A stretch of 64,000 nucleotides of DNA from Verrucomicrobiia bacterium (lineage in GTDB: Bacteria > Verrucomicrobiota > Verrucomicrobiia > Limisphaerales > UBA8199). How positions within the stretch are numbered: the first letter of the stretch is position 1; each line of letters begins with the position of its first letter. The DNA lies in NCBI GenBank assembly GCA_036524155.1, contig DATDCV010000045.1, positions 260 to 64,259 of the forward strand. Reading direction: 5' to 3'. This document shows positions 1 to 64,000 of this stretch, in pieces. The translations under genes and the position numbers were made by a program. The notes beneath the pieces are model-generated. The model ran no database searches and was not told the origin of the DNA. It saw only the letters and a program-made list of their open reading frames with translations.

Positions 1-2
1 TG

Positions 3-1085
3 AAAAACATATTGGTGATTTCGATGGCCGGGATCGGCGACACGATCCTGGCAACGCCGCTCATCCACGAGTTGCGCGCGAATTTCCCCCAGGCGCGCAT
101 CGATGCGCTGGTGCTGTGGGCTGGGTCGAAGGACATCCTCGAGGGAAACCCGCACCTGAATCATATCTATCAGCGAAACCTGCTCAAACAAACCAGGCTC
201 GAATCGCTGCGATTCTTGCTTTCGGTCAGAAAAAACCGCTACGACCTCTCCCTCAACACGCACCCGCAGAGCCGGCGTGCTTATCGCGTGATCGCCCGGA
301 TTATCGGCGCGCCGCTCCGTATCAGCCATGTTTACGATTCGTCCGGGGCCGCCGACCGGCTGCTGGTGAATCGGACGCTGGCGCAGGATTACACCAGGCA
401 CTCGGTCGATTTGAACCTGGATATCCTCCGCCGGCTCGACAAAAAACCGGTGCTGCCCGGACACCAACTGGAGCTCTATCTCTCCCCGCAGGACGAAAGC
501 TGGGCGGCATCTTTCTTAGTCTCGCATCAGCTTCAGGGCCGGCAAATCCTCGGCCTCCACGCCGGCTCGGGTGGCACAAAGAACCTGGCGCTCAAACGCT
601 GGCCGCTGGAACAGTACATCCGGTTGGTCGCAACAATGCGGCAAGCGCGGCCCGATCTGGCGGTGCTGCTCTTCGGAGGACCGGACGAAGAGAGCGAGAT
701 TCAAAAAGTGCTTTCCGCGAATCCGTCGCCGCTGGTGATTCGGGTGCCCAGCCGCAGCTTGCGGGAGGCGGGCGCGCTGATGAAACTCTGCAGCGTTTTC
801 CTGAGCGTCGATACCGCGTTGATGCACATCGCCGCGGCCGTGAAAACACCAAGGCAAATCGTGATCGAGGCCTTTACGCTCAATAAGACGAACGAGCCAT
901 TCGGAAACCCGTACACGCTGATTCCGAACCCGGCCATCGCGGGCAGAAATCTCGAGTACTACAAGTATGATGGGTTGGGAATAAAGGGCGCCACTGAGGA
1001 CTTGGTCCGCATGATGGGCGCGGTGACCGTCGACGCCGTCTCCAACGCGATCCAAAAGGCGCTCGGCTGCGCAGCCAGCCATTAG
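3..1085 (+). CDS. Glycosyltransferase family 9 (ADP-heptose:LPS heptosyltransferase-like); 5' end probably cut by window edge
   Basis: ORF 12..1085. Frame stays open back to nt 3 (KNILVISMAGIGDTILATP looks like a GT9 N-terminus just after Met). HAGSGG...KRWP and VDTALMHIAAA motifs. Confidence 0.8.
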   Translation, partial: KNILVISMAGIGDTILATPLIHELRANFPQARIDALVLWAGSKDILEGNPHLNHIYQRNLLKQTRLESLRFLLSVRKNRYDLSLNTHPQSRRAYRVIARIIGAPLRISHVYDSSGAADRLLVNRTLAQDYTRHSVDLNLDILRRLDKKPVLPGHQLELYLSPQDESWAASFLVSHQLQGRQILGLHAGSGGTKNLALKRWPLEQYIRLVATMRQARPDLAVLLFGGPDEESEIQKVLSANPSPLVIRVPSRSLREAGALMKLCSVFLSVDTALMHIAAAVKTPRQIVIEAFTLNKTNEPFGNPYTLIPNPAIAGRNLEYYKYDGLGIKGATEDLVRMMGAVTVDAVSNAIQKALGCAASH

Positions 1086-1087
1086 CG

Positions 1088-1198
1088 TAACCCCTCAGTC
1101 TTGAGTCGGAGCGCCGAGTTGCACTCGGCTTACGCGTGGCCGTCGGCGCGCTTAAGCCGATTAGAAATCGGCGCTCCGACCCAAGACTGAGGCGATAC
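1088..1198. mobile_element. MITE copy 1 (~111 bp, long terminal inverted repeats, two 5-bp-stem/7-nt-loop hairpins)
   Basis: taacccctcagtcttgagtcggagcgccga ... tcggcgctccgacccaagactgaggcgatac. Flanks ccattagc / ccgttagc match 7/8. The left flank contains the TAG stop of the GT9 gene. Confidence 0.8.
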
Positions 1199-1275
1199 CC
1201 GTTAGCCGTTTTTTCTTCGTTGACCCGGCGTTTTTCCCGGCTAAGATTTGCGTTCAATTTGGATTCTAAACTTGA

Positions 1276-2334
<1,059 letters not shown>

Positions 2335-2355
2335 TCGCAGTTCCTCCTAACCAAG

Positions 2356-2384
2356 GGGCGGTCCGCAACGGCCGCCCTTTTTTT
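2356..2384 (+). terminator. Rho-independent terminator after gap
   Basis: gggcgg ... ccgccc stem followed by a run of 7 T (2378-2384), 22 nt after the gap stop. Confidence 0.6.
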
Positions 2385-2428
2385 GTTTCCGCGTATTCCG
2401 CGTATTCCGCGGTTTCAGCCTTCAGAGC

Positions 2429-3043
2429 TTACTTTCCTGTCGCCAGCTTGTGCTCGAACTTCTCTACCTTCGGCCGGATCACCGCCCGGCAGTAAGGCTG
2501 GTTCGGGTTGCTGCGGTAGAAATCCTGGTGGTAACCTTCGGCCGGGTAGAACTTCTTCAGCGGCACAATCTGGGTGACAATCGGCGCGTTGAACCGTTTC
2601 TGGGCGTCGGCCTTCGATTTCTCGGCGGCAACCCGCTGCGCCTCGCTGCTGTAGAGGATGATCGACCGGTACTGAGTCCCCCTATCGTTGCCCTGGCGAT
2701 TGAGCGTCGTCGGATCATGCGCGTCCCAAAAAGTCTCGAGGATCTTCTCGTAAGAAACCCGCTGGGGGTCGTACGCGATTTGAATCACCTCGGCGTGGCC
2801 GGTTGTCCCCGTACAAACTTCCTTATAAGTCGGATTTTCGGTCGAGCCTCCGGCGTAGCCGCTGGTGACGGATTTGATGCCCGGCAGCATTTGATAAATC
2901 GCCTCGGTACACCAAAAACATCCGCCGCCGACCGTGGCGACCTCGGTTGCCTGGCTGGGATTGCTCATAGGCTTCGTCTGTGCTGCCGCCGCCACCATGC
3001 CGCCGACCAGCACAGCCAGGCATAGGCTCGTGATTCGCTTCAT
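2429..3043 (-). CDS. msrA: Peptide-methionine (S)-S-oxide reductase MsrA with N-terminal signal peptide
   Basis: GGGCFWCTEA active-site motif. ORF 2429..3244 trimmed to the ATG at 3043 (MKRITSLCLAVLVGGMVAAAAQ signal-like start). Confidence 0.9.
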   Translation of the reverse strand: MKRITSLCLAVLVGGMVAAAAQTKPMSNPSQATEVATVGGGCFWCTEAIYQMLPGIKSVTSGYAGGSTENPTYKEVCTGTTGHAEVIQIAYDPQRVSYEKILETFWDAHDPTTLNRQGNDRGTQYRSIILYSSEAQRVAAEKSKADAQKRFNAPIVTQIVPLKKFYPAEGYHQDFYRSNPNQPYCRAVIRPKVEKFEHKLATGK

Positions 3044-3327
3044 ACCTGGCTCAACTTCGCATACTATCCCCCAACCGCCAACAGGCTCTCGCCTGGCGCC
3101 GCTGCCGCCGGCACCAGCGCCAGGCCCACTCTCCAGTGCGTGGTGGCAAACAGCGGCCGACCCACCGCTCCCTGGGAATCTGTCATTCCCGGCCCCGTCA
3201 TGAGCTGAGCCTGCGCTCGGCTGAAAGCGCAGCAAGCCCAACATCGAATCCGGCTCCTAACGCAACCGGTGGAAGGCTGGCTGGGAAAGAAACTCCTCCG
3301 CTGGGAATCCCCGTCCGGATACCTGGC

Positions 3328-3762
3328 CTACTCCCGGCCCGGATAAATCACCTCATAGTGAAGAGCCTCGGCGGCCTTTCCCTGCATCGCGTCGAGGGTG
3401 ATGAGCCGCCTCAGTTTGAGTTCTTCCATTGCCGCCAGATGTAGCCGGTCGAGGGAGCGGCAGTAAACGGCCCGAGGATGGCGATGCTGCCGGAGAGCTG
3501 TCGAGAAGACCGCCGCGGGCAGGTGCCGAAAATGAAAGGGGTCGAGATTGCGCATCGCAGCAAGTCTAACCTGATATTGCCGCCGTTGGCTTGCCCGAAT
3601 ATCTCCCCCGACCGCCGCCGCTTTCAACTGCACTTCCGTTTCCAACTCAGTTAAAGATGACACGACCACCTCGGCTTCGGCATCCACGGCGATTCGCACA
3701 TCGGCGCTTTCCGGCTCCTCCCTGAGAAGCTTGAGCAGGCAACTCGTATCCAGATAAATCAT
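3328..3762 (-). CDS. vapC: PIN-domain type II toxin (VapC family)
   Basis: MIYLDTSCLLKL N-terminus with conserved Asp. 144 aa. ATGA overlap with the upstream antitoxin ORF. Confidence 0.85.
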   Translation of the reverse strand: MIYLDTSCLLKLLREEPESADVRIAVDAEAEVVVSSLTELETEVQLKAAAVGGDIRASQRRQYQVRLAAMRNLDPFHFRHLPAAVFSTALRQHRHPRAVYCRSLDRLHLAAMEELKLRRLITLDAMQGKAAEALHYEVIYPGRE

Positions 3763-4028
3763 TTGCTCCTGGTCGTGAGCGCACGCTCGGCGCGCGCGGC
3801 GGCCAGCGCCGCGTCGCTGCGCGAGAGTTTTCCGCCGGAAACCTTTCTCTGCCAGCGGGCATGTTCTTCAGGGTTCCAGCGGCGGCGGCTGGCGCCTTCT
3901 GCCGCTACCCGCACCAGTTTGGCTACCGGCTTCGAATCGCGCGTGACGATGATCTCATCCTCGATTTGCAGGGCCGCCTCCGCCTCGGGCCAGCGCTGGC
4001 GCAAATCCCGGATCGTGATCGTCTTCAT
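3759..4028 (-). CDS. Type II antitoxin (Phd/YefM- or VapB-like)
   Basis: 89 aa, MKTITIRDLRQRWPEAEAAL...IIVTRDSKPVAKLV. 4-nt overlap with the PIN toxin gene. Confidence 0.75.
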   Translation of the reverse strand: MKTITIRDLRQRWPEAEAALQIEDEIIVTRDSKPVAKLVRVAAEGASRRRWNPEEHARWQRKVSGGKLSRSDAALAAARAERALTTRSK

Positions 4029-4071
4029 GGATCAAAGCTAACATGTTTCACGCAAACCGGTCAAGGGCGAA

Positions 4072-4323
4072 TCAAGCCCGCAGGATCTGAAACACCCTGA
4101 CTTTGGATTCCGAGCTTTCTTCCTTCGGAAGATCTGATTCAGGTGTTCCATCGGCAGGCATTTGGGCCGTTTCCAGCATCCGGACCAGCGCCAGGGCCCG
4201 ATCGTTTTCCAACAACCGTTGCCAGGGGGTTCGTCGCAAGCTGTCCTCCAGCAGCGAAAGATCGATCTCCTCCGGCTGATTCCCAGGCGGGTTTGTGGGA
4301 TTGCGCTCAGGCCGCGTTTTCAC
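4072..4323 (-). CDS. Hypothetical small protein
   Basis: 83-aa ORF directly upstream of vapB on the same strand. No motif I can name with confidence. Confidence 0.3.
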   Translation of the reverse strand: MKTRPERNPTNPPGNQPEEIDLSLLEDSLRRTPWQRLLENDRALALVRMLETAQMPADGTPESDLPKEESSESKVRVFQILRA

Positions 4324-4454
4324 GTTGCTCCCTGAAACATAAGCGCCCTTCTAGCCTGTGTGAAGCAGGAAAAGCCCGGCCCCGGCGTGCTTCTCCAGCA
4401 CATCGCCGCCGCTGGTGAGCCAGTGGACGAAGTGGGGCAGCCGTGGCGAGTCCT

Positions 4455-5528
4455 TCAGAGATCCAGCCCCAGCTGGCGTACTGCTGGCTTCCGAAAACCT
4501 GCGATAGACAGCTCGGGGCCATCCTCCGCCAATCCCGCCTTGCGGCAAGCCACGTGGAACATCTGCGAAATCCGGTCGGCAGCCTTTCCTGTTCCCCTCA
4601 TGCGCGAACCGAACTTGGGATCGTTTAGTTCGCCGCCCCGTGCTGCCCGGATCGAGTTCAGGGCTTTCTCCTGCTTGAGCGGGAAATGCCGCCCAAGCCA
4701 ATCTTCGAACAAGGGAGCCACCGCATGCGGCAGTCGCAGCAATTCATACCCGGCGAAGCGCGCGCCGGCGTCCGCAGCCGCTTCGAGCAGGGACGGCATT
4801 TCATGGTCGGTCAGGCCGGGGATCGTAGGTCCCAGCAGGACGCCGACGGGGATGCCGCCTTGCGCCAGCGTTCGAATGGTCGAAAGCCGCGCCGCCGGAG
4901 GCGAGGTCCGCGGCTCCATCACCGCGCGAAGCTCCGTGTCCAGGGTAGTCAGCGAAATGAAGACCACGCACGCCTGCAGCACCCCCAGTCGCGTCAGCAA
5001 ATCCAGGTCCCGGGTCACCAACGAGTTCTTGGTGATGATCCCGACCGGGTTCTGGAACTCGACCAGCACCTCCAGGCAGCGCCGGGTCAGCTTCAGCCGA
5101 CGTTCGATGGGCTGGTAGCAATCGGTGACGCCGCTCATGCCGATGGGTGTCGGTTTCCATTTCGGGGAGGAGAGCTCGTTGCGCAGCAGTTCCGGGGCGT
5201 CTTCTTTGACCATGATCTTCGTCTCGAAATCCAGGCCGGAAGAGAACCCGAGGAACTCGTGAAACGGCCGCGCGTAGCAGTAAATGCAGCCGTGCTCGCA
5301 GCCGCGGTAGGGGTTGATGGTGTACTCGAACCCGACATCCGGGCTGTCGTTGCGCGTAATCACGGTAGCGGTCCGATCCCTGAAGAACTGTGTTCGCGGC
5401 AAGGGATCCTGCTCCGGGTCCCAATCTTCGTCCCGTTCGAGCGAGATGTGTTGAAACCGGTTGGGCGGGTTGCTGGCCGCGCCGCGCCGGGGTGGAAGAC
5501 TCGTGCCCACAGCACCCTGAATATACAC
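4455..5528 (-). CDS. Radical SAM protein (PA0069 / SplB-like family)
   Basis: CEHGCIYC (Cx3Cx2C) cluster motif. NPPNRFQHISLERDEDWDP N-terminus as I remember it for this family. Confidence 0.85.
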   Translation of the reverse strand: MYIQGAVGTSLPPRRGAASNPPNRFQHISLERDEDWDPEQDPLPRTQFFRDRTATVITRNDSPDVGFEYTINPYRGCEHGCIYCYARPFHEFLGFSSGLDFETKIMVKEDAPELLRNELSSPKWKPTPIGMSGVTDCYQPIERRLKLTRRCLEVLVEFQNPVGIITKNSLVTRDLDLLTRLGVLQACVVFISLTTLDTELRAVMEPRTSPPAARLSTIRTLAQGGIPVGVLLGPTIPGLTDHEMPSLLEAAADAGARFAGYELLRLPHAVAPLFEDWLGRHFPLKQEKALNSIRAARGGELNDPKFGSRMRGTGKAADRISQMFHVACRKAGLAEDGPELSIAGFRKPAVRQLGLDL

Positions 5529-5631
5529 GATCGCTGCCGACGCAGCTAAACCCTAAACGCCACCAGGTTTGGGGAGAGCTTCACTGCGTTCCGACGCACA
5601 CGTTACAGCCCGGAACCTTACACACAATAAG

Positions 5632-5676
5632 GGCCACCTCTCCCCTGTCCCCTCTCCCCCAAAAGGCGGAGAGGGG
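5632..5676 (-). repeat. GC-rich hairpin repeat ('GEG' repeat), inverted copy
   Basis: Reverse complement of cccctctccgcctttt gggggagaggggacaggggagaggtggcc. Four further copies lie at 51381, 53147, 56549 and 60185. Confidence 0.8.
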
Positions 5677-6022
5677 CGCCAGGCGCGGCGCTGACTCCCC
5701 CTGACTCTGCCTGCTCGTCGGTCCACTGATTGATGGAGGAGAGCGAGTGGCACGCGCGTCCCGTCTCCGTCTCCTCCTCGGGATGAGAGGGTCGGGGAAA
5801 GGAGGCGCTTTCTTTCACTTATCCTGCGGGGTTCGTGGGTGGGAGGCCGTCTTCATCGAAATTTCGCCGTCGCAGTATTCACGCGCCGGTTTGACGGTCT
5901 TGGCAAGCGGTGCGATGGTTGGGATAAGAAACCCCTCACCAGGAATGGCCGCGCGCGTTCGTGTGGCCGGACTCGCCCGGAGAGGGCAGACCCAATCAGT
6001 CCCGAGAACAGCGGAGGCACTT

Positions 6023-6445
6023 ATGAAGCTAAAGATTACCCGAGCAGAGGTTTGGGCCGCGACGATTGAGGATCGTCCGGGGGGGCTATCGGAAAAACTC
6101 AGCGCACTCGCCAAGGCCGGTGCGAACCTCGAATTCATTATCTCGCGGCGCAAACCCGACCGCCGGGGCGAGGGAGTGGCTTTTGTGACGCCGGTGAAGG
6201 GAGCCCAACAAGTCAAGGCGGCGAAAGCCTCCGGCTTCAGCAAAACGGATAGCCTTCACTCAGTCCGGGTGGAAGGGACCGACAAACCCGGCCTGGGGTC
6301 GGCGTTGTCGAAGGCTCTGGCCGAGGCGGGCCTGAATCTGCGCGGCCTTTCCGCGGCGGCATTTGGCCGGCGTTTCGTGGCTTACCTGGCCCTCGATACG
6401 GCGGGGGCCGCCGCTAAAGCGGTCAATGTCCTGAAGAAGCTGTAG
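6023..6445 (+). CDS. ACT-domain (amino-acid-binding) protein
   Basis: Two ACT-like halves (RPGGLSEKLSALAKAGANLEFI / KPGLGSALSKALAEAGLNLRGL). ORF 5747..6445 trimmed to ATG 6023, which is preceded by gcggagg. Confidence 0.75.
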   Translation: MKLKITRAEVWAATIEDRPGGLSEKLSALAKAGANLEFIISRRKPDRRGEGVAFVTPVKGAQQVKAAKASGFSKTDSLHSVRVEGTDKPGLGSALSKALAEAGLNLRGLSAAAFGRRFVAYLALDTAGAAAKAVNVLKKL

Positions 6446-7094
6446 GCCTGGTTTCCTGCGGCCAGCCGACCGCCTGGGCCATGATGATGTGCTGGTCGGG
6501 CCGGAGCTTCATCGCGGTCGTGAGCGGGCCGCGGTCCAGGTCGTGGACAACAGTCGCCAGTCCTTCGGAAGCGCAAAACAGGTACACGTTCTGGCAGATG
6601 CAACCGGCATCGAAATTGGCGTAAATGAGGCGAGTCTCCGCCCGGGCTTTGTCGAGGCGTGAGAGGTCGGCGACAAAGATCAGCGTGACCGGCGCGTTGG
6701 TGCCGAAGGCCTGGCCGCTGGTCCGGCGGCGGAGGTCGGTTGCGGCGACGGGTTTCAGAGCATGTGGCTTCGGCTCATACAGGTAGAGTCCATCGCCCCT
6801 CGCGACGTAAACATCGATTTCCTGGGAGTTCATCGCCGAGGGGGCGGTGCGATGGCCGTTCTCTGGCCGGTTGATGCCGAAGGCTGCCCAGAGGAGATCG
6901 CCGAGCACCGCATCGGGAATGGGATCGGTCTTGATTTCGCGGATCGTCTGCCGCTGGCGCAATGCTTCCATGACCGGCTTTCCGCCCGAACTCGCCGCGG
7001 GCGGCAGGACGATAGCCTCCAGTTCCGCGCCGGAAGCGGGAACGGTCCACAAGCTCAGCAACAGCAACGTATCAAACGCAATTCGCGGGATCAT
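6423..7094 (-). CDS. Nitroreductase-family protein with signal-like N-terminus
   Basis: Nitroreductase-fold sequence (LLWAAFGINRP...RTAPSAMNSQEIDVYV...DAGCICQNVYL). Trimmed to ATG 7094 (MIPRIAFDTLLLLSLWTVPASGA). Confidence 0.75.
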   Translation of the reverse strand: MIPRIAFDTLLLLSLWTVPASGAELEAIVLPPAASSGGKPVMEALRQRQTIREIKTDPIPDAVLGDLLWAAFGINRPENGHRTAPSAMNSQEIDVYVARGDGLYLYEPKPHALKPVAATDLRRRTSGQAFGTNAPVTLIFVADLSRLDKARAETRLIYANFDAGCICQNVYLFCASEGLATVVHDLDRGPLTTAMKLRPDQHIIMAQAVGWPQETRPTASSGH

Positions 7095-7182
7095 AGGCTT
7101 TGACCTGCGCCGTGGCCGGGTCCTGACGCAGGCCGGCCGGCGGGGCAGGCAGCGGAATCCTACCAGTCCCGGTCGAGGGAAG

Positions 7183-7656
7183 CTAGGCTGCTTCGAGCTC
7201 GGGTTTGGCGCATTCCAATCCCCAGTAATGGGTGATCGATTCGAAGAGATGTTCGACCCCCTGGAATTCAACCGGTTTCACCATGTAGGCATTGGCGCCC
7301 GCCTCGTAGGCGCGGTTGATGTCCGCGGGATCCTCGGACAAAGAGACGATCACGACGGGAATGCGGCGTAAGACTCGCGAGTCGCGCTTCACCCAGTCCA
7401 GGACTTCAAACCCTGATTTGCGGGGCATCTTGATATCCATCACGATCAGTCGCGGCAGCGGATATTGCTGGCGGTCCCCGTACTTGCCTTCGCCGCGCAG
7501 ATAACTGATGGCCTCTTGTCCGTCGGTCACCACGTGCAACGGGCTGTGGATCCGCGCAATCTTGAAGGCGCGCTTGACAAGGAAGATGTCGTTCAAATCA
7601 TCCTCCACCAGCAAAATCGGAAACCTTGTGTTGTCCATACCTGATACCCGGTTCAT
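7183..7656 (-). CDS. Stand-alone response-regulator receiver protein (CheY-like)
   Basis: ILLVEDD, phospho-acceptor MDIKMP, no output domain. Alternative start at ATG 7638. Confidence 0.9.
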
Positions 7657-7826
7657 TCGAGCTAAACTTACCTGTCAGTCGGAAAAACGCCAGTGGCGGA
7701 ACGAGTCCGGGTACATGGGGTGAAGCACAGCAAAGGGAAGCTGGTAAGCCGAGTGCAACTCGGCGCTCCGGCCCCGGGCCTTCGGCCGCGGTTTACTTTG
7801 CCGGGTTAGGGTGGTACAAACCCCGG

Positions 7827-8651
7827 GTGGAAAACGAGTCGGCAATCTGGAGCGGCTTCAAGGCGAACCGGCGGCTGGCATTGATCGCCGGACCGTGCGT
7901 AATCGAAAGCGAAGCTCTCTGCCTCGAGATCGCCTCGGCGCTCAACCGGACCTGTGGCCGGCTGGGCGTGTTTTACGTCTTCAAAGCCAGTTTTGACAAA
8001 GCGAACCGTACGTCGGCCAGTTCTTTCCGGGGGCCGGGCCTCGAGGAGGGCCTGCGGGTGCTGGCGACGGTCCGTGCGAAGCTTCGGGTACCGGTGTTGA
8101 CGGATGTCCATACGGAAGCGCAGGTCCAAGCCGCCGCTCGCGTCGTGGACGTGCTCCAGATTCCGGCGTTCCTGTGCCGCCAGACTGATTTAATCACCGC
8201 CGCGGTTCGCACCGGAAAGATTGTAAATCTGAAAAAGGGGCAGTTTCTCTCGCCCGCGGAGATGGGACAGGTCCTGGAAAAGGCGCGTGCCGCCGGCGGC
8301 AAACGGGTGCTAGTAACCGAAAGGGGCACAACCTTCGGCTACAACAACCTCGTCAGCGATATGCGCTCGATCCCCATCTTGCGCGGGTTCGGGTTCCCGG
8401 TGATTTTCGACGCGACACATTCGGTGCAACTGCCAGGGGGTGGCGGCGACAAGTCGGCCGGCCAGAGGGAGTTTGCGCCGGTGCTGGCGCGGTGCGCGGT
8501 GGCCGCCGGAGCTAACGGCCTTTTTATCGAGACCCATCCCGACCCGGACCGGGCTTTGAGTGACGGCCCCAACATGATTCCTCTCGCGCAGATGCCGGCG
8601 GTCCTCAAAACCCTGGTGCGGTTGCACCGGGCCCTGGTTCCGGAAAGGTGA
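7827..8651 (+). CDS. kdsA: 3-deoxy-8-phosphooctulonate (KDO-8-P) synthase
   Basis: [12 protein letters not shown] motif and full-length KdsA similarity. ORF 7626..8651 trimmed to in-frame GTG 7827 (start uncertain). Confidence 0.9.
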
Positions 8652-8759
8652 ATCGGAACGCGTCGAGCCGCGTCTGTAGAAGCAAGAGCATAGCACGGTC
8701 TGCCCGGCCGCCAGTTCTGACGCACGATGGGCGGGGCGGACCACGTTGGCAACGCTGAG

Positions 8760-10625
8760 ATGAAAATCACCCGGCCATTCCGGATCAGCGCGCCGCCCCG
8801 GGAGTGGTTCCGGGGGCCGGCGCCGGTTCTGCTGTTGGCGTTATCGCTTCCGCTCACCGGCCACACCGCGCAGGGATTGGGCGGGATCCAAAAGGGCTTT
8901 AAAGCGGCCCAGTTTTTTGGCCCGCCGCGCGACACGCAGATGCAATCGCTGTTGCAGGCGGAGCGCGTGCAGCCGGTGTCAGAACGAGTTTTCCTGCTCA
9001 CGGGTTTGACGTTGCAAACGTTCCGGGAGACCGGAGACCCCGAACTGCTGATCAAGGCCCCGCAATGTCTTTACGACGCGGACGCCAAATCGGCGAGCTC
9101 TCCCGGCGCGCTGCGCGTGACGACTGCCGACGGGAAGTTTTCGATCGAAGGTGAAGGCTTTTTCCTGCGGCAGACCAATTCGAGCCTGGTGATCTCGAAC
9201 CGGGTTTTGACGCTGATCGACCCTGAGCTGTTGAATTCGCCTGAGGCAAAGGGCCGGGCTCAAACCCCAAAACCGGGAAGCCCGGGCATCGAAATCCGCG
9301 CCGACCGTTTCGAATACACGGGGCAAACGGGTGGCGGTCTGTATGAAAGGAACGTGCGCGTCGCCGGCACCAACGACGTGTCGCTGACGAGCGACCGGCT
9401 GGCCTTCCAACTGCCGTTCAAGGAGCGTCAACTTCAGGCTTTGCAGGCACAGGGAAACGTGGTGGCAGATCGTGGGGGCGTGCACGCGACGGGTCAATCT
9501 GCCGTATATAGCCCGGACACGGGGCTGATCCGCCTGACGGGCGACCCCGCATGGCGCAGCGAACTGCGGGAAGGACGGGGCGATCTGCTCATTATCGATC
9601 GCACGAACAGAGTTTTCCGGGCCGAAGGCAACGCCTGGGTCAGAATGCCGGCGCAAGGCCTGAGCCTTTCCGCGCTCCTGTCTTCATCCAACTCTGTCGC
9701 GGCCCCGGCCTCCAAGGCCACCAACCAATTTGTCGAAATCGCCTCCGGCTACCATGAATTTCGGACCAATCAGGCCGTGTTTGGCGAGCACGTGGCTCTC
9801 AGCGAGCGGATGGGAAACCAGCCGCGCGGCACGCTGACCTGCGGCCTGATGAATGTCACTTATACCGGCAGCAACCAACTCGATACTCTGGTGGCGCAGC
9901 AGGAGGTAGTCTTGCGCGAGGGCACGAACCGGCTCAGCGGCGGAAAGGCGGTGTTCACCGGCCGCGACGGCGTGTTGCAGCTAACGGAGTCTCCCGCCTG
10001 GAGCTCCGGCCAGCGTTCCGGCACGGGCGAACTCATTCGCGTGGACACACGGACCAATGAAATGCTGGTTCAGGGGAAGGCCCTGATGCGCCTGCCCGCC
10101 AGCGAACTGGCGCAGGCCGCCGACCCGCGCGCCGTCCCCGGCGCCGCGAGCCCGGCAGCGAATGCGGCTGTTCAATGGGCCGAGGTCCGGTCGGCGGAGT
10201 ACACGCTCAGCCCGCAGCAAGCGCAGTTTCGCGGCGGAGTGGAAGTGACGCACCCGAAGATGAATTGGTCCTCGGGCACGCTCACCGTGCAGTTGCCCGC
10301 GTCGGGGGGGCAGGTCGAGAGCATCGTCGCCGAGCGAAGTGTGGTGTTCGATTTGCTGGACGACAAAGGCCAGAAAGTGCGCGGCACCGGCGACCAGGTG
10401 GTTTACACTTACGAGGTGACCGGCACGACGACCAACGACCAGGTCGTGTTGATCGGCGCCCCAGCGGTGCTGGAAGGCAAGGATGGCACCACCCGGAACA
10501 AGACGATTGTCCTGGACCGCGCGAATCACAAGCTGATCACCCGGGGGGATTACCAGATCACCAGCCAGATCAAGGGCCTGGGCACGAACGCATTGGTATT
10601 GCCAAACAGCAAACTCAGGAAATAA
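8760..10625 (+). CDS. Large OstA/LptA-like periplasmic protein (several OstA_N-like repeats)
   Basis: Signal-like start MKITRPF...LLLALSLPLTGHTAQG. Repeated ...GNV...ADR...Y... strands. Sits between kdsA and lptB. Confidence 0.65.
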   Translation: MKITRPFRISAPPREWFRGPAPVLLLALSLPLTGHTAQGLGGIQKGFKAAQFFGPPRDTQMQSLLQAERVQPVSERVFLLTGLTLQTFRETGDPELLIKAPQCLYDADAKSASSPGALRVTTADGKFSIEGEGFFLRQTNSSLVISNRVLTLIDPELLNSPEAKGRAQTPKPGSPGIEIRADRFEYTGQTGGGLYERNVRVAGTNDVSLTSDRLAFQLPFKERQLQALQAQGNVVADRGGVHATGQSAVYSPDTGLIRLTGDPAWRSELREGRGDLLIIDRTNRVFRAEGNAWVRMPAQGLSLSALLSSSNSVAAPASKATNQFVEIASGYHEFRTNQAVFGEHVALSERMGNQPRGTLTCGLMNVTYTGSNQLDTLVAQQEVVLREGTNRLSGGKAVFTGRDGVLQLTESPAWSSGQRSGTGELIRVDTRTNEMLVQGKALMRLPASELAQAADPRAVPGAASPAANAAVQWAEVRSAEYTLSPQQAQFRGGVEVTHPKMNWSSGTLTVQLPASGGQVESIVAERSVVFDLLDDKGQKVRGTGDQVVYTYEVTGTTTNDQVVLIGAPAVLEGKDGTTRNKTIVLDRANHKLITRGDYQITSQIKGLGTNALVLPNSKLRK

Positions 10626-10633
10626 TCGACAGC

Positions 10634-11434
10634 GTGCCCGACAACGATGAGCAACCGAACTCTGTGATCAACGGGACCGCGCCGGCGGTCGGCGCGGCGA
10701 CGGCTCTGCAAGCACCGTTGCTGCTGACCGAGAACCTGGTGAAGGAATACCGGCAGCGGCGCGTCGTGAACGGAGTTTCGATCACTGTTGCTCCGGGCGA
10801 AATCGCTGGTTTGCTGGGGCCGAACGGGGCGGGCAAAACCACCACGTTCAATATGGTGGTCGGGGTGGTGAAACCGGATGCAGGCGCGGTCTATTTCCTG
10901 GGGCGCGACATGACCCGGCTGCCGATGCACCGGCGCGCCCGGCTGGGCATCGGTTACCTGACGCAGGAGCCGTCCATTTTCCGCAAGCTGACCGTCGAGC
11001 AAAACATCCTGGCCATCCTGGAAACGTGCCGCCTGAAGCGGTCGGAGCGGGCCATGCGCCTCAAGTACCTGCTCGAGGAACTCGACCTGGCGCGCCTGGC
11101 CGGGAACAAGGCCTACACCCTGAGCGGCGGTGAAAAACGCCGCCTCGAGATCACGCGCGCGCTCGTCACCAGCCCCCGGCTGCTGCTGCTGGACGAGCCC
11201 TTCAGCGGCATTGACCCCATCGCCGTTTACGAGGTCCAGAAAATTGTCCGGCGGCTCAAAGACCGGGGCCTGGGTATCCTCATCACCGATCACAATGTGC
11301 GCGAGACGCTGAAGCTGGTCGACCGGGCCTACCTGATCCACCACGGCGAGGTGGTCTACGAGGGGGCCGCCGAACAGCTCGTCGATGACCCGAAGGCGCG
11401 CGAGATCTACCTCGGGCCCGAGTTCAACCTCTGA
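10634..11434 (+). CDS. lptB: LPS export ABC transporter ATP-binding protein
   Basis: GPNGAGKTTTF Walker A, LSGGEKRR signature, LLLLDEP Walker B. Start uncertain (GTG 10634 or GTG 10664). Confidence 0.9.
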   Translation: MPDNDEQPNSVINGTAPAVGAATALQAPLLLTENLVKEYRQRRVVNGVSITVAPGEIAGLLGPNGAGKTTTFNMVVGVVKPDAGAVYFLGRDMTRLPMHRRARLGIGYLTQEPSIFRKLTVEQNILAILETCRLKRSERAMRLKYLLEELDLARLAGNKAYTLSGGEKRRLEITRALVTSPRLLLLDEPFSGIDPIAVYEVQKIVRRLKDRGLGILITDHNVRETLKLVDRAYLIHHGEVVYEGAAEQLVDDPKAREIYLGPEFNL

Positions 11435-11441
11435 ACAGGAG

Positions 11442-12389
11442 ATGCAACGAGAAATTGTAACTGTCGAACGGTTTTACACCAACCACGCCGGCTCGCTCGA
11501 GTTGAACCTGCTGGGTGGCGCCACCGGTCTGAAGCGGCATATCCGCGAACCGACCGTCAACCGCCCCGGCCTGGTTCTGTCGGGGTTCACTCGTTATTTT
11601 GCGTTCAAACGCGTGCAGGTTATCGGCAACGCCGAGGCCTTCTTTCTGAAGTCGCTCCCGCCGGCAGAACGGATGCAACGGTACCAGACGTTCTTCTCCT
11701 TCAAGGTGCCCTGTGTGGTTTTCTCGCGCAACCTGCACCCCGACCGGCTGTTGCTCCAGGCGGCCGAGGAGGCACAGGTGCCCATCTTCCGCTGCCCGCT
11801 CGTGACCATGAAGTTCATCAACCTGGCAACGCTGGCGCTCGAGATGATGTTCGCGCCGCGCGGCACCGAAATGGGCAGCATGGTGGACATCCTGGGAGTG
11901 GGCGTCATCCTGCGCGGCGAAAGCGGCATCGGCAAAAGCGAGAGCGTGCTGGCGCTGCTCGAGCGCGGCTACAGCCTGGTGGCGGATGACATCACCAAAG
12001 TCACCCTCGTCGACGGCCGCGAGGTGGTCGGCACCAGTGCCGAAGTCACGCGGAACCACATGGAAGTCCGCGGCATCGGCATCATCAACGTCGCCGCCAT
12101 GTTCGGTGTCCGCAGTATCCGCCACGAAAAGCGCGTCGACCTCGTCATTACCCTCAAATCCTGGAACGAGGTGGAAGATGTCGAACGCCTGGGCATAGAG
12201 CAGGAATACGTTCAGATCCTCGGAATCGACATTCCCCACATCACCATTCCTGTCCGGCCCGGCCGCGACCTCGCGCGTCTGATCGAGGTCGCCGCTTTCC
12301 ATACCAAGCTCAAAGCCTCAGGCCACAATCCCGCCAAAGAGCTCAACGACCGGCTCATTTCCCGCATGGCCGCCGCCACCAAGCTGTAG
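11442..12389 (+). CDS. hprK: HPr kinase/phosphorylase
   Basis: GESGIGKSE P-loop, EVRGIGIINV motif. ATG 11442 preceded by aggag. Confidence 0.92.
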   Translation: MQREIVTVERFYTNHAGSLELNLLGGATGLKRHIREPTVNRPGLVLSGFTRYFAFKRVQVIGNAEAFFLKSLPPAERMQRYQTFFSFKVPCVVFSRNLHPDRLLLQAAEEAQVPIFRCPLVTMKFINLATLALEMMFAPRGTEMGSMVDILGVGVILRGESGIGKSESVLALLERGYSLVADDITKVTLVDGREVVGTSAEVTRNHMEVRGIGIINVAAMFGVRSIRHEKRVDLVITLKSWNEVEDVERLGIEQEYVQILGIDIPHITIPVRPGRDLARLIEVAAFHTKLKASGHNPAKELNDRLISRMAAATKL

Positions 12390-12440
12390 TTTTTGTTGGC
12401 TTTCATCCGGCTGGTCGGCTACCTATAGGCAGAATGCGGC

Positions 12441-12740
12441 ATGAGCGCCAAGAAGCTAGGTGATGCCGGCTCGAATATGAGCCGGGATTTTATGGTGAGT
12501 AACAAGCTGGGCATCCACGCCCGGCCGGCGGCCATGTTTGTCAAAACCGCCAACCGCTTCCGCTGCGATATCTTTGTCGAAAAGGACGGCGAAAAAGTCA
12601 ACGGCAAGAGCATTATGGGACTCATGATGCTCGCCGCGGGCCCGGGCAGCAAACTAACCGTCAGCGCTCATGGCCAGGACGCTTCGCAAGCGCTCGCCGA
12701 GCTCGAGACGCTCATCATAAGAAAGTTTGACGAAGAATAA
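12441..12740 (+). CDS. ptsH: Phosphocarrier protein HPr
   Basis: GIHARPA (His15 site) and GKSIMG (Ser46 site). Alternative start at ATG 12477. Confidence 0.9.
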   Translation: MSAKKLGDAGSNMSRDFMVSNKLGIHARPAAMFVKTANRFRCDIFVEKDGEKVNGKSIMGLMMLAAGPGSKLTVSAHGQDASQALAELETLIIRKFDEE

Positions 12741-12787
12741 CCCCCCGGCTCGACCCCGGCGGGCCGAGGTTTTCCCCCCAGCCGCCA

Positions 12788-13075
12788 ATGCCAGAAGTTG
12801 ATCTCGACGTCAAATACGTGGCCCACCTGGCGCGACTTTCCCTCACGCCCGAGGAAGAAAAGACTATCGGCGCGCAACTCGCCGGCGTGTTGGGTTATAT
12901 CGAGAAGCTCAAGGAGGTGGATGTGTCTGGGGTCGAGCCCACCGCGCACGCGTTTCCGCTCGTCAATGTGGCCCGGCCCGATGTGGTGCGCCCGTCCCTG
13001 AGCCACGAGGACGCCCTCCGCAATGCGCCCGCCCACGCCAACGGCTTGTTCATCGTGCCGAAAATCGTCGAGTAG
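12788..13075 (+). CDS. gatC: Asp/Glu-tRNA amidotransferase subunit C
   Basis: 95 aa, VAHLARLSLTPEEE...VDVSGVEPT matches the GatC pattern I know. Confidence 0.9.
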   Translation: MPEVDLDVKYVAHLARLSLTPEEEKTIGAQLAGVLGYIEKLKEVDVSGVEPTAHAFPLVNVARPDVVRPSLSHEDALRNAPAHANGLFIVPKIVE

Positions 13076-13107
13076 ATTCTCGAGCGCGGCCGGCGCACCG
13101 CAATCGG

Positions 13108-14379
13108 TCAGGGTGTTGAAAGATACGGAATCGTCAGTGGCCCTTGCGGAAGCACTGCGATTCGGGTTCCGTCCTGATTTTTGCCCCGCAAGAGCGCTGT
13201 GACCGTCGTGGAGATGCTCCGGCAGGGCGTCAAATGCGCGGCGCGAACCGTTTCATCCGGCAGGGAACTATGGAGCAGCACCCGGGCTCTTCGTTGAACC
13301 AGCGCCTGGATCTGCGCCTGCCATTGGTCGGGCACTGTTGGGCTGCCGGCCGCGAGCCGGGTCAACACCTCTTCCGGGGCGGACGCGCTCCGCAGGATAC
13401 CCTCAAAGCTCGAGCCGGCCGGGACCCCTTCGCGGCATTCGCAGGCGAGGATCAGCGTCCCGCCGGGTTTGACCACACGCGCCCCGGCGCTCATGCCCTT
13501 GACCCCCTGGTACAGATTCAGGTCGAGCGGATAGCCGCTGTTGGTCGTAATGACGAGATCGAACGGCGCGTCGAACTTCTGCATCGCCGATGTCCTCACA
13601 AACTCACACCCCAACCGGTGCGCCGCCAGCAGGTCGCCCGCAAACACGCCCGTAATCTGGCGCGCTTCGTTGAGCGTAACGTTCAAGAGAAAACTCGGGC
13701 CGGGCCGCAGCGCGATGTCGCGCATTTCCTCCCACAGCGGGTTGCCCCGAGTGATGCCGAAAGTCGCGTTCGGGTCGCGGATGTTGGCGGCTCCGTGGTT
13801 GCTCATGATCGTCTGCAAACCGGCCACGCCCGGCATGATGCCTTTGGGGCCGCCGCTGAAACCGGCAAAGAAATGCGGCTCGATAAAACCGGTGACGATG
13901 CGCACGTCGGCATTGACAAAATGGCGGTTCAGGAGCGCGGGCGTGCCGTCGCGGGTCGTGCCGAGCGGGATCAAATCTTCGAGCGCCTGTCCGTCGTGGT
14001 TAAGGACGCGATGGCTGCGCGCCGCCGCGGGCGTGAGCATGCGGTCCAGCTCCGCGGGCGTATTCGGCCGGTGGGTGCCGACGGAATTGAGCAGGGTGAT
14101 GTTCTCGCGCGGCACTTCCGCCAGGTAATCGAGCAGCCAGGGAATGAGGCGGTCGTTCGGCGTCGCGCGCGTGAGATCGGTGAAGACGATGCAGACCCGG
14201 TTGCCGGGCTGGATCCACTCCCGCAGCGGGCGGGCCGCAATCGGCTTTTCCAGGGCGGCCACAACCGCGCCTCGCTCGTCCGCGAGACCAGCGACCGGCG
14301 ACGGCTCGATGAGCGTGGTGTTGCCCTTCGGCAAGTCCACCGCCAAATGCCCCTGACCGTATGCCAGGTTGACTTTCAT
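13108..14379 (-). CDS. Lactate racemase (LarA)-like / DUF2088 family protein
   Basis: 423 aa. LarA-family N-terminal layout (KVNLAYGQG...VCIVFTDLTRATP...GTHR). Confidence 0.75.
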   Translation of the reverse strand: MKVNLAYGQGHLAVDLPKGNTTLIEPSPVAGLADERGAVVAALEKPIAARPLREWIQPGNRVCIVFTDLTRATPNDRLIPWLLDYLAEVPRENITLLNSVGTHRPNTPAELDRMLTPAAARSHRVLNHDGQALEDLIPLGTTRDGTPALLNRHFVNADVRIVTGFIEPHFFAGFSGGPKGIMPGVAGLQTIMSNHGAANIRDPNATFGITRGNPLWEEMRDIALRPGPSFLLNVTLNEARQITGVFAGDLLAAHRLGCEFVRTSAMQKFDAPFDLVITTNSGYPLDLNLYQGVKGMSAGARVVKPGGTLILACECREGVPAGSSFEGILRSASAPEEVLTRLAAGSPTVPDQWQAQIQALVQRRARVLLHSSLPDETVRAAHLTPCRSISTTVTALLRGKNQDGTRIAVLPQGPLTIPYLSTP

Positions 14380-14383
14380 TGGG

Positions 14384-15277
14384 TCAGGCGGTGAGGTTGA
14401 GGTTCTTTAGGACGCGCACCGTGGAGGTCGCTTTGTTCAGCGTGTAGAAATGAATCCCGGGCGCGCCGTTGCGCAACAGCTCTTCACATTGCCGCGTGGC
14501 ATACTCGATCCCGAACTCAGCGACAGCGGCGTCATCTTGCCCCAGTTCGTCCAGCCGGGCCGCCATTGGGGCCGGGATGCGGGCGCCGCACATCGCCGTG
14601 AAGCGCTTGATTTGTGAGGCGCTGAGAATCGGCACGATGCCCGGCACAAGTGGAATCGTGATCCCATGCTCCCGGCGCATATGGTCGCGGAACTCGAAAT
14701 AGTCCTGGTTGTCGAAAAAGAGCTGGGTAATAGCGAAATCGGCGCCTGCCCCGATCTTCTGCTTAAGATACCGCCAGTCGGCGTGTTTGCCTTCTTTGCA
14801 GGCGACGTGGCCTTCGGGGAAAGCGGCGACTCCGACGCTCAGGCCGTCGTGCTGCTCGCGAATGAACCGAACCAGTTGGCTGGAGAACTCGAACCCGCCG
14901 GGAGTCGGCTGGAACTCTCCCCCGCCCGGCGGATCGCCTCGCAGGGCGAGGACGTTCTTGACGCCCAGCGCGCGAATCTGGCCCAGCAATTCCGCGATCT
15001 GCTCGCGAGTGGCGGACACGCACGTCAGGTGCGCGACGGCCGTCAAACCGTGGCTGCGCTGAATCCGATCCACAATCATCAGGGTTTTGTCGCGGGTGCT
15101 GCCGCCGGCGCCGTAAGTGACGGAACAATAATCCGGCCGGGTCTTGAGCAACGCGGGGATTGTCTTTTCCAGCAGGTTGCGGTCCCCCTCGTCGGTTTTC
15201 GGCGGGAAAAACTCGAACGAAATCACCGGTTGGCCGGCGGCACGCTTGGCGGCGTAAATGTCACGGATGAACTGCAC
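14384..15277 (-). CDS. metF: 5,10-methylenetetrahydrofolate reductase
   Basis: ISFEFFPPKT, SVTYGAGGSTR motifs. GTG start. Confidence 0.92.
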   Translation of the reverse strand: MQFIRDIYAAKRAAGQPVISFEFFPPKTDEGDRNLLEKTIPALLKTRPDYCSVTYGAGGSTRDKTLMIVDRIQRSHGLTAVAHLTCVSATREQIAELLGQIRALGVKNVLALRGDPPGGGEFQPTPGGFEFSSQLVRFIREQHDGLSVGVAAFPEGHVACKEGKHADWRYLKQKIGAGADFAITQLFFDNQDYFEFRDHMRREHGITIPLVPGIVPILSASQIKRFTAMCGARIPAPMAARLDELGQDDAAVAEFGIEYATRQCEELLRNGAPGIHFYTLNKATSTVRVLKNLNLTA

Positions 15278-15617
15278 GGCCAGTAAGATGCGCGAAATGG
15301 CCTAAAAAGCCAGCCCCCAGCGCCAATGACCGGCTTCACCCGGCGGGGACCGGGGTTAGTCGTTGAATGGCAGCGTCCCACCACCCGCCAAAAACATTCG
15401 CGGCCTGCCAAGCGCGGAACGCATTATCACTGCAGTGGACAGCCGGATGAATCACGAGGTGTCGCTGGTGATCTATGGCCGGCCGCCATCGCCCTGAGCT
15501 TGGAGGATGCGTTGGCGGATGTCGTGATTCCTGATCTCGCTGAGTTGCGCGCCGCCTTCGGGCGCGCCAAACAGCGCGCTGAATCGACGCCGGAGGCACC
15601 GGACACCGCAGAAGACG

Positions 15618-15728
15618 TACCCCCTCGGTCTTGAGTCGGAGCGCCGAGTTGCACTCGGCTTACCCTCGGCCGTCGGCTCGCTTAAGCCGATTAGAAATCG
15701 GCGCTCCGACCCAAGACTGAGGCGATAC
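15618..15728. mobile_element. MITE copy 2
   Basis: Same 111-bp element, flanked by a perfect direct repeat cagaagacg (15609-15617 and 15729-15737). Confidence 0.9.
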
Positions 15729-15755
15729 CAGAAGACGAACAATCTATTTGATCCT

Positions 15756-17735
15756 TTGCCCCCTTCCCATCATCAATCGCGTGGTATGCTCTGGCCCATG
15801 AACTCTCCGCTGCGACCGCGTTTATTCGTGCTTTGCTTGATGCCCATGCCCCTGATCGCCGGGGCGATTCCCGATGCGCCGTTCTGGCAGGACGTCGCGA
15901 TGCGCATCCACCACGCCCCGGAGTTGACCAACGCCATTTATAAGAAGCTCTGCGTCGACAAAGAAAACACTGTTTACGTGCTCACAGATAAGGGCGTCGC
16001 GCGCATGTTCGATGGCACGCTGGCCTTGGACAAAAGTTATCGGCCGCTTGCTGGTAAAACCGCCCATGATATTACCCTGACGCCGCAAGGCGACCTGGCC
16101 TATCAGTTTGACGAGGGCTGGCTATCGAACGGCGCCACCAGCAATGAAAACTTCGATCCGAGGCCCGCATGGTTGAGCCTGCCACCGGCCTTGAAGGCTC
16201 AGCCGGGTGTGCCCTGGCCGGAATTGACCTCGCGGGCAATTGTGCCGGGCGGAGTTTGGTTCGGCACTACTCGCGGAGCGTTCTTTCAGCGCGAGGGCAC
16301 CAACTCCCGTTACGCGATTCCCTCGGCGCCTGGTATTGAGCCGCCGCGCTTCCGTTATTATGCAGGCAAACGCTGGCTGCGTGACGACCGCGTTATGGAT
16401 ATCGCGGTCGACCACGATGGCCATCTGTGGGTGCTGACGCGGACCGGGCTGAACAAAATCGATTTTCGCCGGACCACGCTCGCGGCGAAGGCCGATTGGT
16501 TCCAGCGCAAGATCCGGTCCCGGAACATACGCTACGGGTTCACGGCCGAGCGCCGCCTGCCGGTCCCGGGCGACATTGCCTCCAGCGAGATGATCGACAC
16601 CGACAACGACGGCGGCTGGACGAGCTATTACATCGGGTCGCTTGCGGCACGTTACGCCGTTACCCACGAGCAGGAGATTCGCCGGCAGGCCTGGGAATCT
16701 TTCGCCGCGCTGGAACGGCTGCAGAGCATTCACACCAACACCGGTTTCCCCGCCCGCACCTTCGAGCGCAAAGGCTTCAAGGTGTCAGACCCCGACCGCT
16801 GGCGCGATGCGCCCGACCCCGGCTGGGAATGGAAGGGCCACACCAGCAGCGACGAGGTCACCTCGCAAGCCTTCGCTCATGCGGTCATGTGGGAGCTCGT
16901 GGCCACCAACACAGCCGAACGCGCCCGAATTGCCACCAATTACGTGCGCATCGTAGACCACATTCTCGCGCGTAACCTGTATTTGGTCGACGTCGACGGC
17001 AAGCCAACGCTCTGGGGCCGCTGGAATCCCGAATACGTGAACTGGTTCCCACTCACTATCCACGACCGCCAGCTCAACAGCGCCGAACTCACCGCGTTCC
17101 TGCAACTCGCCTTTGCGATGACCGGCAACAACCGCTACCGGGATAAAGCTTTCGAGATGTTCGACAAACACGGTTATCTCACGAACATTCTCAGCCCGCT
17201 GAAACTCATCGCGCCCACAACCGGATACGTGCACCAGGGCAACGACCTGGGGGACGAGTGGAACCACAGCGACGACGAGCTGTCTTTCTTCATTTATTGG
17301 CCACTCGTGCGTTTCGCGTTCAGCGAGGAGCTGCGCTCGAAATATCTCGGGGTCGTCCGGGAACACCTGGAAATCGAGCACCCGGAACGTTACCCGATTT
17401 GGAATTTCATCGCCGCCGCCTGCGGGGTGCAGAACTTCGACGCCGCCGGCTCAGTCTGGACTCTGCGCGGTGTACCCCTCGACACGATCGCCTGGCGCGT
17501 CACCAACTCACACCGGCAGGACCTGACGAAGCTGCCACCCAACTTCATGGCACGCCAGTCGAAGGAACTGCTCCCCCCCGGGGAACGTCTGATGGCGCGC
17601 ATCAACACCCAGCCGTTCATTCTCGATGCGGGTGACGACGCCACAGACTTCCCGGGCGACGAATTTCTGCTGGGCTACTGGTTAGGTCGTTATGTGGGCG
17701 CGATCGGCGCGCCCGGAGTGTTGCAGGTGAAATAA
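15756..17735 (+). CDS. Hypothetical secreted protein
   Basis: 659-aa ORF with a hydrophobic signal-like N-terminus (LFVLCLMPMPLIAGA). No family assigned. Start may be 15786 or 15798. Confidence 0.6.
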   Translation: MPPSHHQSRGMLWPMNSPLRPRLFVLCLMPMPLIAGAIPDAPFWQDVAMRIHHAPELTNAIYKKLCVDKENTVYVLTDKGVARMFDGTLALDKSYRPLAGKTAHDITLTPQGDLAYQFDEGWLSNGATSNENFDPRPAWLSLPPALKAQPGVPWPELTSRAIVPGGVWFGTTRGAFFQREGTNSRYAIPSAPGIEPPRFRYYAGKRWLRDDRVMDIAVDHDGHLWVLTRTGLNKIDFRRTTLAAKADWFQRKIRSRNIRYGFTAERRLPVPGDIASSEMIDTDNDGGWTSYYIGSLAARYAVTHEQEIRRQAWESFAALERLQSIHTNTGFPARTFERKGFKVSDPDRWRDAPDPGWEWKGHTSSDEVTSQAFAHAVMWELVATNTAERARIATNYVRIVDHILARNLYLVDVDGKPTLWGRWNPEYVNWFPLTIHDRQLNSAELTAFLQLAFAMTGNNRYRDKAFEMFDKHGYLTNILSPLKLIAPTTGYVHQGNDLGDEWNHSDDELSFFIYWPLVRFAFSEELRSKYLGVVREHLEIEHPERYPIWNFIAAACGVQNFDAAGSVWTLRGVPLDTIAWRVTNSHRQDLTKLPPNFMARQSKELLPPGERLMARINTQPFILDAGDDATDFPGDEFLLGYWLGRYVGAIGAPGVLQVK

Positions 17736-17782
17736 TCTGCCTTGCGTTTAGGGCAAAACCCGGCGTCTGTAGCGGGAGGTGG

Positions 17783-18772
17783 TTAGTTGACGACGTTTTG
17801 TGGTGTGCCGGCGAGGAACGCGCGAGCGTTTTCCACCGCGACGTTCAGTAATCGAGCGCGCGCGGCGCCTGTGCCCCAGGCCAGGTGCGGGGTGATGATG
17901 CAGTTCTTTGCGCGCAGCAACGGATTTTCCGGGCTCGGCGGCTCGGACGACAGAACATCAAGGCCCGCGCCGCCGAGCCGGCCGGAATTTAACGCGGCGG
18001 CCAACGCAGACTCGTCGATCAAACCGCCGCGGCCGGTGTTCAACAGGAAACCAGACGGCTTCATCCAGGAGAGCCGCTGGGCGTTCACGAGACTGGCAGT
18101 TTGGGGCGTCAGCGGGCAGTGCAGTGAGACGACATCGCTTCGCCGAAACAGAAATTCGAGATCGACGAAGGTCACAAACGGAGGGGCGCCATTGGCGGTT
18201 CGGCTGGTCGCAAGGACCTTCATGCCCAGCGCGTTGGCGAGCCCCGCAACTGAGCGGCCGATCCGGCCCAGACCAATGATTCCCATTGTCAGGCCGTCCA
18301 GTTCCACCAGCGGAAAGTCCCAATAGCAGAAATCCGGGTTGGAACACCAGCGGCCCTCGCGCACGGTGCGCGCGTGGTGGCCCGTATGATGGGTCAACTC
18401 CAGCAGCAGCCCCAACGTCGCCTGCGCCACGGATCCTGTCGAATAGGCGGGAACGTTCGTTACGGGAATGCCCCGCTCGCGGGCGGCGGCCAGGTCGACC
18501 ACATTGGTGCCCGTAGCCAGCACGCCGATATAGCGGAGGTCGGGAAGTTGCTCGAGGTGCTCGCGCTGGATGATGGTCTTGTTCGTCAGGACCACGGCGG
18601 CAGTCCGCGCCCGGACGACGACTTCAGCCGGAGCCGTGCGCTCATAAATGCGGCACTGGCCAAGCGATTTCAGCGCGTCCCACGAGAGGTCCCCAGGGTT
18701 CAACGCGTAACCATCCAACACCACGATGTTGATGGCTTGGCCCGCGGCGGTGTTCGGTGCTGCCGTGCTCAA
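17783..18772 (-). CDS. D-isomer-specific 2-hydroxyacid dehydrogenase (glycerate/hydroxypyruvate reductase-like)
   Basis: GIIGLGRIGRSVA NAD-binding motif and overall family architecture. Confidence 0.88.
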   Translation of the reverse strand: MSTAAPNTAAGQAINIVVLDGYALNPGDLSWDALKSLGQCRIYERTAPAEVVVRARTAAVVLTNKTIIQREHLEQLPDLRYIGVLATGTNVVDLAAARERGIPVTNVPAYSTGSVAQATLGLLLELTHHTGHHARTVREGRWCSNPDFCYWDFPLVELDGLTMGIIGLGRIGRSVAGLANALGMKVLATSRTANGAPPFVTFVDLEFLFRRSDVVSLHCPLTPQTASLVNAQRLSWMKPSGFLLNTGRGGLIDESALAAALNSGRLGGAGLDVLSSEPPSPENPLLRAKNCIITPHLAWGTGAARARLLNVAVENARAFLAGTPQNVVN

Positions 18773-18775
18773 CGT

Positions 18776-19882
18776 TCAGTGTCTGACGGACGACGGTGCG
18801 GCCCTCCGGTAGCGGTAATAGGCGGCGCAAGCGCCCTCCGAAGAAACCATCGGTGCGCCGAGCGGATGCTCCGGGGTGCACTTGTCGCCGAACGCCGGGC
18901 ATTCGTCGGGGCGGATTTTGCCTCGCAGAACCTGGCCACTTTTGCATTCCATCGGTTCTTCCACCCGCAAATCGGCCAGGTGGAATCTCCGCCCAGCGTC
19001 GAATCCGGCGTAAGCCTCGCGCAGACCCAGGCCGCTCCTGGGAATCTCACCGATGCCCCGCCATTTGCGCGCGGTGACTTCGAAAACCTGCCGGATCAAT
19101 TGTTGCGCGGGCCGGTTGCCTTCGCGGCGCACCGACCGGCTGTATTGGTTTTGCACCTCCGCCCGGCCGCTTTCCAGTTGCGCGACGCACATCAGCACGC
19201 CCTGCAAAATATCCACCGGCTCGAACCCGGTCACGACAATCGGCACCCGGTAAGCCGCGGCCAGCGGCACATACTCTTCGTAGCCCATCACGGTGCAGAC
19301 ATGGCCGGCCGCCAAGAAGCCCTGCACCCGGCAGTCGGGCGCCGCCAAAATCGCTTCGATTGCCGGCGGCACAAGGACATGTGACACCAGCAACGAAAAG
19401 TTCTTCACGCCGTTCCGGTCGGCCTGGTAGACCGCCATCGCCGTAGCCGGGGCGGTGGTCTCGAAACCGACCCCGAAAAAGACCACTTCCCTCGACGGAT
19501 TCTGCTCGGCGATCTTAACGGCGTCGACCGGTGAATAGACGATACGGACGTCGGCACCCGCGGCTTTGGTCGAAAGGAGGTCACTGGCGCTTCCCGGCAC
19601 GCGCAACATGTCGCCAAAGGAGCAGAAAATCACGTTGGGCGTGGCGGCGATGCCGATGGCTTTGTCGATCAGCTCGAGCGGGGTCACGCAGACGGGACAT
19701 CCCGGGCCATGGATGAGGGTGATGGCTTTCGGCAGCAGTTCGTCGATACCGAACTTCACGATCGCGTGCGTCTGCCCGCCACACACCTCCATGAGCGTCC
19801 AGGACCGCGTCGTGATGCGCGCAATCTCCCGGGCGTATCTGCTGGCCGCATCGGCATCCCGATATTCGTCGAGGTACTTCAT
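18776..19882 (-). CDS. hypD: [NiFe]-hydrogenase maturation protein HypD
   Basis: [11 protein letters not shown] and [10 protein letters not shown] motifs. ORF 18776..20038 trimmed to ATG 19882 (MKYLDEYRD). Confidence 0.9.
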
Positions 19883-19913
19883 CTGTCGCGCACCGGAGTT
19901 GGCGGCTTTGCTT

Positions 19914-20195
19914 TCATCCTTGCGCCGGGCTGTTGGCCGGCCCAGCCGGCTTGTCCTCCAGCTCGGCCAGTTCATCCATTTCCCGCAGATACTCGAAGAC
20001 CTTGAGTGCTTCCTCTTCGTCAACCCGGCTGATGGCAAATCCTACGTGAACGATCACGTAATCGCCGACTCGCGCTTCGGGCACATAGGCCAGGCTGGCT
20101 TCCTTCGAGATACCGCCGAAGTCTATCTTACCAGTCCGCGTCAGCGGATCCTCGCCGCTGATGCTCAGAATTTTTCCGGGAACAGCCAAACACAT
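19914..20195 (-). CDS. hypC: Hydrogenase maturation chaperone HypC/HupF
   Basis: [10 protein letters not shown]-terminus with the essential Cys2. ATG at 20195. Confidence 0.88.
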
Positions 20196-20254
20196 CAACT
20201 AAGCTTACACGTCCCGAACGACCGGTGCAATGGCCTGCCCGGAACGCATAACAA

Positions 20255-20336
20255 ATCTCACTCGGGTTATGTGCGGCCGTCGATAGGCTTAAGCCGACTA
20301 GAAATCGGCGCTCCAACTGTCGGCTGAGGCGGCACC
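20255..20336. mobile_element. Truncated/degenerate MITE copy (right half)
   Basis: ...ttatgtgcggccgtcgataggcttaagccgactagaaatcggcgctccaactgtcggctgaggcggcac. The left terminal repeat is missing. Confidence 0.6.
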
Positions 20337-20429
20337 GTCAGGCCGCAATTGCGCCTTGACAAACGGCCGGCTTTTTGGGACAAGGGCTGAAGTTATATCG
20401 AGAATCAAATCCTTTCATCCCCTTACCCT

Positions 20430-21767
20430 ATGAAACGTTCCTTCACTTCGGCGGCGCGTTACCTGGTGGTTTGTTTGCCGTTGCTGGCTGGATTGCCGGC
20501 GGTGGTCTGCGTCTCGGAGGCGGCGCCGACCATCGTCTCGACCGTGCCCGCCAACATGGCCACCGGTGTTTCGCCGTCGGCGGCGATCGTCGTTACCTTC
20601 AGCGAGGCGATGGATCCGAACGCCACCTCCGCCCAGTTCATGGACGTGACCACCACTCAATTCCTCACCACGTTCAGCTTTGCCTGGAGCAGCGCCAACA
20701 AGGTGCTGACGTGCACCCCCACCACGCCCCTGCCCGCAGGACACATGATCTATTGGATGGTCGATGGGAGCAACCCCAGTGGGACACCGCTTGGCGGCAC
20801 TCCCGCGGGAATGTTCACGGTCGCGACCGCCGCTGGGACCGGGTGCGACCCCAACGCGCCGATGGCTTCGTTCACGGTTTCCAAGGGGTGGCTCTATGCC
20901 CAGGCCGATGCCGGGGCGCCTACCCTCGACCCTAATTCGCCCTTTTGCTTTCTGGCCTGCACGACCTTGCCCTGCCCGCGCAACGCCACCAACGTCAACC
21001 TCCAGGCCCCCTCGGGCGCCACGGCCAACATGAGTCTCTCACCGCTGCCCGGGCATCTCACCCTCACGGAGTGCGGCTTTGCAGGCCCCGCTGCCCTCGA
21101 TGCGGCCTATGCACCTGGCAACTATGTGTTCAATATTCAAGCCGTCGGATCCAACCAGGCCGTGACGCTGAATTTTCCGGCGAGCCTGACACAACCGCCG
21201 GCGCCGCACCTTGCCAATTACCTTGCAGCCCAGTCGATCAATCCCGCCCAACCGTTCACGCTTGCCTGGGACCCCATGAGCGGCGGCTCCACCGCCGACT
21301 GGATTTATGTCGAAATTTATGGCGGCGCTTTTAAGACGCCGAGCGTCGGCGAGGCCGGCGCGCTCAACGGCACCGCCACCGGGGTGATCATTCCCGCCGG
21401 CGCACTCCAGCCCAATCAGTCCTATTCCGGTTCTGTCACTTTCTACCACTACCTGCTTCTTACCAACGGGGCTTCGCATCTGGCGTTGACCTATCGGGCC
21501 TCGATCACTGAGTTCGACCTGAAGACATCTGCCGCGACGAGCACGCTGATCCTCGCCAACCCCGTTTGGGCCGGGCCCGGCCATTTCAGCTTCGAGGTCA
21601 ACTGCTCCACCGGCCAGTCGCTCGTGGCGGAATACTGTGCCGATCTGGCCTCACAACAATGGGTTACTCTTTGGTCAACCAACAGCCCGTCGCAGCGCGT
21701 GCGGTTCACCGACCCGCAGGCCGCGACCAGCGGCCACCTGTATTATCGCGTGCGCACCGGCCCGTGA
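20430..21767 (+). CDS. Secreted protein: SbsA/Big_5-like Ig domain N-terminus plus YRV...P-COOH C-terminal domain
   Basis: Signal peptide. APTIVSTVPANMATGVSPSAAIVVTFSEAMDP is Big_5-like. C-terminus ...SQQWVTLWST...GHLYYRVRTGP. Confidence 0.85.
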   Translation: MKRSFTSAARYLVVCLPLLAGLPAVVCVSEAAPTIVSTVPANMATGVSPSAAIVVTFSEAMDPNATSAQFMDVTTTQFLTTFSFAWSSANKVLTCTPTTPLPAGHMIYWMVDGSNPSGTPLGGTPAGMFTVATAAGTGCDPNAPMASFTVSKGWLYAQADAGAPTLDPNSPFCFLACTTLPCPRNATNVNLQAPSGATANMSLSPLPGHLTLTECGFAGPAALDAAYAPGNYVFNIQAVGSNQAVTLNFPASLTQPPAPHLANYLAAQSINPAQPFTLAWDPMSGGSTADWIYVEIYGGAFKTPSVGEAGALNGTATGVIIPAGALQPNQSYSGSVTFYHYLLLTNGASHLALTYRASITEFDLKTSAATSTLILANPVWAGPGHFSFEVNCSTGQSLVAEYCADLASQQWVTLWSTNSPSQRVRFTDPQAATSGHLYYRVRTGP

Positions 21768-21769
21768 GG

Positions 21770-21880
21770 TATCGCCTCAGTCTTGGGTCGGAGCGCCGAT
21801 TTTCAATCGGCTTGAGCGAACCGACGGCCTCCTGTAAGCCGAGTAAAACTCGGCGCTCCGACCCAAGACTGAGGGAGTAC
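21770..21880. mobile_element. MITE copy 3
   Basis: 111-bp element flanked by a perfect direct repeat cccgtgagg (21761-21769 and 21881-21889). The left repeat contains the TGA stop of the upstream gene. Confidence 0.9.
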
Positions 21881-22060
21881 CCCGTGAGGCCTGCTGGTCC
21901 ACCGATCCGGTTTGGCCGCAGCGTGGCGGGTCAACGCCGGGCCGGAGGAATCTGCCGCAAACCCGAGAGGTGAGGTGATGGACCCCCTGGGAAAAACCGG
22001 GGAAGAAAAGTGTTGTAATTGAGACTGAGTCTCAATATGCTGGCCCCGAATTTTACGTCT

Positions 22061-22888
22061 ATGTCGAGATTCACCGCCAAATTGCCGATCGGCCTCGTTG
22101 CCCTCATCGTGTGTTCAGCGCCTTATTGCTGCCGGGCGAACGAACGGAATTTCACCTATACGTACGAGCCCGAGACTCTGCCGAAGGGCGGCTTGGAATA
22201 TGAGCAGTGGGTCACACTGCGTGCCGGACGCAATGCGGCCGTGGGCCAGGACGACTTTAACCTCTGGGAGTTCCGCCACGAGTTCGAATACGGACTGGCC
22301 GACAATTACACCGTCTCGCTTTACGTGAACCATAGCCTCGAGAATTTCAACGAACCGGGCGGCGGCGGCCACCACTCGCACTATGCGTTCGATGGCGTGT
22401 CGCTTGAGAACCGCTACCTGGCGATGAACCCGGTCGACCATGCGGTCGGGCTGGCGCTGTATCTCGAACCACGGTACTCCGGGGACGAAGCCGAACTGGA
22501 GCAGAAAATCATTTTGGGCCAGCGCTACGGGGATTGGAAGTGGGCCCTCAACCTGACTCACGCTACCGAATGGGAAGACGACTTCCGCAGCACCGAAGGC
22601 GAAGTGGAGTTGAGTCTCGGGGTCATCCGCCGCCTGGGCAAACACTGGAGCCTGGGCGTGGAGGCCCGCGACCACAACGAGTTGCCCGAGTACAGCGTTT
22701 GGGAAAACACCGCGTTTTATCTCGGGCCGGTGGTGTCGTACCAGCGGGAGAAATGGTGGGCCACGCTTACCGTGATGCCCCAGGTTTTCGGGGCCAATTT
22801 CCAGGACAATCCCAGCCGCAGCGACCACCTCGAACTCGAAGGGCATGAGCGCTGGAATGTCCGCCTGATCTTCGGATTTGGATTCTGA
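22061..22888 (+). CDS. Putative outer-membrane beta-barrel protein
   Basis: Signal-like start MSRFTAKLPIGLVALIV, alternating-pattern strands, C-terminal ...RLIFGFGF ending in an aromatic residue. ORF 22019..22888. Confidence 0.45.
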   Translation: MSRFTAKLPIGLVALIVCSAPYCCRANERNFTYTYEPETLPKGGLEYEQWVTLRAGRNAAVGQDDFNLWEFRHEFEYGLADNYTVSLYVNHSLENFNEPGGGGHHSHYAFDGVSLENRYLAMNPVDHAVGLALYLEPRYSGDEAELEQKIILGQRYGDWKWALNLTHATEWEDDFRSTEGEVELSLGVIRRLGKHWSLGVEARDHNELPEYSVWENTAFYLGPVVSYQREKWWATLTVMPQVFGANFQDNPSRSDHLELEGHERWNVRLIFGFGF

Positions 22889-23402
22889 GCGTATGAGGCT
22901 GACCGCGACACCAGCCTTCGGGCCGAGGCCCGGGGGGAAAGCCGGAAAAGAAACGCGAACCCGCGGGAGGCTCGCCAAGCGATCTTCATTCCATTTGCTC
23001 GGCCTGCTACTCGTCGCGCTGAGCCTGCCGGCCCCCGCAGGCCGGAGCGCGGAGATTGCTCCCGACCCGACCGAGGTGGGGCGGAAACTATACCAGAATC
23101 GCTGCGCGAAGTGCCACCAGATGTACGATCCCGCGAAATATACTGACACCCAGTGGCAGACGTGGATGACGAAGATGGGCAAAAAGGCGAAGCTTCGTCC
23201 CGCCGAAAAGCAAATGGTCTTGCAGTATGTCGAACAAAGCCTGAGGGCATCTGTGAAGACAAGCGCGCGGGTGACCAAGGCCCGGTCGCCCGGCGGTGCC
23301 GAGGCGGCAGGGAGCCGCATCGCGATAGAGGAAGGCCAGCCCTCGCCGCCAGACTGGTCCGGTCACAGTCCTGGGGGCGCCTCGCTCACGGCTCCGCGGT
23401 AA
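22878..23402 (+). CDS. Small exported c-type-cytochrome-like protein
   Basis: Single CAKCH (CxxCH) haem motif after a hydrophobic segment [15 protein letters not shown]. Overlaps the previous gene by 11 nt. Confidence 0.5.
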
Positions 23403-26151
23403 TCGCCAGCAGGAAGGGCGCCGCGTCAGACATCGCCGAGACATAATCCAGCGAAACAATCTCAGTTCCCGGCAACGGATTGACCCAGGTGCTCTTGAAC
23501 AGGCGCACTGAGTAACGGGCATCGTTTAACCCCCGCCAAACGATTTTGGCCCGTGGCGACGTGCTTGAGCCGTCACCGCCCTCGTACCAATCCCGCAGGT
23601 CTTCCCCATAGATGAGGGGAATGGCCTCCTCGTGCCCGTTGGCGTAGTGAAGGATGTAGGCCCCCGCTTGAGCCCCGTCACGCGCGCGATACCCGGTGCC
23701 GTGCAGAAAATGGAGCTGCCGGCAGGCTTGCCCGATCTTCATCCCGCTGATCTGCTGCGGATATCGCCCGCCGGCATCGCGGAGTTTCTTCCCCGAAAGC
23801 TGCACAATTCCCCGCACGTCGAACGCCGTGTCGCCCATCTGCAACACGCCGGTCGGCAACGTTGCCAGGTTGTTGTTCTCAACCCCCGGGTGCCAGGTTT
23901 GCCCGAAAGCGGCATTGTAGTACTCCGATAAATCAATCAGGTTGGCGGGCGTAAATGGAAGGCGGCCGGGAATGAGCCGGGCGAATTCGCGCTGAGGCGA
24001 AAGCAACTTCGCCAGGTCCGCCGGCGGCAAAGGCAATTGTTCCACCCTCTGGGCGTCCCGCGGCGCGGCGAAACCCGAATGCCCCGCGTGCGGCGCCGAA
24101 TTCCCGGCCCGCGGAACGCGAAAGGGCTCGACACCAGGCGGGGGTGGGAGGAATGAGGGACCGCCACGCGGGCCTGAAGTCTGAATCGAACGGTGGATTT
24201 CGGTGATCACCAGGCTCGTGATCGGCCATTCCGGCGGAGCGCCTGCCAGTTCCTGCGCCCAATTCGAGAGATCGATTCGCATCTGCAGCACCAGGTTGTT
24301 GGAACTGTTGACCCAGGCCGTTACCGGGATACGCGCCTGGTCGGCAACCCCTTCCCGGACGCCGAGCCGCGCCAGAAACGGCTTGGCCTCATGCTCCCAT
24401 TGGAGGATGCGCACGCGCTGGCCTTCAATCTCGTCGTAGCCCCTGGGCTGGATGTTGCCCGCCTCATCCAAAAACCGCTCGGCCGCCTTTCGATCCAAAA
24501 ACAGGCGATACACGGGCAGGATCGCGAATGGCTCGATGGGGGGTGGCAGTTGTTCGAGATGTCCGAACAGGTTTCGCTCCAGGTCGGGAGGGAGCGCCTG
24601 GAACTGGCCGAGGGCCGGGGCATACAAAACCATTCGGGGACCATCCCGCAGAAACTGGACCTGGGTCTCGGGTGTGGTGAGGCTGCTTCGTAGCGCGAAA
24701 TTCACCCGGTCGGGCGCCTCAAAAATCATCGACCCCGAGCTGGTCATCGGCGCGGTGTTGCCGCCGAGCCCGAGCTCGACTTTGGTCTCCAGGGCGTCGC
24801 GATATGCGCCCAGGCGACCATAAACCTCCTCCAATCGCCGGGCGGTCGTCACGGCCAGGTTGGCCTCGTGGTATCGCGACCACACCGGACCCAGCAGCAG
24901 GTAGCTGAACAGCAGCACCGCCGCCGCTCCGAACCCCAGCACCATCCCTCGTCGCCCAGCCTTCTTTTGCCGGCGCACTTCCGCTTCGGGCATGTTGGTC
25001 TGGATCCAGGCCAGGTCGAAAACATGCCGATATATTCGGTTCCGGACCTGGAGGAATCCGTTCACTCCCCTGGCGATGCCCGACAGGTGCAATATGCTCA
25101 CCAGGGGGTTCGTTTCATCGTCAGGGACCAACTCGCCGAGGTGGATCCTCCGGTAGAGCAACAACAGCCCGGTCACGTCCACCTCGCTGCGCAAAACCCG
25201 CTCCCGGACAAAGATCAGGTTGTCGTCCCGGTCGCGCGCCTGCCGTGAAAGGAACAGCTTCTCCGCCGCGCGATCCACCTCCCTGATGGTCGGGAGCACT
25301 GGCGGGACCTGGCGCGCCGGAGCGGCCTCCAGGGCTTGCGTCGCCAGGATGCTTTCCGCCAGTTCGCGGCATAGCCGCTGCGTTAGATACGGGTGGCCGC
25401 CGGTCCAGTAAAGCACCCGCGCCAGCAATTCACGGGCGGTTTGTTCATCCGCACCCAGGCCCGCCGCCAGCGGCGAGCCCTCCGCCGCGGTGAAATCATT
25501 TAGCTCGATCCGCCGGCCGATGTTGAACGGCGTCATCCGGGTGTCGCGAATCAAGTCCGTCGGTGTCGCTACACCCAGCAACCCGAAAGCCAGACGGTTG
25601 AACGCCGGCTCGTGCGCCCGGCGATTGTAGCACTCGCGGATCGCGGCGAAAAACTCATCGGTTGAAAAGGGCAGGCTGCGGACAATGTCGATCTCGTCCA
25701 CGAAAATGACCACCTCGCTGGCCAACTCCTTCAGGACGACATTTTCCAGCGCGCCGGTCCAACGCTGCAAAGGCCCAAGCTCCGGGTGCGATCCCCAGAA
25801 CTCCACCAATTCGTCCTCGAGTTTTAGCTGCTGGCCCAGGCGCGAGATCAGCCCGTCGTACCACTGCTCGATCGTCAGATTCTGGCCTATCGCTGTGAGA
25901 TCCAGGACCGCGACCGACACCCCTTCCTGGCGCAGGCGTTGCACGGTGCGGATCATCAGCGAGGATTTCCCCATCTGCCGGGAAGTCAGCACATAGCAAA
26001 ACTCGCCGTTCAGCAGGCATTGACTTAGTTCCTTGTCGGCCTGACGCTCGATGTACGAAGGCGCATCCGGGCGCAGTGTGCCGCCCGTGACATAAAAATC
26101 GCCGCCCGTCCGGACTTCCGTGCGAGGTGGTTGGATTGGCGGTTGGGACAT
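23386..26151 (-). CDS. P-loop NTPase (AAA_35-like) - single TM helix - ~500-aa extracytoplasmic region
   Basis: Walker A SRQMGKSS, Walker [16 protein letters not shown] and GGHPYL motifs. TM helix [23 protein letters not shown] at aa ~403-424. Beta-rich C-terminal module (IDLSEYYNA...LHFLHGTGY...AITAEP). Confidence 0.85.
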
Positions 26152-26206
26152 AAATGCCGGCAGGCTACGCCGGGCTTGGCGCCGCGCGGCGCCGGTAACG
26201 TTCCCC

Positions 26207-27757
26207 TTAATGCAGGTGTCGCCGCAGGTATATTGCGTACAGCCGGCACCGCGAACGTGCCTCCTCCGGCGTATGCCCGATGAGCAGTCCGGCGCTCCGG
26301 AGCCGGTCGAAGCTCTCAGCGCTTGGGCAGGGCTCCGAGTTCAACACGTGGCGCATCGCCCGCGTCAGCGCCTCGTCCCGAACCAGGATGACCAGGATTC
26401 GCCGCAAATGGTCCCCGTAGAACGACTCGTCGCGCGCGGCGTGCTCTTCAAAGTTGTCAAACGACAGCCGGCGCGTCGCCAGTTCGTGCAGGCCGCGGCG
26501 CACCAGGTATGGCTGGCCGCCCACCAGCCGGTAAAACCGGTTCAGTTCTTCCTGGGTCTTGATCGCGTTGCTATATCGGCGATTCAGCTCCGCCACCTGC
26601 GTCGGCGAGAAATCCTCCAACCCCAGCCGCGTGCCCACGTTAAATGGCGATTGGTTCAAGTCGGTGATAAACAGGTGCGCCTCGGTCGCATACGCGATCG
26701 CTATCGTGAGGGCCGACCATGGGCCCGCCGGGTCGAGCGCCCGTTCGTTATGCCATGACCGAAGCAGCCCGAAGACTTCGTTGCCGAAAGGCGTCCCGAA
26801 CAACCGGTCCACCTCGTCCAGCGCCCACACCAGCGGCGCGTCGAATCGGGCCAGCACTTCCCGCCGCATGAAACGTTCGAAATTGGCATTCGGACCACGA
26901 CGCTCATCCCACGTGTCGGCCGGAAACACTTCCAGGTCCAACTGGTTAACAATCGACTCCGCCAGTCCTTTGTACAGGTGGTTGAGCGTCCGGAAACTGT
27001 CGGCGTTGAATTTCTGCAAGTCTGTTGACACCGCCTTGCTTCCTGCCTCGCGCGCATACTGGAGTCCCCGGGCCAGCAACGACGTCTTGCCCATCTGCCG
27101 CGCTCCTTTGATGAGAATGATGCTGTCGCGTTTCGCGATCGCCGTTTGCAGGTCTCCATCCGCCTGCCGGGCGATGTAGAATTCCGAGTCCAGCGGCACC
27201 GCGCCCCCGATTGCTTCCAGCGCCATCGGCCGCGATCGGCCGGGCGCCGCCACCGGCCGCGCCGGCTCGGTCACCGGCAGGGATATCGGCTCCTCAGCCG
27301 CACGCATGGCGCCCTCCCGGGGCAGGTGTTTGAGCGCCTCTGCGAGTTCCGTCACCAGGCCAAGGTTGTCCTCTTCGCCTTCCCACAAATAATACTGTAC
27401 CGGGTCGAGGATGCTTGCCAGCGGCTCCGGCAACGGCCCCGTGTACTTGACCCGCACCGGGAACAACCGCGGCCGGCCCTGCTGCAACTGCGCCGCCTCG
27501 TGTGCCGTCTCGATCTCAAACCCGAGCATCTCGCTGTAAATCGCATCCGCCGAAAGCAACGGAATCACCGCGTCCGCCGACCGGATCCGGGCTTCGAGCT
27601 CGCGGGCCCAATCCACTCCCATCGTAAGATGCCGGTCCAGGAAGATGCTGCAGCCGCTGCTGCCAAGCTGGCTTTCCAGGGACTTGACCAGCTCCTGGTC
27701 CGGATGACCGTCCCGCTTATACAGTAACACCACCTCAACCTTCTTCGTCGCTGTCAT
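26207..27757 (-). CDS. TIR-domain protein fused to P-loop NTPase (AAA_35-like)
   Basis: N-terminal TIR-like segments [11 protein letters not shown] / [15 protein letters not shown] / [23 protein letters not shown]. Walker [10 protein letters not shown], Walker [25 protein letters not shown] 27757 preceded by ggag (ORF track starts at GTG 27772). Confidence 0.85.
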
Positions 27758-27990
27758 AGGACTCCGCCGCACACGTTAGCCTTTATCGCGCCTGTGGGGG
27801 CACTTCAATCGGGTTTCTTCGCTCCCGTTCAAATACAGCACTGAACCCACTGCTGCAAACCATTTAAATAAGGAAGGGGGCCTCCAGGCCCCCTTTCAGG
27901 CCTCGCGGGATAACTCCGGCCGAAGCCGGAGCGGAAGCCATGGGCCTCATCATACCGCTCGGCTCGTCGCCGTCAATCCCAGCCGCGGGG

Positions 27991-28100
27991 TACCCCTCAG
28001 TGTTGGGTCGGAGTGCCGATTTCTAATCGGCTTAAGCGCGCCGACGGCCGCGTGTAAGCCGAGTGCAACTCGGCGCTCCGACCCAAGACTGAGGCGATGC
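27991..28100. mobile_element. MITE copy 4
   Basis: 110-bp element. Flanks gccgcggg / gccgcgga match 7/8. Confidence 0.85.
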
Positions 28101-28169
28101 GCCGCGGATTTCCACTCGACCGCGAAGCGCCCGGACGTTATTGTCGCCGGGCTTCACCCGAAGCGAATT

Positions 28170-28649
28170 ATGGACGAGCTACTGAACATCCTGCAGGCAA
28201 ACGCGCTCGAATCGCGCGAGAACATCGGTCGTATGCTGGGCCTTTCAGCCGCGGAGGTGGACCAGCGCATTCGCCAATACGAGAAACAGGGGGTCATCCG
28301 GGGCTACCAGGCCATCCTGAACGAGGACCAGCTTGACCTCGAGAAAGTCACCGCGGTGATCGAGGTGAAAGTCACCCCGCAGCGTGAGGGCGGCTTCGAC
28401 GTTATCGCCCGGCGGATCAGCGGCTTTTCGGAAGTCCGGTCGGCCTACCTGATGAGCGGCACCTACGATTTGCTGCTGTTCGTCGAAGGCCGCAATTTGC
28501 GGGAAGTGGCGGCGTTTGTCAGCGAACGGCTCTCGCCGCTGGAAGGGGTCCTCTCCACCTCCACTCATTTCATGCTCAAAACCTACAAGCGCTTCGGCGT
28601 CTTGATGCACCACGAACAATCCGATGAACGCCTCAGCGTCTCTCCGTGA
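28170..28649 (+). CDS. Lrp/AsnC-family transcriptional regulator
   Basis: N-terminal HTH (NIGRMLGLSAAEVDQRIRQYEKQGVIRGY) plus a RAM-like C-terminal domain. Confidence 0.9.
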   Translation: MDELLNILQANALESRENIGRMLGLSAAEVDQRIRQYEKQGVIRGYQAILNEDQLDLEKVTAVIEVKVTPQREGGFDVIARRISGFSEVRSAYLMSGTYDLLLFVEGRNLREVAAFVSERLSPLEGVLSTSTHFMLKTYKRFGVLMHHEQSDERLSVSP

Positions 28650-29808
28650 TCGCCTGAACACCACGGTTCGCGACATCCCGCGCTCGGGCATCCGGGATTT
28701 TTTCGACATCGTCACGACCATGAAGGACGTGATCAGTCTCGGCATCGGCGAGCCGGACTTTGATACGCCGTGGCACGTCCGGGAGTCCACCGTGTTCGCC
28801 CTGGAGCGGGGCGCCACCCATTACACCAGCAACCTCGGTTACCTGGACCTTCGCCGCGCGCTCGCGCGCTACGTACGCAAGGTTTTCGGCGCCGATTACG
28901 ACCCCGACAGCGAAGTGCTCATCACGGTGGGGGTGAGCGAGGCGCTCGACCTCGCCCTGCGCGCGTTGCTCAATCCCGGCGACGAAGTTCTCTATCACGA
29001 GCCCTGCTATGTGTCGTATCGCGCCACCGTGCTGTTCGCCCACGGGGTGCCGGTCGAGGTCCCCACCCGAGCCGAGAATGGGTTCCGCCTCACGCGCGCC
29101 ATGCTTGAAAACAAGGTGACGCCCCGGACGAAGGTGCTGATGCTCAACTTCCCGAATAACCCCACCGGCGCCGTCATGAGCCGGTCGGACCTCGAGGACA
29201 TCGCCGCCTTCGCCCGCGAGCACGACCTCATCGTCATCACGGACGATATCTACGGCGAGTTGACCTACGACGCGCCGCACACCAGCATTGTGAGTCTCCC
29301 CGGCTTGCGCGATCGCACGATCTTTCTTCACGGCTTCTCCAAGGCCTGGGCCATGACCGGCTTTCGCCTGGGCTATGCATGCGGTCCCGCCGAGCTCATC
29401 GAAGCCATGATGAAGATCCACCAATACACCATGCTCTGCGCCTCATCCCTGAGCCAGAAGGCCGCCGTCGAAGCGCTCGCCCGGCCTGAGACCGACGTCG
29501 CGGAGATGGTCGCCGAATATCGCCGCCGCAGAAACTATATCGTCGGCGCCTTTTCCGAGATGGGTCTGGAATGCCATCGGCCCCTCGGCGCTTTCTACGC
29601 CTTCCCCAGCGTGGCGAAATTCGGCTTGTCCTCGCGCGATTTCGCCCTTCAACTCCTCCACGAGGAGAAGGTTGCGGTCGTGCCCGGCACCGCCTTTGGC
29701 GCCTGCGGCGAAGGGTTCGTCCGGTGCGCTTACGCCACCAGCATGGAAAACATAAAAGAAGCTATGGCCAGGCTGGCGAAGTTCATCCGGCGGCATCCGC
29801 CAACCTAA
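28624..29808 (+). CDS. Class I/II PLP-dependent aminotransferase (aspartate aminotransferase-like)
   Basis: LGIGEPDFDTP, NPTGAV, SKAWAMTGFRLGY (PLP lysine) motifs. Confidence 0.9.
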   Translation: MNASASLRDRLNTTVRDIPRSGIRDFFDIVTTMKDVISLGIGEPDFDTPWHVRESTVFALERGATHYTSNLGYLDLRRALARYVRKVFGADYDPDSEVLITVGVSEALDLALRALLNPGDEVLYHEPCYVSYRATVLFAHGVPVEVPTRAENGFRLTRAMLENKVTPRTKVLMLNFPNNPTGAVMSRSDLEDIAAFAREHDLIVITDDIYGELTYDAPHTSIVSLPGLRDRTIFLHGFSKAWAMTGFRLGYACGPAELIEAMMKIHQYTMLCASSLSQKAAVEALARPETDVAEMVAEYRRRRNYIVGAFSEMGLECHRPLGAFYAFPSVAKFGLSSRDFALQLLHEEKVAVVPGTAFGACGEGFVRCAYATSMENIKEAMARLAKFIRRHPPT

Positions 29809-29893
29809 CGTCGCGGTCTGGTGGCGGACCTTTCGCCGGCCTTCCCTGTGCTGTCGTGAGCTTCCGCGTGCCCGGCACTCTAATCAGGCGATC

Positions 29894-31216
29894 ATGACGA
29901 ATGCCCCAACCGACGCGCCCGGCCCGTCCAGGCAGTCCCCCTGGCGGCAAATCGGAATCCTCTACGGCCGCGAGCTCCGGGCCGCTTTGCGGGAAAAAAT
30001 GATCGTCATTAACAGCATTCTCATTCCCGTCTTCCTTTACCCCTTCCTGCTCTGGGTTGCTTTCACCGGTCTCATGTTTGTCATGGGCCAGACGGAAGGT
30101 TTCACCTCCCGGGTCGTCGTGCGGCAACCGCCCCGGGAGCATTCCGGCTTGTCCAAGCGGCTGGAAACGAATCCTCAGATCCAGTTGCTCGCCACCCGCG
30201 CCCCGGTGGCTGCCCTCCGGGAGCAGATCAAGGAAGGCAGCCTCGACCTGTTGGTCGAGTTCCTGCCCCCGCGCCAGCCCGGCGCGGCGCTGCCGGGTAA
30301 CTTCGAGGTGCGCCTCGCCTTTGACCAGTCCAAGGAAAGAAGCGTTGAGGCCCGCGGCCGGGTCAATGACATCGTCGAGCAATACCGCGCGGACTGGCTG
30401 AAGCGTGAAGCCCGCCGCCGTGGCGTGGCCGATTCGGCCTGGCAGGGGTTCACTCTGTCCTCCCACAACGTCGCATCCAGGAAGGAAATGGGCGCTTTTA
30501 TCCTCGGCCTGCTCGCGCCGGTCATCTTTGTCGTCATGGTCGCCATGGGTTGCTTTTATCCCGCGGTCGACGCTATCGCCGGCGAACGCGAACGCCAAAC
30601 CTGGGAAACCCTCATGTCCTCGGCCGCCTCGCGCCTCAACATTGTCGCGGCCAAGTACCTTTACGTCGTCACCCTCGGCGGCCTGGCCGGCATCCTCAAC
30701 CTCCTGGCGGTAATCCTCACGTTGCGCCCGGTGTTCGCGCCTTTGCTGAGCCGTACGGGGCGCGTGCTCGAATGCAGCGTCCCGTTGGCGGCGATTCCGG
30801 TCGCAGTTCTGGCCGCCGTGCTCCTGGCGGGCTTCGTTGCTGCCGGCATGATGATCTTCGCTTCGTTCGCGCGAACTTTCAAAGAGGGGCAGGCCATGGT
30901 CACGCCCTTCTACATGCTGATTCTTGTGCCGGTCGTCTTCCTGCAGGCGCCGGGGATCAAGTCCTCGCTGCTGCTGGCGATCGTCCCCATCGTGAACGTC
31001 ACGCTCATGCTCCGCGACGCTCTCTCGGGGCATTTTGTTTGGCCGCCGGCGCTCCTGACAGTGTTCGTCTCGCTCGCCGCGATCCTGTTGAGCCTGAAAC
31101 TGGCCGCCTTCATCATCCAGTTCGAGGACGTGGTGATGGGCTCATACAACGGCAGCCTGGCGAAATTCATCCGCCAGCGGGTCTGCAGGCGTCCCCCGCC
31201 GCCAAAACCCTCATGA
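29894..31216 (+). CDS. ABC-2-type (NatB-like) transporter permease
   Basis: 440 aa. N-terminal TM, large loop, then a C-terminal cluster of TM helices. ATGA overlap with the ATPase gene. Confidence 0.75.
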   Translation: MTNAPTDAPGPSRQSPWRQIGILYGRELRAALREKMIVINSILIPVFLYPFLLWVAFTGLMFVMGQTEGFTSRVVVRQPPREHSGLSKRLETNPQIQLLATRAPVAALREQIKEGSLDLLVEFLPPRQPGAALPGNFEVRLAFDQSKERSVEARGRVNDIVEQYRADWLKREARRRGVADSAWQGFTLSSHNVASRKEMGAFILGLLAPVIFVVMVAMGCFYPAVDAIAGERERQTWETLMSSAASRLNIVAAKYLYVVTLGGLAGILNLLAVILTLRPVFAPLLSRTGRVLECSVPLAAIPVAVLAAVLLAGFVAAGMMIFASFARTFKEGQAMVTPFYMLILVPVVFLQAPGIKSSLLLAIVPIVNVTLMLRDALSGHFVWPPALLTVFVSLAAILLSLKLAAFIIQFEDVVMGSYNGSLAKFIRQRVCRRPPPPKPS

Positions 31217-32019
31217 GTGCTCCAGTCTCCGTCCACAACCTGACGAAAACCTTTTACGACGAGAGCCGTGGCCAGGTCCGGGCCGTCGACGACGTCAGCT
31301 TCGAGTGCCGCCCCGCCGAGATCTTCGGCCTGCTCGGCGCCAACGGCGCCGGCAAGACCACTACCCTGCGGATGCTGGCGACGATTCTAAAGCCGACTTC
31401 CGGCCACGCCACCCTGATGGGCTACGACGTGGCCAACGATCCCGAGCGCGTGCGCCGCAATCTCGGCTTCAGTTCGTCCACCACCGCCCTCTATCCGCGG
31501 CTCACGGCGCGGGAGACCCTCGACTTCTTCGCTCGGATCAATGGGTTGCCCGAGGATCGGGTCGCCGAGCGCGTCGAATCGCTCATCCGGCGGTTCGGGA
31601 TCGCGTCCTACGCCGGAGCCCGAATCGACAAATTATCCCAGGGGATGAAACAAAAGGTCGCGATCGCCCGCACGGTGGTGCATGACCCGCCAGTCCTCAT
31701 CTTTGACGAACCCACCGTGGGTTTGGACGTCCTCAATGCCCTGGAGATGCAGCAGGTCATCGCCGAGTTCCGCGCCGAGGGGAAAACCATCATCTTCTCG
31801 ACGCATATCATGAGCGAGGCCGAAAAACTCTGCGACCGGATTGCCATCATCCACCAGGGTCGAATCCACGCCTGTGACACCCTCGCGAACCTGCGGACCG
31901 CGACCGGCCAGCATTACCTGGAGAACATCTTCGTCCATTTTGTCCAACAGGCGACGGCCAACGCACAGCCCTCACCGGCCGGGGCCAACCTGGAGGCTCA
32001 CGGGCCCGATCTAACTTGA
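31213..32019 (+). CDS. ABC transporter ATP-binding protein (NatA-like)
   Basis: GANGAGKTTT Walker A, LSQGMKQK signature, LIFDEPT Walker B. ORF 30550..32019 trimmed to ATG 31213. Confidence 0.92.
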   Translation: MSAPVSVHNLTKTFYDESRGQVRAVDDVSFECRPAEIFGLLGANGAGKTTTLRMLATILKPTSGHATLMGYDVANDPERVRRNLGFSSSTTALYPRLTARETLDFFARINGLPEDRVAERVESLIRRFGIASYAGARIDKLSQGMKQKVAIARTVVHDPPVLIFDEPTVGLDVLNALEMQQVIAEFRAEGKTIIFSTHIMSEAEKLCDRIAIIHQGRIHACDTLANLRTATGQHYLENIFVHFVQQATANAQPSPAGANLEAHGPDLT

Positions 32020-34115
32020 ATTTCGCCACCGTAAAGACACTGTTCCGCGCCGAATTGCGCATGGTCGCGCGCGACCGACGCATGATCGTAACCTCGATCC
32101 TGCTCCCGTTGGTCGTCACCCCGCTCCTGTTTCTGGGCTCGTCCCTCGGCATCAAAAAGCACGAGAAGAAACTCGCGGAAATGGTTTATCCCTGCGCCGT
32201 CAGCGGACCCCGGGCGGCCATGGTCAAGGACCTCCTGGCCGCTACGCGCAAGCGCCTGGACGCCGCCGCCGCCACGAATAAAACCGTGTTTCGCTTCAAA
32301 GAGGTGGTTTGCGCTGACCCTGTTCAGTCCTTGAACCAGGGTGACATCCAACTCATCCTCGAAGGCCTCCCGGCGTCCTCCGACGACGCGAGCCACACAA
32401 ACTCTGCCATTCATTCCGGCCCCTCAACGGCAAAGCCGTCGGAAAAAGACAACTCGGACGACGTGGAGAAGCCGGTCCCGGGATCGCCTGTGGTCCGCAT
32501 CGTCTTCCGCGGTGATCGCCACGAATCCGCCGCCGGCCTGTCGAAGATGCGCGAGGCGCTTTCTCAAACCCGACGCCTCGAGCGAGCTGAACTGCTCAAA
32601 ACCGCGGGATTCCCGCTCCCCACAGAAAACGTCGTCGCCGTCACCGAGGCCAACCTGGCCTCCCAAACCCAAATCTCCGGCCTCGCCCTTGGGAAATCTC
32701 TCACGCTCTTGCTCCTGCTCTTCATCTTTTCCAGTGGCGCCGTCGTGGCGACCGACTCCCTGGCCGGCGAAAAAGAGCGGGGCACGCTTGAAACCTTGCT
32801 CACCACCGCCGCCGGGCGCCTGGAAATTCTCGCCGCCAAACACCTCGTGATCGTCGTGGTGGCGCTGCTCATCACCGCGATTCAAATCCTCAATTTGCTG
32901 GCTTACATCCATTTTAAGCTGATTCCTGTGCCGGCTAATTGGGCTGCGGCCATCACGCCGTTCACCGCGGCGCTGTTGTTTTTCCTCTACGTGCCCCTGG
33001 CCGCCCTCGCCGCCAATGTGCTGCTGCTGGTCTCCGGCTACGCCCGTGGCTACAAGGAAGCTCAAATGTGGTTTCTCCCGGTGCTCCTGGTCGGCCTTGT
33101 GCCCGCACTCGCCCCCTGGCTGCCGGGCGTGCCCTTGCGCTCAGCCGCGGTGTTGGTGCCGATTGCCAACCTCGCGCTGGCCGCCAAAGAAATCCTCACC
33201 GGCTCGTTTGATTGGCCCATGATCGCTCTCGCGTGGCTCGTCACCGCCGGCGCGGCTGCCTGGACCGCGCGCCTGGGCGCCCGCTCGCTGGTCCAGGAGC
33301 GCCTCGTCACCGCCGCCGACACCGACGCCGTTGATTTCGCCGGCGGACCCGCTCTCTTCGAGCGGCGCGTGCTGCTTTGGTTTTGCGTCATCTGGGCCGT
33401 GCTGCTCATCGTCAGCAACTATACGAGCGCGCTCGACCTGCGCTTTCAGCTCGTCATCAACCTGGTGGGGATCTTCTTCGGCGCCGCCTGCCTCATGATC
33501 CGTATCTATCGTCTTGACCCGAAACTGGCGCTCGCGCTTCGGTTCCCGCGCCCCGCCGTCTGGCTCGGCCTCGTTCTCGCCGTGCCCGGCGGAATGCTCT
33601 CCGCCCTCGGACTGTTTCGCCTCGCGAATCTCCTGCTGCCTGCCCCCACCAGAACCGTCGAAAGTTTCACCGACGCCTTGCTGCCCCCAAACGTCCCGTT
33701 CATCCAAATCCTGCTCTTTATGACCGTGCTGCCGGGCATCTTCGAGGAGATCACCTTCCGCGGCCTGTTGCTCCACGGCCTCCGCCGCCGCCTGCACCCG
33801 GTGCCGCTGTCGCTGGTGGTTGGCATCATTTTTGGGATCTTTCACGTCGCCCTTTTCAGGCTGGTGCCCACCGCCGCCCTGGGCGCTATGTTCGCAGGGG
33901 TAACTTTGCTGACCGGTTCCATCTTCCCCGCCATGGTCTGGCACGCGGCCAGCAACGCTCTGGGCCTCCTCGCTTCAAAATTCAACCTCCCCGAAAACGA
34001 ATTGGATTCCGTCTGTTACCTCGCCGGAGCTGGTCTCCTGGCCGCCGCATTCTGGATCTTTTGGCGCCACCGCACCCCCTACCCCGATCTGCGCCGACCC
34101 CCGCCCTCCCGCTAA
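32016..34115 (+). CDS. Fusion protein: ABC-2 (NatB-like) permease plus CPBP-family (CAAX/Abi) intramembrane protease domain
   Basis: TTG start overlapping the ATPase stop (TTGA). C-terminal FEEITFRG ... FHVALFR ... WHAASN are CPBP motifs. Confidence 0.8.
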   Translation: MNFATVKTLFRAELRMVARDRRMIVTSILLPLVVTPLLFLGSSLGIKKHEKKLAEMVYPCAVSGPRAAMVKDLLAATRKRLDAAAATNKTVFRFKEVVCADPVQSLNQGDIQLILEGLPASSDDASHTNSAIHSGPSTAKPSEKDNSDDVEKPVPGSPVVRIVFRGDRHESAAGLSKMREALSQTRRLERAELLKTAGFPLPTENVVAVTEANLASQTQISGLALGKSLTLLLLLFIFSSGAVVATDSLAGEKERGTLETLLTTAAGRLEILAAKHLVIVVVALLITAIQILNLLAYIHFKLIPVPANWAAAITPFTAALLFFLYVPLAALAANVLLLVSGYARGYKEAQMWFLPVLLVGLVPALAPWLPGVPLRSAAVLVPIANLALAAKEILTGSFDWPMIALAWLVTAGAAAWTARLGARSLVQERLVTAADTDAVDFAGGPALFERRVLLWFCVIWAVLLIVSNYTSALDLRFQLVINLVGIFFGAACLMIRIYRLDPKLALALRFPRPAVWLGLVLAVPGGMLSALGLFRLANLLLPAPTRTVESFTDALLPPNVPFIQILLFMTVLPGIFEEITFRGLLLHGLRRRLHPVPLSLVVGIIFGIFHVALFRLVPTAALGAMFAGVTLLTGSIFPAMVWHAASNALGLLASKFNLPENELDSVCYLAGAGLLAAAFWIFWRHRTPYPDLRRPPPSR

Positions 34116-34324
34116 CCAGCCAACCGCCTGTCCCTCGCCTCTCGCTCAATCCGCCTGTGGAACAGGCATTCGCTGCGTACCGCCATATTATCCGGGGCTC
34201 AAGCCATCCGGAAAAACCCCAGGTCGAAAATAAAAAAATTTTACTTGCAGAAATAATTTGACCGTTATATAACAGGCGAGCAGTTTAGCGTGGGCTAGGG
34301 TTTGTTGGTGTCCGAACAACTGAA

Positions 34325-34570
34325 ATGGCAGCCATGAGAAATTGCATCCAGGACGAATACACGGAGCTCCCGATTTCGCGGCAGCGAAAGTATCAGCTGC
34401 GAATGAAGCGGGACAAGCGGTGCACCGAATGCGGTCAGCCGGCGGCGGAAGGTTCCCGGTGCTTGAAGCACCTTGTGAAAGCCCGCGAGCGGCAGCGCAA
34501 GAAACGCGGCCTCAAACGCCGATACTACAATACGCTCAGCTACAAGCTGCAGGGAAGCGCCGGCGCGTGA
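34325..34570 (+). CDS. Hypothetical small basic protein (possible Zn-ribbon)
   Basis: 81 aa, CTECG...C..H, arginine/lysine-rich tail. Preceded by an AT-rich stretch. Confidence 0.4.
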   Translation: MAAMRNCIQDEYTELPISRQRKYQLRMKRDKRCTECGQPAAEGSRCLKHLVKARERQRKKRGLKRRYYNTLSYKLQGSAGA

Positions 34571-34669
34571 TCGCGCGAGTCATTGCGTCGCGCCTGGCTG
34601 CTTGCTCGAGCGGGTGGCCGGCGAGTTCTGCGGGCGAGAGGCTCGCATCACCAGAGACGGAGGCTGTTG

Positions 34670-35068
34670 CTACTCCAATCGCGGCGGAACCTGGGCCGCC
34701 CCGTCACGCCTGGCGGCGCTGAGTATTTGGAAGCTCGTTACCAGCGCCCACAGCCAACCCGCCAGAAACACCGACACGCCGAGCAGCGGCCAGCGCGCCG
34801 CCCTCCACAGTTCAACCAGCGTCCCGAAGGGATCCTCCTGGTCGCCTGTCATGCGGGACAGGTTGACAAGGTACCAGGCGAAAAAACGCGCCGCGAACAG
34901 AGTCGTCAGCGCTACTCCGGCCAACCCCAGCGCCGCCTGCGGATAACCCGATACCCGGCCGGCCATCAGCGAACCGAAGCCTGGCAGCGCCAGGTTGGTC
35001 GTGAAGCATCCCCAGGCCGACTGCCGGCTAAGTGTTCGCCGGGGTCCGAGGGCCAAAGAGATTTTCAT
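34670..35068 (-). CDS. Hypothetical membrane protein
   Basis: 132 aa with 3 hydrophobic helices. Overlaps the upstream gene end by 41 nt, so the start is uncertain. Confidence 0.45.
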   Translation of the reverse strand: MKISLALGPRRTLSRQSAWGCFTTNLALPGFGSLMAGRVSGYPQAALGLAGVALTTLFAARFFAWYLVNLSRMTGDQEDPFGTLVELWRAARWPLLGVSVFLAGWLWALVTSFQILSAARRDGAAQVPPRLE

Positions 35069-36032
35069 ACGCCGACATCAGCGCGCCCATGGCAAAGGGC
35101 AAGTTGAGCAACAAGACGAAATGCGAAACGAACGATAGCGCGACGGTGGAGGCGCTCAACCGCATCATCGTCTGCATCATCGTCTGCATCATCCGGCCGA
35201 TGTCCTGCGGACCGGCGCTCGCCATGTGCTCGATGGTCGGAATGAGCGAGGCGCCTATCTTCAACCGCGCATAAAGTCCCGCCAGGACCACCGGCAGGAA
35301 AGCCACGACGATTAGCGCCAGCATTTGGAACCACACCTTCGTCACCACCTTTCGGCTCAGCTCCATCGCCGACCAGAACTCAAGGCGTTTATCCGCCACC
35401 AGCGGCACGCAGAACACCCAGGCGACGCTCAGATAAGCCCACGGCAAAATGCAAAAGCAAACACCTATCTTCGCCAACAGCGAGCTCAGAAAACCCGCCA
35501 GCACCAACTGCCCGAATGCGACGTTGAACCCTGAAAAGGCCTCGCCGGCATTGGTTCTCTCCCCGCGCAGCGTCTTGAGAAAAACGAGATACAACCCCCC
35601 ATAAAACGCTCCTGCCATCACTTGGTAGACCAGCGAGAGCAACGGGCCGACTATCGGCACAAACTGGCAGAGACTGATTGCCCAAATCGCCGCACACGCT
35701 CCCAGCAGCAGGCCAAAGTTTTTCGTCATCAACTGCCACGAGCGTGAAAGGCAATCACCCACCCGCACTTGCGGCTCGCGCGCGAGAATCTCGGCCGTCC
35801 ACGCCTCCGGGTGCATCGGTGGCGGCCCGCCCGCCGCCGGCGCGCCCGGCCCCCCCTGGAGCCCGAGCGCGTCCGCAAATTCGGGAAACTCGCTCAGGGG
35901 TTTCCAATCGGCCACGCCCTCGCTTTGTGCCAGGCTTCGACCGTTGAGCCGGCCTTCGCTAATCCACCGGCCGATCTCCTCGCCGCTCACAGGTCCGTAT
36001 TCCCGCTGATCTCCGCCGATGATTCTGTACAT
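35028..36032 (-). CDS. Membrane protein with N-terminal GYF_2 (DUF4339)-like domain
   Basis: MYRIIGGDQREYGPVSGEEIGRWISEGRL...WKPLSEFPEF, followed by multiple TM helices. Confidence 0.7.
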   Translation of the reverse strand: MYRIIGGDQREYGPVSGEEIGRWISEGRLNGRSLAQSEGVADWKPLSEFPEFADALGLQGGPGAPAAGGPPPMHPEAWTAEILAREPQVRVGDCLSRSWQLMTKNFGLLLGACAAIWAISLCQFVPIVGPLLSLVYQVMAGAFYGGLYLVFLKTLRGERTNAGEAFSGFNVAFGQLVLAGFLSSLLAKIGVCFCILPWAYLSVAWVFCVPLVADKRLEFWSAMELSRKVVTKVWFQMLALIVVAFLPVVLAGLYARLKIGASLIPTIEHMASAGPQDIGRMMQTMMQTMMRLSASTVALSFVSHFVLLLNLPFAMGALMSAYENLFGPRTPANT

Positions 36033-36255
36033 AATTTAGCTCGTTCCCGTGTGCCCCACCCAGCGTGCTTGTAGGCCATACCCCGCCCCAGCGCAATCCT
36101 GAATTTCCCGCTCGCCGCATTGCACCCCTCGGGACCCTTCTTCCGCATTTCACGGCCGGAAGGCTCAATTGGCTGCCGCAAGAACGGGGTACGCCAGGAA
36201 GTGGATTTCAGGCTTGCGCTGATACCGTCTGACTGGGCAAATTGCACGCTCTTTT

Positions 36256-37002
36256 ATGGAATCGAAAGTCGCAGAGTTACCGCTCTCCCACAAGGCGTGG
36301 GCGTGGTTTGAAAAGAACCAAAAGCAGGCGGTTATGGGCGCCGCGATAGTGGTCGCGGTGGGGCTGGTTGTCTGGTTTTTAGCCTGGAAGCGGGCAGAAA
36401 CGCAGGTCCAGGCCGCCAACGCGCTTTCCAATGTCGCGGTCAGCTCCACTACCGGTGGCGGCCAGGAGACCACGCCCCAGGCCTACCTGAAAATTACGGC
36501 GGATTACCCGAACTCCAAGGCCGCGGCCCGGGCGCTTTTGCTGGCCGCGGGCGGCCTCTTCACCGAAGGCAAGTACGCCGACGCGCAAGCTCAGTTCGAG
36601 CGTTTCACCAGGGAGTACCGTTCCAGCGATCTCCTCGGGGAAGCGCTGGTGGGGATCGCCTCTTGCCTGGAAGCACAAGGCAAAGTTGACCAGGCCGTCA
36701 CGGCCTACAAGGAATTAATCTCGCGGCATCCGGCCGACAGCGTCATTCCCCAAGCCAAGTTTTCTCTGGGTGGCCTGTATGAGGTGCAGAAACGGCCGGA
36801 ATTGGCGCGGGACATGTACGAGCAGGTCGAGCGGGAGTCACGGATGAGCATTCTGGGCAGTGAGGCAGGCATGCGGCTCGAGGAACTGGCCGAGAAGAAT
36901 CCCAATCTCGCCGCCGCCGCGCTCACGCCTGCTCCCGCTGCCCCGATCCAGCTTTCCGTTCCCACCGGGACCAATCCGGCGGCGCAGGCTCCGAAGAAGT
37001 AA
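36256..37002 (+). CDS. Membrane-anchored tetratricopeptide-repeat protein (YfgM/YbgF-like)
   Basis: N-terminal TM (AVMGAAIVVAVGLVVWFLAW), then TPR-like helices. Confidence 0.7.
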   Translation: MESKVAELPLSHKAWAWFEKNQKQAVMGAAIVVAVGLVVWFLAWKRAETQVQAANALSNVAVSSTTGGGQETTPQAYLKITADYPNSKAAARALLLAAGGLFTEGKYADAQAQFERFTREYRSSDLLGEALVGIASCLEAQGKVDQAVTAYKELISRHPADSVIPQAKFSLGGLYEVQKRPELARDMYEQVERESRMSILGSEAGMRLEELAEKNPNLAAAALTPAPAAPIQLSVPTGTNPAAQAPKK

Positions 37003-37058
37003 CCCGGCAAGCCCGATTCACCCCCTGCGCAGGGATGCAGGCGGCGTTTGCTCATGGT

Positions 37059-38348
37059 ATGAAACTGACAATAATCGGAACAGGGTACGTGGGCCTGGTA
37101 ACGGGCACGTGCTTCGCGGAGGTCGGCCACCGGGTCATTTGCGTCGATAACGACGCCGCCAAGGTAAAAGTGCTGCGGGCGGGCGGCATTCCCATTTACG
37201 AGCCCGGCCTCGAGGACCTCGTCAAGGCCAACGTCGCGGCCGGACGGTTAAGCTTTTCCACCAGCACCGCCGAGGGCGTCGAGAACTCGGATGTGATCTT
37301 CATCGCCGTGCCAACCCCGCCTCAGGCCGACGGCTCGGTCGACCTCAGCTTCATCGAAAAAGTCGCGCGCGAAATTGCCGCGGCCATGACCAGCTACAAA
37401 ATTGTCGTCGATAAAAGCACCGTGCCCGTCCAGACGGGCGACAAGGTCGCCGAAACCATTAAACGCTACTGCAAGGCGAAGGTGGACTTCGATGTCGTCA
37501 GCAACCCCGAGTTCCTGCGCGAGGGATTCGCGGTCGAAGACCTGATGCACCCGGACCGGGTCGTTATCGGCGCGCGGTCGCAACGACCGGTGCCCGCCAT
37601 GAAGCAGGTTTATGCCCCGTTCAAAGCCCCGATCATCGTCACCGACATCAATTCGGCTGAGCTAATCAAGCACGCTTCCAACTCCTTCCTGGCGCTCAAG
37701 ATCTCTTATGTCAACGCGCTGTCGGTCATCTGCGAGGCCACGGGCGCCAACATCCAGGAAGTCGCCAGCGGCATGGGAATGGACGAACGGATCGGACGCC
37801 GGTTTCTGGACGCCTCCCTGGGGTTTGGCGGGAGCTGTTTTCCAAAGGACTTGAGCGCCTTCGTCAAGATCGCCGAGCAGATCGGATACAACTTCGGGCT
37901 GCTGAAAGAAGTGCAGAAAATCAACGCCGAGCAGATGAGCCGGTTTGTCAAGAAAATCGCCGACACTCTCTGGGTGCTCAAAGACAAACGAATCGGCGTG
38001 CTCGGGCTCGCTTTCAAGCAAAACACGGACGACGTCCGGATGTCGCCGGCCATCGATCTTTGTCTGCGCCTGCAGAAGGAAGGCGCGATCTTGCGCGTGC
38101 ACGACCCGAAGGCGATGGAGAAAGCCCGCGCGGTGCTGCAAGATGTGACGTTTGTGGCGGACATGAACGAAGTCGCCGAGGGATGCGACGCGCTGGTGGT
38201 CGCGACCGAGTGGGAGGAGTTCAAGAAGCTCGACCTCGAGCGCGCCCGCAAGGCGCTGACGCACCCCATCTTGTTCGATGGCCGCAACCTGTTCGAGCCC
38301 GCCGACCTCGAGCGGCTGGGCTTCATCTACAAAAGCATCGGGCGGTGA
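37059..38348 (+). CDS. ugd: UDP-glucose 6-dehydrogenase
   Basis: MKLTIIGTGYVGLVTG NAD motif and GFGGSCFPKD catalytic Cys. ORF trimmed to ATG 37059. Confidence 0.93.
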   Translation: MKLTIIGTGYVGLVTGTCFAEVGHRVICVDNDAAKVKVLRAGGIPIYEPGLEDLVKANVAAGRLSFSTSTAEGVENSDVIFIAVPTPPQADGSVDLSFIEKVAREIAAAMTSYKIVVDKSTVPVQTGDKVAETIKRYCKAKVDFDVVSNPEFLREGFAVEDLMHPDRVVIGARSQRPVPAMKQVYAPFKAPIIVTDINSAELIKHASNSFLALKISYVNALSVICEATGANIQEVASGMGMDERIGRRFLDASLGFGGSCFPKDLSAFVKIAEQIGYNFGLLKEVQKINAEQMSRFVKKIADTLWVLKDKRIGVLGLAFKQNTDDVRMSPAIDLCLRLQKEGAILRVHDPKAMEKARAVLQDVTFVADMNEVAEGCDALVVATEWEEFKKLDLERARKALTHPILFDGRNLFEPADLERLGFIYKSIGR

Positions 38349-38431
38349 CAGGCAATGTTGAGCTCCGCCTGGTTCATCCCCAGCCTTTTCTGTGGCTCCG
38401 CCTCCTATGAACCGGGCATGGTCCTCCTACC

Positions 38432-38538
38432 CCGGCGCGCGGACTTCAGTCCGCAGCAATGCCCGAGTGACGTTTGGGCTTGGATTGCCGAAGCGCCCGG
38501 TTCGCGGAAGTTGCTGCGGACTGAAGTCCGCGCGCCGG
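38432..38538. repeat. Palindromic element: perfect 28-bp inverted repeat with 51-nt spacer
   Basis: ccggcgcgcggacttcagtccgcagcaa (38432-38459) is the exact reverse complement of 38511-38538. Confidence 0.9.
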
Positions 38539-38617
38539 CCGCCGGTTTCATCTTCCCAATGCGTGCGCCGGAGCTGAGGGATGTTCTCGCCAGGCCTCAG
38601 CCCGTGCCCCCCGGCGT

Positions 38618-39034
38618 ATGAGTCCAATCGAAGTGGCCGCCGGTCTGGTATTCCGGGGCGGCAAGCTGCTAATCACCCAGCGCTATGCCGACGCCCATCT
38701 TGGCGGGCTGTGGGAGTTCCCCGGCGGCAAACGCGAGCCGCCAGAGTCCTTCGAGGACTGCTTAGTTCGCGAATTACGCGAGGAGTTGGGCATCGAAGTC
38801 ACCGTCGGCGCTTTGATCGAAACAATTACTCATGCATACCCGGAAAAGACCGTTCACCTGCAATTCTTCCATTGTGAATGGTTACAGAATGAGCCTCAGC
38901 AGCTAGGCTGTCCCGCTTTCCGGTGGATCAGCCGGGAACAGTTGGCCGAATTTCACTTCCCGGCGGCCGACGCCCAACTATTGGAGAGGTTGCGCTCCGA
39001 GCCACAGCTTTGGCAGAGCCGCCACGGCCGTTAG
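38618..39034 (+). CDS. mutT: NUDIX hydrolase (MutT / 8-oxo-dGTP diphosphatase-like)
   Basis: Nudix box GGKREPPESFEDCLVRELREELGI. Confidence 0.88.
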   Translation: MSPIEVAAGLVFRGGKLLITQRYADAHLGGLWEFPGGKREPPESFEDCLVRELREELGIEVTVGALIETITHAYPEKTVHLQFFHCEWLQNEPQQLGCPAFRWISREQLAEFHFPAADAQLLERLRSEPQLWQSRHGR

Positions 39035-39064
39035 CAGGCTGCCACAAGTCCCTTTTCTTACACC

Positions 39065-40246
39065 TCAAAGCTTCCCGTAGAACTCCTCAACTATCTTGCA
39101 GAAGTTATTCTCGCCAACATTGATGATGCCCATCTCGCGCCGGGCGTTTTCCTCCGAATCGCTGGCATGCGCCGCGTTCACCATGATCGTCTGGCCGAAT
39201 TCGCGGCGGATGGAGCCCGGCGGGGCCTTCGAAGGATCGGTCGGGCCGAGGACGTCGCGGATCTTGCCTACCGCGCCTACTCCCTCATACACGAGGGCGA
39301 TGCACTTTTCGGTGCCGGGCGAGGTCATCGCGTCCGGCGACGTTTCGGACGGCGCCCGGCCGGACATGAATCTCACAATGTTCTCGAACTGGTTATCGCC
39401 GAAGATAGGCCCCAGCACCGTTCCGAGTTGTTTTTCCTCCTGGGGGCCAATCTTTAGCCCAAGTTCTTTCTCGATCGCCGCACGGGCTTTGCCGGCCACC
39501 ATGTCTTTCAACTTGGTGCGCAACACCTCACGCACTGGCCCGTAAAACTCCATCGCCTGGGCGACGCTCATCCGATGGACTTTGACCGCGACAATGAACA
39601 ACCCGGTGCGCGAGAAAAAATCGATCATGTTGCCGGGCCGGCCGGTCGGAAAGCGGAAATTCTCCGGCTTAATCAACACCAGCGTGCGCTGGCCCTTCTC
39701 TTTGGCCTGGTAGGCAATCACGTTTTCGAGCACGCCGCCGTCGCTGCCCGAATAACGCGCCCAAATCTTGAGCTTGGACTCGGCTTCCTCGGGGGTTGGA
39801 GCCGCCAGCACCGCCGGTTCAAAGTAGCGGACCTGGCCGTCGTCATCCGTGATCAGGTCGCCATAGGTGTCGCGAATGGTCTCCCCCGTGCGCCGATCCG
39901 GGCTGATGTTACCCACCACCGACCGGGTCTTTCGTACCGCTCCCTCGCCTTGAAATAGCAGCATCATCACGCGCCGGCGCCGCCCCGACTTGGGATCAGG
40001 GGAGAAATTCTGGAGGATGTAATTGTAGAGGAGTTCCTGGATTCGGCGGTCCTGCGGATCGTTGGCAGAGATGGTCTCGGCGGCATAGTCTTTCACCAGC
40101 TCGGGGCTGGGCGCGAACATGCGCGCACCCACGAGTTCCACCCCCGTTCGCGTAATCAATCGGCTCAGGATACCCCCCGTCCGCGACTTGTACAGCGAGT
40201 AGGGGGTAATGATGACGTAAGCGAGTTCTTGAGCCATAGGCTTCAC
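39065..40246 (-). CDS. Atypical two-domain nucleoside-diphosphate-kinase-like protein
   Basis: Second domain has LIKPENF... and NAAHASDS (NDK active-site His motif). The first domain is NDK-like but divergent. Start is GTG 40246 or ATG 40237. Confidence 0.75.
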   Translation of the reverse strand: MKPMAQELAYVIITPYSLYKSRTGGILSRLITRTGVELVGARMFAPSPELVKDYAAETISANDPQDRRIQELLYNYILQNFSPDPKSGRRRRVMMLLFQGEGAVRKTRSVVGNISPDRRTGETIRDTYGDLITDDDGQVRYFEPAVLAAPTPEEAESKLKIWARYSGSDGGVLENVIAYQAKEKGQRTLVLIKPENFRFPTGRPGNMIDFFSRTGLFIVAVKVHRMSVAQAMEFYGPVREVLRTKLKDMVAGKARAAIEKELGLKIGPQEEKQLGTVLGPIFGDNQFENIVRFMSGRAPSETSPDAMTSPGTEKCIALVYEGVGAVGKIRDVLGPTDPSKAPPGSIRREFGQTIMVNAAHASDSEENARREMGIINVGENNFCKIVEEFYGKL

Positions 40247-40449
40247 GCCGCCGATGGTTTGCCCGGCGCTGGCGCCGCTGGCTCTACAACCGCTGAGGCG
40301 CTGCCTTTACCCCCCAGGATTTTGAACATCACCGTCCCGCAGGTCGGACATTTGCCTTTGATCGCTTTACGCCCGTTCTTCATCGTCTCTTCAACCGCAT
40401 CGATGATTTCCTTTTTGGCTTTGCACTTGACGCAGTATCCTTCGGGCAT
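40243..40449 (-). CDS. DUF5679-like zinc-ribbon protein
   Basis: 68 aa, CVKCKAKKE...GKCPTCGTVMFKI. Its stop overlaps the GTG of the downstream ndk-like gene (GTGA). Confidence 0.7.
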   Translation of the reverse strand: MPEGYCVKCKAKKEIIDAVEETMKNGRKAIKGKCPTCGTVMFKILGGKGSASAVVEPAAPAPGKPSAA

Positions 40450-40764
40450 AGAAATTTATTGCTGCCGGGCGCTGCATTGCGCCGCGGCAGTGACATAAAT
40501 AGGTTATTCAGCCCTGCTGACAGCCGTCAACTGGGAACTGGCCTTGGGTAGGTTGGGAGCAAGAACGGCGTAGAGAGGGTTACTGTATCGTTAAACTAAA
40601 ACCGTTATTTACACTAAGTCGTTTATTATAAACCGATTATAAGCAAACGGATGTGAGAAAGCACATCAATGTAACAATCCCAGTCCTCCAAGGCGACGTG
40701 GCGGAAAGCCGGAAAAGCCGTGACGGCATACCCCAGTTCGGACGTTTTACGCTTGCCGGGTAGT

Positions 40765-40830
40765 AGCGCCGACATGTTGTCGGCTTGTGCCGTCCAGGCG
40801 GTATAAGCCGACAACTTCTCTGCGCTCCGG
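40765..40830. repeat. Short variant of the MITE core (degenerate)
   Basis: agcgccgacatgttgtcggctt...taagccgacaac..ctgcgctccgg. Same cggagcgccga/tcggc stems as the MITE but different loops. Confidence 0.6.
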
Positions 40831-40864
40831 TCTATAGACACCCCGCACGACGCAAATACCTGGG

Positions 40865-42352
40865 CTACGGTGCAATCGTGATATCTCTCAGGCTCGTCTT
40901 CAAGATTTTGCCAGTCGCGTTGCGCGGAAGTGCGGGCAATTGCACGATCTTTCGCGGCACTTTGTAGTCCGCCAACTTTCTGCGCACAAAATGCTGCATT
41001 GCTTTCTCATCGAGGGCAGCGTTGTCATTGGCGGAGACGAAAGCGATCGGCTGTTCCCCTTTGCGCGAATCGGGCTTTCCGACCACCGCCGCCTCGCGGA
41101 CGCCGGGAAATTGATAGAGAACCTCCTCAATTTCGCGCGGATAGACGTTGATGCCGTTGACCAGCAGCATGTCCTTTTTGCGGTCGGTGATATAATAATA
41201 ACCGTCCGTGTCGCGGTAGCCAATATCGCCCGTCAACAACCAGCCGTTACGGATAGCCTTGGCGGTCTCGGCAGGCTGGTTCCAATAACCAAGCATGACG
41301 TTGCCGCCGCGGACACAAACCTCGCCAACCTGGGTTGCCTCGAGGTGTTTGCCGGAATCGTCCTGGATGCTGACCTCCACGTGCGGGATCGGGAGCCCGA
41401 TGGACCCCGCCTTGCGGGTGCCATCCAGGGGGTTCTTCGTCACGACTGGGCTGGCCTCGCTCAAGCCGTAACCCTCAATCAGCGGGATGTGGAATTTGTC
41501 CTCGAATTCGCGCAACACCTGGACCGGCAAGGGCGCAGCGCCGCTGACGCAGAGGCGCAGGGGCAGCGGCACCGGAATGGACGCGTTGACCATGCTGCGG
41601 TAAAATTGCGGAATGGCGGGCAGGGCGGTGGCCCGCCGTTGAATGATCTCCTGGAGTGTGTTGCGAACCGGGTGGAGCGATTTGACCAGCACGATTGAGC
41701 CGCCGACAATCAGCGGCAGCAACATGCCGACGGTTAACATATAACTGTGGAACAGCGGCAGCAGGACAGCAAACCTGTCTCCCTCGACCGTCTGCAGCAC
41801 GATCCGGCAGCTTTCGACATTATGCAGCAAGTTCCCGTGGGAAAGCATGGCGCCTTTGGGACGGCCCGTAGTTCCCGACGTGTAAATGAGCACCGCCAGC
41901 TCAGATTCGGAGGAGCGGAAATCCTCGGTCGGGCGGTGGGCGGCGCTCTCCCCGGCAGGGAGATCTTCAACTTTGAACAGTTGCAGGTTTTGGCGTGTCG
42001 CCGTCAGCGTCCGGAAATGGCTGCCCAGCTCGGCGTCGGTGACCAGCACATTGATCCCGGCATCCCCCAGGATGTAGCTGACTTCATCAGTTTTCAGAAA
42101 ATTGTTGATGGGGACGACCACCGCCCCGGCGTCCAGGATCCCAAAAAAGGCCGGAATAAACTCCGGGCAGTTCTTCAGCCACAAGCCGACGCGATCGCCG
42201 GGGTTCACAGCGAAGTGGTTCTTCAGCCGGCGCGAAATGACGCGGGTTTGGGACCAAAGCTCCTGGTAGGAGTATTCCCGTTCGCCCCAGAAAAGGGCGA
42301 TCTTCTGTTTGTGCTTAAGTGCGGAGCTCGCGAACGCGCTGACCAGGTTCAT
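40865..42352 (-). CDS. AMP-dependent acyl-CoA synthetase / long-chain fatty acid-CoA ligase
   Basis: YTSGTTGRPKGAML AMP-binding motif, GYGLSE, GWLLTGD. Confidence 0.9.
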   Translation of the reverse strand: MNLVSAFASSALKHKQKIALFWGEREYSYQELWSQTRVISRRLKNHFAVNPGDRVGLWLKNCPEFIPAFFGILDAGAVVVPINNFLKTDEVSYILGDAGINVLVTDAELGSHFRTLTATRQNLQLFKVEDLPAGESAAHRPTEDFRSSESELAVLIYTSGTTGRPKGAMLSHGNLLHNVESCRIVLQTVEGDRFAVLLPLFHSYMLTVGMLLPLIVGGSIVLVKSLHPVRNTLQEIIQRRATALPAIPQFYRSMVNASIPVPLPLRLCVSGAAPLPVQVLREFEDKFHIPLIEGYGLSEASPVVTKNPLDGTRKAGSIGLPIPHVEVSIQDDSGKHLEATQVGEVCVRGGNVMLGYWNQPAETAKAIRNGWLLTGDIGYRDTDGYYYITDRKKDMLLVNGINVYPREIEEVLYQFPGVREAAVVGKPDSRKGEQPIAFVSANDNAALDEKAMQHFVRRKLADYKVPRKIVQLPALPRNATGKILKTSLRDITIAP

Positions 42353-42408
42353 TCGACCTGATTATAGCGGTACCGTTGCACGAGGAAACGGAAAATGCCA
42401 TCGCGAAG

Positions 42409-42514
42409 TATCGCCTCAGTCTTGGGTCGGAGCGCCGATTTTTAATCGGCTTAAGCGCGCCGACGGCCGCGTGTAAGCCGAGTGCAACTCGGCGCTCCGA
42501 CCCAGAGAGGATCC
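42409..42514. mobile_element. MITE copy 5
   Basis: 106-bp element with a slightly eroded right end. Flanks atcgcgaag / atcgcgagg match 8/9. Confidence 0.85.
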
Positions 42515-42539
42515 ATCGCGAGGCGACGGCGGGACGGTT

Positions 42540-43637
42540 TTGCCTTCCGCTTTGGGTGCCTGTCCTTATATTCCGGTCGTGGTCGATACAGAACAAAAGC
42601 TCGAGGCCTTTTTGCCGATGCTACGCGCGGCTACGTGGGTCGCGTTGGACACGGAAGCCGACAGCCTGCATGCCTACCCGGAGAAGGTATGCCTGATTCA
42701 GATCAGCACCGCGGCCGGAGACCGCCTGGTGGACCCTTTGGCGGGAATCAATTTGGCGGACTTTCTGGACGCGCTCTCCGGGCAGGAATTGCTGATGCAT
42801 GGAGCCGACTACGACCTCCGGCTCTTACGCAAGCATCACGAGTTCGTGCCGAGCGCGATTTTTGACACCATGCTGGCGGCCAGGCTGCTGGGTTTGCGCC
42901 GGTTCAGTCTCAGTGACCTGGTCGAGAGTTACCTGGGAGTGAGGCTGGAGAAGGGACCCCAGAAGGCCAATTGGGCGTTGCGCCCGCTCACTGAGCGGAT
43001 GGAGAAGTACGCGCGCAATGACACCCATTACCTGAAGCCCGTGGCGGACAGGCTCAAGAGTGAGCTGCACGAAAAGGGACGGGAGGCCTGGCACCAGGAG
43101 TCATGCGCGCGGCTGATCACGGACTGCACGCAGGCCCGTCCCGCCGACCTTGACTCGGTTTGGCGCGTTAAAGGCAGCCACCTGCTGGGCCGGCCCGCGC
43201 TCGCGGTTTTGCGGGAGTTGTGGCGCTGGCGGGAAACGGAAGCGATCCGCGCGAATAAACCGCCATTTTTTGTGCTCAGCCACCAGAGCCTGACGGAAAT
43301 TGCGGCCGCCGCGGCCGCGCAGCGACCAATCGAGCCCTTAACGCCCCGGCACCTCTCGGACCGGCGCCGGAGCGGGCTGGCCAAGGCGGTCACGCGGGGG
43401 CTCAGTGTTCCACCCGAGCACCATCCTAAGCTGCCGAAAACCGGCGGTCGCAGACCGAGTGAAGCCGAGCGGCGGCGGTACGTGGAACTCCAAAAGCGCC
43501 GCGACACCCAGGCCGCCAAGCTCGGCATTGACCCGACGCTCATTGCCAGCCGGGCGCTGCTGTCTGAGCTGGCCCAAAACCGAGAACCGGATTCGACCCA
43601 GTTAATGAACTGGCAGAGGGATTTGCTGGAAGGATAA
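42540..43637 (+). CDS. rnd: Ribonuclease D (3'-5' exonuclease plus HRDC)
   Basis: VALDTEADSLH DEDD motif, HGADYDL. C-terminal HRDC-like region. Confidence 0.88.
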   Translation: MPSALGACPYIPVVVDTEQKLEAFLPMLRAATWVALDTEADSLHAYPEKVCLIQISTAAGDRLVDPLAGINLADFLDALSGQELLMHGADYDLRLLRKHHEFVPSAIFDTMLAARLLGLRRFSLSDLVESYLGVRLEKGPQKANWALRPLTERMEKYARNDTHYLKPVADRLKSELHEKGREAWHQESCARLITDCTQARPADLDSVWRVKGSHLLGRPALAVLRELWRWRETEAIRANKPPFFVLSHQSLTEIAAAAAAQRPIEPLTPRHLSDRRRSGLAKAVTRGLSVPPEHHPKLPKTGGRRPSEAERRRYVELQKRRDTQAAKLGIDPTLIASRALLSELAQNREPDSTQLMNWQRDLLEG

Positions 43638-43644
43638 GGCAGAC

Positions 43645-44847
43645 TCAGCGCACCACTTCAAACGCAAAGCCTTTCAGGTACTCGGTTTCGGGGATCATCG
43701 GGATCACGGGGTGATCCGGGCTTTGGGCGTAGCTGGCCGCGCGACGCAGGATCCGCCGGGCGTCGAAGGCCGCGGCCAGGACAGTGTCCTGGAACAGGTT
43801 GGCGGCGACATGGTGCGAGCAGCAAAATGTCGCCAGGATTCCGCCGGGTTTGATGAGTTTCAGCGCGCGCAGGTGTATTTCTTTGTAGCCGCGCAACGCG
43901 TCAGGCACCGCGGCGCGATTTCGAGTGAACGAGGGAGGGTCCAGGATGATCAGGTCCCATTTGGGCAACACTTTCTCATGCGGACCGGCAGTGGTCTGGC
44001 CCTTGAGCCAATCGAACACGTTCGCCGTCTCCAGCGAGCATTTGTCGCTCAGACCATTCACCGCGGCGTTGCGGGTCGCCGCGGCCAAGGCGTCTGCGCT
44101 TTGATCGATCAAATGGACATGAGCCGCTCCGGCCGCTGCGGCGTGGAGGCCAAACCCGCCCAGGAAGCTGAAACAATCCAGCACCTGGCCGCCCCTGGCA
44201 AATTGGGACACGAGCCGATAGTTGACCTGTTGGTCGAGATAAAGACCCGTTTTGTGGCCGCTGAGGAGGTCGGTCTCGAATCTTAGCCCGTTGAGGTTGA
44301 CGGGCACCGGGCCGTCGAGTTGCCCGGTCAGCACGCCCTGGGCCTCGGCGAGTCCTTCAAACTTCCTGGATGAAACATCGCTGCGCTCCAAAATCGCGCG
44401 CGGGGAACAAATCTCCTTCAACGCCGCAACGATCACACTCTTCCGCTGGTCCATGCCGAGCGACGAGAGCTGCAGCACGAGCACATCTTCGTATTTGTCG
44501 ATGATCAGGCCGCTGAGAAAGTCGCTTTCCGCGTTTACCACCCGAAACGAGGTGGCGCCCGGCAGATAACGCTCCCGGACCGCCAAGGCCTGCCTGATGC
44601 GTTCGGCGAAGAAAGCTTGATCGAGCTCAACGCGCTGGGTCGCCAGCACCCGAACATTAATCCTGGACTTCGCATTATAGACCCCGACACCGAGGAAACG
44701 CTGGCGATGGTCTTTGATCTGCACCAGGTCGCCGTCGGCGGCGGGATGAGTCAACCGGAGCACCGAGCCGTGGTAGATCCACGGGTGCCCGGCCACGATC
44801 CGGTCTGCTTCGCCGGGTTTGAGCAGGACGGTCGGCAGTGTTTCCAT
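43645..44847 (-). CDS. rlmI: Class I SAM-dependent rRNA (cytosine-C5) methyltransferase, RlmI-like
   Basis: PUA-like N-terminus (LKPGEADRIVAGHPWIY), SAM-MTase core, ILDPPSF motif. Confidence 0.8.
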   Translation of the reverse strand: METLPTVLLKPGEADRIVAGHPWIYHGSVLRLTHPAADGDLVQIKDHRQRFLGVGVYNAKSRINVRVLATQRVELDQAFFAERIRQALAVRERYLPGATSFRVVNAESDFLSGLIIDKYEDVLVLQLSSLGMDQRKSVIVAALKEICSPRAILERSDVSSRKFEGLAEAQGVLTGQLDGPVPVNLNGLRFETDLLSGHKTGLYLDQQVNYRLVSQFARGGQVLDCFSFLGGFGLHAAAAGAAHVHLIDQSADALAAATRNAAVNGLSDKCSLETANVFDWLKGQTTAGPHEKVLPKWDLIILDPPSFTRNRAAVPDALRGYKEIHLRALKLIKPGGILATFCCSHHVAANLFQDTVLAAAFDARRILRRAASYAQSPDHPVIPMIPETEYLKGFAFEVVR

Positions 44848-44930
44848 AATCAGGTGTTCGGGTCTTGCCGGTCGGCCGGCAGCCGGAAGATAAGATCACG
44901 GCCCGCGCTTGCCAAGCCGGGGTAACGAGG

Positions 44931-45044
44931 TACCCCCCCATCAGTCTTGGGTCGGAGCGCCGAGTTGTACTCGGCTTAAGCGAGCCGATGGCCTCCTGTA
45001 AGCCGATTAGAAATCGGCGCTCCGACCCAAGGCTGAAGCGATAC
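44931..45044. mobile_element. MITE copy 6 (central segment inverted relative to the other copies)
   Basis: 114-bp element flanked by a perfect direct repeat gtaacgagg (44922-44930 and 45045-45053). Confidence 0.9.
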
Positions 45045-45157
45045 GTAACGAGGCCGTTTGGTGTTGAACATCGGGGCATGGCGGTTCATTCTGAACATGG
45101 CGCGCTCAAAAGTCCTGCGCGCACAGTCGTGAGATGCATTCGCTCCATCAGCTTCGT

Positions 45158-46798
45158 ATGAAACACCTTGTTGTCGCCGGCATGTTATTGTTCGGGTCTA
45201 TTCTCGGTGGGTATGGCCTCACCAACAAGGTCTTGATCATCGGGATCGACGGCACCATGTGCAGTGCACTCGCGGTCGCCCGCACGCCCAACCTCAACGC
45301 GCTGACTACCAACGGCTGTTACTCCGTCCGCGCGGTGACGCACCCCGTCACGCACAGCGCCGCGTGTTGGTCGAGCATGTTCACCGGGGTTTGGGGCGAC
45401 AAGAACCTGGTGAACGATCCGAACAACAGTTTTACCGGCAACAACTTTGCGAATTACCCGAGCTTCTTCAGGCGTCTCGAAACGTTTAACAGCAACTGGA
45501 ACACGGTTTGTTTTGCCCGCTGGTCACCCTTGCTGACCGTCGTGCCGGACGCGGACGTGAAGACCGCTTTCTCCTCCGATGCGGCGGTCACCGCCGAAAC
45601 GTGCCGACAGTTGACGAACTCGAATCCGGACGTGCTGTACATGATCCTGCTGGACGTCGATTCGGCGGGGCACTCTTACGGGTGGGGACCGGCGGTGACG
45701 AATTACGTGCGCGCGATCGAAACGGCCGATCGCCAGGTCGGCCAAATCCTGGCGGCGCTGCTGAGCCGGGCTACCTACACGAATGAGAACTGGCTGGTCA
45801 TCGCGCTGGCTGACCACGGCGAGCATGATAACCCGGACCTCGAGAAATCGCGCATCACGTGGCACATCGTCAGCGGGCCGGCAGCCGCCCGGGGCGTCAT
45901 GTGGCCTTCGCCGAGCATCGTGGACGTTTGCACGACGGTGCTGACGCACATGGGGGTGCCGATTGATCCCGCGTGGAAACTCGATGGGCGCGTGGAAGGC
46001 CTGCCTCTCCCGCCGACCGCCTACGGGGCCAACCTTGTTTTCAACGGCAATGCCGAGTCCAACTCCGGCACGGACAACTACGCCACCAATCGCGGGATTG
46101 CCTGGTGGTTCGATGTGTCGAGCACGACGCTGGGGGTTTACGGCTCGAACACCAATTTCCCTTCGGCCGCCTCGCCGGGGCCTCCGGACCGCGGCTCGAA
46201 CTTCTTCCTGGGCGGCACTGCCGACGCCTTCATCACGCAACGCATCGACGTTTCCGACCTGGCCGCTGACATTGATGTTCCCGGCGTCGACTACAGCCTC
46301 CGGGGCTGGTTTGGCGGGGCCACGACGGAGGGAGACCATGCGTTCCTCACCGCGACTTTTCTGAATGCGACCAGCACTGCGTTGGCCTCCGCTGTCGTCG
46401 GCAACGTCACGCCTATCGATCGCGGAGGGGTGACGGGTTTGATCGAGCGGACCGCTGGCGGAGGTTTGCCGGCCGGCACCCGCTTTGTCGAGTTCGCGCT
46501 AACCAACCGGGTGATCTCAGGAAAGAACGATGCGGCGGCGGATAGTCTGTCATTTGTGCTCACGCCGAGGCCGGACCCGCGCTTCCCGATCGCGGGCCTG
46601 ACTCGGACAGCCGACGGCTGGCAGGTGGAGTTCACGGGGTATCAAGACCGGGTTTACACCCTGCAGCGTTCGGAGGATCTCGTGTCGTGGATCGATCTGG
46701 TCTCCGGGGCTGCCGCCGGGGACGGCCCGATGGCGCTGGCCGACACCAACGCCCCGCCCGACCGCGCCTTCTATCGCGTCAACTCCCGCCGCCCATAA
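45158..46798 (+). CDS. Secreted nucleotide pyrophosphatase/phosphodiesterase (alkaline-phosphatase superfamily) with YRV...P-COOH C-terminal domain
   Basis: LIIGIDG, TPNLNAL, DVDSAGHSYGWG, ADHGEHD metal-site motifs. C-terminus ...YTLQRSEDLVSWIDL...RAFYRVNSRRP. ORF starts at 45134; a signal-like Met is at 45158. Confidence 0.85.
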   Translation: MKHLVVAGMLLFGSILGGYGLTNKVLIIGIDGTMCSALAVARTPNLNALTTNGCYSVRAVTHPVTHSAACWSSMFTGVWGDKNLVNDPNNSFTGNNFANYPSFFRRLETFNSNWNTVCFARWSPLLTVVPDADVKTAFSSDAAVTAETCRQLTNSNPDVLYMILLDVDSAGHSYGWGPAVTNYVRAIETADRQVGQILAALLSRATYTNENWLVIALADHGEHDNPDLEKSRITWHIVSGPAAARGVMWPSPSIVDVCTTVLTHMGVPIDPAWKLDGRVEGLPLPPTAYGANLVFNGNAESNSGTDNYATNRGIAWWFDVSSTTLGVYGSNTNFPSAASPGPPDRGSNFFLGGTADAFITQRIDVSDLAADIDVPGVDYSLRGWFGGATTEGDHAFLTATFLNATSTALASAVVGNVTPIDRGGVTGLIERTAGGGLPAGTRFVEFALTNRVISGKNDAAADSLSFVLTPRPDPRFPIAGLTRTADGWQVEFTGYQDRVYTLQRSEDLVSWIDLVSGAAAGDGPMALADTNAPPDRAFYRVNSRRP

Positions 46799-46806
46799 CT
46801 CGGCGT

Positions 46807-46878
46807 CGGACCGCCGACATGTTGTCGGCTTATGCGGTCGGTGCGGCGTAAGCCGACAACATGTCGGCGCTCCGGTCC
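46807..46878. repeat. Short variant of the MITE core (long near-perfect hairpin)
   Basis: cggaccgccgacatgttgtcggctta ... taagccgacaacatgtcggcgctccggtcc, 9 nt after the stop of the phosphodiesterase gene. Confidence 0.75.
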
Positions 46879-47521
46879 GTCCGCATCCCGCCGTAAACAA
46901 CTGAAGCCTCGCCTGATCGGTGCCAATACCCTTGACGTGCAAAGCCTCGTTACCTGGTCCCGCGCAACGAACCATGGCACGTGACTTGCAGTCTCATTTG
47001 CTGGAAACCATTATGGCCACCCGGATTAAGATGCTGACGCTGCTCCAGGAAACGCATGGACACGCCCATTTCATTAATCGGCGCCCGCCTGCACGGCCCG
47101 CCGGGGCGATGCTTTGGCAGATTCCCTCAGCGCCCGCTCGACGGGCCAGGATCCTGCGAAGAAAAACTCTGACCGTTATCATGCAGGATCCCCCCAATAT
47201 CCCTGACCCGGTGTCGATCAGGCATCTGCAAGCGGCGGCCACCTCCGTGTCGCCCACCGCGCCTGCGTAAAGCGAGATCGGTCGGCCCAATCTTTACTCC
47301 GGTGCCGCGCGTTCCTCGCCGGCGTCCCGGCCCCCCCTTGGAAGCTCCAGGCACAGCACTTTGGCCTGAATTGAGGCAGTGTCCCACGCCCGGCATCAAC
47401 CGGCGGCCGCCTTCGGTAAGTCAGCTTTTTTGCAGTTGGGGCGCGCGCAATGTAAACGTTGCACCGACCAATCACCCCCTTCGGCCTTTTCTTATCTCGG
47501 CCAACCGCTTAGACTCCCGGC

Positions 47522-48529
47522 ATGAGTTTGTTTCCGATTGGACAATTTCCGGCCTATCGACCGCGGCGCCTGCGGCAGACGCCCGCGTTGCGGCGGCTGG
47601 TCAGCCAAACACGGCTGCATAAGGATCAACTCGTGCTGCCGCTGTTCGTGCGCAGCGGCAAACGACTGCGCCACCCGATTGCCGCGATGCCGGGCGTGTT
47701 TCAGCTCTCGCCGGACGAACTGCTGGCCGAAGCAAAACAGGCCTTCACGGCAGGGGTACCCGCGGTCTTGCTTTTTGGCATTCCCGACCGCAAGGATGCC
47801 AAAGCCTCCGGCGCTTACGCGGCGAATGGCATCGTGCAGCAGGCGGTCCGCTTGCTGAAAAAAGAGCTGCCGGATTTGCTGGTCATTACCGATGTCTGTT
47901 TGTGCGAATACATGATCCACGGGCACTGCGGTATTGTCGAGCAGGGCAAACACGGTGCTCGCATCCTGAACGACCCGACGCTGAAGCTGCTTGCTCGCGC
48001 CGCCGCCAGCCACGCTGAAGCCGGAGCCGATATCGTCGCTCCCAGCGACATGATGGACGGGCGGGTGCGCGCCATCCGCGAGCAACTCGATAACGACGGG
48101 TTCGCGGATACTCCGATCATGTCGTATGCCGCAAAATTCGTTTCGGCTTTTTACGGGCCGTTCCGCGAGGCGGCTGAATCCACTCCGAAATTCGGGGACC
48201 GCCGCAGCTACCAGATGGATGGGGCCAACGCCAGCGAAGCGTTGCGCGAGGTGGCTCTCGATATCCAGGAAGGCGCCGATATCGTCATGGTGAAACCCGC
48301 GCTGGCTTACCTCGATATTCTCCATCGGGTCAAAACCGAGTTTGGGTATCCCACCGCCGCCTACGCGGTCAGCGCCGAGTATTCCATGGTCAAGGCCGCC
48401 GCCGCCAACGGCTGGATTGACGAACGCGCGGTGACCCTCGAAAGCCTCCTGGCGATGCGCCGCGCCGGCGCGGACATCCTCATCACCTACGCCGCCGTCG
48501 ACGTCGCGCGTTGGCTCAGCGCCGCGTAG
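47522..48529 (+). CDS. hemB: Porphobilinogen synthase (delta-aminolevulinate dehydratase)
   Basis: RPRRLR N-terminus, Zn-site DVCLCEYMIHGHCG, active-site lysine context IVMVKPA. Confidence 0.95.
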   Translation: MSLFPIGQFPAYRPRRLRQTPALRRLVSQTRLHKDQLVLPLFVRSGKRLRHPIAAMPGVFQLSPDELLAEAKQAFTAGVPAVLLFGIPDRKDAKASGAYAANGIVQQAVRLLKKELPDLLVITDVCLCEYMIHGHCGIVEQGKHGARILNDPTLKLLARAAASHAEAGADIVAPSDMMDGRVRAIREQLDNDGFADTPIMSYAAKFVSAFYGPFREAAESTPKFGDRRSYQMDGANASEALREVALDIQEGADIVMVKPALAYLDILHRVKTEFGYPTAAYAVSAEYSMVKAAAANGWIDERAVTLESLLAMRRAGADILITYAAVDVARWLSAA

Positions 48530-48543
48530 CCGGAAAGGACCCT

Positions 48544-49275
48544 ATGGGACGCCAGTGGCTCCACGCCAAACGGGAAGTCGCCTCCATGAAGAAGGCCCAG
48601 GCGACCGGCAAAATCGTCCGCGAGATCATGGTCGCCGCCAAAATGGGCGGGCCGGATCCCGCCAGCAACGCGCGGTTGTCTGCGGCGGTTGAAAAGGCGC
48701 GGAAAGAAAGCGTGTCGCGCGACGTCATCGAGCGCGCGATCAAAAAGGGCGCGGGCGTCGGCGAAGAAAAGCTGGTGATGGAGCACGTCCTCTTCGAAGG
48801 CTACGCGCCCCATAAGGTGCCGGTCATCGTCGAGGTTTACACGGATAACGTGAACCGGACCGCCCCCGAAATCCGGAACATCTTTCGCAAAGGCCAGCTC
48901 GGCACCGCCGGCAGCAACAAATTTCTTTTCGACCACACCGGGATCGTCGAAGCCTATCACCCGGATCCGAACACCGATATCGAGGCCGCCGCCATCGAGG
49001 CCGGCGCCAATGAGGTCGAACCGCTGTCCCGCAGCCAAAACGACGACATCCCTGAAGGTTCTGCCGGCGCCCGTTTGCTGGCTGACCGCGCCAGCGTCCA
49101 CGCTGTTTCCAAGTGGCTGTCGCAAAACGGCTGGAAGGTCGTCACCAGCGAGATCGGGTTCGTGCCGAAAAACTACCCCGAGCTTACCGACCAGCAACGC
49201 GCCGAGGCCGGCGAGTTCCTGCAATCCCTCGACGACCACGACGATGTCCATCGCGTCTGGGCCGCGCTGAAGTAG
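48544..49275 (+). CDS. yebC: YebC/PmpR-family DNA-binding regulator
   Basis: WLHAKREVASMKKAQATGKIVREI...GPDPASNARL matches the YebC family as I know it. Trimmed to ATG 48544. Confidence 0.9.
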   Translation: MGRQWLHAKREVASMKKAQATGKIVREIMVAAKMGGPDPASNARLSAAVEKARKESVSRDVIERAIKKGAGVGEEKLVMEHVLFEGYAPHKVPVIVEVYTDNVNRTAPEIRNIFRKGQLGTAGSNKFLFDHTGIVEAYHPDPNTDIEAAAIEAGANEVEPLSRSQNDDIPEGSAGARLLADRASVHAVSKWLSQNGWKVVTSEIGFVPKNYPELTDQQRAEAGEFLQSLDDHDDVHRVWAALK

Positions 49276-49593
49276 AGCGCCCCGCCGTTAGAAGTCCGTT
49301 TTGCCATATTTGATCCTGGTTCGTGCTTGACTCCGGCCAGAATTTCTGCTGGAGTTCGGGGCGCAACAATTCCCGGGTAGAGGCTTTATGGACACTCCGA
49401 CGGCAAAGTCTGGAGTCGGCCGTGCCGAAAAAGGATTAGGGGTAATACGGAATCCCGATCAGGAGATGGGGCGTTCTTGTCTCTCGCATTTATTGGGTTT
49501 TCGTGAAATTCGTGTCTCGGCCCCTCCGCATCCGTGTTTGTCCATACTCCTATCGATGGGAGTTTGCGCGGCCTCCGCAAATTCTTCGCCTCC

Positions 49594-49629
49594 TCCTCGT
49601 CCTCGTCCTCGTTCTCGTTCTCGTCCTCG
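49594..49629. repeat. Hexanucleotide tandem repeat (tcctcg/ttctcg) x6
   Basis: tcctcgtcctcgtcctcgttctcgttctcgtcctcg, 66 nt upstream of the first gene of the surface-protein array. Confidence 0.9.
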
Positions 49630-49695
49630 CGATGAAAACACAGTCTGGCTGCGGCTTTGCCGCTATGTGTCTAGCCGAGGTCAATAAAGGCCCCC

Positions 49696-51219
49696 ATGAA
49701 AACCCTCGCCATCATTCTCGTGCTCGCCGCCTCCTACCTGGCCGCCCTGGGCCAGGGGCAGGTGCAGTTCCAGAACTACGTTCCGTCCACCACGCCAGCG
49801 ATCGATGCGCCGGTGTATTTGTACCATATGGGCGGCGCACGCCCGGATTATAGCAATCCCTTGTGGCGGGTCGCCTTGCTTGGCGGGCCAACCACGGCCA
49901 CCCCAGCCTCTTCAACGAACGTGGGTACGCTCAGCCAGTTGTATCATCCCACAATCACGAGCCTCACCTGGTTCAACTTCGGCATGGGCACTAATGCCGG
50001 CTATGCAGACGTTCGCACGAACGCTGCCAGGGTTGTCCCCGGTGTGGACTGGGGCGGCACCGCCCTGGTTCAAGTGGTGGCCTGGGAGGGCAACTACTAT
50101 GACTGGGCTGACGCCTACTCCTGGGCGGTGTCCGGCGGCCCTTATGTGCTCATTGGCATGTCAAACCCGCTGACTTTGAGGTTGCCCAACGGCCCTACGG
50201 ACGGAAACCTCACCTTCCTCTGGGGTTTGAACTCTTTCGCACTGGGGTGGGCTGGAGGTCCGTCCTTCTGGAGTTACACGGGACCAGCAGACCAAACAGT
50301 CAGTGCCGGCGATCCCGTAACACTAGCCGTTTCTGTCGATGCCTGGCCCGTTCCTGATTTCCAATGGTATTTCAATGGGGTTGCCCTCGCGGGAGCCAAC
50401 TCGAGTTGCCTCCAAATCCCGAGCGCCCAGCCGACGGACGCGGGCAGTTACTATGCAATTCTGACGGATCCCATGTTTTTGCTTTGGACTTACACCACTG
50501 GTGTCGCCACAGTGACAGTGCGGGTGCCCCCGGGTATCGCGTTACAGCCTCAAAGCCAGACGGCAGTCGCCGGCTCCGGCACCGTGTTTCGGGTAAGCGC
50601 GACTGGCGACGCGCCTTTGGGCTGCCAATGGTTCTTCAACGGCAGCACCCCGCTCGGCACGGGGACTTCGCTCAAGCTCACCGCGCTCGAATCCCGGAAC
50701 ATCGGCGCCTACACGGTGGTCGTCACCAATGTTTGGGGCGCCGTCACCAGCACGCCGGCGATGCTGAATGTGATTGCACCGGTGGACACGACCCGGGCCC
50801 TTGGTGTCGTTGGCACCGCCCAGAACGGGACCGCTATGAACCTGGAGACCGCCAGGCAATTATCCGGGGCGCCGAGCTGGCTACCGCTGGTCGAAAACGT
50901 GATGGCCGGAACCAACACCAGCCAGGTGTATGTCGATTGGCCCATGCAGCCGGCCCCTGACTTCCTGCGGCTTTACCGGGCATGGCAGACGAATGGTGTG
51001 AACCAGCCGCCGATGTTGAGCATCCACCTGGTTTCGGGGATCACGTTAACCGGAACCGCTGGCAGCTCGGTGCGCATCGATTACATCAACCAAATCGGCC
51101 CGACGGATGCCTGGGTGACGCTGGCGACTGTCCCGCTGACCAACACCTCGCAACTTTACTTCGACACTTCAGCCATCGGCCCGCCGCCGAGGCTGTACCG
51201 GCTGGTGTCGCCGCCGTAG
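49696..51219 (+). CDS. Secreted mosaic protein S1: signal peptide, GQVQF-N-domain, 2 Ig-like domains, common C-terminal domain
   Basis: MKTLAIILVLAASYLAALGQGQVQFQNY. FQWYFNG and CQWFFNG are I-set-like Ig motifs. Ends VRIDYINQIGPTDAWVTLATV...RLYRLVSPP. Confidence 0.88.
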   Translation: MKTLAIILVLAASYLAALGQGQVQFQNYVPSTTPAIDAPVYLYHMGGARPDYSNPLWRVALLGGPTTATPASSTNVGTLSQLYHPTITSLTWFNFGMGTNAGYADVRTNAARVVPGVDWGGTALVQVVAWEGNYYDWADAYSWAVSGGPYVLIGMSNPLTLRLPNGPTDGNLTFLWGLNSFALGWAGGPSFWSYTGPADQTVSAGDPVTLAVSVDAWPVPDFQWYFNGVALAGANSSCLQIPSAQPTDAGSYYAILTDPMFLLWTYTTGVATVTVRVPPGIALQPQSQTAVAGSGTVFRVSATGDAPLGCQWFFNGSTPLGTGTSLKLTALESRNIGAYTVVVTNVWGAVTSTPAMLNVIAPVDTTRALGVVGTAQNGTAMNLETARQLSGAPSWLPLVENVMAGTNTSQVYVDWPMQPAPDFLRLYRAWQTNGVNQPPMLSIHLVSGITLTGTAGSSVRIDYINQIGPTDAWVTLATVPLTNTSQLYFDTSAIGPPPRLYRLVSPP

Positions 51220-51449
51220 CGCGCAATGGATGAAGGGCCAAGGATGAAGAAGGTTACGGAAGAACGAAAGGACCTCCTCTCCCCGGCCCTCTCCTCCAGA
51301 GGAGGAGAGGGCGACGGCGGGCGGGGCTTATTCCCTTTCTGCGCCGGCAGATGGGAGGGAGAAAGCCGGTGCGAATTGGTCCCCCTCTCCGCCTTTGGGG
51401 GAGAGGGGACAGGGGAGAGGTGGCCGTCGAAAAACTGTTTACGCACTCT
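51220..51449. repeat. Conserved intergenic cassette (short form)
   Basis: ggttacggaagaacgaaaggacctcctctccccggccctctcctcc hairpin module plus the GEG hairpin (51381-51425). Shared with three other intergenic regions. Confidence 0.85.
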
Positions 51450-52964
51450 ATGAAAACTTTCGCCATCACTCTCGTGCTCGCCGCCTCCTGCCTGTCCGCG
51501 CCGGCCCAGGGGCAAGTGCAATTCCGGAATTATGTTTCGAACACAACGCCCGCAGTCGATGCGCGGGTGTCCCTCGGGGGCGCCTCAGGGCCTTTTCCTG
51601 ACTCGAGCAATACTGCCTGGCGCGCCGCGCTGCTCGGGGGGCCGACGACCGCGACACCGGCCTCCACGGAGGGTCCGGGCACGCTCAGCCTGTTGCACCA
51701 TCCCACGATAACGACCCTGACCTGGGTCAATTTCAGAAGCGGGACCACGCCCCCTGCGGCGGCCGGATACGTGAATTATAGCGCCGGCCCTGCTCGCGAG
51801 GTGCCGGGAGTGGATTGGGGCGGCACCGCACTGGTGCAGATGGTCGCGTGGCAGGGCCCTTATACGACATGGATTGATGCCTATAACGCCTTTCGGTGCG
51901 GCGTGTTCGATGCTCGCATCGGGTTCTCAAACCCGTTGACCTTGCGGTTGCCCTACGGTCTTACTGATACACGCTTTACCTATCTCTGGGGCTTGAATTG
52001 GTTCTCAATGGCAAACTTGAGTTCTCCCTACTTTAAGTATAACGGAGGACCGGACGATCAGACTGTGATCGCCGGCGATCCCGTCACACTGAGCGTTTCC
52101 TCGGAGGGATGGCCCGCTCCCGATATCCAGTGGTACTTCAACGGCAATGCCATCCCAGGGGCCAACGATGGTTCCTGGCAGATTCTGCACGCGCGACCTG
52201 AAGACGCCGGCGGTTACTTTGCGGTCATGTCGTGGTGCGGCGAGTACACCTCGCGTGTCGCGACTGTGACGGTTCGCTTGCCACCGGGCATTTCTGCTCA
52301 ACCGCAGAGCCAAACAGTGGCAGCCGGCTCGGGTACGCAGTTGCGCGTGAACGCCACTGGCGACGCGCCTTTGAGCTACCAATGGTTTTTCAACGGCAGC
52401 ACCTCGCTCGGCATCGGGACTTCGCTCAACCTCGCCTCGCTGCAACCGCAGGACTCAGGCGCTTACACTGTCGTAGTTACCAACGTCTGGGGAGCCGTCA
52501 CCAGCGCACCCGCGATGCTGAGTGTGGTTGCGCCCGTGCCCATGGCCCTGGCACCGGGCGTTGTTGTTCACGCGCAAAGCCAGACCTCCTGGAACCTGCA
52601 GTACGCCGACTCTTTTGCGCCCACCAACTACTGGATACCCATGGGCGAGATGTTCCTGGGGACCAACACCAGCCAGGTGCTTGTCGATTCGCCGCCGTTG
52701 CCGGGGGCGCAACGCTCCTACCGGGCGTGGCAGCAGAGCAGCACCAGTCAGCCGCCAGTCTTAAGCATGGAACTGGTCCCCGCGATCCGGTTAACCAACG
52801 CCGTCGGCAGTTCGGTGCGGATTGACTACATAAACCAGGTGGGGCCCATCGACGCCTGGGTGACGCTGGCCACGGTCACCGTCACTGGCACGTCGCAACT
52901 TTACTTCGATAAATCAGCCATAGGCCAGCCGCCGAGGGTGTACCGGGTGGTGACTCTCCCATAG
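51450..52964 (+). CDS. Secreted mosaic protein S2 (same architecture as S1)
   Basis: MKTFAITLVLAASCLSAPAQGQVQFRNY. IQWYFNG and YQWFFNG Ig motifs. Ends VRIDYINQVGPIDAWVTLATV...RVYRVVTLP. ORF 51351.. trimmed to ATG 51450. Confidence 0.88.
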   Translation: MKTFAITLVLAASCLSAPAQGQVQFRNYVSNTTPAVDARVSLGGASGPFPDSSNTAWRAALLGGPTTATPASTEGPGTLSLLHHPTITTLTWVNFRSGTTPPAAAGYVNYSAGPAREVPGVDWGGTALVQMVAWQGPYTTWIDAYNAFRCGVFDARIGFSNPLTLRLPYGLTDTRFTYLWGLNWFSMANLSSPYFKYNGGPDDQTVIAGDPVTLSVSSEGWPAPDIQWYFNGNAIPGANDGSWQILHARPEDAGGYFAVMSWCGEYTSRVATVTVRLPPGISAQPQSQTVAAGSGTQLRVNATGDAPLSYQWFFNGSTSLGIGTSLNLASLQPQDSGAYTVVVTNVWGAVTSAPAMLSVVAPVPMALAPGVVVHAQSQTSWNLQYADSFAPTNYWIPMGEMFLGTNTSQVLVDSPPLPGAQRSYRAWQQSSTSQPPVLSMELVPAIRLTNAVGSSVRIDYINQVGPIDAWVTLATVTVTGTSQLYFDKSAIGQPPRVYRVVTLP

Positions 52965-53502
52965 CGCGGAGCGAACAAAGAACCACGGATGAACACGGTT
53001 ACGGAAGAACGGAAGAGCCTCCTCTCCCCGGCCCTCTCCTCCAGCGGAGGAGAGGGAGGAAGCCGGGGCCGGCGGAAGAACGGGCTGCGGCTTCCGGTCT
53101 CCCTCTACCCGAACGCAAGAAAAGGAGAGAGCCGGCGCGTCTGGTTCCCCCTCTCCGCCTTTGGGGGAGAGGGGAAAGGGGAGAGGTGGCCCTTGCATTC
53201 TTGCGCAACCACGTTCATAAGGAGGGCGAAGCCCCCGTTCGACAGCACGGAAAGTGCGACCACTCAACAGCCCTGGGAACTCGGCCCTTGTAGGAGACGA
53301 CGTAAGGAGTCTCTAATCAAGACCAGCAGGTTCCGAGATTTGAGCGCCCTCGCCGTCGGGGAAACCCGAGAAAAGATCAGAGACTCCTTACGTCGTCTCC
53401 TACAAGCCGGAAAGCGAACGCTGTTCGCCGGGAGAGGGGGCCGTGGGTTTATGGAGCAGTCCTGGTAACTATGCGTGTTTTGAAAAATTGTCGATACTCC
53501 CT
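52965..53502. repeat. Conserved intergenic cassette (long form, 538 bp)
   Basis: Collinear with 60003..60528. Contains hairpin modules, the GEG repeat (53147-53191) and the 28-bp inverted repeat. Confidence 0.9.
53287..53406. other. Perfect 28-bp inverted repeat flanking a 64-nt spacer (hairpin RNA or invertible/mobile element)
   Basis: cttgtaggagacgacgtaaggagtctct (53287-53314) is the exact reverse complement of 53379-53406. Lies 97 nt upstream of the S3 start. Confidence 0.9.
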
Positions 53503-56370
53503 ATGAAAACTCTGTCCATACTTGTCGCCGGCGCGTTGGCGCTGGCTTTTACTCATACTGTCTCTGGGGCGCCCGGCGATCTGGATCCCGCTTTTGACAT
53601 CGGTTCCCGCATTAACGCCTGGGTCCGGGCGATTGCGGTGCAAAGCGACGGAAAGGTCGTGATTGGCGGGGATTTCACTACTGTGCATGGCGCGGTGCGA
53701 AACCGCCTCGCGAGGCTGAACGCGGATGGCCCGGTCGATAGCGGTTTTGAACCTGATGTCTCGGGCGAGACCATCGTAGGGTTGATCTTGGCCGGAGACA
53801 AAGTGCTCATCGCGGGGGAATTGGGAACGATAAATGGTGTGCCGCGCGCAGGGGTGGCGCGCCTGAACGCAGACGGTTCGCTGGACGCTTCGTTTGCGGA
53901 CGGGCTGGCGGATATGACGAACTCTGCCTATCGGGTCATCGCGCGCCAACCGGACGGCAAAGTGCTGGTTGGCGGCTTTCCTCGTTCGATTGGCAGCAGC
54001 GTCACCGATCTCCACAGGTTGAACCAGAACGGCAGCCTGGACCCTTCGTTCGCACCGGTGCTGACGGGGCCAAACCCGTGGATCGGAGCATTAGCAGCGC
54101 AGAGTGATGGCAAAATCCTGGTGGCCGGAACCTTCCAGGCGGTCAACGGCGTGGGCGCAACAAACTTCGCACGGCTCAACCCGGACGGCTCTTTCGACGG
54201 GTCCTTCACAAATGCTTTAGCTGGACGCGACGAGGAGCCAAAGTGCCTCGCGATTCAACCTGACGACAAAATCATCGTGGCGGGGTACTTTCTTTTGGGC
54301 CAGGTCCAATTGAGAGTCGTCCGCCTCAACCCGGACGGTTCGATCGACCATTCGTTTGCCGCGTCTGAGCCGGACGGCACGGTGTATTCCCTCGCATTGC
54401 AGCCGGACGGAAAGATCCTGCTCGGCAACAATGTCCCGCCTTGCTGCATGCGGTTGAACGCCGACGGAACAAAGGACACCGCGTTTCTGAACGGCCTGGC
54501 CGGACCGAATAGCAGCGTCATCGTCCTGGCCGCCCAACCTGACGGCAAAATCGTCATCGGCGGCTTTTTCGAGAGGGTCAACGACGTGGAGTGCACCCCC
54601 CTGGCCCGCCTGAATACCGACGGCTCGCTCGACACCTCGTTCCCTGAGGGCCCTCCGGGACCGAATTTCAATCTCACCGGGCTGGTGGTTCAGCCTGATG
54701 GCAAAGTGGTCATTGCCGGGTCTTTCTATTCGATTAATGGAGTCGCGTGCTCGAGCGTCGCGCGCCTTAACCCGGATGCCACAGTGGACCAAAGTTTTTC
54801 CCCGCCACCCGTTAGCACTCTCAATGAGACACGCTTGACCCTTCAACCTGATGGCAAAATCCTCGTCTATAGCTGGTACGGACTGAGCCGCATTAACCCC
54901 GATGGCACAGGGGATGACCGGTTCCTCGCCGGAACTTCCGTACCCTTGCACGGAATTGTTGCGGCGGTAGGCCTCCAACCCGACGGCAAGATCGTTGCCG
55001 CTGGCCGGATCCCGTCAGTCGGATCAATCGCCCGGGCTAACCTGGTTCGTCTGAACCCTGACGGTTCGCTGGACCTGTCCCTGGCTTGCAGCGTAGGGAA
55101 CGCCGACAGTTGGCTCCATGCCCTGGCCATTCAGCCCGATGGGAAGGTGCTTGTCGGCGGATGGTTTGACACCCTCAATGGAAAGCACAGGCCGTCCCTC
55201 GCCCGCGTAAACCGCGACGGTTCGAGCGATCCTTCATTCCTGAATGGCCTGGATGGGCCGAATGCAGTCGTCACCGCCATTCTTGTTCAACGAGATGGGA
55301 ACATCATCATTGGAGGGGAATTCACTGCTGTGAACGGCACGCCCGTCAACCGGATGGCACGCCTTCACGCCGACGGCTCGCTCGATGACACATTTGTCGC
55401 CGGCCTGAATGGCACGGTTTACTGCATGCGACTGCAGGGCGACGGCAAGGTGCTCCTGGGCGGCGGGTTTAGCGCCGTGAACGGCCTAACGGCCCATAAC
55501 ATCGCCCGGCTCAATCTCGACGGCTCGCTGGATCCCTCTTTCACGGTCAGCACGGATTATTCGGTGCTTGCCCTGGAACAGCAGCGGAACGGTAAGATTA
55601 TGATTGGCGGCCAATTCGACGTGGTAAACCAAACGCCCAATCGCTTTGTCGCCCGGCTCATGGGTGATTTCTCTGTGCCGTCGATTCTTACCCAACCGCA
55701 GTCCATGACGGTCGAGACCGGCGCCCCCTGCCGGTTTTCAGTGAGGCCCGCGGGGTATCTCCCGGTCGGTTACCAATGGTACTTCACCTCGCAGCAAACC
55801 ACTGCGCCACTCGTGGGCTGCACGAATGCGAGTCTTGAGTGGCCGTCAGCCAGCCCAGTTCTGGCCGGCGCTTACACTGTCGTTCTTACGAACGATGGTG
55901 GAGCCGTAACCAGCGCGCCGGCTATGCTGAGCGTCATTCCATCGGTTCAAAGAAGATCGGTTCCCGGCCTGAATGTGCGGGGCCAGCCTGGCGGAACCAT
56001 CCGCCTGGACTATGTTCCTCTTCTGGCGGATAACCCCGGTTGGGCTGTGTTCGGCACGGTTGAGATGGCTACCGCTTCGCAGTGGTGCTTCGACACCGAG
56101 ACGCCGCTGGCGGCTGCGCGGTTTTACCGCGCCTGGCAGCCCACCGATCCGGTCAACCCCCCGGCCATTGACCTGCGGCTCGTCCCGGCGATTACGCTCA
56201 GCGGCTCGATCGGCAGTTCGGTGCGCATCGATTACATCAACCAAATCGGCCCGACCGATGCCTGGGTGACGCTGGCGACCGTCACGCTCACCAACACTTC
56301 GCAGGAGTATTTCGATACCTCCGCCGTAGGCCAGCCGGCGAGGGCGTACCGGCTGGTGACTCTTCCATAG
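53503..56370 (+). CDS. Secreted mosaic protein S3: signal peptide, ~14 delta-60/DUF5122 beta-propeller repeats, Ig-like domain, common C-terminal domain
   Basis: Repeats of ...ARLN(A/P)DGSLD.SF...QPDGKI(L/V)(V/I)GG.F..VNG. YQWYF Ig motif. Ends VRIDYINQIGPTDAWVTLATV...RAYRLVTLP. Trimmed to ATG 53503. Confidence 0.9.
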   Translation: MKTLSILVAGALALAFTHTVSGAPGDLDPAFDIGSRINAWVRAIAVQSDGKVVIGGDFTTVHGAVRNRLARLNADGPVDSGFEPDVSGETIVGLILAGDKVLIAGELGTINGVPRAGVARLNADGSLDASFADGLADMTNSAYRVIARQPDGKVLVGGFPRSIGSSVTDLHRLNQNGSLDPSFAPVLTGPNPWIGALAAQSDGKILVAGTFQAVNGVGATNFARLNPDGSFDGSFTNALAGRDEEPKCLAIQPDDKIIVAGYFLLGQVQLRVVRLNPDGSIDHSFAASEPDGTVYSLALQPDGKILLGNNVPPCCMRLNADGTKDTAFLNGLAGPNSSVIVLAAQPDGKIVIGGFFERVNDVECTPLARLNTDGSLDTSFPEGPPGPNFNLTGLVVQPDGKVVIAGSFYSINGVACSSVARLNPDATVDQSFSPPPVSTLNETRLTLQPDGKILVYSWYGLSRINPDGTGDDRFLAGTSVPLHGIVAAVGLQPDGKIVAAGRIPSVGSIARANLVRLNPDGSLDLSLACSVGNADSWLHALAIQPDGKVLVGGWFDTLNGKHRPSLARVNRDGSSDPSFLNGLDGPNAVVTAILVQRDGNIIIGGEFTAVNGTPVNRMARLHADGSLDDTFVAGLNGTVYCMRLQGDGKVLLGGGFSAVNGLTAHNIARLNLDGSLDPSFTVSTDYSVLALEQQRNGKIMIGGQFDVVNQTPNRFVARLMGDFSVPSILTQPQSMTVETGAPCRFSVRPAGYLPVGYQWYFTSQQTTAPLVGCTNASLEWPSASPVLAGAYTVVLTNDGGAVTSAPAMLSVIPSVQRRSVPGLNVRGQPGGTIRLDYVPLLADNPGWAVFGTVEMATASQWCFDTETPLAAARFYRAWQPTDPVNPPAIDLRLVPAITLSGSIGSSVRIDYINQIGPTDAWVTLATVTLTNTSQEYFDTSAVGQPARAYRLVTLP

Positions 56371-56645
56371 CACGCAGAGAACAAAGAATCACGGATGAAC
56401 ACGGTTACGGAAGAACGAAAGGGCCTCCTCTCTCCTAAGGGCGGTGGGGGCGCGGAATGGAAAGCCGAAGCCCGAAATCCGAAATCCGAAACCCGAAAGA
56501 AATCCGAAGGCCGAGATCCGAACAGCACTGAAGGCGCCGCAACTGGTTCCCCCTCTCCGCCTTTGGGGGAGAGGGGACAGGGGAGAGGTGGCCCTGGAAG
56601 GTTTGTGGTCCTCATAAACGTTAAACTAAACAGTCGATACTCCAT
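56371..56645. repeat. Conserved intergenic cassette (short form)
   Basis: Starts cacgcagagaacaaagaatcacggatgaacacggttacggaagaacgaaagg, near-identical to 60003-. GEG repeat at 56549-56593. Confidence 0.85.
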
Positions 56646-59600
56646 ATGAAGACTCTTCCCACCGCGCTCGTGCTCGGCGCCTCCTGCCTGGCCGCACTGG
56701 GCCAGGGACAGGTCCAGTTCAGGAACTACTCCTCCACCACAACGCCGACAATTAACGCGCCGGTTTATCTCGACGGCGGAATACCGGGCCAATTCGCCGA
56801 CAGCAGTTGTCGCGCGGCGTTAATCGGCGGGCCAACCACGGCCACGCCGGCGTCGCTCGACAGCGCAGGCACACTCCCGATGCTTTACAATCCAACGATA
56901 ACGACTCTAACCTGGGTTACTTTCCGCGACCCACCTAACGCCGGTTACGTGAACACCGCGAACGCTGCGCGGCTGGTGCCGGGCGTCGATTGGGGCGGCA
57001 CCGCCCTGGTGCAGATGGTCGGTTGGAAGGGGAACTACAATACCTGGGCGGAGGCTTTTGCCGCCTGGCAAGGGGGGGACTTGACTGTGCTGATCGGCTT
57101 CTCAGAGCCGCTGGTCCTGAGGCTGCCCACCGGTCCGACTGACTCCTATCTTACCTATCTCTGGGGATTGAAACCGTTTACCATCGGCGGCGGCTGCCTG
57201 GGCCCCTATTTTATGGGCTTCACGGTGGTGCCGGTGAGCCAGACGGTAAACCCGGGCGAGTCAGTCACCTTCTCTGCGGGCGCTCAGGCGTGTCCGTACC
57301 CCGTCTTCCAATGGTACTACAATGGCTCTCCGATCGCCGGGGCAATCCAAAGTCACTACCAGATTGCGTCGGCTCAACCTTCCGACGCCGGGGACTATTA
57401 CGCCATTTTGTCAGGCGCGGGGTGGGGCTTACGGACCAGCCCAACGGCCACGCTCGCTGTGCGGCCTTACTCACTGAGCTTTATCCAGCAACCCTCGAGC
57501 CAAACCGTAGCGGCGGGCCAGGCAGTGGATTTCCGAGCGGTCGCCGGGGGAGCTGTTCCCATGTTTTACCAGTGGTTTTTCAATGTCACGAATGCCATCA
57601 GCGCGGCGACAAATTCTATTTTGCATTTGCCGGCGGTGTATTTCCCGCAATCGGGCACGTACGAGGTCGTGGTCAGCAACGCCGTCGGCGCCATAACCAG
57701 TTCCCCGGCCCTGTTGACAGTGCTGGATCCTTACATTTCCAGGCAGCCAAACGATCTGTCACTCCGTGCCGGCCAAACAGCATTTTTATCGGTTGACGCC
57801 GGAGGCTCGCCACTGCTGAGCTGTCAATGGCTGAAGGATGGCGCGTTATTGAGCGATGGCGGCAACCTGTCAGGCGCACGTACGCCCGTCTTAACAATCT
57901 CGAACGTTCTGGGCGCGGACGCCGGAGGTTACGCGGCATGGGTCAGCAATCTCTATGGCGCGGCCACCAGCGCGGTGGCGCGCGTGACGGTGCAGGATCC
58001 GTTCATCACCAGCCAGCCCGTCGGCCAGCGGGTTAATGAAGGTGACGACGTGGTCTTCAGTGTCCAGGCGGGCGGCACAGCGCCGCTCGCGTTCCAATGG
58101 TTGAAAGATGGGGTGCCCCTGGCCGACGAGCTCAACGTGTCCGGGTCACACACCGCCACCCTCACGCTGAAGTCGGTGGATAGCACCGACCAGGGCGCCT
58201 ACCGGGTGATCGTCAGCAATCGTTTCGGTATGTTGTCCAGCGCAGACGCGACGCTCGCCGTAGGTCCTCAAGTCAGTTTCGCGGTGTTACACACTTTCAC
58301 GGGGGCCGATGGCAATGAGCCGTCGCCGAATCTGTTTGTGTCGGGCTCGACACTCTACGGAACTACCATCAACGGCGGCTCAAGCGGAGGAGGGACGGTT
58401 TTTAGGCTCAACACGGACGGCAGCGGCTTTGCGGTTTTGAAGAATTTTCCCGTCGGCACGGTCGAGCAAGGAGCGTTTGGAGGGGTGGTTCCCTCTGGCG
58501 GAAGGTTATACGGGACGACCTGGGGGGATGGCACTCCGTCGGGCTGCGGCACGGTGTTCGCCCTGAACACCGACGGCAGCGGTTATTCCGTCCTGCACCA
58601 GTTCACCGGCGGCGATGGCCGTGAGCCTATGGGCAGCTTGCTGGTCCGGGACGGGATGCTCTTCGGGACGACTTATGAAGGGGGCACCTCATACGGGACG
58701 CTATTCAGGATGGACACGAACGGCCAGAGCCTGACAGTCCTCCACAATTTCACCGGCAACGACGGCGCGTATTCCCACTCGGGCCTGGTGGCCTCAGGCA
58801 GCACGTTGTACGGGACCACTGCCAGCGGTGGCAGCTCATTTAGCGGCCTGGTGTTCCGCATGGAGGTCGATGGCAGCGGCTTCGCGGTCCTGAAGGAATT
58901 TGGCGCTGACGGCGGATGGCCGAGTGACAAGTTGGTTCTGTCCGGGCCAACTTTGTACGGCACCACGCGCTACGCCGGCCAAGGCTGCGGTTCGGTGTTC
59001 AAGCTCAACACCGACGGGACAGGATTCACAGTGCTCAAACAATTCACGACCAATGACGTGGGAATCGATCCCTGGGACGGTCTGGTCATCAGCGGCAGCA
59101 CGCTTTATGGAAGCTTGTTGGGGGGCACTGTGGGCATTGGAGCTGTCTACAGGGTCGGCACTGACGATGCGGGTTACACCGTCTTGAAGACCTTCAGCGG
59201 CGGCAGCGATGGGGCTCGTCCCTATGCGCTCGTCTTGTCTGGCGATACCTTGTACGGGGCAACTCAAATGGGCGGCGCCTTGAACCACGGCGTTATCTTC
59301 TCGATGTCCGTAGCTGGGCCGAGCGTGCTGTCGCCGCCCGTCAGTCAGACCGCAGAAGCGGGCACTGCGGTGGCTTTTCGGGCCCGGGGCCGCGGCGGTT
59401 CCTCACTGACTTACCAATGGCTGTTCAACGGCACTAACTTAATCGGAGCCACGTCCACCAACGCACTGCTGCGACTTCCGGCGGTCCAATTCGCCGACGC
59501 TGGCTCTTACTCGGTAATTCTCAGTAACGTTTATGGTTCGGTAACGAGTGCGCCCGCCATGCTGAGCGTCATTTCGCGCGTGGAACGGCGGCCGGTGGCG

Positions 59601-60002
59601 GCTCTGAGCCTGGGCGGTGCGATCGGGCAATCCTTGAACCTGCAAATCACGTCCGCTCTGCAGCCCGGACCTGCCTGGGCGCCGCTGGATACGGTTACAC
59701 TTACAAACAGCGGCCAACTCTACGTGGACGTTTCCCCGTTGTCAGCCGAACGGTTCTATCGTTCACGGCAAGATGAGAGCGCCGGCATCGTTCCCTCCCT
59801 GGCGGTTCATCTCATACCAGCCATCAAACTGACCGGTGCCATCGGCAGTTCCGTGCGCATCGATTACATCAACCAGGTAGGGCCAATCGATGCCTGGCTG
59901 CCGCTAGCGACCGTCACCCTAACTGATACTTCGCAGGAGTACTGGGACACGTCGGTAATAGGCCAGGCGCCGAGGCTGTATCGGTTGGTGACTCTGCCAT
60001 AG
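56646..60002 (+). CDS. Secreted mosaic protein S4: signal peptide, GQVQF-N-domain, 4 Ig-like domains, ~7 GloVer (Gloeo_Verruco) repeats, Ig-like domain, common C-terminal domain
   Basis: MKTLPTALVLGASCLAALGQGQVQFRNY. FQWYYNG/YQWFFN/CQWLKDG/FQWLKDG/YQWLFNG. LYGTT..GG..G.GTVF.LNTDGSG repeats. Ends ...RLYRLVTLP. Confidence 0.9.
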   Translation: MKTLPTALVLGASCLAALGQGQVQFRNYSSTTTPTINAPVYLDGGIPGQFADSSCRAALIGGPTTATPASLDSAGTLPMLYNPTITTLTWVTFRDPPNAGYVNTANAARLVPGVDWGGTALVQMVGWKGNYNTWAEAFAAWQGGDLTVLIGFSEPLVLRLPTGPTDSYLTYLWGLKPFTIGGGCLGPYFMGFTVVPVSQTVNPGESVTFSAGAQACPYPVFQWYYNGSPIAGAIQSHYQIASAQPSDAGDYYAILSGAGWGLRTSPTATLAVRPYSLSFIQQPSSQTVAAGQAVDFRAVAGGAVPMFYQWFFNVTNAISAATNSILHLPAVYFPQSGTYEVVVSNAVGAITSSPALLTVLDPYISRQPNDLSLRAGQTAFLSVDAGGSPLLSCQWLKDGALLSDGGNLSGARTPVLTISNVLGADAGGYAAWVSNLYGAATSAVARVTVQDPFITSQPVGQRVNEGDDVVFSVQAGGTAPLAFQWLKDGVPLADELNVSGSHTATLTLKSVDSTDQGAYRVIVSNRFGMLSSADATLAVGPQVSFAVLHTFTGADGNEPSPNLFVSGSTLYGTTINGGSSGGGTVFRLNTDGSGFAVLKNFPVGTVEQGAFGGVVPSGGRLYGTTWGDGTPSGCGTVFALNTDGSGYSVLHQFTGGDGREPMGSLLVRDGMLFGTTYEGGTSYGTLFRMDTNGQSLTVLHNFTGNDGAYSHSGLVASGSTLYGTTASGGSSFSGLVFRMEVDGSGFAVLKEFGADGGWPSDKLVLSGPTLYGTTRYAGQGCGSVFKLNTDGTGFTVLKQFTTNDVGIDPWDGLVISGSTLYGSLLGGTVGIGAVYRVGTDDAGYTVLKTFSGGSDGARPYALVLSGDTLYGATQMGGALNHGVIFSMSVAGPSVLSPPVSQTAEAGTAVAFRARGRGGSSLTYQWLFNGTNLIGATSTNALLRLPAVQFADAGSYSVILSNVYGSVTSAPAMLSVISRVERRPVAALSLGGAIGQSLNLQITSALQPGPAWAPLDTVTLTNSGQLYVDVSPLSAERFYRSRQDESAGIVPSLAVHLIPAIKLTGAIGSSVRIDYINQVGPIDAWLPLATVTLTDTSQEYWDTSVIGQAPRLYRLVTLP

Positions 60003-60528
60003 CACGCAGAGAACAAAGAACCACGGATGAACACGGTTACGGAAGAACGAAAGGACCTCCTCTCCCCGGCCCTCTCCTCCAAAGGAGGAGAGGGAGGAAG
60101 CCGGCGTGGCTGGTTCCCCCACTCCGCTAGCGGAGCAGAGGGAGAAAGCCGAGGTCAGTTGAAGAACGGGCTGCGGTTTCTGGTCCCCCTCTCCGCCTTT
60201 GGGGGAGAGGGGAAAGGGGAGAGGTGGCCGTCACTTTCGGAAGCGTTCATGGGGAGGGCGAAACCCCCGTTCGACAGCACCGAAGGTGCGGCCACTCAGC
60301 AGCCTTGGGAACTCGGCCCTTGTAGGAGACGACGTAAGGAGTCTCTAATCAAGACCAGGACGCTCCGAAATTTGAGCGCGCTCGCCGTCGGTGGCATCCG
60401 CGAGAACATCAGAGACTCCTTACGTCGTCTCCTACAAGCCGGAGAACTGTTCGCCGGGAGAGGGGGCCGTTGGTTTGTGGAGCCGTCCCGGTTGCGATCC
60501 GCGTTTTGAACAAACGTCGATATTCCCT
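60003..60528. repeat. Conserved intergenic cassette (long form, 526 bp)
   Basis: Collinear with 52965..53502. GEG repeat at 60185-60229. 28-bp inverted repeat at 60319-60438. Confidence 0.9.
60319..60438. other. Second copy of the perfect 28-bp inverted repeat with 64-nt spacer
   Basis: Arms 60319-60346 and 60411-60438 are identical to the 53287 copy. The spacer differs at 12 of 64 positions. Lies 91 nt upstream of the S5 start. Confidence 0.9.
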
Positions 60529-62397
60529 ATGAAAACCCGATTTGTGCGCTATTCACCGATACGCGGCTTGACCGCACTTGTGGTGCTGCTTTGGGCCTTG
60601 CAGTCAGGCATGCAGGCAGCAACGTTCTCGAATCCGGCGCCCGTCCTCATCCTGGACCATACGAATGCCAGTCCCTACCCATCGAGCGTAGTAGTCGAGG
60701 GTGTGGCTGGGCGAATAACGTCCGTGACGACGACTCTCCTGGGACTGTCACACGCCTTTGTTTCTGACGTGGATGTGATGCTCGCCGGGCCATCCGGCCA
60801 ACCCGTGCTGCTGATGGCGCATGTCGGCGCGGGGAGTTCAGCAAGCAACCTGGACCTCACGTTTGATGATTCGGGAGCAACGCTGCCTGAGATGGGGGTC
60901 GTCGTTTCGGGGACTTACCGTCCGACCCAGTTCGGTGCCACGCCGAGCTTTTCGCCACCCGCGCCCGCGGAGCCGTATGGACCCGCGCTTTCAAGCCTCA
61001 CAAACCTGACCGCCAACGGGACGTGGAGCCTGTTTGTGCGCGATGATGCGCTGGGCGACAATGGGGTCCTGACGAAAGGATGGTCGCTCACCATCACCAC
61101 GGAAGGCATCCCCCCGGTTATCGCGCCGATGTCCTCGCTGACGGCCGAAGAAGGTTCCACCATTCGCCTGCCGGCCCAGGTTTCGGGAGATGCGCCCTTC
61201 AGTTATCAGTGGTATTTTAACGGAAACACGCCGATTCCCGGCGGGACGCGCTCGGCCTTGCAGTTGCCGGATGTCCGTTCGACGAACACCGGGGCTTACT
61301 CCGTGGTGGTGGCCAATACCTTCGGGGCCGTGACCAGCGCGCCCGCGATGCTCAGCGTCATTCCGCCAGTCGAGAGGAGCACGGCTCCGGGGCTTTTGCT
61401 GACCGCCGACGCGGGAACTGATCTCTACCTGGAGTACGCAAACTCGCTGACTCCTTCGCCCAACTGGGCCGGACTCGCCACCGTGAGAATGGGAGGGGTA
61501 TTTGGTCCCACTTCGCAGTGGTATTTCGACGGAGTCGCAGCCTCTGCTGGGCAGCGTTCTTACCGGGTATGGCACGACAACGAGGGGAGCATTGTTCCGG
61601 GATTGCAGTTGTACCCGGTTCCGGCAATCATGCTCAGAGGCGTGGCGGGCAACTCGGTCTGGATCGACTATATCAACCAGGTCGGCCCCACGGACGCGTG
61701 GGCGCAGCTTGCTACCGTGGTGCTGGCGAACAGTTCCCAATTTTACTTCGACACTTCGGCAGTGGGCCAACCGACGAGACTGTACCGGGCCGCGACAACG
61801 TTTAAGAACCTGGATTTCGAGCTGGCGGCTGGGATTCCCGCCACGCCCGGATACCCTGCCAGCGCCAACTTCGATCAGGCTCTCCCCGGTTGGAGCGGTT
61901 ACTGCGGGGCGGGGCAGCAAATGGCAGTGCAATACGACTATGAATGGCTGGACACAGCCGGAATCGCCATTTTTGATACGAATTGCGTTTCTGAATCCGT
62001 GACAGGAGTACTTCACCGCCGCTATTGTGTCTGCCTGTATTCCGGGTTTGAGCCTGGCGTGCAGCCTTACCACGATGTCCAAACGTGGCTGGCCCAGACC
62101 GCCCGCGTTCCGCCCAGTGTCTCAAGCATTTTGTTGAACTATAAACGCTCTCGGGACTGGGGTGATGGAGAAATCCAGGTGACGTTCAACGGAATCGGCA
62201 TTTCCTTGCGCTTTGTGAGCTCGGGCCTGGACGGTTCCAGTGTCCTGGGCGGGGATGTCAGCCAGTTTGCAGGTCCGGTTGGAGAATTGCGGGTGATTGC
62301 GCCGGTCTCGCTTTCACATTACCCCTCCCACTGGCGGAACATCTTCATGCTCGATTATATCCGCTTCTCCACTACGCCGTTAAGCCCATGTCTGTGA
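60529..62397 (+). CDS. Secreted mosaic protein S5: signal peptide, proprotein-convertase P-domain-like module, Ig-like domain, common domain (internal), extra ~200-aa C-terminal domain
   Basis: SHAFVSDVDVMLAGPSGQ...ANGTWSLFVRDDALGDNGVLTKGWSLTIT is P-domain-like. YQWYFNG. VWIDYINQVGPTDAWAQLATV...RLYRAATTF is followed by NLDFE...GWSG... Trimmed to ATG 60529. Confidence 0.88.
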   Translation: MKTRFVRYSPIRGLTALVVLLWALQSGMQAATFSNPAPVLILDHTNASPYPSSVVVEGVAGRITSVTTTLLGLSHAFVSDVDVMLAGPSGQPVLLMAHVGAGSSASNLDLTFDDSGATLPEMGVVVSGTYRPTQFGATPSFSPPAPAEPYGPALSSLTNLTANGTWSLFVRDDALGDNGVLTKGWSLTITTEGIPPVIAPMSSLTAEEGSTIRLPAQVSGDAPFSYQWYFNGNTPIPGGTRSALQLPDVRSTNTGAYSVVVANTFGAVTSAPAMLSVIPPVERSTAPGLLLTADAGTDLYLEYANSLTPSPNWAGLATVRMGGVFGPTSQWYFDGVAASAGQRSYRVWHDNEGSIVPGLQLYPVPAIMLRGVAGNSVWIDYINQVGPTDAWAQLATVVLANSSQFYFDTSAVGQPTRLYRAATTFKNLDFELAAGIPATPGYPASANFDQALPGWSGYCGAGQQMAVQYDYEWLDTAGIAIFDTNCVSESVTGVLHRRYCVCLYSGFEPGVQPYHDVQTWLAQTARVPPSVSSILLNYKRSRDWGDGEIQVTFNGIGISLRFVSSGLDGSSVLGGDVSQFAGPVGELRVIAPVSLSHYPSHWRNIFMLDYIRFSTTPLSPCL

Positions 62398-62514
62398 TGA
62401 GCATTGAGGATCGGGGATTGAGGATCGAGAACGGTCCGCTGCGGAGGGCGGACCCCACCGAAGCCTCGCGCGCGACGGCACCATCGCGCTGTTCGCAGTA
62501 ACCGCAGTGAATTG

Positions 62515-64000
62515 ATGAAGTATATGTGGCGTGCAATCTCTTTACTCTTGGTAATTTTGGCTGTTCAAGTCCCACGGACCCTGTGTCAGGCGCAAACCTA
62601 CAGGGTCTTGCACTTTCTCGATGCGACCGATGGTTTCGCGTACGGCCGCCTCCTGGTTTCAGGAAACACGCTCTACGGAACCACGAGCGGTCAGGGGGAG
62701 ATTTTCACGCTCGCCACCGACGGCACCGGATTCACCAGGTTCCAGTTTCCCGGCTTTTCCTCCGATGGAGGATTGGTGGAGTCCGGCCCGATCCTGTACG
62801 GAACGGTTCAAGGTCTGAACGGCGCAGTGGTCTCAGTGAACACCGACGGCACGGGTTTCAAAGTTTTGAAGGCTTTCAACCTCGCTGATGGAGCAGATCC
62901 GCTATCGGAGCTGGTGTTGGTGGGAACGACGCTTTACGGGACCACCTATCTGGGTGGACCGACCAATTACCTTAGCCCGTATGGCTGTGGAACCGTTTTT
63001 AAGGTTAACACGGACGGGACCGGCTTCAGCTCGCTTTGGGCATTCTCAGGAAGTGATGGGCTAAAGCAGCCGCGATCGGCCCTGGTTGTATCCGGAGCCT
63101 CCTTGTTTGGCACTGCCGCCGGTGATGGTTTTCACGGGGGCGCCATCTTTAGGATTAACCAGGACGGTTCCGGCTGCACGGTGCTGAGAACACTCTCTAT
63201 GCCGCTGGACGGGGCGTCTCCGGCGAGTTTGCTGCTGTGCGGCACCACGCTATACGGAACTTGCGGTGCTGGTGGCGCATTCAATCGGGGGACGCTTTTC
63301 CGGCTTGAGACCAATGGCACCGGGTTTGCCGTGCTGAAGAACTTCTCCGGTGCGGATGGTTCGGCTCCTGTGGGGGGCCTGGTGCAGGTCGATGGGACCC
63401 TCTACGGGGTCACCGGTAGCGGAGGTTACGGATTCGCTCCTGGCGGCATGTCAGAGGGCTACGGCACCATCTTCCAGATTGAGACCAATGGCGGGGGTTA
63501 CTTCGTGCTGAAGGAATTTGCGCCCCCTGACGGCGCTACGCCTGGTGCCCCGCTGGCTGCCTCTGGTCACACGCTCTATGGGTCCACCCTGTTCGGCGGG
63601 ATATCAAACTATGGCACGATATTCAGCTTCAACTTGCCACTCGCTCCCTGGTTCATCTCCTCGCCTTCCGACCAGGTCGTGGCAGCGGGCCAGGACGGTT
63701 CGTTTACCGTCACCGCGGCCGGCTCCCGGCCCCTGTACTACCAATGGGTCTTTAACGGCACCAATCTGCTGCGGGCCGCAACCAATTCGATCCTGCAGCT
63801 TTCTTCGGTGTCTTTTTCAAACGCCGGCTCGTACGCCGCGGTCGTGACAAACGTGTACGGTTCCGCCACAAGTTCACCCGCCCGGTTGCGAGTCATCTTT
63901 TCGTCAACGGTGACCAATTGCAGTGAAGCGGACTTGCGCGCGGCGATGGCGGCAGGCGGGGTAGTGCGCGTCGAGTGCGATGGAACCTTCCCCCTCAGCA
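62515..64000 (+). CDS. Secreted mosaic protein S6 (3' end beyond window): signal peptide, ~7 GloVer repeats, Ig-like domain, start of a further domain
   Basis: Not in the supplied ORF track. My own translation from ATG 62515 (MKYMWRAISLLLVILAVQVPRTLCQAQ) is stop-free to nt 64000. LYGTT...G.(I/V/L)F..N.DG(T/S)GF repeats. YYQWVFNG Ig motif. In-frame TGA at 62419-62421 upstream. Confidence 0.85.
   Translation, partial: MKYMWRAISLLLVILAVQVPRTLCQAQTYRVLHFLDATDGFAYGRLLVSGNTLYGTTSGQGEIFTLATDGTGFTRFQFPGFSSDGGLVESGPILYGTVQGLNGAVVSVNTDGTGFKVLKAFNLADGADPLSELVLVGTTLYGTTYLGGPTNYLSPYGCGTVFKVNTDGTGFSSLWAFSGSDGLKQPRSALVVSGASLFGTAAGDGFHGGAIFRINQDGSGCTVLRTLSMPLDGASPASLLLCGTTLYGTCGAGGAFNRGTLFRLETNGTGFAVLKNFSGADGSAPVGGLVQVDGTLYGVTGSGGYGFAPGGMSEGYGTIFQIETNGGGYFVLKEFAPPDGATPGAPLAASGHTLYGSTLFGGISNYGTIFSFNLPLAPWFISSPSDQVVAAGQDGSFTVTAAGSRPLYYQWVFNGTNLLRAATNSILQLSSVSFSNAGSYAAVVTNVYGSATSSPARLRVIFSSTVTNCSEADLRAAMAAGGVVRVECDGTFPLS

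Follow-up and report, generated by a model that had tools for sequence, protein, structure and literature searches.

An uncatalogued C-terminal domain superfamily ending in FYR...Pro on exported Verrucomicrobiota proteins, a candidate surface-anchoring or sorting module

The FYR...P pattern at the C-termini of exported proteins in a 64,000-nucleotide stretch of DNA from a Verrucomicrobiae bacterium (this whole stretch is hereafter called the window) is a real, uncatalogued domain superfamily. Its members, here called FYR-P domains, fall into two classes: a single-copy generic class, represented in the window by proteins A and B and usually ending in YR-x3-P, and an array class, represented by S1-S5, in which a D1-D2 pair lies behind an Ig domain and the end is YR-x4-P. 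As a new domain family, the FYR-P domain is a candidate surface-anchoring or sorting module, a role that is plausible but unproven. The account as a whole joins the superfamily and its two classes to S5-type fusions and to a function that we infer, in which a cell-proximal module would retain exported cargo at the envelope or target it there; it is tentative, at somewhat short of an even chance. The genes and domains concerned are as follows.

20430..21767 (+): gene A, HEY5909436.1, "Ig-like domain-containing protein"; signal peptide, Big_5, generic-class C-terminal domain
21570..21764 (+): A generic-class FYR-P domain, end LYYRVRTGP-COOH; g4 profile, hhalign, phmmer
45158..46798 (+): gene B, HEY5909456.1, "alkaline phosphatase family protein"; signal peptide, NPP/phosphodiesterase, generic-class C-terminal domain
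46598..46795 (+): B generic-class FYR-P domain, end AFYRVNSRRP-COOH; g4 profile, hhalign, AF2
49696..51219 (+): gene S1, HEY5909460.1; signal peptide, ~190-aa N-terminal domain, two Ig domains, D1, D2
50527..50775 (+): S1 cassette Ig domain, limits approximate
50776..50985 (+): S1 D1, internal, ...RLYRAWQ
51010..51216 (+): S1 D2, terminal, ...RLYRLVSPP-COOH
51450..52964 (+): gene S2, HEY5909461.1; S1-like architecture
52272..52529 (+): S2 cassette Ig domain, approximate
52530..52730 (+): S2 D1, ...RSYRAWQ
52755..52961 (+): S2 D2, ...RVYRVVTLP-COOH
53503..56370 (+): gene S3, HEY5909462.1; signal peptide, delta-60/DUF5122 propeller, Ig, D1, D2
55678..55938 (+): S3 cassette Ig domain
55939..56136 (+): S3 D1, ...RFYRAWQ
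56161..56367 (+): S3 D2, ...RAYRLVTLP-COOH
56646..60002 (+): gene S4, HEY5909463.1, "choice-of-anchor tandem repeat GloVer-containing protein"; signal peptide, N-terminal domain, four Ig domains, GloVer repeats, Ig, D1, D2
59310..59576 (+): S4 cassette Ig domain, approximate
59577..59762 (+): S4 D1, ...RFYRSRQ
59793..59999 (+): S4 D2, ...RLYRLVTLP-COOH
60529..62397 (+): gene S5, HEY5909464.1; signal peptide, P-domain-like region, Ig, D1, D2, 196-aa extension
61111..61353 (+): S5 cassette Ig domain
61363..61572 (+): S5 D1, ...RSYRVWH
61597..61803 (+): S5 D2, internal, degenerate tail RLYRAATTF, without terminal Pro
61807..62394 (+): S5 extension, homologous to the N-terminal domain of other array-type proteins
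62515..64000 (+): sixth array gene, running past the window end; Ig_3 present, C-terminus outside the window

The six Pro-ending C-termini listed in the original prediction were all confirmed as ORF ends, namely LYYRVRTGP in A (stop at 21767), AFYRVNSRRP in B (46798), RLYRLVSPP in S1 (51219), RVYRVVTLP in S2 (52964), RAYRLVTLP in S3 (56370) and RLYRLVTLP in S4 (60002), and the internal copy reported in S5, RLYRAATTF, was located at 61777-61803. None of the seven window proteins has a hydrophobic helix or a basic tail at its C-terminus, as had been stated, and Sec-type signal peptides were recognized by inspection on all seven using the NCBI start sites. Trp, Asp, Tyr and Arg are aligned and invariant across 12 of 12 window copies. 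The array genes lie in tandem, with repeated flanking elements. At least eight domain-bearing genes (seven complete and one partial) occupy the 64 kb of the window contig, and the domain was also found on seven contigs of MAG SPRUCE 520, so that many copies per genome are indeed observed.

The homologous repeat unit spans ~65-70 aa instead of the ~100 aa proposed originally, and S1-S5 each contain two tandem copies, D1 and D2, a duplication that had been overlooked. D1 is internal and ends in ...RFYRAWQ, D2 ends in ...YR-x4-P-COOH, and the conserved array cassette, Ig+D1+D2, covers ~230 aa. The superfamily consensus is roughly G..G..y.le.S.dL..W..l.t.....g...f.D......rFYRv..P-COOH. The domain is predicted to be a beta-sandwich of ~65 residues and five to six strands, the last of which (FYRxx) continues to the C-terminal Pro. 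In AF2 models, D1-D2 formed a single rigid unit (pLDDT 91.5, pTM 0.81), and the domain of B had six strands, ending with FYRVNSR (pLDDT 82). The predicted structure contains no flexible linker from Ig to D1, whose first strand begins at a conserved ERR motif; the module may therefore simply end a rigid stalk.

The claim that the domain is absent from curated libraries was upheld. The C-terminal regions of the seven window proteins had no match in Pfam or NCBIfam, isolated copies had none in Pfam even at E<=10, no PDB sequence matched the domain, and a literature search found no description of it. Foldseek comparisons of two models with the PDB gave best E values of 0.019 and 0.13, with weak resemblances (TM ~0.5) to Ig/FN3-like domains, the amylase C-domain and pilin domains. 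Ig/FN3-like domains are likewise small all-beta sandwiches with an early-strand Trp and a last strand containing Tyr-x-Arg/Val, but the FYR-P domain packs five to six strands into ~65 aa, is strongly restricted to the C-terminus and has no Ig, FN3 or Big model match at E<=10. Membership in these Pfam families was rejected on the missing profile match and on an hhalign value of 0.1 % with the neighbouring Ig_3 domain.

The C-terminal pattern is beyond chance. A loose motif census of ORF ends returned 30 matches against ~12 expected, the excess being exactly the window FYR-P proteins and their relatives, and the profile statistics are far stronger than this census. For A and B, a chance likeness of short C-terminal motifs could be argued from two null results: an array-only HMM gave E 3.1 for A and no hit for B, and direct hhalign of either protein with D1 or D2 was not significant. 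An independent profile (g4) was built from 33 single-copy generic relatives, with A, B and every array copy left out. Among 737 window ORFs it nevertheless retrieved the five array proteins followed directly by B at E 4.5e-6 and then A at E 1.6e-5, the latter matched over residues 403-455 of its 458, with a clear gap to the next matches, which were noise (E >=0.18). By hhalign, the generic profile matched A at 92.7 % and B at 88.3 % over 62-63 collinear columns and D1 and D2 at 96 %, against 0.1 % for the alignment of the adjacent Ig_3 domain. Shuffled sequences reached at most 9 bits compared with 26 bits for the real ones, predicted strand order was identical, and A matched the terminus of L008 in phmmer (E 4.5e-5). 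Chance likeness is scarcely credible in the face of these comparisons. The suggested homology of A and B to the array domain thus stood at the superfamily level, through the generic class as a bridge, but not as a direct match; the two are distant relatives of the array domain and belong to the generic class found in related contigs.

An exhaustive search placed the D1-D2 module in 1,486 protein clusters at 50 % identity. The bearers are exported Verrucomicrobiota proteins, from this Verrucomicrobiae bacterium and its relatives; a strict heuristic recognized a signal peptide in 56 of 109 full-length representatives, the remainder having mostly a late h-region or a truncated gene call; this count is a soft one. 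The domain proved to be nearly always C-terminal, as anticipated: across 660 kb of related contigs it occupied the extreme C-terminus in 117 of 118 array-type proteins and in 31 of 31 generic-type proteins, the generic-class sample being biased because its loci were retrieved through array-type genes. It was last in 148 of 149 complete proteins of related loci, and 33 terminal and two internal copies were still found by a profile from which the FYR...P columns had been removed. Strict restriction to C-termini did not hold, since D1 and the tandem copies of L001 (a triplet) show that the fold can double as an ordinary structural repeat. Pro was the terminal residue in 113/120, 137/149 and 25/31 relatives compared with 26/262 (10 %) other ORFs of the same contigs; its share is 81-92 % among array- and generic-type proteins against a 10 % background. 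This Pro could merely guard against carboxypeptidases. The cargo upstream is diverse, in agreement with the original description, and includes Big_5, NPP, delta-60 propeller, GloVer, LRR_5, RCC1, NHL/HYR, lectin, FN3 and Ig, the GloVer repeats of S4 being named "choice-of-anchor" in NCBIfam.

Conservation is 0.2-0.3 in the cargo and climbs to 0.7-0.8 in D2. Between D2 copies, DNA identity is 69-77 % and dN/dS is 0.15-0.29 at dS 0.6-1.4, substitution values that point to purifying selection and not to homogenization by gene conversion. The domain might otherwise be regarded as a conserved 3' cassette that recombination keeps alike and that would serve tandem paralogues as a handle for exchanging cargo, with no selection on protein function. 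Tandem arrays with repeated flanking elements and the domain shuffling evident among paralogues would suit such a cassette, but the D2 values just given, the equal protein-level conservation across different MAGs and metagenomes, and the occurrence of A and B as unlinked single genes do not; the substitution pattern has largely refuted it, and it is very improbable. Exchange between array genes is suggested in S5, whose extension matched P0191 residues 53-238 (E 3e-41) and L016 63-250 (E 6e-38). In other array-type proteins, homologues of this extension are N-terminal and directly follow the signal peptide, and in P0122 and P0260 they are C-terminal. Because the extension matches the N-terminal domain of array-type proteins, S5 is an apparent fusion of two neighbouring array genes, and the few internal copies found in proteins of the S5 type would have arisen by such fusion.

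Criteria for recognizing C-terminal sorting signals have been published (Haft, bioRxiv 10.1101/2023.06.07.544157), and the FYR-P domain agrees with the non-tripartite ones (1, 2, 6, 7 and 8), in that many pairs of proteins are alike in the signal region alone and most bearers have a signal peptide by the heuristic. A tripartite signal of the kind in criteria 3-5 (PEP-CTERM, LPXTG, GlyGly-CTERM, MYXO-CTERM) was rejected, the tails having neither a hydrophobic helix nor an Arg cluster, and window ORFs contained no PEP-CTERM-like tail and no PF07589 match. PEP-CTERM, of the exosortase system (PF07589), is a short tripartite signal of ~25 aa composed of a motif, a TM helix and an Arg cluster, whereas the FYR-P domain is soluble and folded, ~65 aa long within a cassette of ~140-230 aa, and has none of the three parts. 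Both occur in many copies per genome, on diverse cargo with N-terminal signal peptides, and both take the same position on paralogues of the same organisms as an alternative "choice of anchor". Proteins with a common N-terminal domain (43-54 % identity over ~190 aa) end either in Ig-D1-D2 or in PEP-CTERM, with PF07589 matches on L011 1454-2086 and L078 3032-3643 of 24.8 and 22.7 bits (Pfam cutoff 20.7); this swap was observed in one N-terminal-domain family only. Insofar as close paralogues bear the PEP-CTERM signal in its place, the domain is a credible candidate for an anchoring or sorting module.

An ordinary terminal domain with no sorting role, such as a stalk end or a glycan-binding, EPS-binding or oligomerization module, is a somewhat unlikely alternative, under which Pro would only cap the last strand and block exoproteolysis and the end position would reflect gene assembly. 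It is consistent with the generic small beta-sandwich fold and its TM ~0.5 resemblances to Ig/FN3-like, amylase C-domain and pilin structures, with the tandem and internal copies, with the tight joining of the module to the preceding Ig and with the absence of any machinery found. A structural repeat would, however, be expected often at internal positions, and the domain is last in 148/149 proteins and predominantly terminal with the motif-less profile as well; it is the terminal copy that is best conserved, with the cargo left to diverge freely, and the PEP-CTERM swap would be unexpected for a mere spacer.

The T9SS CTD (Por_Secre_tail, TIGR04183/PF18962) is similarly a folded beta-sandwich (~70-100 aa) with which many otherwise unrelated Sec-exported proteins of one genome end, without a TM helix or a basic tail. 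In that system the sortase PorU removes the CTD and the cargo becomes surface-attached. The FYR-P domain has a CTD-like layout, with all-beta AF2 models, a terminal position, signal-peptide proteins and varied cargo. No match to the type A T9SS CTD models (TIGR04183, PF18962) was found in the C-terminal regions of the seven proteins, nor any Pfam match in the isolated copies, and the resemblance to the CTD drawn originally was not borne out in structure, no CTD entry appearing in the Foldseek top 50 for either model. The two also differ in host (Verrucomicrobiota for FYR-P, Bacteroidota for the CTD), in the duplication of the array class and its rigid joining to Ig without a cleavage linker, and in the terminus, which is fixed in length and Pro-ending, with no translocon or sortase found. 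T9SS is described as Bacteroidota-specific (PMC4804311, PMC5445135). No T9SS component genes were found within the window, which derives from a Verrucomicrobiae MAG, and a search of the window and 90 loci yielded neither the co-occurring machinery gene envisaged earlier nor any recurrent conserved non-cargo neighbour. A signal for outer-membrane translocation akin to the T9SS CTD, namely a folded C-terminal beta-sandwich read by dedicated Verrucomicrobiota machinery and maybe cleaved, with the cargo glycan-attached, would account for the fixed-length, Pro-ending terminus and for the replacement of PEP-CTERM in paralogues, and it follows CTD logic as described in PMC4804311, a terminal beta-sandwich on many unrelated signal-peptide proteins. 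Such a signal is nonetheless doubtful and quite unlikely, given the missing CTD model match and CTD structure, an Ig-D1 junction that has no cleavage linker and passes into the first strand at the ERR motif, the absence of a machinery candidate nearby and a D1-D2 duplication more like that of binding or anchoring modules than of a signal.

SLH, CWB2 and dockerin are non-covalent anchoring or docking modules in tandem repeats, mainly described in Gram-positive bacteria, and their terminal module too is often duplicated and better conserved than the variable cargo. Their fold and motif differ from those of the FYR-P domain, which had no sequence match to their Pfam families. In the preferred account, the FYR-P domain would be the cell-proximal module of surface-displayed proteins and, after Sec export, would retain the variable N-terminal cargo (propellers, LRR, Ig, lectins and some enzymes) at the cell envelope or target it there. 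This would most probably occur through the terminal copy, which is strongly conserved and would bind a conserved envelope component non-covalently, and the domain would fill the role that PEP-CTERM has in close paralogues. It is unlikely that the domain is a functional counterpart of the T9SS CTD, exchangeable for PEP-CTERM, and serves as the recognition module of a new Verrucomicrobiota sorting system. If this is true, the FYR...P-COOH domain would direct adhesin-like proteins and enzymes, hundreds in all, through the outer membrane or onto it via dedicated machinery.

The window is a contig from a Verrucomicrobiae MAG and encodes seven proteins bearing the C-terminal domain, a beta-sandwich of about 65 amino acids ending in ...YR-x3/4-P-COOH, hereafter called the FYR-P domain. 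Two outlying proteins (A and B) carry a single copy, and five (S1-S5) are encoded by a tandem array.

Window proteins bearing the FYR-P domain (start, protein, accession, annotation)
20430: A, HEY5909436, Ig-like by PGAP
45158: B, HEY5909456, alkaline phosphatase family by PGAP
49696: S1, HEY5909460, NCBI annotation
51450: S2, HEY5909461, NCBI annotation
53503: S3, HEY5909462, NCBI annotation
56646: S4, HEY5909463, choice-of-anchor GloVer by PGAP
60529: S5, HEY5909464, NCBI annotation

The PGAP names, which also include immunoglobulin domain-containing and hypothetical, reflect N-terminal parts only. On inspection all seven proteins begin with a Sec-type signal peptide; such calls, made by eye or with a crude heuristic, are soft results. 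All six C-termini described in the original prediction, and the internal copy in S5, matched the translations exactly. The prediction had overlooked a second tandem copy of about 70 amino acids in each of S1-S5. The first copy, D1, is internal and ends ...RFYRAWQ; the second, D2, ends ...YR-x4-P-COOH and is internal and degenerate in S5. Trp, Asp, Tyr and Arg columns are invariant across all 12 window copies. No Pfam or NCBIfam model covered the C-terminal region of the window proteins, and isolated copies had no Pfam match even at E ≤ 10. A published description of the domain was not found in the literature searched, where absence is not proof of absence.

Proteins with the duplicated D1-D2 module behind an Ig domain (the array class) are numerous. 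A profile of ten array copies, used in a word-indexed search returning only matches near the query length, retrieved 263 database proteins, all N-terminally truncated D1-D2 modules; among the 120 matches listed, 113 had a terminal Pro and 107 fitted (Y/W/F)R-x4-P-COOH. The same type of search, limited to matches near query length, returned nothing for A or B. Exhaustive HMMER searching of 1.84 billion representatives with a D1-D2 profile gave 1,486 clusters at E ≤ 1e-3, 325 of them reaching E ≤ 1e-30, and among the best 149 of the 1,486 a terminal Pro was present in 137 and the motif in 128. Ninety relative loci were fetched (660 kb in total; 10 from named genomes and 80 from metagenomes). All ten named-genome loci were from Verrucomicrobiota, seven of them contigs of one MAG. 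Array-type ORFs numbered 119 in these 90 loci, 118 of them complete; of the complete ORFs, 117 stop no more than 5 residues past the module, and 114 contain exactly two copies. Across 93 array-type proteins, column identity was 0.2–0.3 in the cargo and 0.7–0.8 in D2. The rise begins about 230 amino acids before the stop, at the Ig domain, so that Ig–D1–D2 constitutes a conserved cassette. Window D2 copies share 69–77 % DNA identity with dS of 0.6–1.4 and dN/dS of 0.15–0.29, and are therefore old duplicates; the domain is under strong purifying selection. These values rule out gene conversion as the source of D2 conservation, and they effectively exclude the explanation that the domain serves as a recombination handle.

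Homology of A and B with the array domain had been proposed from the pattern of their ends. At the level of direct similarity this failed: an array-only HMM searched on the window ORFs gave E 3.1 for A and none for B, and direct hhalign comparison of either with the array domain was insignificant. At the superfamily level the proposal holds, by way of a generic class of single-copy proteins. This class, sampled only in contigs fetched via array-type genes, comprised 33 proteins in the loci, or 34 counting B, with 31 non-identical tails. Pro is the last residue in 25 of the 31 tails, and 22 end YR-x3-P-COOH; among other ORFs on the same contigs Pro is last in 26 of 262. A profile of the 33 proteins, built without A, B or array copies, was searched on all 737 window ORFs.

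Comparisons with the generic-class profile
Profile search, five array proteins: E 8e-10 to 4e-6
Profile search, B: E 4.5e-6
Profile search, A: E 1.6e-5
Profile search, next-best window ORF: E 0.18 or higher
hhalign, A: 92.7 % (62 columns)
hhalign, B: 88.3 % (63 columns)
hhalign, D1: 96.4 %
hhalign, D2: 96.3 %
hhalign, neighbouring Ig_3: 0.1 %

Since the generic profile bridges A, B and the array domain in HMM searches, hhalign comparisons and shuffling controls, they are homologous at the superfamily level. Chance resemblance between short C-terminal motifs is effectively excluded, as shuffled A and B scored ≤9 bits and the real sequences 26 bits. A loose iterative HMM search drifted into the upstream Ig_3 domain; the controlled hhalign comparison showed no Ig relationship and ruled out a diverged Ig domain. 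A C-terminal position was borne out in all but one of the complete array-type ORFs and in every generic-class protein found (loci and B), where the domain lies at the extreme C-terminus. With the FYR…P columns removed, the profile recovered 33 terminal copies and two internal ones, both tandem copies in one locus (L001). Of the three tandem generic-class copies in the L001 ORF (5665-8088), FYR...P is retained by the last alone (EFYRAVQP*), with ...MEFFALLAG and ...MEFFDLLAG at the ends of the two internal copies.

The AlphaFold2 model of S3 D1–D2 (pLDDT 91.5, pTM 0.81) has five strands per repeat, and the high pTM indicates that D1 and D2 form one rigid unit. The B terminus, modelled from an alignment of the 12 window copies only, reached pLDDT 82 and pTM 0.69, with strands ordered as in D1–D2 and a final strand, FYRVNSR, reaching the terminal Pro. 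One alternative, which we consider somewhat unlikely, is a terminal domain with an ordinary structural or ligand-binding role, in which Pro merely caps a strand. Foldseek searches of PDB and BFVD gave nothing significant (best E-values 0.019, 0.045 and 0.13). A TM of ~0.5 was reached only by generic Ig/FN3-like, amylase C-domain and pilin sandwiches, and the T9SS CTD was absent from the top 50 matches. Sequence searching of the PDB yielded no match to the domain.

The cargo proved as varied as had been claimed. Besides Big_5 in A and an NPP phosphodiesterase in B, 60 array-type representatives contained Ig_3 (48), DUF5122/delta-60 propellers (11) and BspA-type LRR (11), with further RCC1, FN3, lectin, NHL and SBBP domains; generic-type cargo in the loci included LRR_5, NHL/HYR and FN3. 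No machinery gene was found among the window neighbours, which are housekeeping or unrelated genes only (HemB, YebC, RNase D, HypD, UDP-glucose dehydrogenase and TIR/AAA_35 genes). The latter include adjoining AAA_35 and TIR_2+AAA_35 proteins (23386-26151 and 26207-27772, - strand), a defence-like pair unrelated to the domain. One ORF (32016-34115, +) fuses an ABC-2-type permease to a Rce1-like CPBP intramembrane protease, with no link to the domain found; CPBP proteases have been tied by Haft to Cys-containing C-terminal sorting signals. Clustering of all non-domain ORFs of the 90 loci revealed no recurrent partner gene; the sole large or recurrent cluster consisted of truncated cargo paralogues.

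Two complete ORFs of that cluster (L011 1454-2086 and L078 3032-3643) encode a signal peptide, an N-terminal domain of about 190 amino acids and a PEP-CTERM tail (PF07589) scoring 24.8 bits in L011 and 22.7 bits in L078, above the Pfam gathering threshold of 20.7. The same N-terminal domain heads Ig–Ig–D1–D2 proteins (for example L022 490-2067 and L019 575-2158), where about 190–220 amino acids align with 43–54 % identity. The FYR-P domain and PEP-CTERM can thus stand in for each other in at least one family of paralogues. Because the PEP-CTERM gene of L011 immediately follows an array-type gene, both tail types occur in one organism. An HMM of the S1, S2 and S4 N-terminal domain found no match in the loci at E<=1e-5; BLAST and a lenient HMM placed that domain in distant relation to the one in L011 and L078. 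S4 itself carries "choice-of-anchor" GloVer repeats (NCBIfam). By the criteria of Haft for C-terminal sorting signals (bioRxiv 10.1101/2023.06.07.544157), the FYR-P domain is C-terminal, occurs several times per genome, sits on otherwise unrelated proteins with signal peptides, and has bearers whose homologues carry another signal (criteria 1, 2, 6, 7 and 8). It differs from tripartite signals in lacking their motif, TM helix and Arg cluster (criteria 3–5).

In S5 the degenerate D2 tail (RLYRAATTF) is followed by an extension of 196 amino acids (61807-62394) with no Pfam match. This extension is homologous to a domain that directly follows the signal peptide in other family proteins (P0191 residues 53-238, E 3e-41; L016 residues 63-250, E 6e-38) and is itself C-terminal in P0122 and P0260. 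The simplest reading of these matches is that S5 arose when two adjacent array genes fused; P0122 and P0260 likewise resemble products of fusion between neighbours in an array. Given such gene fusion, the rare internal modules would be derived states rather than counter-evidence to a terminal function.

Several further elements accompany the array.

Features of the array edge and intergenic regions
62515-64000: sixth array paralogue, with Ig_3, running past the window end
51358-51425, 53124-53191, 56526-56593, 60162-60229: 68-nt element, 3' of the stop codon of S1-S4, respectively
53212-53510: ~290-nt element upstream of S3, inverted-repeat arms 53287-53318/53375-53406
60244-60536: ~290-nt element upstream of S5, inverted-repeat arms 60319-60350/60408-60438

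The 68-nt elements are 78-90 % identical, contain the hairpin CCCCCTCTCC-GCCTTTG-GGGGAGAGGGG and could be a shared terminator or REP-like element. The ~290-nt elements (86-90 % identical) have 32-nt arms, 97 % complementary, around a 56-58-nt loop. Rfam gave no match anywhere in the window, these elements included. Upstream of many array-type genes, translation from stop to stop shows a conserved stretch, …HPSITARNERKQSSM… (for example L035 10436-, L052 1969-, L074 2184- and L082 2732-), which indicates that paralogues in other genomes share a conserved 5' leader or promoter region.

The FYR-P domain therefore defines a new, large superfamily confined to C-termini, its end fixed as …YR-x3/4-Pro-COOH, on exported proteins of varied cargo. 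Its function is tentatively proposed to be cell-proximal anchoring or retention, because the module is duplicated, connects rigidly to an Ig "stalk" through no linker that could be cleaved, and is most conserved at its very end. Such properties are more typical of modules for binding or anchoring than of signals that are cleaved off. The rival reading of a CTD-like translocation signal, served by a putative machinery, appears unlikely. As an anchoring or retention module, the domain would hold its varied cargo close to the cell.

Soils, peat, waters and the gut all harbour abundant Verrucomicrobiota. To our knowledge, very little is known of how these bacteria display or release their large adhesin-like and hydrolytic repertoires, and we know of no C-terminal signal catalogued for them other than PEP-CTERM. 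The family delimited here numbers some 1,500 protein clusters or more, with an uncurated C-terminal domain that can be swapped with PEP-CTERM. Its definition would improve the annotation of bearers that are now hypothetical or take their names from N-terminal parts, and would close a blind spot in domain databases even if the domain were merely a terminal structural module. The domain also offers a concrete handle on a candidate new anchoring or sorting route.

Follow-up and report, generated by a model that had tools for sequence, protein, structure and literature searches.

STAND NTPases, which include the bacterial TIR-NLR, Avs and bNACHT proteins, AfsR/SARP, MalT, PknK-type kinases and STAND cyclases as well as eukaryotic Apaf-1 and NLR proteins, carry N-terminal effectors and C-terminal repeat sensors. 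The DNA analysed here, a 64,000-nucleotide stretch from a Verrucomicrobiia bacterium (the window), contains two adjacent genes, A and B, whose products resemble this class in that a P-loop switch related to ORC/Cdc6 leads into helical and winged-helix segments, Walker B contains Asp-Glu, and GG(Q/H)PYL forms a GxP-like motif. Their family also has comparable outputs (TIR, kinase, wHTH with BTAD, cyclase and CHAT/caspase) and sensor repeats (WD40 and TPR). Unlike STAND NTPases, the effector and sensor of A and B are carried by two paralogous NTPase proteins rather than one polypeptide, the sensor subunit (B) is membrane-anchored, and the NTPases belong to the Pfam family AAA_35, not to NACHT, NB-ARC or AAA_16; neither protein matches the PADLOC Avs, TIR-NLR or bNACHT models. 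On balance, A and B probably constitute a self-contained two-gene module, akin to a split STAND protein, in which B is the receptor, A is the effector, and an envelope cue activates a TIR NADase.

Other described systems are also close to the pair. As in Thoeris (ThsB/ThsA), TIR-SAVED CBASS, SPARTA and Cat1, A has a TIR_2-type domain with a conserved catalytic-type Glu, and its TIR shows weak profile similarity to AbTir/Cat1-type NADases. The locus differs from these systems in having no ThsA-like SIR2/SLOG, SAVED, Argonaute or CARF partner, the TIR being fused instead to an NTPase with a membrane paralogue as partner. Archaeal ORC1/ORC2 and eukaryotic Orc/Cdc6 are the closest solved structures to the ATPase and winged helix of B, but the A/B locus shows no DNA-replication context, and the pair differs further in the membrane anchor of B and in its added TIR and sensor domains. 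The features of gene A are as follows, with motifs placed by position.

26207..27757, minus strand: gene A, a 516-aa cytoplasmic TIR-AAA_35 protein, proposed effector/transducer subunit (ORF, Pfam TIR_2 and AAA_35, orthologues)
27392..27706, minus strand: TIR_2 domain, aa 18-122 (Pfam E 2e-16, 61 bits, cut-off 28)
27515..27517, minus strand: codon of Glu81, candidate catalytic Glu of the TIR (conservation and alignment)
26222..27205, minus strand: AAA_35 NTPase module, aa 185-512 (Pfam E 3e-79, full-length profile)
27080-27106, minus strand: Walker A, GARQMGKTS, aa 218-226
26807-26833, minus strand: Walker B, LVWALDEVD, aa 309-317
26504-26521, minus strand: GxP-like GGQPYL, aa 413-418

The ATG at 27757 agrees with the N-termini of orthologues (more than 100 clusters, 62-87% identity), with a GTG at 27772 as the alternative start. 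Both reading frames, and every motif quoted in the preliminary description, are present at the positions given there, and the AAA_35 family (PF14516) that it suggested for the two NTPases is confirmed by Pfam, as is the TIR domain. It had also pointed to a candidate catalytic Glu in the motif FEIE (aa 80-83); the first of these glutamates, Glu81, shows no variation in 48 orthologues and is constant among 23 TIR-bearing A-types from several phyla, in which E83 is variable. A profile built from these 23 TIRs matches the AbTir, Cat1, TcpB and SARM1 structures, and in the alignment Glu81 occupies the place of the YE/DE Glu in AbTir-type and Cat1 TIRs. In the NTPase, K224, D314, E315, G414 and P416 are invariant in the orthologue alignment. 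An effector role for A, as previously proposed, fits both the invariant catalytic-type Glu and the fact that other lineages have kinase, CHAT, wHTH or cyclase outputs where A has its TIR.

Gene B encodes a longer protein in which the NTPase is followed by a membrane helix and a large C-terminal region.

23386..26151, minus strand: gene B, a 921-aa membrane-anchored AAA_35 protein, proposed receptor subunit (ORF, Pfam, AF2 model pLDDT 83.9)
25330..26082, minus strand: AAA_35 NTPase core, aa 24-274 (Pfam E 2.5e-32)
25960-25983, minus strand: Walker A, SRQMGKSS, aa 57-64 (motif position)
25687-25713, minus strand: Walker B, VVIFVDEID, aa 147-155 (motif position)
25384-25401, minus strand: GGHPYL, aa 251-256 (motif position)
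24988..25329, minus strand: helical and winged-helix-like extension of the NTPase, aa 275-388 (AF2 secondary structure)
24946-24996, minus strand: juxtamembrane motif, aa 386-402 (conserved in B-types)
24880..24945, minus strand: single transmembrane helix, aa 403-424 (hydrophobic segment)
24172..24807, minus strand: LolA/LprG-like half β-barrel, aa ~449-660, proposed lipid/lipoprotein-binding sensor (Foldseek against the PDB)
24052..24171, minus strand: Pro/Gly-rich disordered linker, aa 661-700 (pLDDT <50 at aa 663-691; sequence)
23389..23979, minus strand: C-terminal jelly-roll β-sandwich, aa ~725-921 (AF2 pLDDT 91)

Orthologues of B form more than 100 full-length clusters (47-73% identity), with K62, D152, E153, G252, H253 and P254 invariant, and the first 400 residues retain 55-64% identity across phyla. 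Foldseek matched the ATPase to archaeal ORC1/ORC2/Cdc6 and SSO1545, and more weakly to Avs4 and NOD2; the ATPase modules of the pair look like the ORC/Cdc6-STAND type. The single membrane helix noted earlier at aa ~403-424 is confirmed within a long predicted helix (aa 389-445, AF2), and an equivalent segment (KD >1.6) is present in 61 of 67 B-types. A signal peptide is absent from B, whose 400-aa ATPase precedes its sole membrane segment; with five to six Lys/Arg before this segment and two to five after it in B-types, the positive-inside rule is only weakly decisive. The sensor lies beyond the membrane helix and so, by topology, the ectodomain of ~500 aa is probably outside the cytoplasm.

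Against the PDB, the ectodomain matched LprG, LolA, LppX, LprF and DUF1329 (E 1e-8 to 1e-5, TM(target) 0.55-0.66), and its range was taken from the β-rich stretch of the model because Foldseek reports no query coordinates. As in the LolA/LolB/LprG/LppX carriers and RseB, the model is of an unclosed β-barrel with a helical plug, but the putative barrel is tethered to a membrane helix and a cytoplasmic ATPase, and the match is one of predicted structure, at a sequence identity of only ~10-13%. Among the orthologues, some have a PF09865 match or are named ‘outer membrane lipoprotein-sorting protein’ by JGI. The C-terminal β-sandwich gave no match in Pfam and no confident structural match, the only similarities being weak ones to CBM/lectin-like and phage tail-fibre-like folds. 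It is nevertheless a mobile and widespread domain (3,745 cluster representatives), fused elsewhere to WD40, TPR or kinase plus WD40 and found also in secreted proteins with an N-terminal signal-peptide-like hydrophobic segment. Other B-types have PEGA/CarboxypepD_reg, domains that are typically extracytoplasmic, at the position equivalent to the ectodomain. The earlier proposal that B is an envelope-facing sensor thus gains support from the LolA/LprG-like fold, the secreted homologues of its C-terminal domain and the exchange for WD40, TPR or PEGA. B also resembles receptor-type Ser/Thr kinases with extracytoplasmic WD40, PEGA or TPR regions, in that it has one membrane pass, a catalytic module on the cytoplasmic side and comparable binding domains at the C-terminus, and Pkinase-WD40 proteins carry the same β-sandwich; unlike in these receptors, transduction in the A/B pair would run through paired NTPase switches and not a kinase on the same chain.

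The paralogy proposed earlier for A and B was borne out by BLASTP (30% identity over 263 aa, E 1e-25), and both ATPases keep the Walker A Lys, Walker B Asp-Glu and GxP-like motif invariant. The two genes are probably co-transcribed, and the non-coding features around them are as follows.

26152..26206, minus strand: A-B spacer of 55 nt, containing the 16-nt palindrome GGCGCCGCGCGGCGCC at 26178-26193 (sequence)
27758..28169, no strand assigned: divergent intergenic region upstream of A (scans)
27976-27949, minus strand: promoter-like site upstream of A (scan)
27895-27874, minus strand: GC-rich stem-loop upstream of A (scan)
27995-28094, no strand assigned: REP/MITE-like inverted repeat with 46-nt arms, 83% complementary

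The perfect palindrome emphasised in the preliminary description is real but carries no weight, as it is not conserved in orthologous loci, where the gap is 3 nt (L084), ~20 nt (L001) or 58 nt without a palindrome (L086). No T-run directly follows it, and a scan of the spacer, in which no promoter-like site appeared, flagged only a weaker stem-loop next to it (26173-26157). The region upstream of A contains no Rfam family. Its inverted repeat, taken earlier for a MITE boundary of the pair, does exist, but the element is dispersed over at least six intergenic sites of the window and so marks no specific boundary. On the other side, a convergent dihaem cytochrome c-like gene (22878-23402) shares 17 nt with the 3′ end of B, and the surroundings are housekeeping genes (HypC/HypD, an AsnC regulator, an aminotransferase and an ABC-2 permease), both as previously described.

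Homologues of A and B are widely found together, with the gene order kept and almost no gap between them. The A→B pair recurs in Verrucomicrobiota, Acidobacteriota, Armatimonadota, Planctomycetota, Chloroflexota, Actinomycetota and Cyanobacteria, including cultured Nostoc sp. HK-01 and Ca. Chlorohelix, with an A-type gene directly upstream of 60 of 79 B-type genes and a spacing mostly of -33 to 170 nt across at least seven phyla. In every verrucomicrobial context the order and near-abutting arrangement are kept while the flanks are unrelated, and even the closest relatives (A 86%, B 73% identical) differ in their flanks; the pair is therefore not part of an invariant core synteny, although mobile-element or defence-island context is absent from the Verrucomicrobiota and Acidobacteriota loci. 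Distance matrices of the A and B ATPases are correlated (Mantel r 0.72, a value reached by 0 of 999 permutations). Identity is ~30% between A-types and B-types as against 50-64% within each type across phyla, from which the split appears ancient. We found no description of this gene-pair family in the literature.

Across the family, variation is confined to the ends of both proteins, which are exchanged, as is typical of NTP-switch receptors. A-type N-termini carry TIR, Pkinase, Pkinase-TIR, TIR-TIR, Trans_reg_C (OmpR-type wHTH), BTAD, Guanylate_cyc (class III cyclase) or CHAT, output domains that are all activated by dimerisation or induced proximity. The regions after the membrane helix of B-types are WD40 (49 of 69), TPR, PEGA or LolA-like, and the two ends co-segregate: TIR-bearing A-types accompany non-WD40 B-types, and wHTH or kinase-only A-types accompany WD40 B-types. 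As a rule A-types have no sensor domain and B-types no output domain, so each is incomplete alone.

Several other explanations bear on these observations. The pair may instead serve physiological envelope or environment signalling, a possible if tentative reading in which B would report mislocalised lipoproteins, lipids or surface glycans and the TIR of A would make a nucleotide messenger or act as a scaffold. Such a system would adjust physiology without killing and would be analogous to one-step transmembrane signalling. RseB is a LolA-like envelope-stress sensor that the fold of B recalls, and OmpR-type wHTH, BTAD, Ser/Thr kinase and class III cyclase domains replace the TIR in homologous pairs. 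Within Verrucomicrobiota the pair shows broad, vertical conservation beside housekeeping genes, some flanks include ECF sigma factor genes, FHA domains on some B-type variants provide a link to Ser/Thr phospho-signalling, and AAA_35 is fused to sigma factors in cyanobacteria (PMC11119718). However, no gene for a receptor of a TIR-made signal adjoins the pair in this window or in the orthologous loci inspected, and the CHAT and caspase outputs of cyanobacterial relatives are death-type effectors. To our knowledge, bacterial TIRs with a catalytic Glu are so far mostly tied to immunity or toxicity. Anti-phage abortive infection, with B sensing phage adsorption, injection or envelope damage and the TIR depleting NAD+ to kill or arrest the cell, seems rather unlikely, although immune proteins repeatedly join a TIR to a STAND-like NTPase and Glu81 is conserved. 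The highly variable ends, several paralogous copies per genome, ~60% identity across phyla (which suggests horizontal spread) and differing flanks of close relatives would suit it, as would the presence on one A-type of TCAD9, whose name derives from ternary conflict systems, and the Nostoc sp. HK-01 pair, which lies on a plasmid beside genes for a restriction enzyme, a caspase-FGE-sulfatase and a CHAT-TIR-AAA_35 protein. Yet verrucomicrobial contexts are housekeeping, A is strongly conserved over many orthologue clusters (70-87% identity), which is unusual for fast-evolving defence genes, and the outputs of sister systems are transcription factors, kinases or cyclases. PADLOC gave no significant match to A or B (its TIR models reached only E ~0.007-0.013 with A), in line with the earlier statement that no named defence system is known with this architecture. 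At 31 loci, the 113 flanking ORFs matched nothing beyond generic kinase or helicase models (two ORFs each), the commonest neighbours being outer-membrane barrels, TPR proteins, ECF sigma factors and oxidoreductases, and 50,697 phage records contained no homologue of either gene. Established STAND-type phage sensors, as far as we know, detect cytoplasmic and not extracytoplasmic proteins.

It is improbable that A and B are independent tandem paralogues whose adjacency reflects duplication history with no functional complex. Solo B-types (19 of 79, including the orthologue P0120), which may stand alone or rely on an A located elsewhere in the genome, and B-B and A-A tandems (L008, L040, L066, L077 and L063) are in keeping with it, but the conserved order and tight spacing despite the ancient split, the co-varying distances and the complementary lack of sensor and output argue otherwise. 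Least probable is an envelope-biogenesis machine, with B as an ATP-driven lipoprotein or lipid handling factor and A as an accessory regulator: the LolA/LprG-like fold and the JGI name would agree, whereas no part of B is less conserved than the LolA-like region, which is replaced by WD40, TPR or PEGA at orthologous positions, the ORC/Cdc6-STAND-like ATPase is a switch and not a transporter, there is a single membrane helix and no permease, and the partner carries a TIR.

In the favoured receptor-effector module, B would be an inner-membrane protein whose ATPase and winged helix lie in the cytoplasm and whose barrel and β-sandwich face the periplasm or cell surface. On the envelope side B would bind a ligand, most likely lipidic or lipoglycan, and the long membrane helix would relay the signal to the nucleotide switch of B, driving nucleotide-dependent co-oligomerisation with the soluble paralogue A. 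We infer this co-assembly because ORC builds hetero-oligomers from paralogous AAA+ subunits. As A clusters, its N-terminal TIRs would meet and, presumably activated by proximity, begin to cleave NAD+, with NAD+ depletion or an ADP-ribose-derived signal as the outcome. Since the TIR follows a kinase or CHAT domain in fusions from other lineages, it could also serve as an oligomerisation adaptor. Of the ‘immunity/signalling pair’ first proposed, the architecture stands; as to its role, with no defence islands, PADLOC system or phage-record matches, the pair may act either in conflict, as the immunity half supposed, or in physiological reporting of envelope state. In either role, the family looks like a new bacterial route for outside-to-inside signals.

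The A/B pair spans 23386-27757 of the window, which comes from the MAG contig of a Verrucomicrobiae bacterium; ORF calling gives two genes there.

26207-27757, minus strand: gene A, 516 aa, the proposed effector
23386-26151, minus strand: gene B, 921 aa, the proposed receptor

In Pfam, gene A matched TIR_2 (PF13676) at aa 18-122 with 61 bits (cut-off 28; E = 2e-16) and AAA_35 (PF14516), over the whole length of the profile, at aa 185-512 (266.8 bits, E = 3e-79), so that both domains named for A in the preliminary description are significant by HMM. Searches of PDB sequences with A, B, orthologue profiles and a single TIR sequence gave nothing significant, and bacterial TIR structures were reached only with a multi-phylum TIR profile. 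This profile of 23 TIRs matched the structures of 7uxr, AbTir (7uwg/8g83), Cat1, TcpB and SARM1 (E = 4e-4 to 0.04), and the alignments to 7uxr, 7uwg (AbTir) and Cat1 (E = 4e-4 to 4e-3) place E81 of A on their YE/DE glutamate, which we take to be the catalytic residue of TIR NADases. E81 is invariant in 48 A orthologues and in 23 relatives that carry a TIR and belong to several phyla; E83 is variable across the same 23 relatives. The earlier suggestion of a candidate catalytic Glu is supported, and because E81 is invariant and aligned with the conserved Glu of TIR NADase structures, the TIR domain of A bears the hallmark of enzymatic competence.

Gene B matched AAA_35 at aa 24-274 (112.5 bits over profile positions 4-254, E = 2.5e-32), with no other Pfam match in the protein. 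A and B are paralogous, as had been proposed (30% identity over 263 aa, E = 1e-25), and all of the motifs first quoted for the two proteins were found in place. The ATPase of A has an invariant Walker A K224, Walker B D314-E315 and GxP-like G414/P416 in 48 orthologues, and that of B an invariant K62, D152-E153 and G252-H253-P254 among its own. Because the Walker A, Walker B and GxP-like residues are invariant in each, both ATPases look active. An AlphaFold2 model of B, computed from 56 orthologues (mean pLDDT 83.9), comprises the following parts.

B aa ~30-388: Rossmann-type ATPase with helical and winged-helix-like parts
B aa 389-445: single very long helix, with the hydrophobic segment 403-424 inside it
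B aa ~449-660: β-rich half-barrel (pLDDT ~85-95)
B aa 661-700: disordered Pro/Gly-rich linker
B aa ~725-921 (window 23389-23979, minus strand): β-sandwich

Foldseek matches were allotted to these regions by the secondary structure of the model. Against the PDB, the cytoplasmic module found archaeal ORC1/ORC2/Cdc6 and SSO1545 first, with Avs4 and NOD2 lower (E ~1e-4), while the half-barrel found LprG, LolA, LppX, LprF and DUF1329 (E = 1.4e-8 to 1e-5, probability 1.0), with a TM(target) of 0.55-0.66 to LolA/LprG-type structures. The half-barrel is predicted to be an unclosed antiparallel β-barrel superimposable on LolA/LprG, and this agrees with the precomputed PF09865 on three B orthologues and the name 'lipoprotein-sorting protein' carried by some. 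We infer that the C-terminal half of B lies outside the cytoplasm, because one transmembrane (TM) helix follows a 400-aa ATPase that has no signal peptide; the ectodomains attached to B, which are of typically secreted kinds, support this placement. That the hydrophobic helix does not span the membrane is less likely, given these ectodomains and the conservation of the helix.

The C-terminal β-sandwich, when modelled separately, reached a pLDDT of 91. Its structural matches were weak (jelly-roll, CBM/lectin-like and phage tail-fibre-like; best E = 2e-3, TM ~0.3) and none was confident among PDB or viral structures, so it can be described only as jelly-roll/CBM-like. An exhaustive HMMER search showed it to be a very common mobile domain, mostly C-terminal, with 3,745 cluster representatives at 50% identity, found fused to WD40, TPR and kinase+WD40 proteins as well as in ~420-aa proteins with signal-peptide-like N-termini. 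At three loci of relatives, a B-type gene (the equivalent of B) that itself lacks the β-sandwich is followed within a few kb by a gene for a separate secreted β-sandwich protein of ~420 aa (L034:5921-7213, L044:9840-11132 and L062:6363-7625), which hints at a functional link.

The pairing of A and B is conserved. In Verrucomicrobiota metagenomes, orthologue clusters number more than 100 for each gene, 62-87% identical to A and 47-73% to B. Of seven Verrucomicrobial contexts inspected, six have A immediately ahead of B, and the seventh is a solo B (47% identical). The flanking genes differ in every case, closest relatives included. When one genome of each GTDB species was scanned, at least 556 relatives were found; full-length matches to B came only from MAGs labelled Verrucomicrobiota or unclassified. 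The cytoplasmic 400 aa of B reach further, at 55-64% identity in Acidobacteriota, Armatimonadota, Planctomycetota, Chloroflexota and Actinomycetota, where the B-type gene is usually preceded by an A-type AAA_35 gene 50-64% identical to the ATPase of A. The supposition that homologues of A and B occur together elsewhere thus holds across several phyla: an A-type gene is directly upstream in 60 of the 79 B-types with enough upstream sequence, mostly at gaps of -33 to 170 nt. The distance matrices of the two ATPases co-vary (Mantel r = 0.72, 0 of 999 permutations as high), a correlation to which shared species phylogeny contributes. The pair is also found on large plasmids of cultured bacteria: in Nostoc sp. 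HK-01 (locus L088, plasmid1 AP018319, 167009-177639) CHAT-AAA_35 precedes AAA_35-...-GUN4, and in Ca. Chlorohelix allophototropha AAA_35 precedes AAA_35-WD40. A Planctomycetota MAG carries a tandem array (L063:4954-16108) of a TIR-TIR-AAA_35 gene, a second A-type and three B-types, two of which look frameshifted or fragmented; this suggests that the family has expanded and decayed locally.

Around this common core, only the ends of the pair vary. The N-termini of A-types comprise TIR, TIR-TIR, Pkinase, Pkinase-TIR, Trans_reg_C, BTAD, Guanylate_cyc, TCAD9 and CHAT. B-types share a conserved juxtamembrane motif followed by a TM helix (present in 61 of 67), beyond which 49 of 69 have double WD40 propellers and others TPR, PEGA+CarboxypepD_reg or a weak caspase-like match; the LolA-like barrel with the β-sandwich is the Verrucomicrobiota version of this region. 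TIR-bearing A-types go with non-WD40 B-types, and wHTH or kinase-only A-types with WD40 B-types. The weak caspase match (Peptidase_C14, E = 3e-5) lies past the TM helix of a B-type from a Chthonomonadales MAG (L010:6003-9389), whose TIR-bearing A-type is ~1.5 kb downstream rather than upstream. In B-types from MAGs labelled Akkermansia and Pedosphaera (L053:1813-3249 and L081:3267-4826), a segment spotted by eye as FHA-like takes the place of the TM helix, right after the juxtamembrane motif, and would tie the family to Ser/Thr phospho-signalling. In one contig, the B orthologue is followed after 5 nt by a SIR2-family gene, and in three a class-A β-lactamase-like gene adjoins or lies near the pair, both possibly by coincidence; these sites are on the contigs of the orthologues P0064 and P0068 and at L084:4622-5479 and L085:3930-4790.

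In the window, the pair sits among housekeeping genes, as first described, its neighbours all being ordinary genes: a 2-hydroxyacid dehydrogenase, HypD/HypC, a secreted Big_5 protein, a DUF6662 protein, a dihaem cytochrome c-like gene, an AsnC regulator, an aminotransferase and an ABC-2 permease. G+C content is level throughout the region. The cytochrome c-like gene (22878-23402, plus strand) converges on B (23386-26151, minus strand) with a 17-nt overlap of the 3' ends. The leader of A has a sigma-70-like promoter match (27976-27949, minus strand) and, ~120 nt ahead of the ATG, a strong GC stem-loop of 9 bp (27895-27874, minus strand) that ends in a T-rich tail and may act as an attenuator or terminate transcription in both directions; Rfam has no family in the window and none matching this stem-loop. 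The 16-nt palindrome reported in the A-B spacer is real and not conserved, since orthologue spacers are 3-58 nt long and the one spacer read, that of L086, is without it, which rules it out as a conserved regulatory element. No T-run directly follows the palindrome, and a scan flagged a weaker adjoining stem-loop (26173-26157).

The 'MITE' placed on one side of the pair is indeed a dispersed inverted-repeat element, a REP/MITE-like palindrome of ~100 nt with 46-nt arms (27995-28094). Six intergenic sites in the 64 kb of the window hold nine arm matches between them, against 0.01 expected.

1166-1185: REP/MITE-like element
15696-15715: REP/MITE-like element
21782-21867: REP/MITE-like element
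27995-28094: REP/MITE-like element near A
42421-42440: REP/MITE-like element
44946-45031: REP/MITE-like element

Because it is dispersed over unrelated intergenic sites of the window, the repeat does not bound an A-B module, and the idea that it borders a mobile unit is rejected, the flanks of related contexts also all being different. The copies at 21782-21867 and 28002-28087 happen to flank a 6.3-kb block of the DUF6662 gene, the cytochrome c-like gene, B and A. No transposase or integrase lies beside the pair in the gene tables of related contexts.

A constant core with swappable ends is the signature of STAND/NLR-type switches, and the A/B family resembles them in its constant NTPase core, swappable N-terminal outputs and C-terminal ligand-binding repeats. 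In STAND proteins, as Leipe et al. reportedly set out in 2004, a helical domain bearing a GxP motif and then a winged helix come after the P-loop NTPase; GG(Q/H)PYL is invariant in both A and B, and helical and winged-helix-like parts are present in the model of B. To our knowledge, STAND/NLR-type switches are cytoplasmic single-chain sensors, whereas here the effector and an NTPase are on A, and an NTPase, TM helix and sensor on B. The parts are all of known kinds (TIR, STAND-like switch and WD40/TPR/LolA-like sensors), and it is the split, paired, membrane-spanning arrangement with an extracytoplasmic sensor that appears undescribed. The view that no named defence system has this architecture stood up in PADLOC-DB v2, in which neither protein significantly matches a system component model (best match of A, PDC-S01, E = 2e-4 over ~65 residues around the P-loop; TIR models, E = 0.007-0.013; none for B). 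NCBIfam gave no model above cut-off and no equivalog for either, and term searches of two surveys of conflict systems from the Aravind lab and of a STAND survey from 2026 did not find the architecture. PF14516 was absent from the searched literature and no functional literature was found on AAA_35, a large Pfam family, its sole mention there being as an accessory domain fused to cyanobacterial sigma factors (PMC11119718).

We propose that B is a receptor whose ectodomain would bind a ligand, perhaps lipidic or glycan. The signal would run along the TM helix into the nucleotide switch of B, which may then co-oligomerise with A through the paralogous AAA+ modules, as in the ORC principle, and the resulting clustering would turn on the TIR of A for NAD+ cleavage or signal production. 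Kinases, class III cyclases, OmpR-type wHTH and CHAT/caspase domains are all activated by proximity or dimerisation, and these alternative outputs fit the clustering model. We consider this receptor-effector model probable overall; within it, A-B binding, the ligand class and the TIR activity are what we infer.

What the model would serve can be read in two narrower ways, each sharing in the probability given to the whole. Classical anti-phage abortive infection is suggested by the TIR, CHAT and caspase-type outputs, the variable ends, the several copies per genome, the likely horizontal spread and the Nostoc plasmid, where the pair is followed by a type II restriction enzyme homologue, a caspase-FGE-sulfatase gene and a CHAT-TIR-AAA_35 gene (L088). 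This neighbourhood is conflict-system-like, unlike the Verrucomicrobial ones, and is a partial exception to the result for defence context. The defence-island or mobile setting considered at the outset is otherwise not supported by the flanks: those in Verrucomicrobiota are housekeeping, and PADLOC on 113 flanking ORFs from 31 loci showed no defence enrichment, only generic kinase or helicase matches (2 ORFs each). Against immunity there also stand the lack of a system match in PADLOC or NCBIfam, the strong conservation of A, and the regulatory outputs of sister systems together with the sigma-factor fusions of AAA_35 (PMC11119718). A further point against it is that phage records hold no A or B homologue, and no carriage by phages was found. 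We think abortive infection unlikely. Physiological envelope signalling, the other reading, we hold to be doubtful as a specific assignment.

More broadly, and tentatively, the receptor-effector pair may stand for a class of bacterial 'outside-in' receptors that has gone undescribed and is spread broadly over the phyla, in effect a split transmembrane NLR. In such a class, an ORC/Cdc6-STAND-like ATPase anchored in the membrane, with its ligand-binding domain outside the cytoplasm, would recruit a cytoplasmic paralogue. The N-terminal domain of that paralogue, which can be exchanged (TIR, Ser/Thr kinase, CHAT protease, OmpR-type DNA-binding or nucleotide cyclase), would be switched on by nucleotide-dependent hetero-oligomerisation. 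If this is true, the pair would parallel Toll-like receptors in logic, not in ancestry, would signal on a different principle from that of histidine kinases, receptor kinases, anti-sigma factors and chemoreceptors, and would be the first case of a bacterial TIR effector under the control of an extracellular cue.

The A/B family divides sensor and effector over two paralogous ATPases and sets the sensor across the membrane, and the analysis also defines a very abundant β-sandwich ectodomain that has no Pfam match in B. The hypothesis can be tested in the cultured carriers, Nostoc sp. HK-01 and Ca. Chlorohelix allophototropha. Should the mechanism prove right, it would couple a bacterial TIR enzyme to extracellular sensing, assign a role to AAA_35, and give transmembrane signalling a new architecture, one that is common among phyla of soil and fresh water (Verrucomicrobiota, Acidobacteriota, Armatimonadota, Planctomycetota, Chloroflexota and Cyanobacteria).

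Follow-up and report, generated by a model that had tools for sequence, protein, structure and literature searches.

The window, which is the whole 64,000-nt stretch of DNA analyzed, comes from an uncultured soil/peat Verrucomicrobium MAG of the Limisphaerales/subdivision-3 Verrucomicrobiota. Soils and peat harbor these bacteria in abundance, and almost none of them have been cultured. The window contained a tandem array of six plus-strand genes, S1 to S6, whose starts in the open reading frame (ORF) list were 49696, 51450, 53503, 56646, 60529, and 62515. The six ORFs were confirmed on the plus strand, as a preliminary description of this DNA had proposed, and S1, S3, and S4 matched NCBI gene calls exactly and with equal lengths, S1 being identical to HEY5909460.1. 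The genes are as follows.

S1, 49696–51219, plus strand: 507 aa; signal peptide, GQVQF N-domain, two Ig domains, and C-terminal module (CTD, 50773–51216)
S2, 51450–52964, plus strand: 504 aa; architecture of S1; CTD at 52527–52961
S3, 53503–56370, plus strand: 955 aa; signal peptide, DUF5122/delta-60 beta-propeller repeats (about 53575–55660), Ig domain, and CTD (55936–56367)
S4, 56646–60002, plus strand: 1118 aa; mosaic of signal peptide, GQVQF N-domain, four Ig domains, GloVer repeats (about 58280–59300), Ig domain, and CTD (59571–59999)
S5, 60529–62397, plus strand: 622 aa; signal peptide, P-domain-like module (about 60739–61092), Ig domain, CTD (61360–61797), and an extra 199-aa tail (61801–62394)
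S6, 62515–64000, plus strand: incomplete, since the contig ends here; carries a signal peptide, GloVer repeats, an Ig domain, and the start of the 'VTNCSEADLRAAMAAGG' module

S1 and S2 showed 61% identity over their full length. S6 had been noted to run off the window, and its 3' end is also absent from the assembly, in which the contig stops at 64,408 nt. After its Ig domain S6 entered another cargo module ('VTNCSEADLRAAMAAGG') and not directly the C-terminal module; in relatives of S6, the 'VTNCSEADLRAAMAAGG' module lies upstream of the Ig domain and CTD. Two ORFs of 159 and 160 aa in the S2–S3 and S4–S5 spacers (52989–53468 and 60027–60509) were rejected as genes, because their 81% identity arose only via repeated DNA and their sequences were low-complexity and repeat-derived.

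Export signals and cargo domains

Signal peptides and transmembrane (TM) segments of S1–S6 were assessed by a heuristic check. In all six proteins the n-region was basic, the hydrophobic core spanned 12 residues (mean Kyte-Doolittle 2.3–2.9), and positions −3/−1 had small residues; five began with MKT and S6 with MKY. This Sec-type succession of n-, h-, and c-regions agreed with the earlier statement that each gene opens with a signal peptide and five of them with MKT. By the same heuristic there was no convincing later TM segment in S1–S6, with a single marginal window at the junction of the Ig domain and the C-terminal module in S2. The mature N-terminus, 'QG.VQF', aligned to the position following 'AFA' of PEP-CTERM homologs. 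Judging from their sequences, S1–S6 look Sec-exported and non-membrane-spanning. A lipoprotein reading was rejected, because the Cys of the S2 and S4 signal peptides lacked conservation, with Tyr in its place in S1, and the lipobox was non-canonical.

Annotation with HMMs supported the cargo domains that had been assigned to the genes, and the calls passed curated thresholds with the exception of the S3 Ig domain. S3 matched DUF5122 (PF17164) in 13 stretches (E 3.7e-155, 504 bits) and TIGR02608 of NCBIfam in 12 stretches (E 2.4e-112, 367 bits); the proposed delta-60/DUF5122 identity therefore stood, and the proposed count of 14 repeats became 12–13 stretches by HMM. S3 is a clear member of the delta-60 repeat/DUF5122 beta-propeller proteins (TIGR02608, PF17164), a membership that names the cargo of S3 only and is uninformative on the common tail. 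The GloVer repeats of S4 (TIGR03803, E 8e-59, 195 bits, six stretches) and S6 (E 3.6e-36, 123 bits, five stretches) both exceeded the cut-off of 44 bits, and the P-domain-like module of S5 scored 26.6 bits with PF01483 against a cut-off of 21. S5 was rejected as a proprotein convertase of the kexin/furin type, the peptidase S8 domain being absent and the P-domain-like module alone present. Ig domains had been assigned to all six genes; S1, S2, S4, S5, and S6 carried Ig_3/I-set domains (PF13927, PF07679) above the gathering threshold by HMM, whereas that of S3, though it aligned with the other Ig domains of the array, scored 26.6 bits, below the 30-bit cut-off (E 8.6e-6). The GQVQF domain at the N-terminus of S1, S2, and S4 was, as described, a true homologous module, with 61–63% identity. 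The N-domain is described as beta-rich. A Foldseek search of its model against the PDB gave a best E of 0.52 with only generic beta-sandwich similarity, and sequence searches of the N-domain and of the S5 tail against the PDB gave nothing significant.

The common C-terminal module and its family

S1–S5 had in common an all-beta C-terminal module of 144 aa directly behind an I-set Ig domain. Each matched the 144-position family profile over positions 1–144 (1–142 in S5) with E 1e-55 to 1e-65, and the domain previously proposed near the C-terminus of S1–S5 was thus recovered at full length. The module was terminal in S1–S4 and was followed by the 199-aa extension in S5. It was a tandem duplication of a unit of ~66–70 aa (hhalign probability 99.6%, E 1.4e-24), and its AlphaFold2 model was confident and all-beta (pLDDT 91.6, pTM 0.81). 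The module ends with ...R-x-Y-R-L-V-P-x-P-COOH; conservation peaked at the very last residues, with a C-terminal Pro in 162 of 171 modules, and V-x-R-R occurred at the Ig junction in 129 of the 171. The lone FYR-type unit that closes another protein, P0080, was rejected as a unit of the module, since it matched the unit profile weakly (E 0.02–0.05).

Neither Pfam nor NCBIfam gave a match over the C-terminal module at E<=0.01, and a sequence search against the PDB gave nothing significant. When the module model was compared with the PDB and BFVD by Foldseek, no fold in the PDB matched with E<0.01, the best E values being 0.018 and 0.037. The Foldseek matches of this model and of the N-domain model had TM <=0.37 and were generic beta-sandwich similarities; the fold neighbors of the C-terminal module, all weak and non-significant, were lectins, fn3/Ig tandems, and glycosidase accessory domains. 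A literature search found no description of the Ig+double-unit cassette. For the putative anchor of the array, an Ig domain plus the double unit, Pfam and NCBIfam offer no model.

Membership of the cassette family was defined by a full-length match to the 144-position profile, C-terminal placement, and a preceding Ig domain, which stands upstream of the module in family members. In a profile search of the sequence library, 327 clusters matched with E<=1e-30; looser limits raised the number to 572 (E<=1e-10) and 1570 (E<=1e-3). The family was found at 69 genome loci in subdivision-3/Limisphaerales MAGs. It is largely confined to Limisphaerales/subdivision-3 Verrucomicrobiota, with at least 8–10 copies in single MAGs and comparable arrays elsewhere (six genes at locus L007 and three each at L018 and L001). 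Of the 150 top-scoring library matches, about 143 (~95%) had the module running to the very end of the protein, and nothing followed it in 44 of 46 ORFs in which a signal peptide could be identified. In a few members, S5 among them, ~120–200 aa came after the module, which indicated that a free C-terminus is not strictly required. The cargo in front of the module was varied (NHL, BspA-LRR, DUF5122, RCC1, GloVer, PATR, and fn3), whereas the Ig domain plus C-terminal module formed a constant tail behind it both in the array and in about 170 relatives, as expected from the fixed chassis with variable cargo of the preliminary description. No non-family gene that might encode candidate machinery was conserved beside the 69 loci, where only the family itself and antisense shadow ORFs recurred; two recurrent 213-aa ORFs near family loci were without a Pfam match.

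Elsewhere the GQVQF N-domain occurs as a PEP-CTERM protein of ~210 aa. Of 27 homologs of the N-domain, at least 22 had a PEP-CTERM ending, P0082 of the same MAG among them, which indicated that the same cargo uses alternative C-terminal tags. In S1–S6 there was no HMM match to PF07589, and none of the ORFs in the window had a PEP-CTERM-like ending, S1–S5 being without a PEP motif, TM helix, or basic tail.

Repeated DNA and the history of the array

Three kinds of repeated DNA were present at the 3' ends of the genes and in the spacers.

51040–51339, plus strand: conserved DNA block formed by the 3'-terminal ~180 nt of S1 together with the flank that follows; copies at 52785–53084, 56191–56490, and 59823–60122
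51358–51425, plus strand: GC-rich hairpin repeat (CCCCCTCTCCGCCTTTGGGGGAGAGGGG...) in the downstream spacers of S1–S4; copies at 53124–53191, 56526–56593, and 60162–60229
53212–53510, plus strand: element of ~290 nt immediately 5' of S3; it recurs 5' of S5 at 60244–60536

Nucleotide identity within the conserved block was 80–97% in 40-nt windows versus ~45% further upstream, and the best-matching pair shifted along the block. An identical 28-mer lay behind the stop codons of S2, S3, and S4, and the genes had their nearest neighbors within the window solely for their last 204 nt. The high identity of unit B is partly explained by strong amino-acid constraint and GC-biased codon usage. On the basis of the identity profiles and nearest-neighbor tests, a block of ~250 nt across each 3' end and spacer looks gene-converted. 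An inverted copy of the hairpin repeat was located at 5613–5690. The two copies of the ~290-nt element were 86–90% identical, and the element had an exact 24-nt inverted repeat extending to a stem of ~28 bp (fold z = −4.7). Rfam gave nothing at gathering thresholds for the window and the repeated spacers, including this element, and chance-level microRNA/viroid matches at relaxed E; scans for sigma-70 promoters and intrinsic terminators did not exceed the shuffled expectation.

The shared and variable segments of the genes were related in incongruent ways. S1, S2, and S4 were equidistant in their N-domains (61–63% identity), whereas the Ig+C-module cassettes of S1 and S2 were 65% identical and that of S4 was 44–47% identical to these two, and the Ig domains were mosaic. 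Single-linkage clustering of the cargo was too coarse, 138 of 171 proteins falling into one cluster by multi-domain chaining, and a neighbor-rank comparison was used instead. In a ranking of 170 relatives, the cassettes of array neighbors came 9th–158th with respect to one another, S1/S2 excepted. dS was saturated in the Ig domain, unit A, and the cargo, and in all but the 3'-terminal ~200 nt; between S1 and S2 it was still ~0.86. Architectures of the S3, S5, and S4/S6 types had full-length or near-full-length homologs in other genomes, which suggested that most of the shuffling is old and family-wide. By these comparisons, the array members are old paralogs, with the exception of S1 and S2, and S4 is chimeric, a case of real mosaicism in the array.

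Interpretation and comparison with known systems

We regard it as somewhat probable that S1–S6 belong to a Sec-exported modular family of one lineage, in which the Ig+double-unit cassette is a shared localization module, and that the array came from old duplication and exchange. The proteins would be built as a signal peptide, a variable cargo, an I-set Ig spacer, and the 144-aa double-unit C-terminal module. For the cassette, sorting or anchoring is the likeliest role; it would either be recognized by an export or attachment machinery or itself hold the cargo at the cell surface or matrix, and in function it would be a counterpart of the T9SS C-terminal domain or PEP-CTERM. The shared tail probably directs the array proteins to one place on or outside the cell, where they may be surface-anchored and serve as adhesins, and the cassette may be processed, with the conserved V-E-R-R junction as one candidate site. 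Old tandem duplication and domain exchange would have given rise to the array, with only S1/S2 close and S4 a chimera. Gene conversion would have kept the 3'-terminal ~180 nt of the genes alike, together with the spacer next to them, and this shared 3' block would offer homology for unequal recombination between array members. A more specific form of this reading, which we consider rather unlikely, makes the cassette the recognition tag of an undescribed subdivision-3 Verrucomicrobiota export/attachment pathway with dedicated machinery and possible V-E-R-R processing, the 3' block recruiting and shuffling cargo genes by homologous recombination.

The cassette might instead be a shared functional domain without a sorting role, such as a lectin-like glycan- or ligand-binding domain, an oligomerization domain, or a stalk base, of secreted enzymes or adhesins exported by T2SS/Sec. 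The predicted compact all-beta fold, the non-significant resemblance to lectins, fn3/Ig tandems, and glycosidase accessory domains, the further domains behind the module in some members, and the lack of machinery near the 69 loci are consistent with such a role. However, binding domains usually occur at variable positions and copy numbers, whereas this module is terminal in about 95% of members with its conservation peak at the last residue, as is typical of sorting tags, and it replaces PEP-CTERM on the same cargo; we view the binding-domain explanation as doubtful but credible.

The preliminary description had taken the array for a variable surface repertoire and not for ordinary paralogy. 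A contingency locus, in which cargo is actively swapped between a fixed 5' signal peptide and fixed 3' cassette/spacer blocks so that the surface repertoire changes rapidly, would accord with the mosaic near-identity of the 3' ends and spacers, with nearest neighbors inside the window for the last 204 nt only, with spacer repeats and the ~290-nt element common to non-adjacent spacers, and with the S4 chimera. The saturated dS of the Ig domain, unit A, and cargo (~0.86 even for S1 versus S2), the array neighbors that are not mutual closest relatives, and the architectures conserved in other genomes argue against active diversification specific to this locus; moreover, every copy is a full-length gene that has a start codon and signal peptide of its own, and the locus has no recombinase, invertase, or silent partial cassettes. 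A rapidly changing repertoire is improbable, and this strong form of the earlier proposal was not upheld. Its rejection of ordinary paralogy was: simple duplication and divergence of one ancestral gene, with the modules a product of differential decay or annotation noise, would explain same-strand tandem genes with a common 3' cassette and spacers, but is scarcely credible, because the folds of the cargo regions are unrelated to one another and each is backed strongly and independently by HMMs, the N-domain and cassette relationships are incongruent, and the same cargo families bear other tails elsewhere.

This unannotated tail, present in hundreds of clusters and substituting for PEP-CTERM on the same cargo, marks out exported proteins of the beta-propeller, LRR, and repeat types in large numbers. 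A domain model of the tail would re-annotate many 'hypothetical' and 'immunoglobulin domain-containing' proteins, help to predict the surface and secreted proteome from MAGs, and permit phylogenetic profiling for the matching sorting machinery.

Among known systems, the cassette resembles the T9SS CTD of Bacteroidota (Por_Secre_tail, TIGR04183/PF18962) in that both are small beta-sandwiches at the extreme C-terminus, most conserved in their last strands, of many Sec-dependent proteins per genome that carry heterogeneous cargo (propellers, LRR, and Ig stalks) and are often encoded in tandem arrays. It differs from the T9SS CTD in its duplicated unit, obligatory preceding Ig domain, and P-x-P ending, and has neither a sequence/HMM match (TIGR04183, PF18962, PF13585) nor a significant fold match to it. 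Verrucomicrobiota are not known to have a T9SS, and no T9SS machinery (PorU/V, SprA, etc.) was found within the 64-kb contig, the one contig of the MAG covered. PEP-CTERM/exosortase sorting (PF07589; Haft et al. 2006, PMC1569441) provides the alternative tail on the GQVQF N-domain, the cargo it shares with the array. Both PEP-CTERM and the cassette are many-copy families of environmental bacteria, but PEP-CTERM is a short tripartite signal, whereas the cassette is a folded Ig+beta module of ~230 aa. S4 and S6 match the NCBI 'choice-of-anchor' GloVer family (TIGR03803) and are true members by HMM; the name refers to bacterial members that are anchored via alternative C-terminal anchor types (10.1101/2023.03.06.531300). 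Although the putative anchor of the array, unlike that family, is without a Pfam or NCBIfam model, the 'choice-of-anchor' idea of one cargo family combined with several C-terminal anchors suits the array locus.

Domain architecture of the six secreted proteins

The six ORFs of the array (S1–S6) lay on the forward strand at the positions given in a preliminary description made from the sequence alone, starting at 49696, 51450, 53503, 56646, 60529 and 62515, and each encoded the proposed signal peptide, of Sec type in a heuristic check of n-, h- and c-regions. Convincing transmembrane helices were not found after the signal peptides of S1–S6. The domain calls of that description were upheld by Pfam and NCBIfam: TIGR03803 GloVer repeats were present in S4 and S6 (NCBIfam), and the P-domain of S5 scored 26.6 bits against a cut-off of 21. 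The Ig domains (Ig_3/I-set) assigned to all six proteins held overall, with the S3 score just below the cut-off. S3 contained 13 stretches of DUF5122 (Pfam, E 3.7e-155) and 12 of TIGR02608 (NCBIfam), and a peptidase domain was absent from S5 by Pfam and NCBIfam. The cargo modules belong to known families and are unremarkable within them. There was neither a Pfam nor an NCBIfam match to the GQVQF N-domain of S1, S2 and S4, the C-terminal module, or the 199-aa tail of S5.

The modular map was drawn by BLASTP among the six proteins. S1 and S2 showed 61% identity over their full length, S4 showed 52-53% identity with S1/S2 across residues 1-362, and S4 and S6 had a GloVer+Ig part in common (42% identity). 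S1–S5 shared, at 44-48% identity, a ~230-aa cassette made up of an Ig domain and the C-terminal module, the latter being the common domain noted earlier. In S6, a "VTNCSEADLRAAMAAGG" module begins after the Ig domain; the same module lies 5' of a terminal Ig+module cassette in the genome loci L015, L017, L018, L025 and L057 and the protein relatives P0153 and P0168. S6 probably ends in such a cassette like these relatives, the contig stopping before that point.

The module comprises 144 aa, and its halves, units A and B, are mutually homologous (hhalign probability 99.6%, E 1.4e-24), with the approximate unit pattern G..v.lDy......W..L.tVtLt.tsQ.yfD......R.YR. An AlphaFold2 model built with a 27-sequence alignment predicted a confident all-beta fold of ten strands (pLDDT 91.6, pTM 0.81). 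The module had no significant match to PDB sequences, PDB folds (best E 0.018, TM <=0.32) or viral predicted folds. Among 171 cassette proteins, the last residue of the module was Pro in 162 (mostly ...LVPVP) and V-x-R-R stood at the Ig-module junction in 129; the Ig domain belongs to the conserved cassette.

Surroundings, age and mosaicism of the array

The source contig (64,408 nt), nearly all of which the window covers, is metagenome-assembled as "Verrucomicrobiae bacterium" with locus tags VJA21_*, and NCBI HEY5909460/62/63/58 are exactly S1, S3, S4 and the upstream hemB. GC content was even across the window (~0.61), in which neither a tRNA nor an Rfam family was detected. Two housekeeping genes lie upstream of the array:

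47522-48529, hemB
48511-49275, yebC

RNase D and RNA methyltransferase genes are further housekeeping neighbours directly 5'. The array is therefore chromosomal, and signs of a mobile island are absent.

The Ig+module cassettes of S1–S5 shared 44-49% pairwise identity, except S1-S2 (65%). Their closest relatives usually came from other genomes, window paralogs ranking 9th-158th of 170. S3 had full-length homologs elsewhere (P0117 and P0213, 43-44% across ~980-1010 aligned residues), S5 matched P0122 (51% across residues 20-420), P0188 and P0146 matched S4 in its GloVer+Ig+module part, and P0140 matched S6 in its GloVer+Ig part. By the Nei-Gojobori method, dS in Ig plus unit A ranged from 1.4 to infinity (S1-S2, 0.86); this saturation or near-saturation indicated that the array is old. 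The proposed shuffling was real: the three N-domains (S1, S2, S4) differ equally from one another (61-63% identity), whereas the S4 cassette is only 44-47% identical to those of S1/S2, as distant as any family member picked at random. Among the Ig domains, S4 Ig1 falls with Ig1 of S1/S2, S4 Ig2 with the S6 Ig (53%), and Ig2 of S1/S2 with the S5 Ig. S4 is a chimera.

From ~-184 to +60 relative to the stop codon, nucleotide identity among S1–S4 rose from ~45% to 80-97%, the most similar gene pair varying between 40-nt windows. A 28-mer, CACGGATGAACACGGTTACGGAAGAACG, is identical 3' of the S2, S3 and S4 stops and has three mismatches after S1. In several pairs unit B had a dS of 0.6-0.9, below the value of the respective pair for the remaining cassette. 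When 76 family genes were compared, the nearest neighbour of the last 204 nt was another window gene for all five window genes, but over the module's first 210 nt this held only for S1/S2. We read this as putative gene conversion limited to the 3' end and spacer; part of the identity signal comes from amino-acid constraint and codon bias. The spacers contain the following repeats and ORFs:

Four copies in array spacers, with an inverted copy at 5613-5690: GC-rich hairpin repeat
53212-53510 (directly 5' of S3) and 60244-60536 (directly 5' of S5): ~290-nt element, copies 86-90% identical
52989-53468 and 60027-60509, forward strand: two ORFs of 159/160 aa, wholly within repeated spacers, 81% identical

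The ~290-nt element contains an exact 24-nt inverted repeat giving a ~28-bp stem (MFE -123.6 kcal/mol, fold z = -4.7) and had no Rfam match; our guess is a MITE-like insertion, and it could also be a 5' leader or regulatory RNA common to both genes. The two ORFs are low-complexity, repeat-derived sequence and therefore almost certainly not genes; gene finders could mis-call them.

Elsewhere the window contains:

1086-1199, 15616-15729, 20223-20336, 21768-21881, 27988-28101, 42407-42520 and 44932-45045, both orientations: ~114-nt palindromic repeat
40760-40846 and 46805-46891: ~87-nt repeat pair, 78% identical, distinct from the ~114-nt repeat
23386-26151 and 26207-27772, reverse strand: adjacent genes for an AAA_35 protein (921 aa) and a TIR_2 + AAA_35 protein (521 aa)
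39065-40246, reverse strand: 393-aa ORF with three separate PF00334 (nucleoside diphosphate kinase domain) matches
32016-34115, forward strand: 699-aa protein, ABC-2 type permease fused to a C-terminal CPBP/Rce1-like intramembrane protease domain

The ~114-nt self-complementary repeat has at least seven intergenic copies, which share 61-95% identity when aligned in direct register and reach 96% complementarity between copies, with the core TAAGCCGA....TCGGCGCTCCGACCC; it resembles a REP- or MITE-type element of the source genome. The ~87-nt pair encloses the palindrome CGCCGACATGTTGTCGGC, one copy being intergenic 5' of an AMP-binding gene and the other 3' of a phosphodiesterase-like gene. The AAA_35 and TIR_2+AAA_35 genes resemble a conflict or defence pair of TIR-NTPase type, with marginal PADLOC matches only (PDC-S01, E ~2e-4). 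A multi-NDK architecture is unusual among bacteria. An ABC ATPase gene (30550-32019) adjoins the permease-protease fusion gene.

The cassette family and alternative C-terminal ends

A word-indexed search yielded 79 relatives, the sole named one being Limisphaerales, and a genome scan gave 69 loci in MAGs from peat, palsa and soil, nearly all labelled Limisphaerales, Verrucomicrobia subdivision 3, Verrucomicrobiia or Pedosphaera. Discordant labels (Acidoferrum/Acidiferrales, Bifidobacterium/Bifidobacteriaceae or Limnocylindrales) occurred at L002, L009, L019, L030, L037, L052, L058, L063 and L068, where binning or labelling error seems likelier than true occurrence beyond Verrucomicrobiota. When 1.84 billion representatives were searched exhaustively with the profile, 327 clusters scored E<=1e-30, 572 scored E<=1e-10 and 1570 scored E<=1e-3. 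The cassette was not annotated in Pfam (2025 copy) or NCBIfam 20.0, and a literature search found no description of it.

The module reached the protein's last residue in ~143 of the 150 best hits, and of the 46 ORFs from the loci and the window in which a signal peptide could be identified, 44 had no tail after the module. The 199 aa that follow the module in S5 show homology (29% identity) to the corresponding tails of P0131 (E 2e-16) and P0196 (E 9e-9), so that a few family members tolerate a domain after the cassette. Cargo among 41 full-length relatives included NHL/teneurin-type propellers, BspA-type LRR, DUF5122, RCC1, PATR and fn3. Single MAGs held at least 8-10 cassette loci, and tandem arrays recurred at L007 (six consecutive genes), L018 (three) and L001 (three). 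The peat MAG SPRUCE 520 has at least ten paralogs (L013, L016, L026-L029, L031, L032, L038, L039), most with NHL-type cargo beginning 'QEYTFTTLAGP', whose C-terminal modules are 92-93% identical in nucleotides; its expansion is far more recent, or its concerted evolution stronger, than in the window.

The N-domain occurred only in S1, S2 and S4 among the 171 cassette proteins, and its AlphaFold2 model was beta-rich and confident (pLDDT 85.5, pTM 0.84), with no match in the PDB. Of 27 N-domain relatives (~210-270 aa), 13 were pre-annotated PF07589, and in the alignment at least 22 terminated in a canonical PEP-CTERM (VPEP, hydrophobic helix, RRR). One of the 27, P0082, has a VJA21 locus tag, the prefix of the window's MAG, and ends in CPEP...TM...RRPN; in two further relatives the C-terminus is a single FYR-type beta unit, a weak profile match. 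This cargo family thus bears PEP-CTERM in most genomes, but in the present array the Ig+double-unit cassette. NCBI names GloVer proteins "choice-of-anchor", a naming for bacterial members anchored through alternative C-terminal anchor types (10.1101/2023.03.06.531300).

Role of the cassette

We favour, with modest confidence, the reading that the cassette may serve as a localisation module shared by the exported cargo, because its terminal position is strict and conservation reaches the last residue, because many copies per genome accompany unrelated cargo, and because it replaces PEP-CTERM on the same cargo. The main rival, in which the proteins share a domain for binding or oligomerisation that plays no part in sorting, is possible but doubtful. 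No partner gene was found adjoining cassette loci. A rapidly switching cassette repertoire is improbable, since dS is saturated and the architectures are conserved across other genomes, and plain paralogy is contradicted and very improbable.

As a localisation module, the cassette would work as T9SS C-terminal domains and PEP-CTERM tags do; the pairing of variable cargo with a fixed C-terminal tag is already a well-known concept. The cassette lies outside both families, because it matched neither the defining HMMs of the T9SS C-terminal domain nor the defining HMM and motif of PEP-CTERM.

Follow-up and report, generated by a model that had tools for sequence, protein, structure and literature searches.

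Why should the arms of an inverted repeat stay identical at two places in a bacterial gene array when the DNA that they enclose has drifted? The question is raised by two 120-nt elements in a 64,000-nt stretch of a Verrucomicrobiia bacterium genome (hereafter the window; contig C45 of the assembly G000, which comprises 8.9 Mb in 765 contigs at 60.7% GC), one upstream of S3, which encodes a DUF5122 beta-propeller plus Ig protein, and one upstream of S5, which encodes a P-domain plus Ig protein (Table 1). The initial annotation of this DNA had described four mutually exact 28-nt arms, spacers of equal length that differ at 12 of 64 positions and a distance of ~90-100 nt to the start codons, and all three observations could be reproduced: the same 28-mer, CTTGTAGGAGACGACGTAAGGAGTCTCT, is present at the four sites with 0 mismatches when read on the + or - strand (0/100 shuffles matched), a comparison of the spacers gave exactly 12 differences, and 96 nt separate the first element from the ATG at 53503 (S3) and 90 nt the second from the ATG at 60529 (S5). 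Three readings had been offered for them, namely an invertible DNA switch (inverton), a stable hairpin in the 5'-UTR and a small mobile element. The last of these held up and can be refined. Each 120-nt element is very probably (with a probability of roughly 85%) a REPIN, an inverted doublet of GTAG-tagged REPs whose family is tied to a divergent clade of RAYT transposases. The element is an ordinary kind of repeat in a little-studied phylum, and no DNA switch.

Table 1. Coordinates of the two REPINs in the window and of their parts.
Feature	Position	Strand	Remark
REPIN copy 1, head-to-head REP doublet with GTAG tags outside, 120 nt	53287..53406	.	Perfect 28-bp arms
Left REP unit, copy 1	53287..53314	+	Fits the family pattern GTAG-N5-GA-S-GT-N-A-S'-GA-N5; stem covariation confirmed
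GTAG tag of this unit, after CTT	53290-53293
Stem GAGAC of this unit	53294-53298
Core of this unit	53299-53308		GACGTAAGGA
Stem GTCTC of this unit	53309-53313
Spacer of copy 1, loop of the long hairpin, 64 nt	53315..53378	.	12/64 positions unlike copy 2
Right REP unit, copy 1	53379..53406	-	On the - strand identical to the left unit
REPIN copy 2, 120 nt, in the paralogous intergenic region	60319..60438	.	Arms as in copy 1; flanks homologous
Left REP unit, copy 2	60319..60346	+	Same 28-mer
Spacer of copy 2, 64 nt	60347..60410	.
Right REP unit, copy 2	60411..60438	-	Same 28-mer

All four window arms carry the GTAG tag, and the inverted repeat stretches to 31-32 nt if one mismatch is allowed. Both doublets are homodimers, which accounts for the perfect pairing of their arms. 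Folded as single-stranded DNA, copy 1 reached -40.8 kcal/mol (z = -9.7) and copy 2 reached -38.9 kcal/mol (z = -10).

Searching the whole genome with the arm at up to 6 mismatches returned 47 matches. The units share one design, consisting of (C/A)TTGTAG, a 5-nt stem half, the core GA-S-GTNA-S'-GA and a complementary 5-nt 3' stem half, and as a single strand this design folds into 5 bp, two G.A mismatches, one C:G or G:C pair and a GTNA tetraloop, with GTAG preceding the stem. A head-plus-loop pattern that fixes the GTAG head and the core and leaves pairing free matched 112 units, and allowing up to one mismatch gave 229 matches (versus 68 in the reversed genome); we thus put the size of the family at roughly 110 to 230 units in the 8.9-Mb genome. 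The units are spread over more than 80 contigs, and GTAG lies directly 5' of the stem in at least 102 of 134 structural matches (the reversed-genome control yielded 21 structural matches). Their midpoints are depleted from ORFs of at least 300 aa, a crude proxy that we used in place of gene calls, with 21% falling inside such ORFs as compared to 73% of the genome.

Among the 112 units, whose selection did not depend on pairing, Watson-Crick pairs were found at stem positions 2-5 in 92-97%, with A:T and C:G swaps, and S was complementary to S' in 108. The covariation analysis that had been proposed at the outset bore this out: computed on 44 distinct sequences, the covariation score was 0.537, compared to 0.162 for shuffled alignments, with none of 500 shuffles equalling it and slid controls reaching at most 0.124. 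The pairing and covariation results together establish that the REP unit is a structure-constrained hairpin. Passages of Di Nocera et al. 2013 (PMC3733652) give as the defining signature of REPs a GTAG tag followed by a short stem-loop, and the units described here, being short stem-loops with a terminal GTAG, high dispersed copy number and a mostly extragenic location, qualify as GTAG-tagged REPs.

The outer stem divides the family into subfamilies, namely GCGAC/GTCGA (31 units), CCGCC/GGCGG (27), GCGCC/GGCGA (16), the window type GAGAC/GTCTC (13) and GGCAC/GTGCA (3). Two flavours of the core exist, GACGTNAGGA and GAGGTNACGA, distinguished by one C:G pair swapped to G:C.

REP units occur as singletons and also as doublets, and the doublets are strongly biased in orientation. 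Counting units at up to one mismatch, we found 49 doublets with GTAG outside, none with GTAG inside and 8 in tandem. Doublets with GTAG outside, there termed HH and given spacers of 20-100 bp, are among the arrangements of GTAG-tagged REPs covered in the same passages of Di Nocera et al. 2013 (PMC3733652), which also place such REPs in Verrucomicrobia. In the genome analysed here the gap between the 24-nt cores of a doublet is mostly 17-35 nt; in the window doublets it is 66 nt, among the longest in the family, and at 64 nt the window spacer has about twice the usual length. A comparison of flanks across the 49 doublets detected just 10 similar pairs, and about 10 of the GCGCC-type doublets have a common spacer, suggesting that the doublet spreads as a unit. 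Flanks are thus largely unrelated within the family, whereas those of the two window copies are homologous to each other. The inverted, hairpin-forming doublets and their orientation bias match REPINs as defined by Bertels and Rainey 2011 (PMC3116915).

Many doublets outside the window join both core flavours (for example C165:6337-6448, C442:19574-19655 and C31:10549-10619). We had also considered C34 and C470 as carriers of the same doublet in wholly unrelated flanks, but dropped this pair, as by eye one flank is similar and the other unrelated. A CRISPR repeat, which direct copies on C534 had brought to mind, was ruled out by the irregular spacings and inverted orientations of the copies.

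Inspection of the ORFs between REP copies led to a candidate transposase. On C534, a 210-aa ORF (934-1566) lies between family REPs at 870-892(-) and 1562-1584(+), and its protein matches the NCBIfam model NF047646 'REP-associated tyrosine transposase' (REP_Tyr_transpos) with E = 4e-12 and 46 bits, the cut-off being 80 bits. A Pfam search that included PF01797 (Y1_Tnp) gave no match at E <= 1, such that the curated thresholds of both PF01797 and NF047646 were left unpassed. Comparison with known structures required a profile: the single sequence found no match in the PDB, and the family profile found one only, 4ER8 (E = 1.2e-5), the structure of E. coli TnpA-REP in complex with a REP hairpin, to which both the HUH and the Tyr motif could be aligned. 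Among PDB folds, the AlphaFold model (pLDDT 77) was likewise closest to 4ER8_A (rmsd 3.0 A over 135 columns, TM 0.61, E = 2.9e-5), with IS200/IS605 transposases next, and H82 and H84 of the HUH motif together with Y141, N145 and P146 (Y141-x3-N145-P146) are invariant in 40 homologues. On the strength of these motifs, the predicted fold and the gene context, we assign the protein to a divergent clade of RAYTs. It has more than 2,500 homologues, which are labelled Verrucomicrobia or Limisphaerales and, where named, are called 'REP element-mobilizing transposase RayT', 'putative transposase' or 'hypothetical protein'.

The genome holds two copies of this RAYT, the second being a paralogue on C31 that is 58% identical and has CCGCC-type REPs on its flanks; the 765-contig assembly yielded none with REPs of the window's GAGAC stem type on its flanks. 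A Pfam Y1_Tnp search of the genome yielded 17 genes, none of them flanked by the window's REP family, and other hairpin repeats were present there. These IS200/RAYT-like genes lie on C38, C523, C657, C228, C457, C402, C191, C630, C232, C171, C714, C512 and other contigs, and most have distinct hairpin repeats of their own, such that at least 5 or 6 REP/RAYT systems appear to coexist in the genome.

The association between repeat and transposase extends to related genomes. The REP pattern was present in 19 of 41 relatives, with anything from 0 to 264 matches per genome and tens to hundreds in many of them, and the backwards control gave at most one match in any of the 41. A RAYT homologue was detected in 8 of the 41 genomes; all 8 were REP-positive, and none of the 22 REP-negative genomes had one. 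Family REPs adjoin the gene at 9 of 12 RAYT loci, with a stem type that varies from locus to locus, and in one relative (G027, contig C13) a RAYT with 70% identity has on its flanks TGTAGGAGACGACGTAAGGAGTCTC, which matches the core of the window's arm exactly. In seven REP-rich relatives no RAYT homologue was found at E <= 1e-10. These are MAGs, in which a repeat-flanked gene is easily lost in assembly, and the absence may reflect either gene loss or assembly gaps.

In-frame stops occur within the match at 5 of the 12 RAYT loci (G027:C13, G018:C5, G011:C7, G024:C7 and G038:C284). The small numbers of REPs in G024 (4), G038 (3) and G011 (12) would fit a decay of the repeats after loss of the RAYT, a pattern that is not followed by G018, with 112 REPs, or by G027, with 40 REPs and two other intact RAYT copies.

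How, then, did the two window copies arise? The intergenic regions that contain them (52965-53502 and 60003-60528) are homologous and ~88% identical, with 8 differences between the copies in the 75 nt upstream of the elements. Given these homologous flanks, we conclude from the sequence comparison that the copies arose by duplication of an intergenic cassette along with the gene array and not by two separate insertions; for the same reason, they carry no direct sign of mobility. The 12 spacer differences are all confined to the central 49 nt, and identity between the copies runs past the left arm by 13 and 12 nt and past the right arm by 3 and 5 nt. The probability of observing 0 differences over 56 arm positions is ~8e-4 to 3e-3 at the background rate that corresponds to ~88% identity, and 9e-6 at the rate of the spacer. 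A third paralogue of the REPIN-bearing cassette, with spacer and downstream flank homologous to those of the window copies, was identified at C319:15266-15515, where the right arm has 3 changes and the left arm has undergone rearrangement, an insertion of ~130 nt from a different repeat module lying beside or in it. The 'absolute conservation' of the arms that had first been claimed therefore stands for the window copies, which are identical, but is contradicted by the C319 paralogue; arm conservation is strong yet short of absolute.

The sequence of events may accordingly be sketched as follows, with the REPIN being copied together with its host cassette within the tandem array of secreted-protein genes, after which the arms would have stayed identical as the loop and flanks drifted. 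The arms are probably identical since a change in either would break the long hairpin and the site recognised by the RAYT, placing both under purifying selection; correction of the arms against each other (homogenisation) is the alternative. The original suggestion of selection or homogenisation at the arms is a reasonable one. Selection alone does not obviously explain why identity continues 12-13 nt past the left arm.

The surroundings of the elements are themselves rich in repeats. Six secreted-protein genes, arranged as three pairs, occupy positions 49696-64000 of the window; the spacers within pairs are short (117-275 nt), whereas those between pairs are long (526-538 nt) and bear the REPINs. 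Both long spacers (52965-53502 and 60003-60528) are mosaics of three genome-wide repeat families. The S2-S3 spacer comprises two GGAGAGGG-type hairpin modules in addition to the REPIN, with a CCCTCTCCTCC..GGAGGAGAGGG hairpin module, which is found on more than 100 contigs, at ~53003-53064 and a 'GEG' hairpin module at ~53133-53196. The region upstream of S1, compared with the REPIN-bearing spacers as a possible 'empty site', showed no similarity to them. Elsewhere, the genome has ~10 copies of a fusion between a half-REP (GTAGG.G.CGACGTAAGGAG) and a conserved module, AATCGGATCCGCAAAAAGCGGCGGCATGG, that runs into the GGAGGAGAGGG hairpin repeat (for example at C319:15266-15400, C592:17392-17450, C637:44818-44880 and C245:980-1040), and within it AAGGAG followed by ATG resembles a ribosome-binding site and short ORF, a resemblance that may be due to chance. 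The long spacers of this rapidly evolving array of secreted-protein genes are thus assembled from REPs and two other hairpin modules, and such repeats may aid recombination between paralogues there.

REP/BIME hairpins in E. coli stabilise upstream mRNA, and the elements could be viewed as locus-specific cis-regulatory RNA hairpins, REPIN-derived or not, in which a 28-bp duplex within the S2-S3 and S4-S5 intercistronic transcript controls the downstream gene pair by serving as an RNase III site, as a 3'-end stabiliser of the upstream mRNA or as an attenuator. Such a hairpin is physically plausible, dominating the RNA fold of 53270-53510 (-103.4 kcal/mol, z = -5.8), and the position of the element at boundaries between gene pairs and never within pairs would suit it, as would the identity of the arms between paralogous cassettes whose loop and flanks have diverged. 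Read-through into the element is also possible, since scanning both strands of 52900-53600 and 59950-60650 revealed no sigma-70-like promoter in the stretch that leads from the upstream gene to S3 or S5, although the scan was a simple one and the promoters of this phylum are poorly known; a scan of both intergenic spacers for intrinsic terminators found none at the element. However, a function specific to this locus is difficult to reconcile with a REP unit of which the genome has more than 100 copies, single or in doublets, in contexts unrelated to one another, and with a paralogous cassette on C319 whose left arm is disrupted. Moreover, a purely structural constraint would permit compensatory changes, of which none were seen, and the window as a whole had no Rfam match at gathering thresholds. 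We therefore consider a locus-specific regulatory hairpin to be unlikely as an account of the element, and regard a hairpin in the transcript as a plausible and known side effect of REPs that is secondary to the element's identity.

Perfect inverted repeats upstream of variable secreted-protein genes are also what an inverton would present, with a recombinase flipping the 64-bp spacer between the 28-bp repeats and thereby phase-varying the downstream surface-protein genes. The genome-wide search for further copies and for a recombinase that the initial annotation had recommended recovered more than 100 REP units and, with PF00589 (tyrosine) and PF00239 (serine), 19 and 2 recombinase matches, all of them elsewhere in the genome and none on contig C45. 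The promoter scan found no promoter-like site in the spacer on either strand, the spacer has the same orientation in both window copies and in the C319 paralogue, and the GTAG-REP family of which the arms are members is dispersed over the genome, has singletons among its units and is tied to a RAYT. An invertible segment of 64 bp would fall far below the length of known invertons, and it would be hard to loop. Inversion is accordingly an extremely improbable explanation. A classical MITE, that is, a deletion derivative of a DDE-transposase insertion sequence with the 28-bp arms as its terminal inverted repeats, would be short, non-coding, palindromic and present in several copies, as these elements are, and it had been anticipated that further copies with random flanks and target duplications would make the element simply another MITE. 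Unrelated flanks were indeed found; target duplications were not seen, neither copy having a target-site duplication in its flanks (...CTCGGCC and CCGGAAAG...) and a search for direct repeats in the flanks ...GAACTCGGCC and CCGGAAAGCG... returning none. A MITE would also leave the arms' other properties aside, as they occur singly and in tandem, each with its own covarying hairpin and GTAG tag, and the gene linked to them encodes an HUH/Y1 enzyme and no DDE transposase, making this explanation very unlikely as well. A candidate phase-variation switch is thereby struck off, and the perfect arms are accounted for by membership in a known class of repeats, be they selfish or domesticated.

For the REPIN reading, a mechanism can be drawn by analogy with E. 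coli TnpA-REP. We infer that the RAYT would bind the folded, single-stranded REP and cut beside the GTAG tag, and that binding and cutting together would spread or maintain the doublets. RAYT genes of this clade lie directly between family REPs, and the stem type on their flanks varies among them. Were the spacer transcribed, a strong RNA hairpin would in addition be formed by the 28-bp duplex between the pairs S1-S2, S3-S4 and S5-S6, in the manner of E. coli REPs.

A more far-reaching proposal, which we find possible though doubtful, concerns the division of labour within the hairpin. The loop-proximal core (tandem G.A pairs, a swappable C:G/G:C pair and GTNA) would be invariant across this verrucomicrobial order and the outer 5-bp stem would vary and track the RAYT paralogue, such that the RAYT clade might read the loop as a common handle and the stem as a specificity code; the long-spacer doublets of the window might, in turn, have been kept as RNA or DNA hairpins that mark where one two-gene unit of the surface-protein array ends and the next begins.

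For Limisphaerales-type Verrucomicrobia, these results put on record a family of REPs together with its RAYT clade, which comprises more than 2,500 proteins that are invisible to Pfam and lie below the NCBIfam cut-off. The matching of stem subfamilies to RAYT paralogues also provides a clean natural system in which the reading of hairpins by HUH transposases could be investigated.

Compared to known systems, the elements closely resemble the REPINs of Pseudomonas fluorescens and other Proteobacteria (PMC3116915; PMC3337134), which likewise consist of an inverted REP pair with a short spacer that forms one long hairpin, number tens to hundreds of mostly extragenic copies with one doublet orientation strongly over-represented, and fall into several subfamilies per genome, each with its own RAYT gene flanked by the repeats. 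They differ from these in their phylum, Verrucomicrobiota, and in an unrelated REP sequence; in a RAYT clade so divergent that Pfam Y1_Tnp misses it; and in that the window copies spread by cassette duplication and have a spacer of twice the family norm.

A further parallel is the GTAG-REP superfamily, including GTAG-17 to GTAG-20 of Opitutus terrae, as presented in passages of Di Nocera et al. 2013 (PMC3733652). Compared by description, both have a terminal GTAG and a short stem-loop, both occur as singletons, tandem forms and head-to-head doublets with spacers of 20-100 bp, both are divided into stem and loop subfamilies, and both are found in Verrucomicrobia. The Opitutus terrae doublets, in the same passages, have spacers of 1-2 bp, unlike the 64 nt of the window, and the family described here is set apart from the superfamily by a conserved loop-proximal core, GA-S-GTNA-S'-GA, and a variable outer stem.

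With the E. coli system, finally, the RAYT shares the HUH and Tyr motifs and a similar predicted fold (TnpA-REP, PDB 4ER8), its putative substrate being a GTAG-tagged hairpin, although identity to 4ER8 is 17% and the RAYT has an extra C-terminal region of ~50 aa. The two loop flavours that are paired in doublets loosely recall the Y and Z REPs of E. coli BIMEs, which are known to bind IHF and gyrase, and the mosaic intergenic groups that REPs form here with other repeat modules resemble E. coli BIME clusters.
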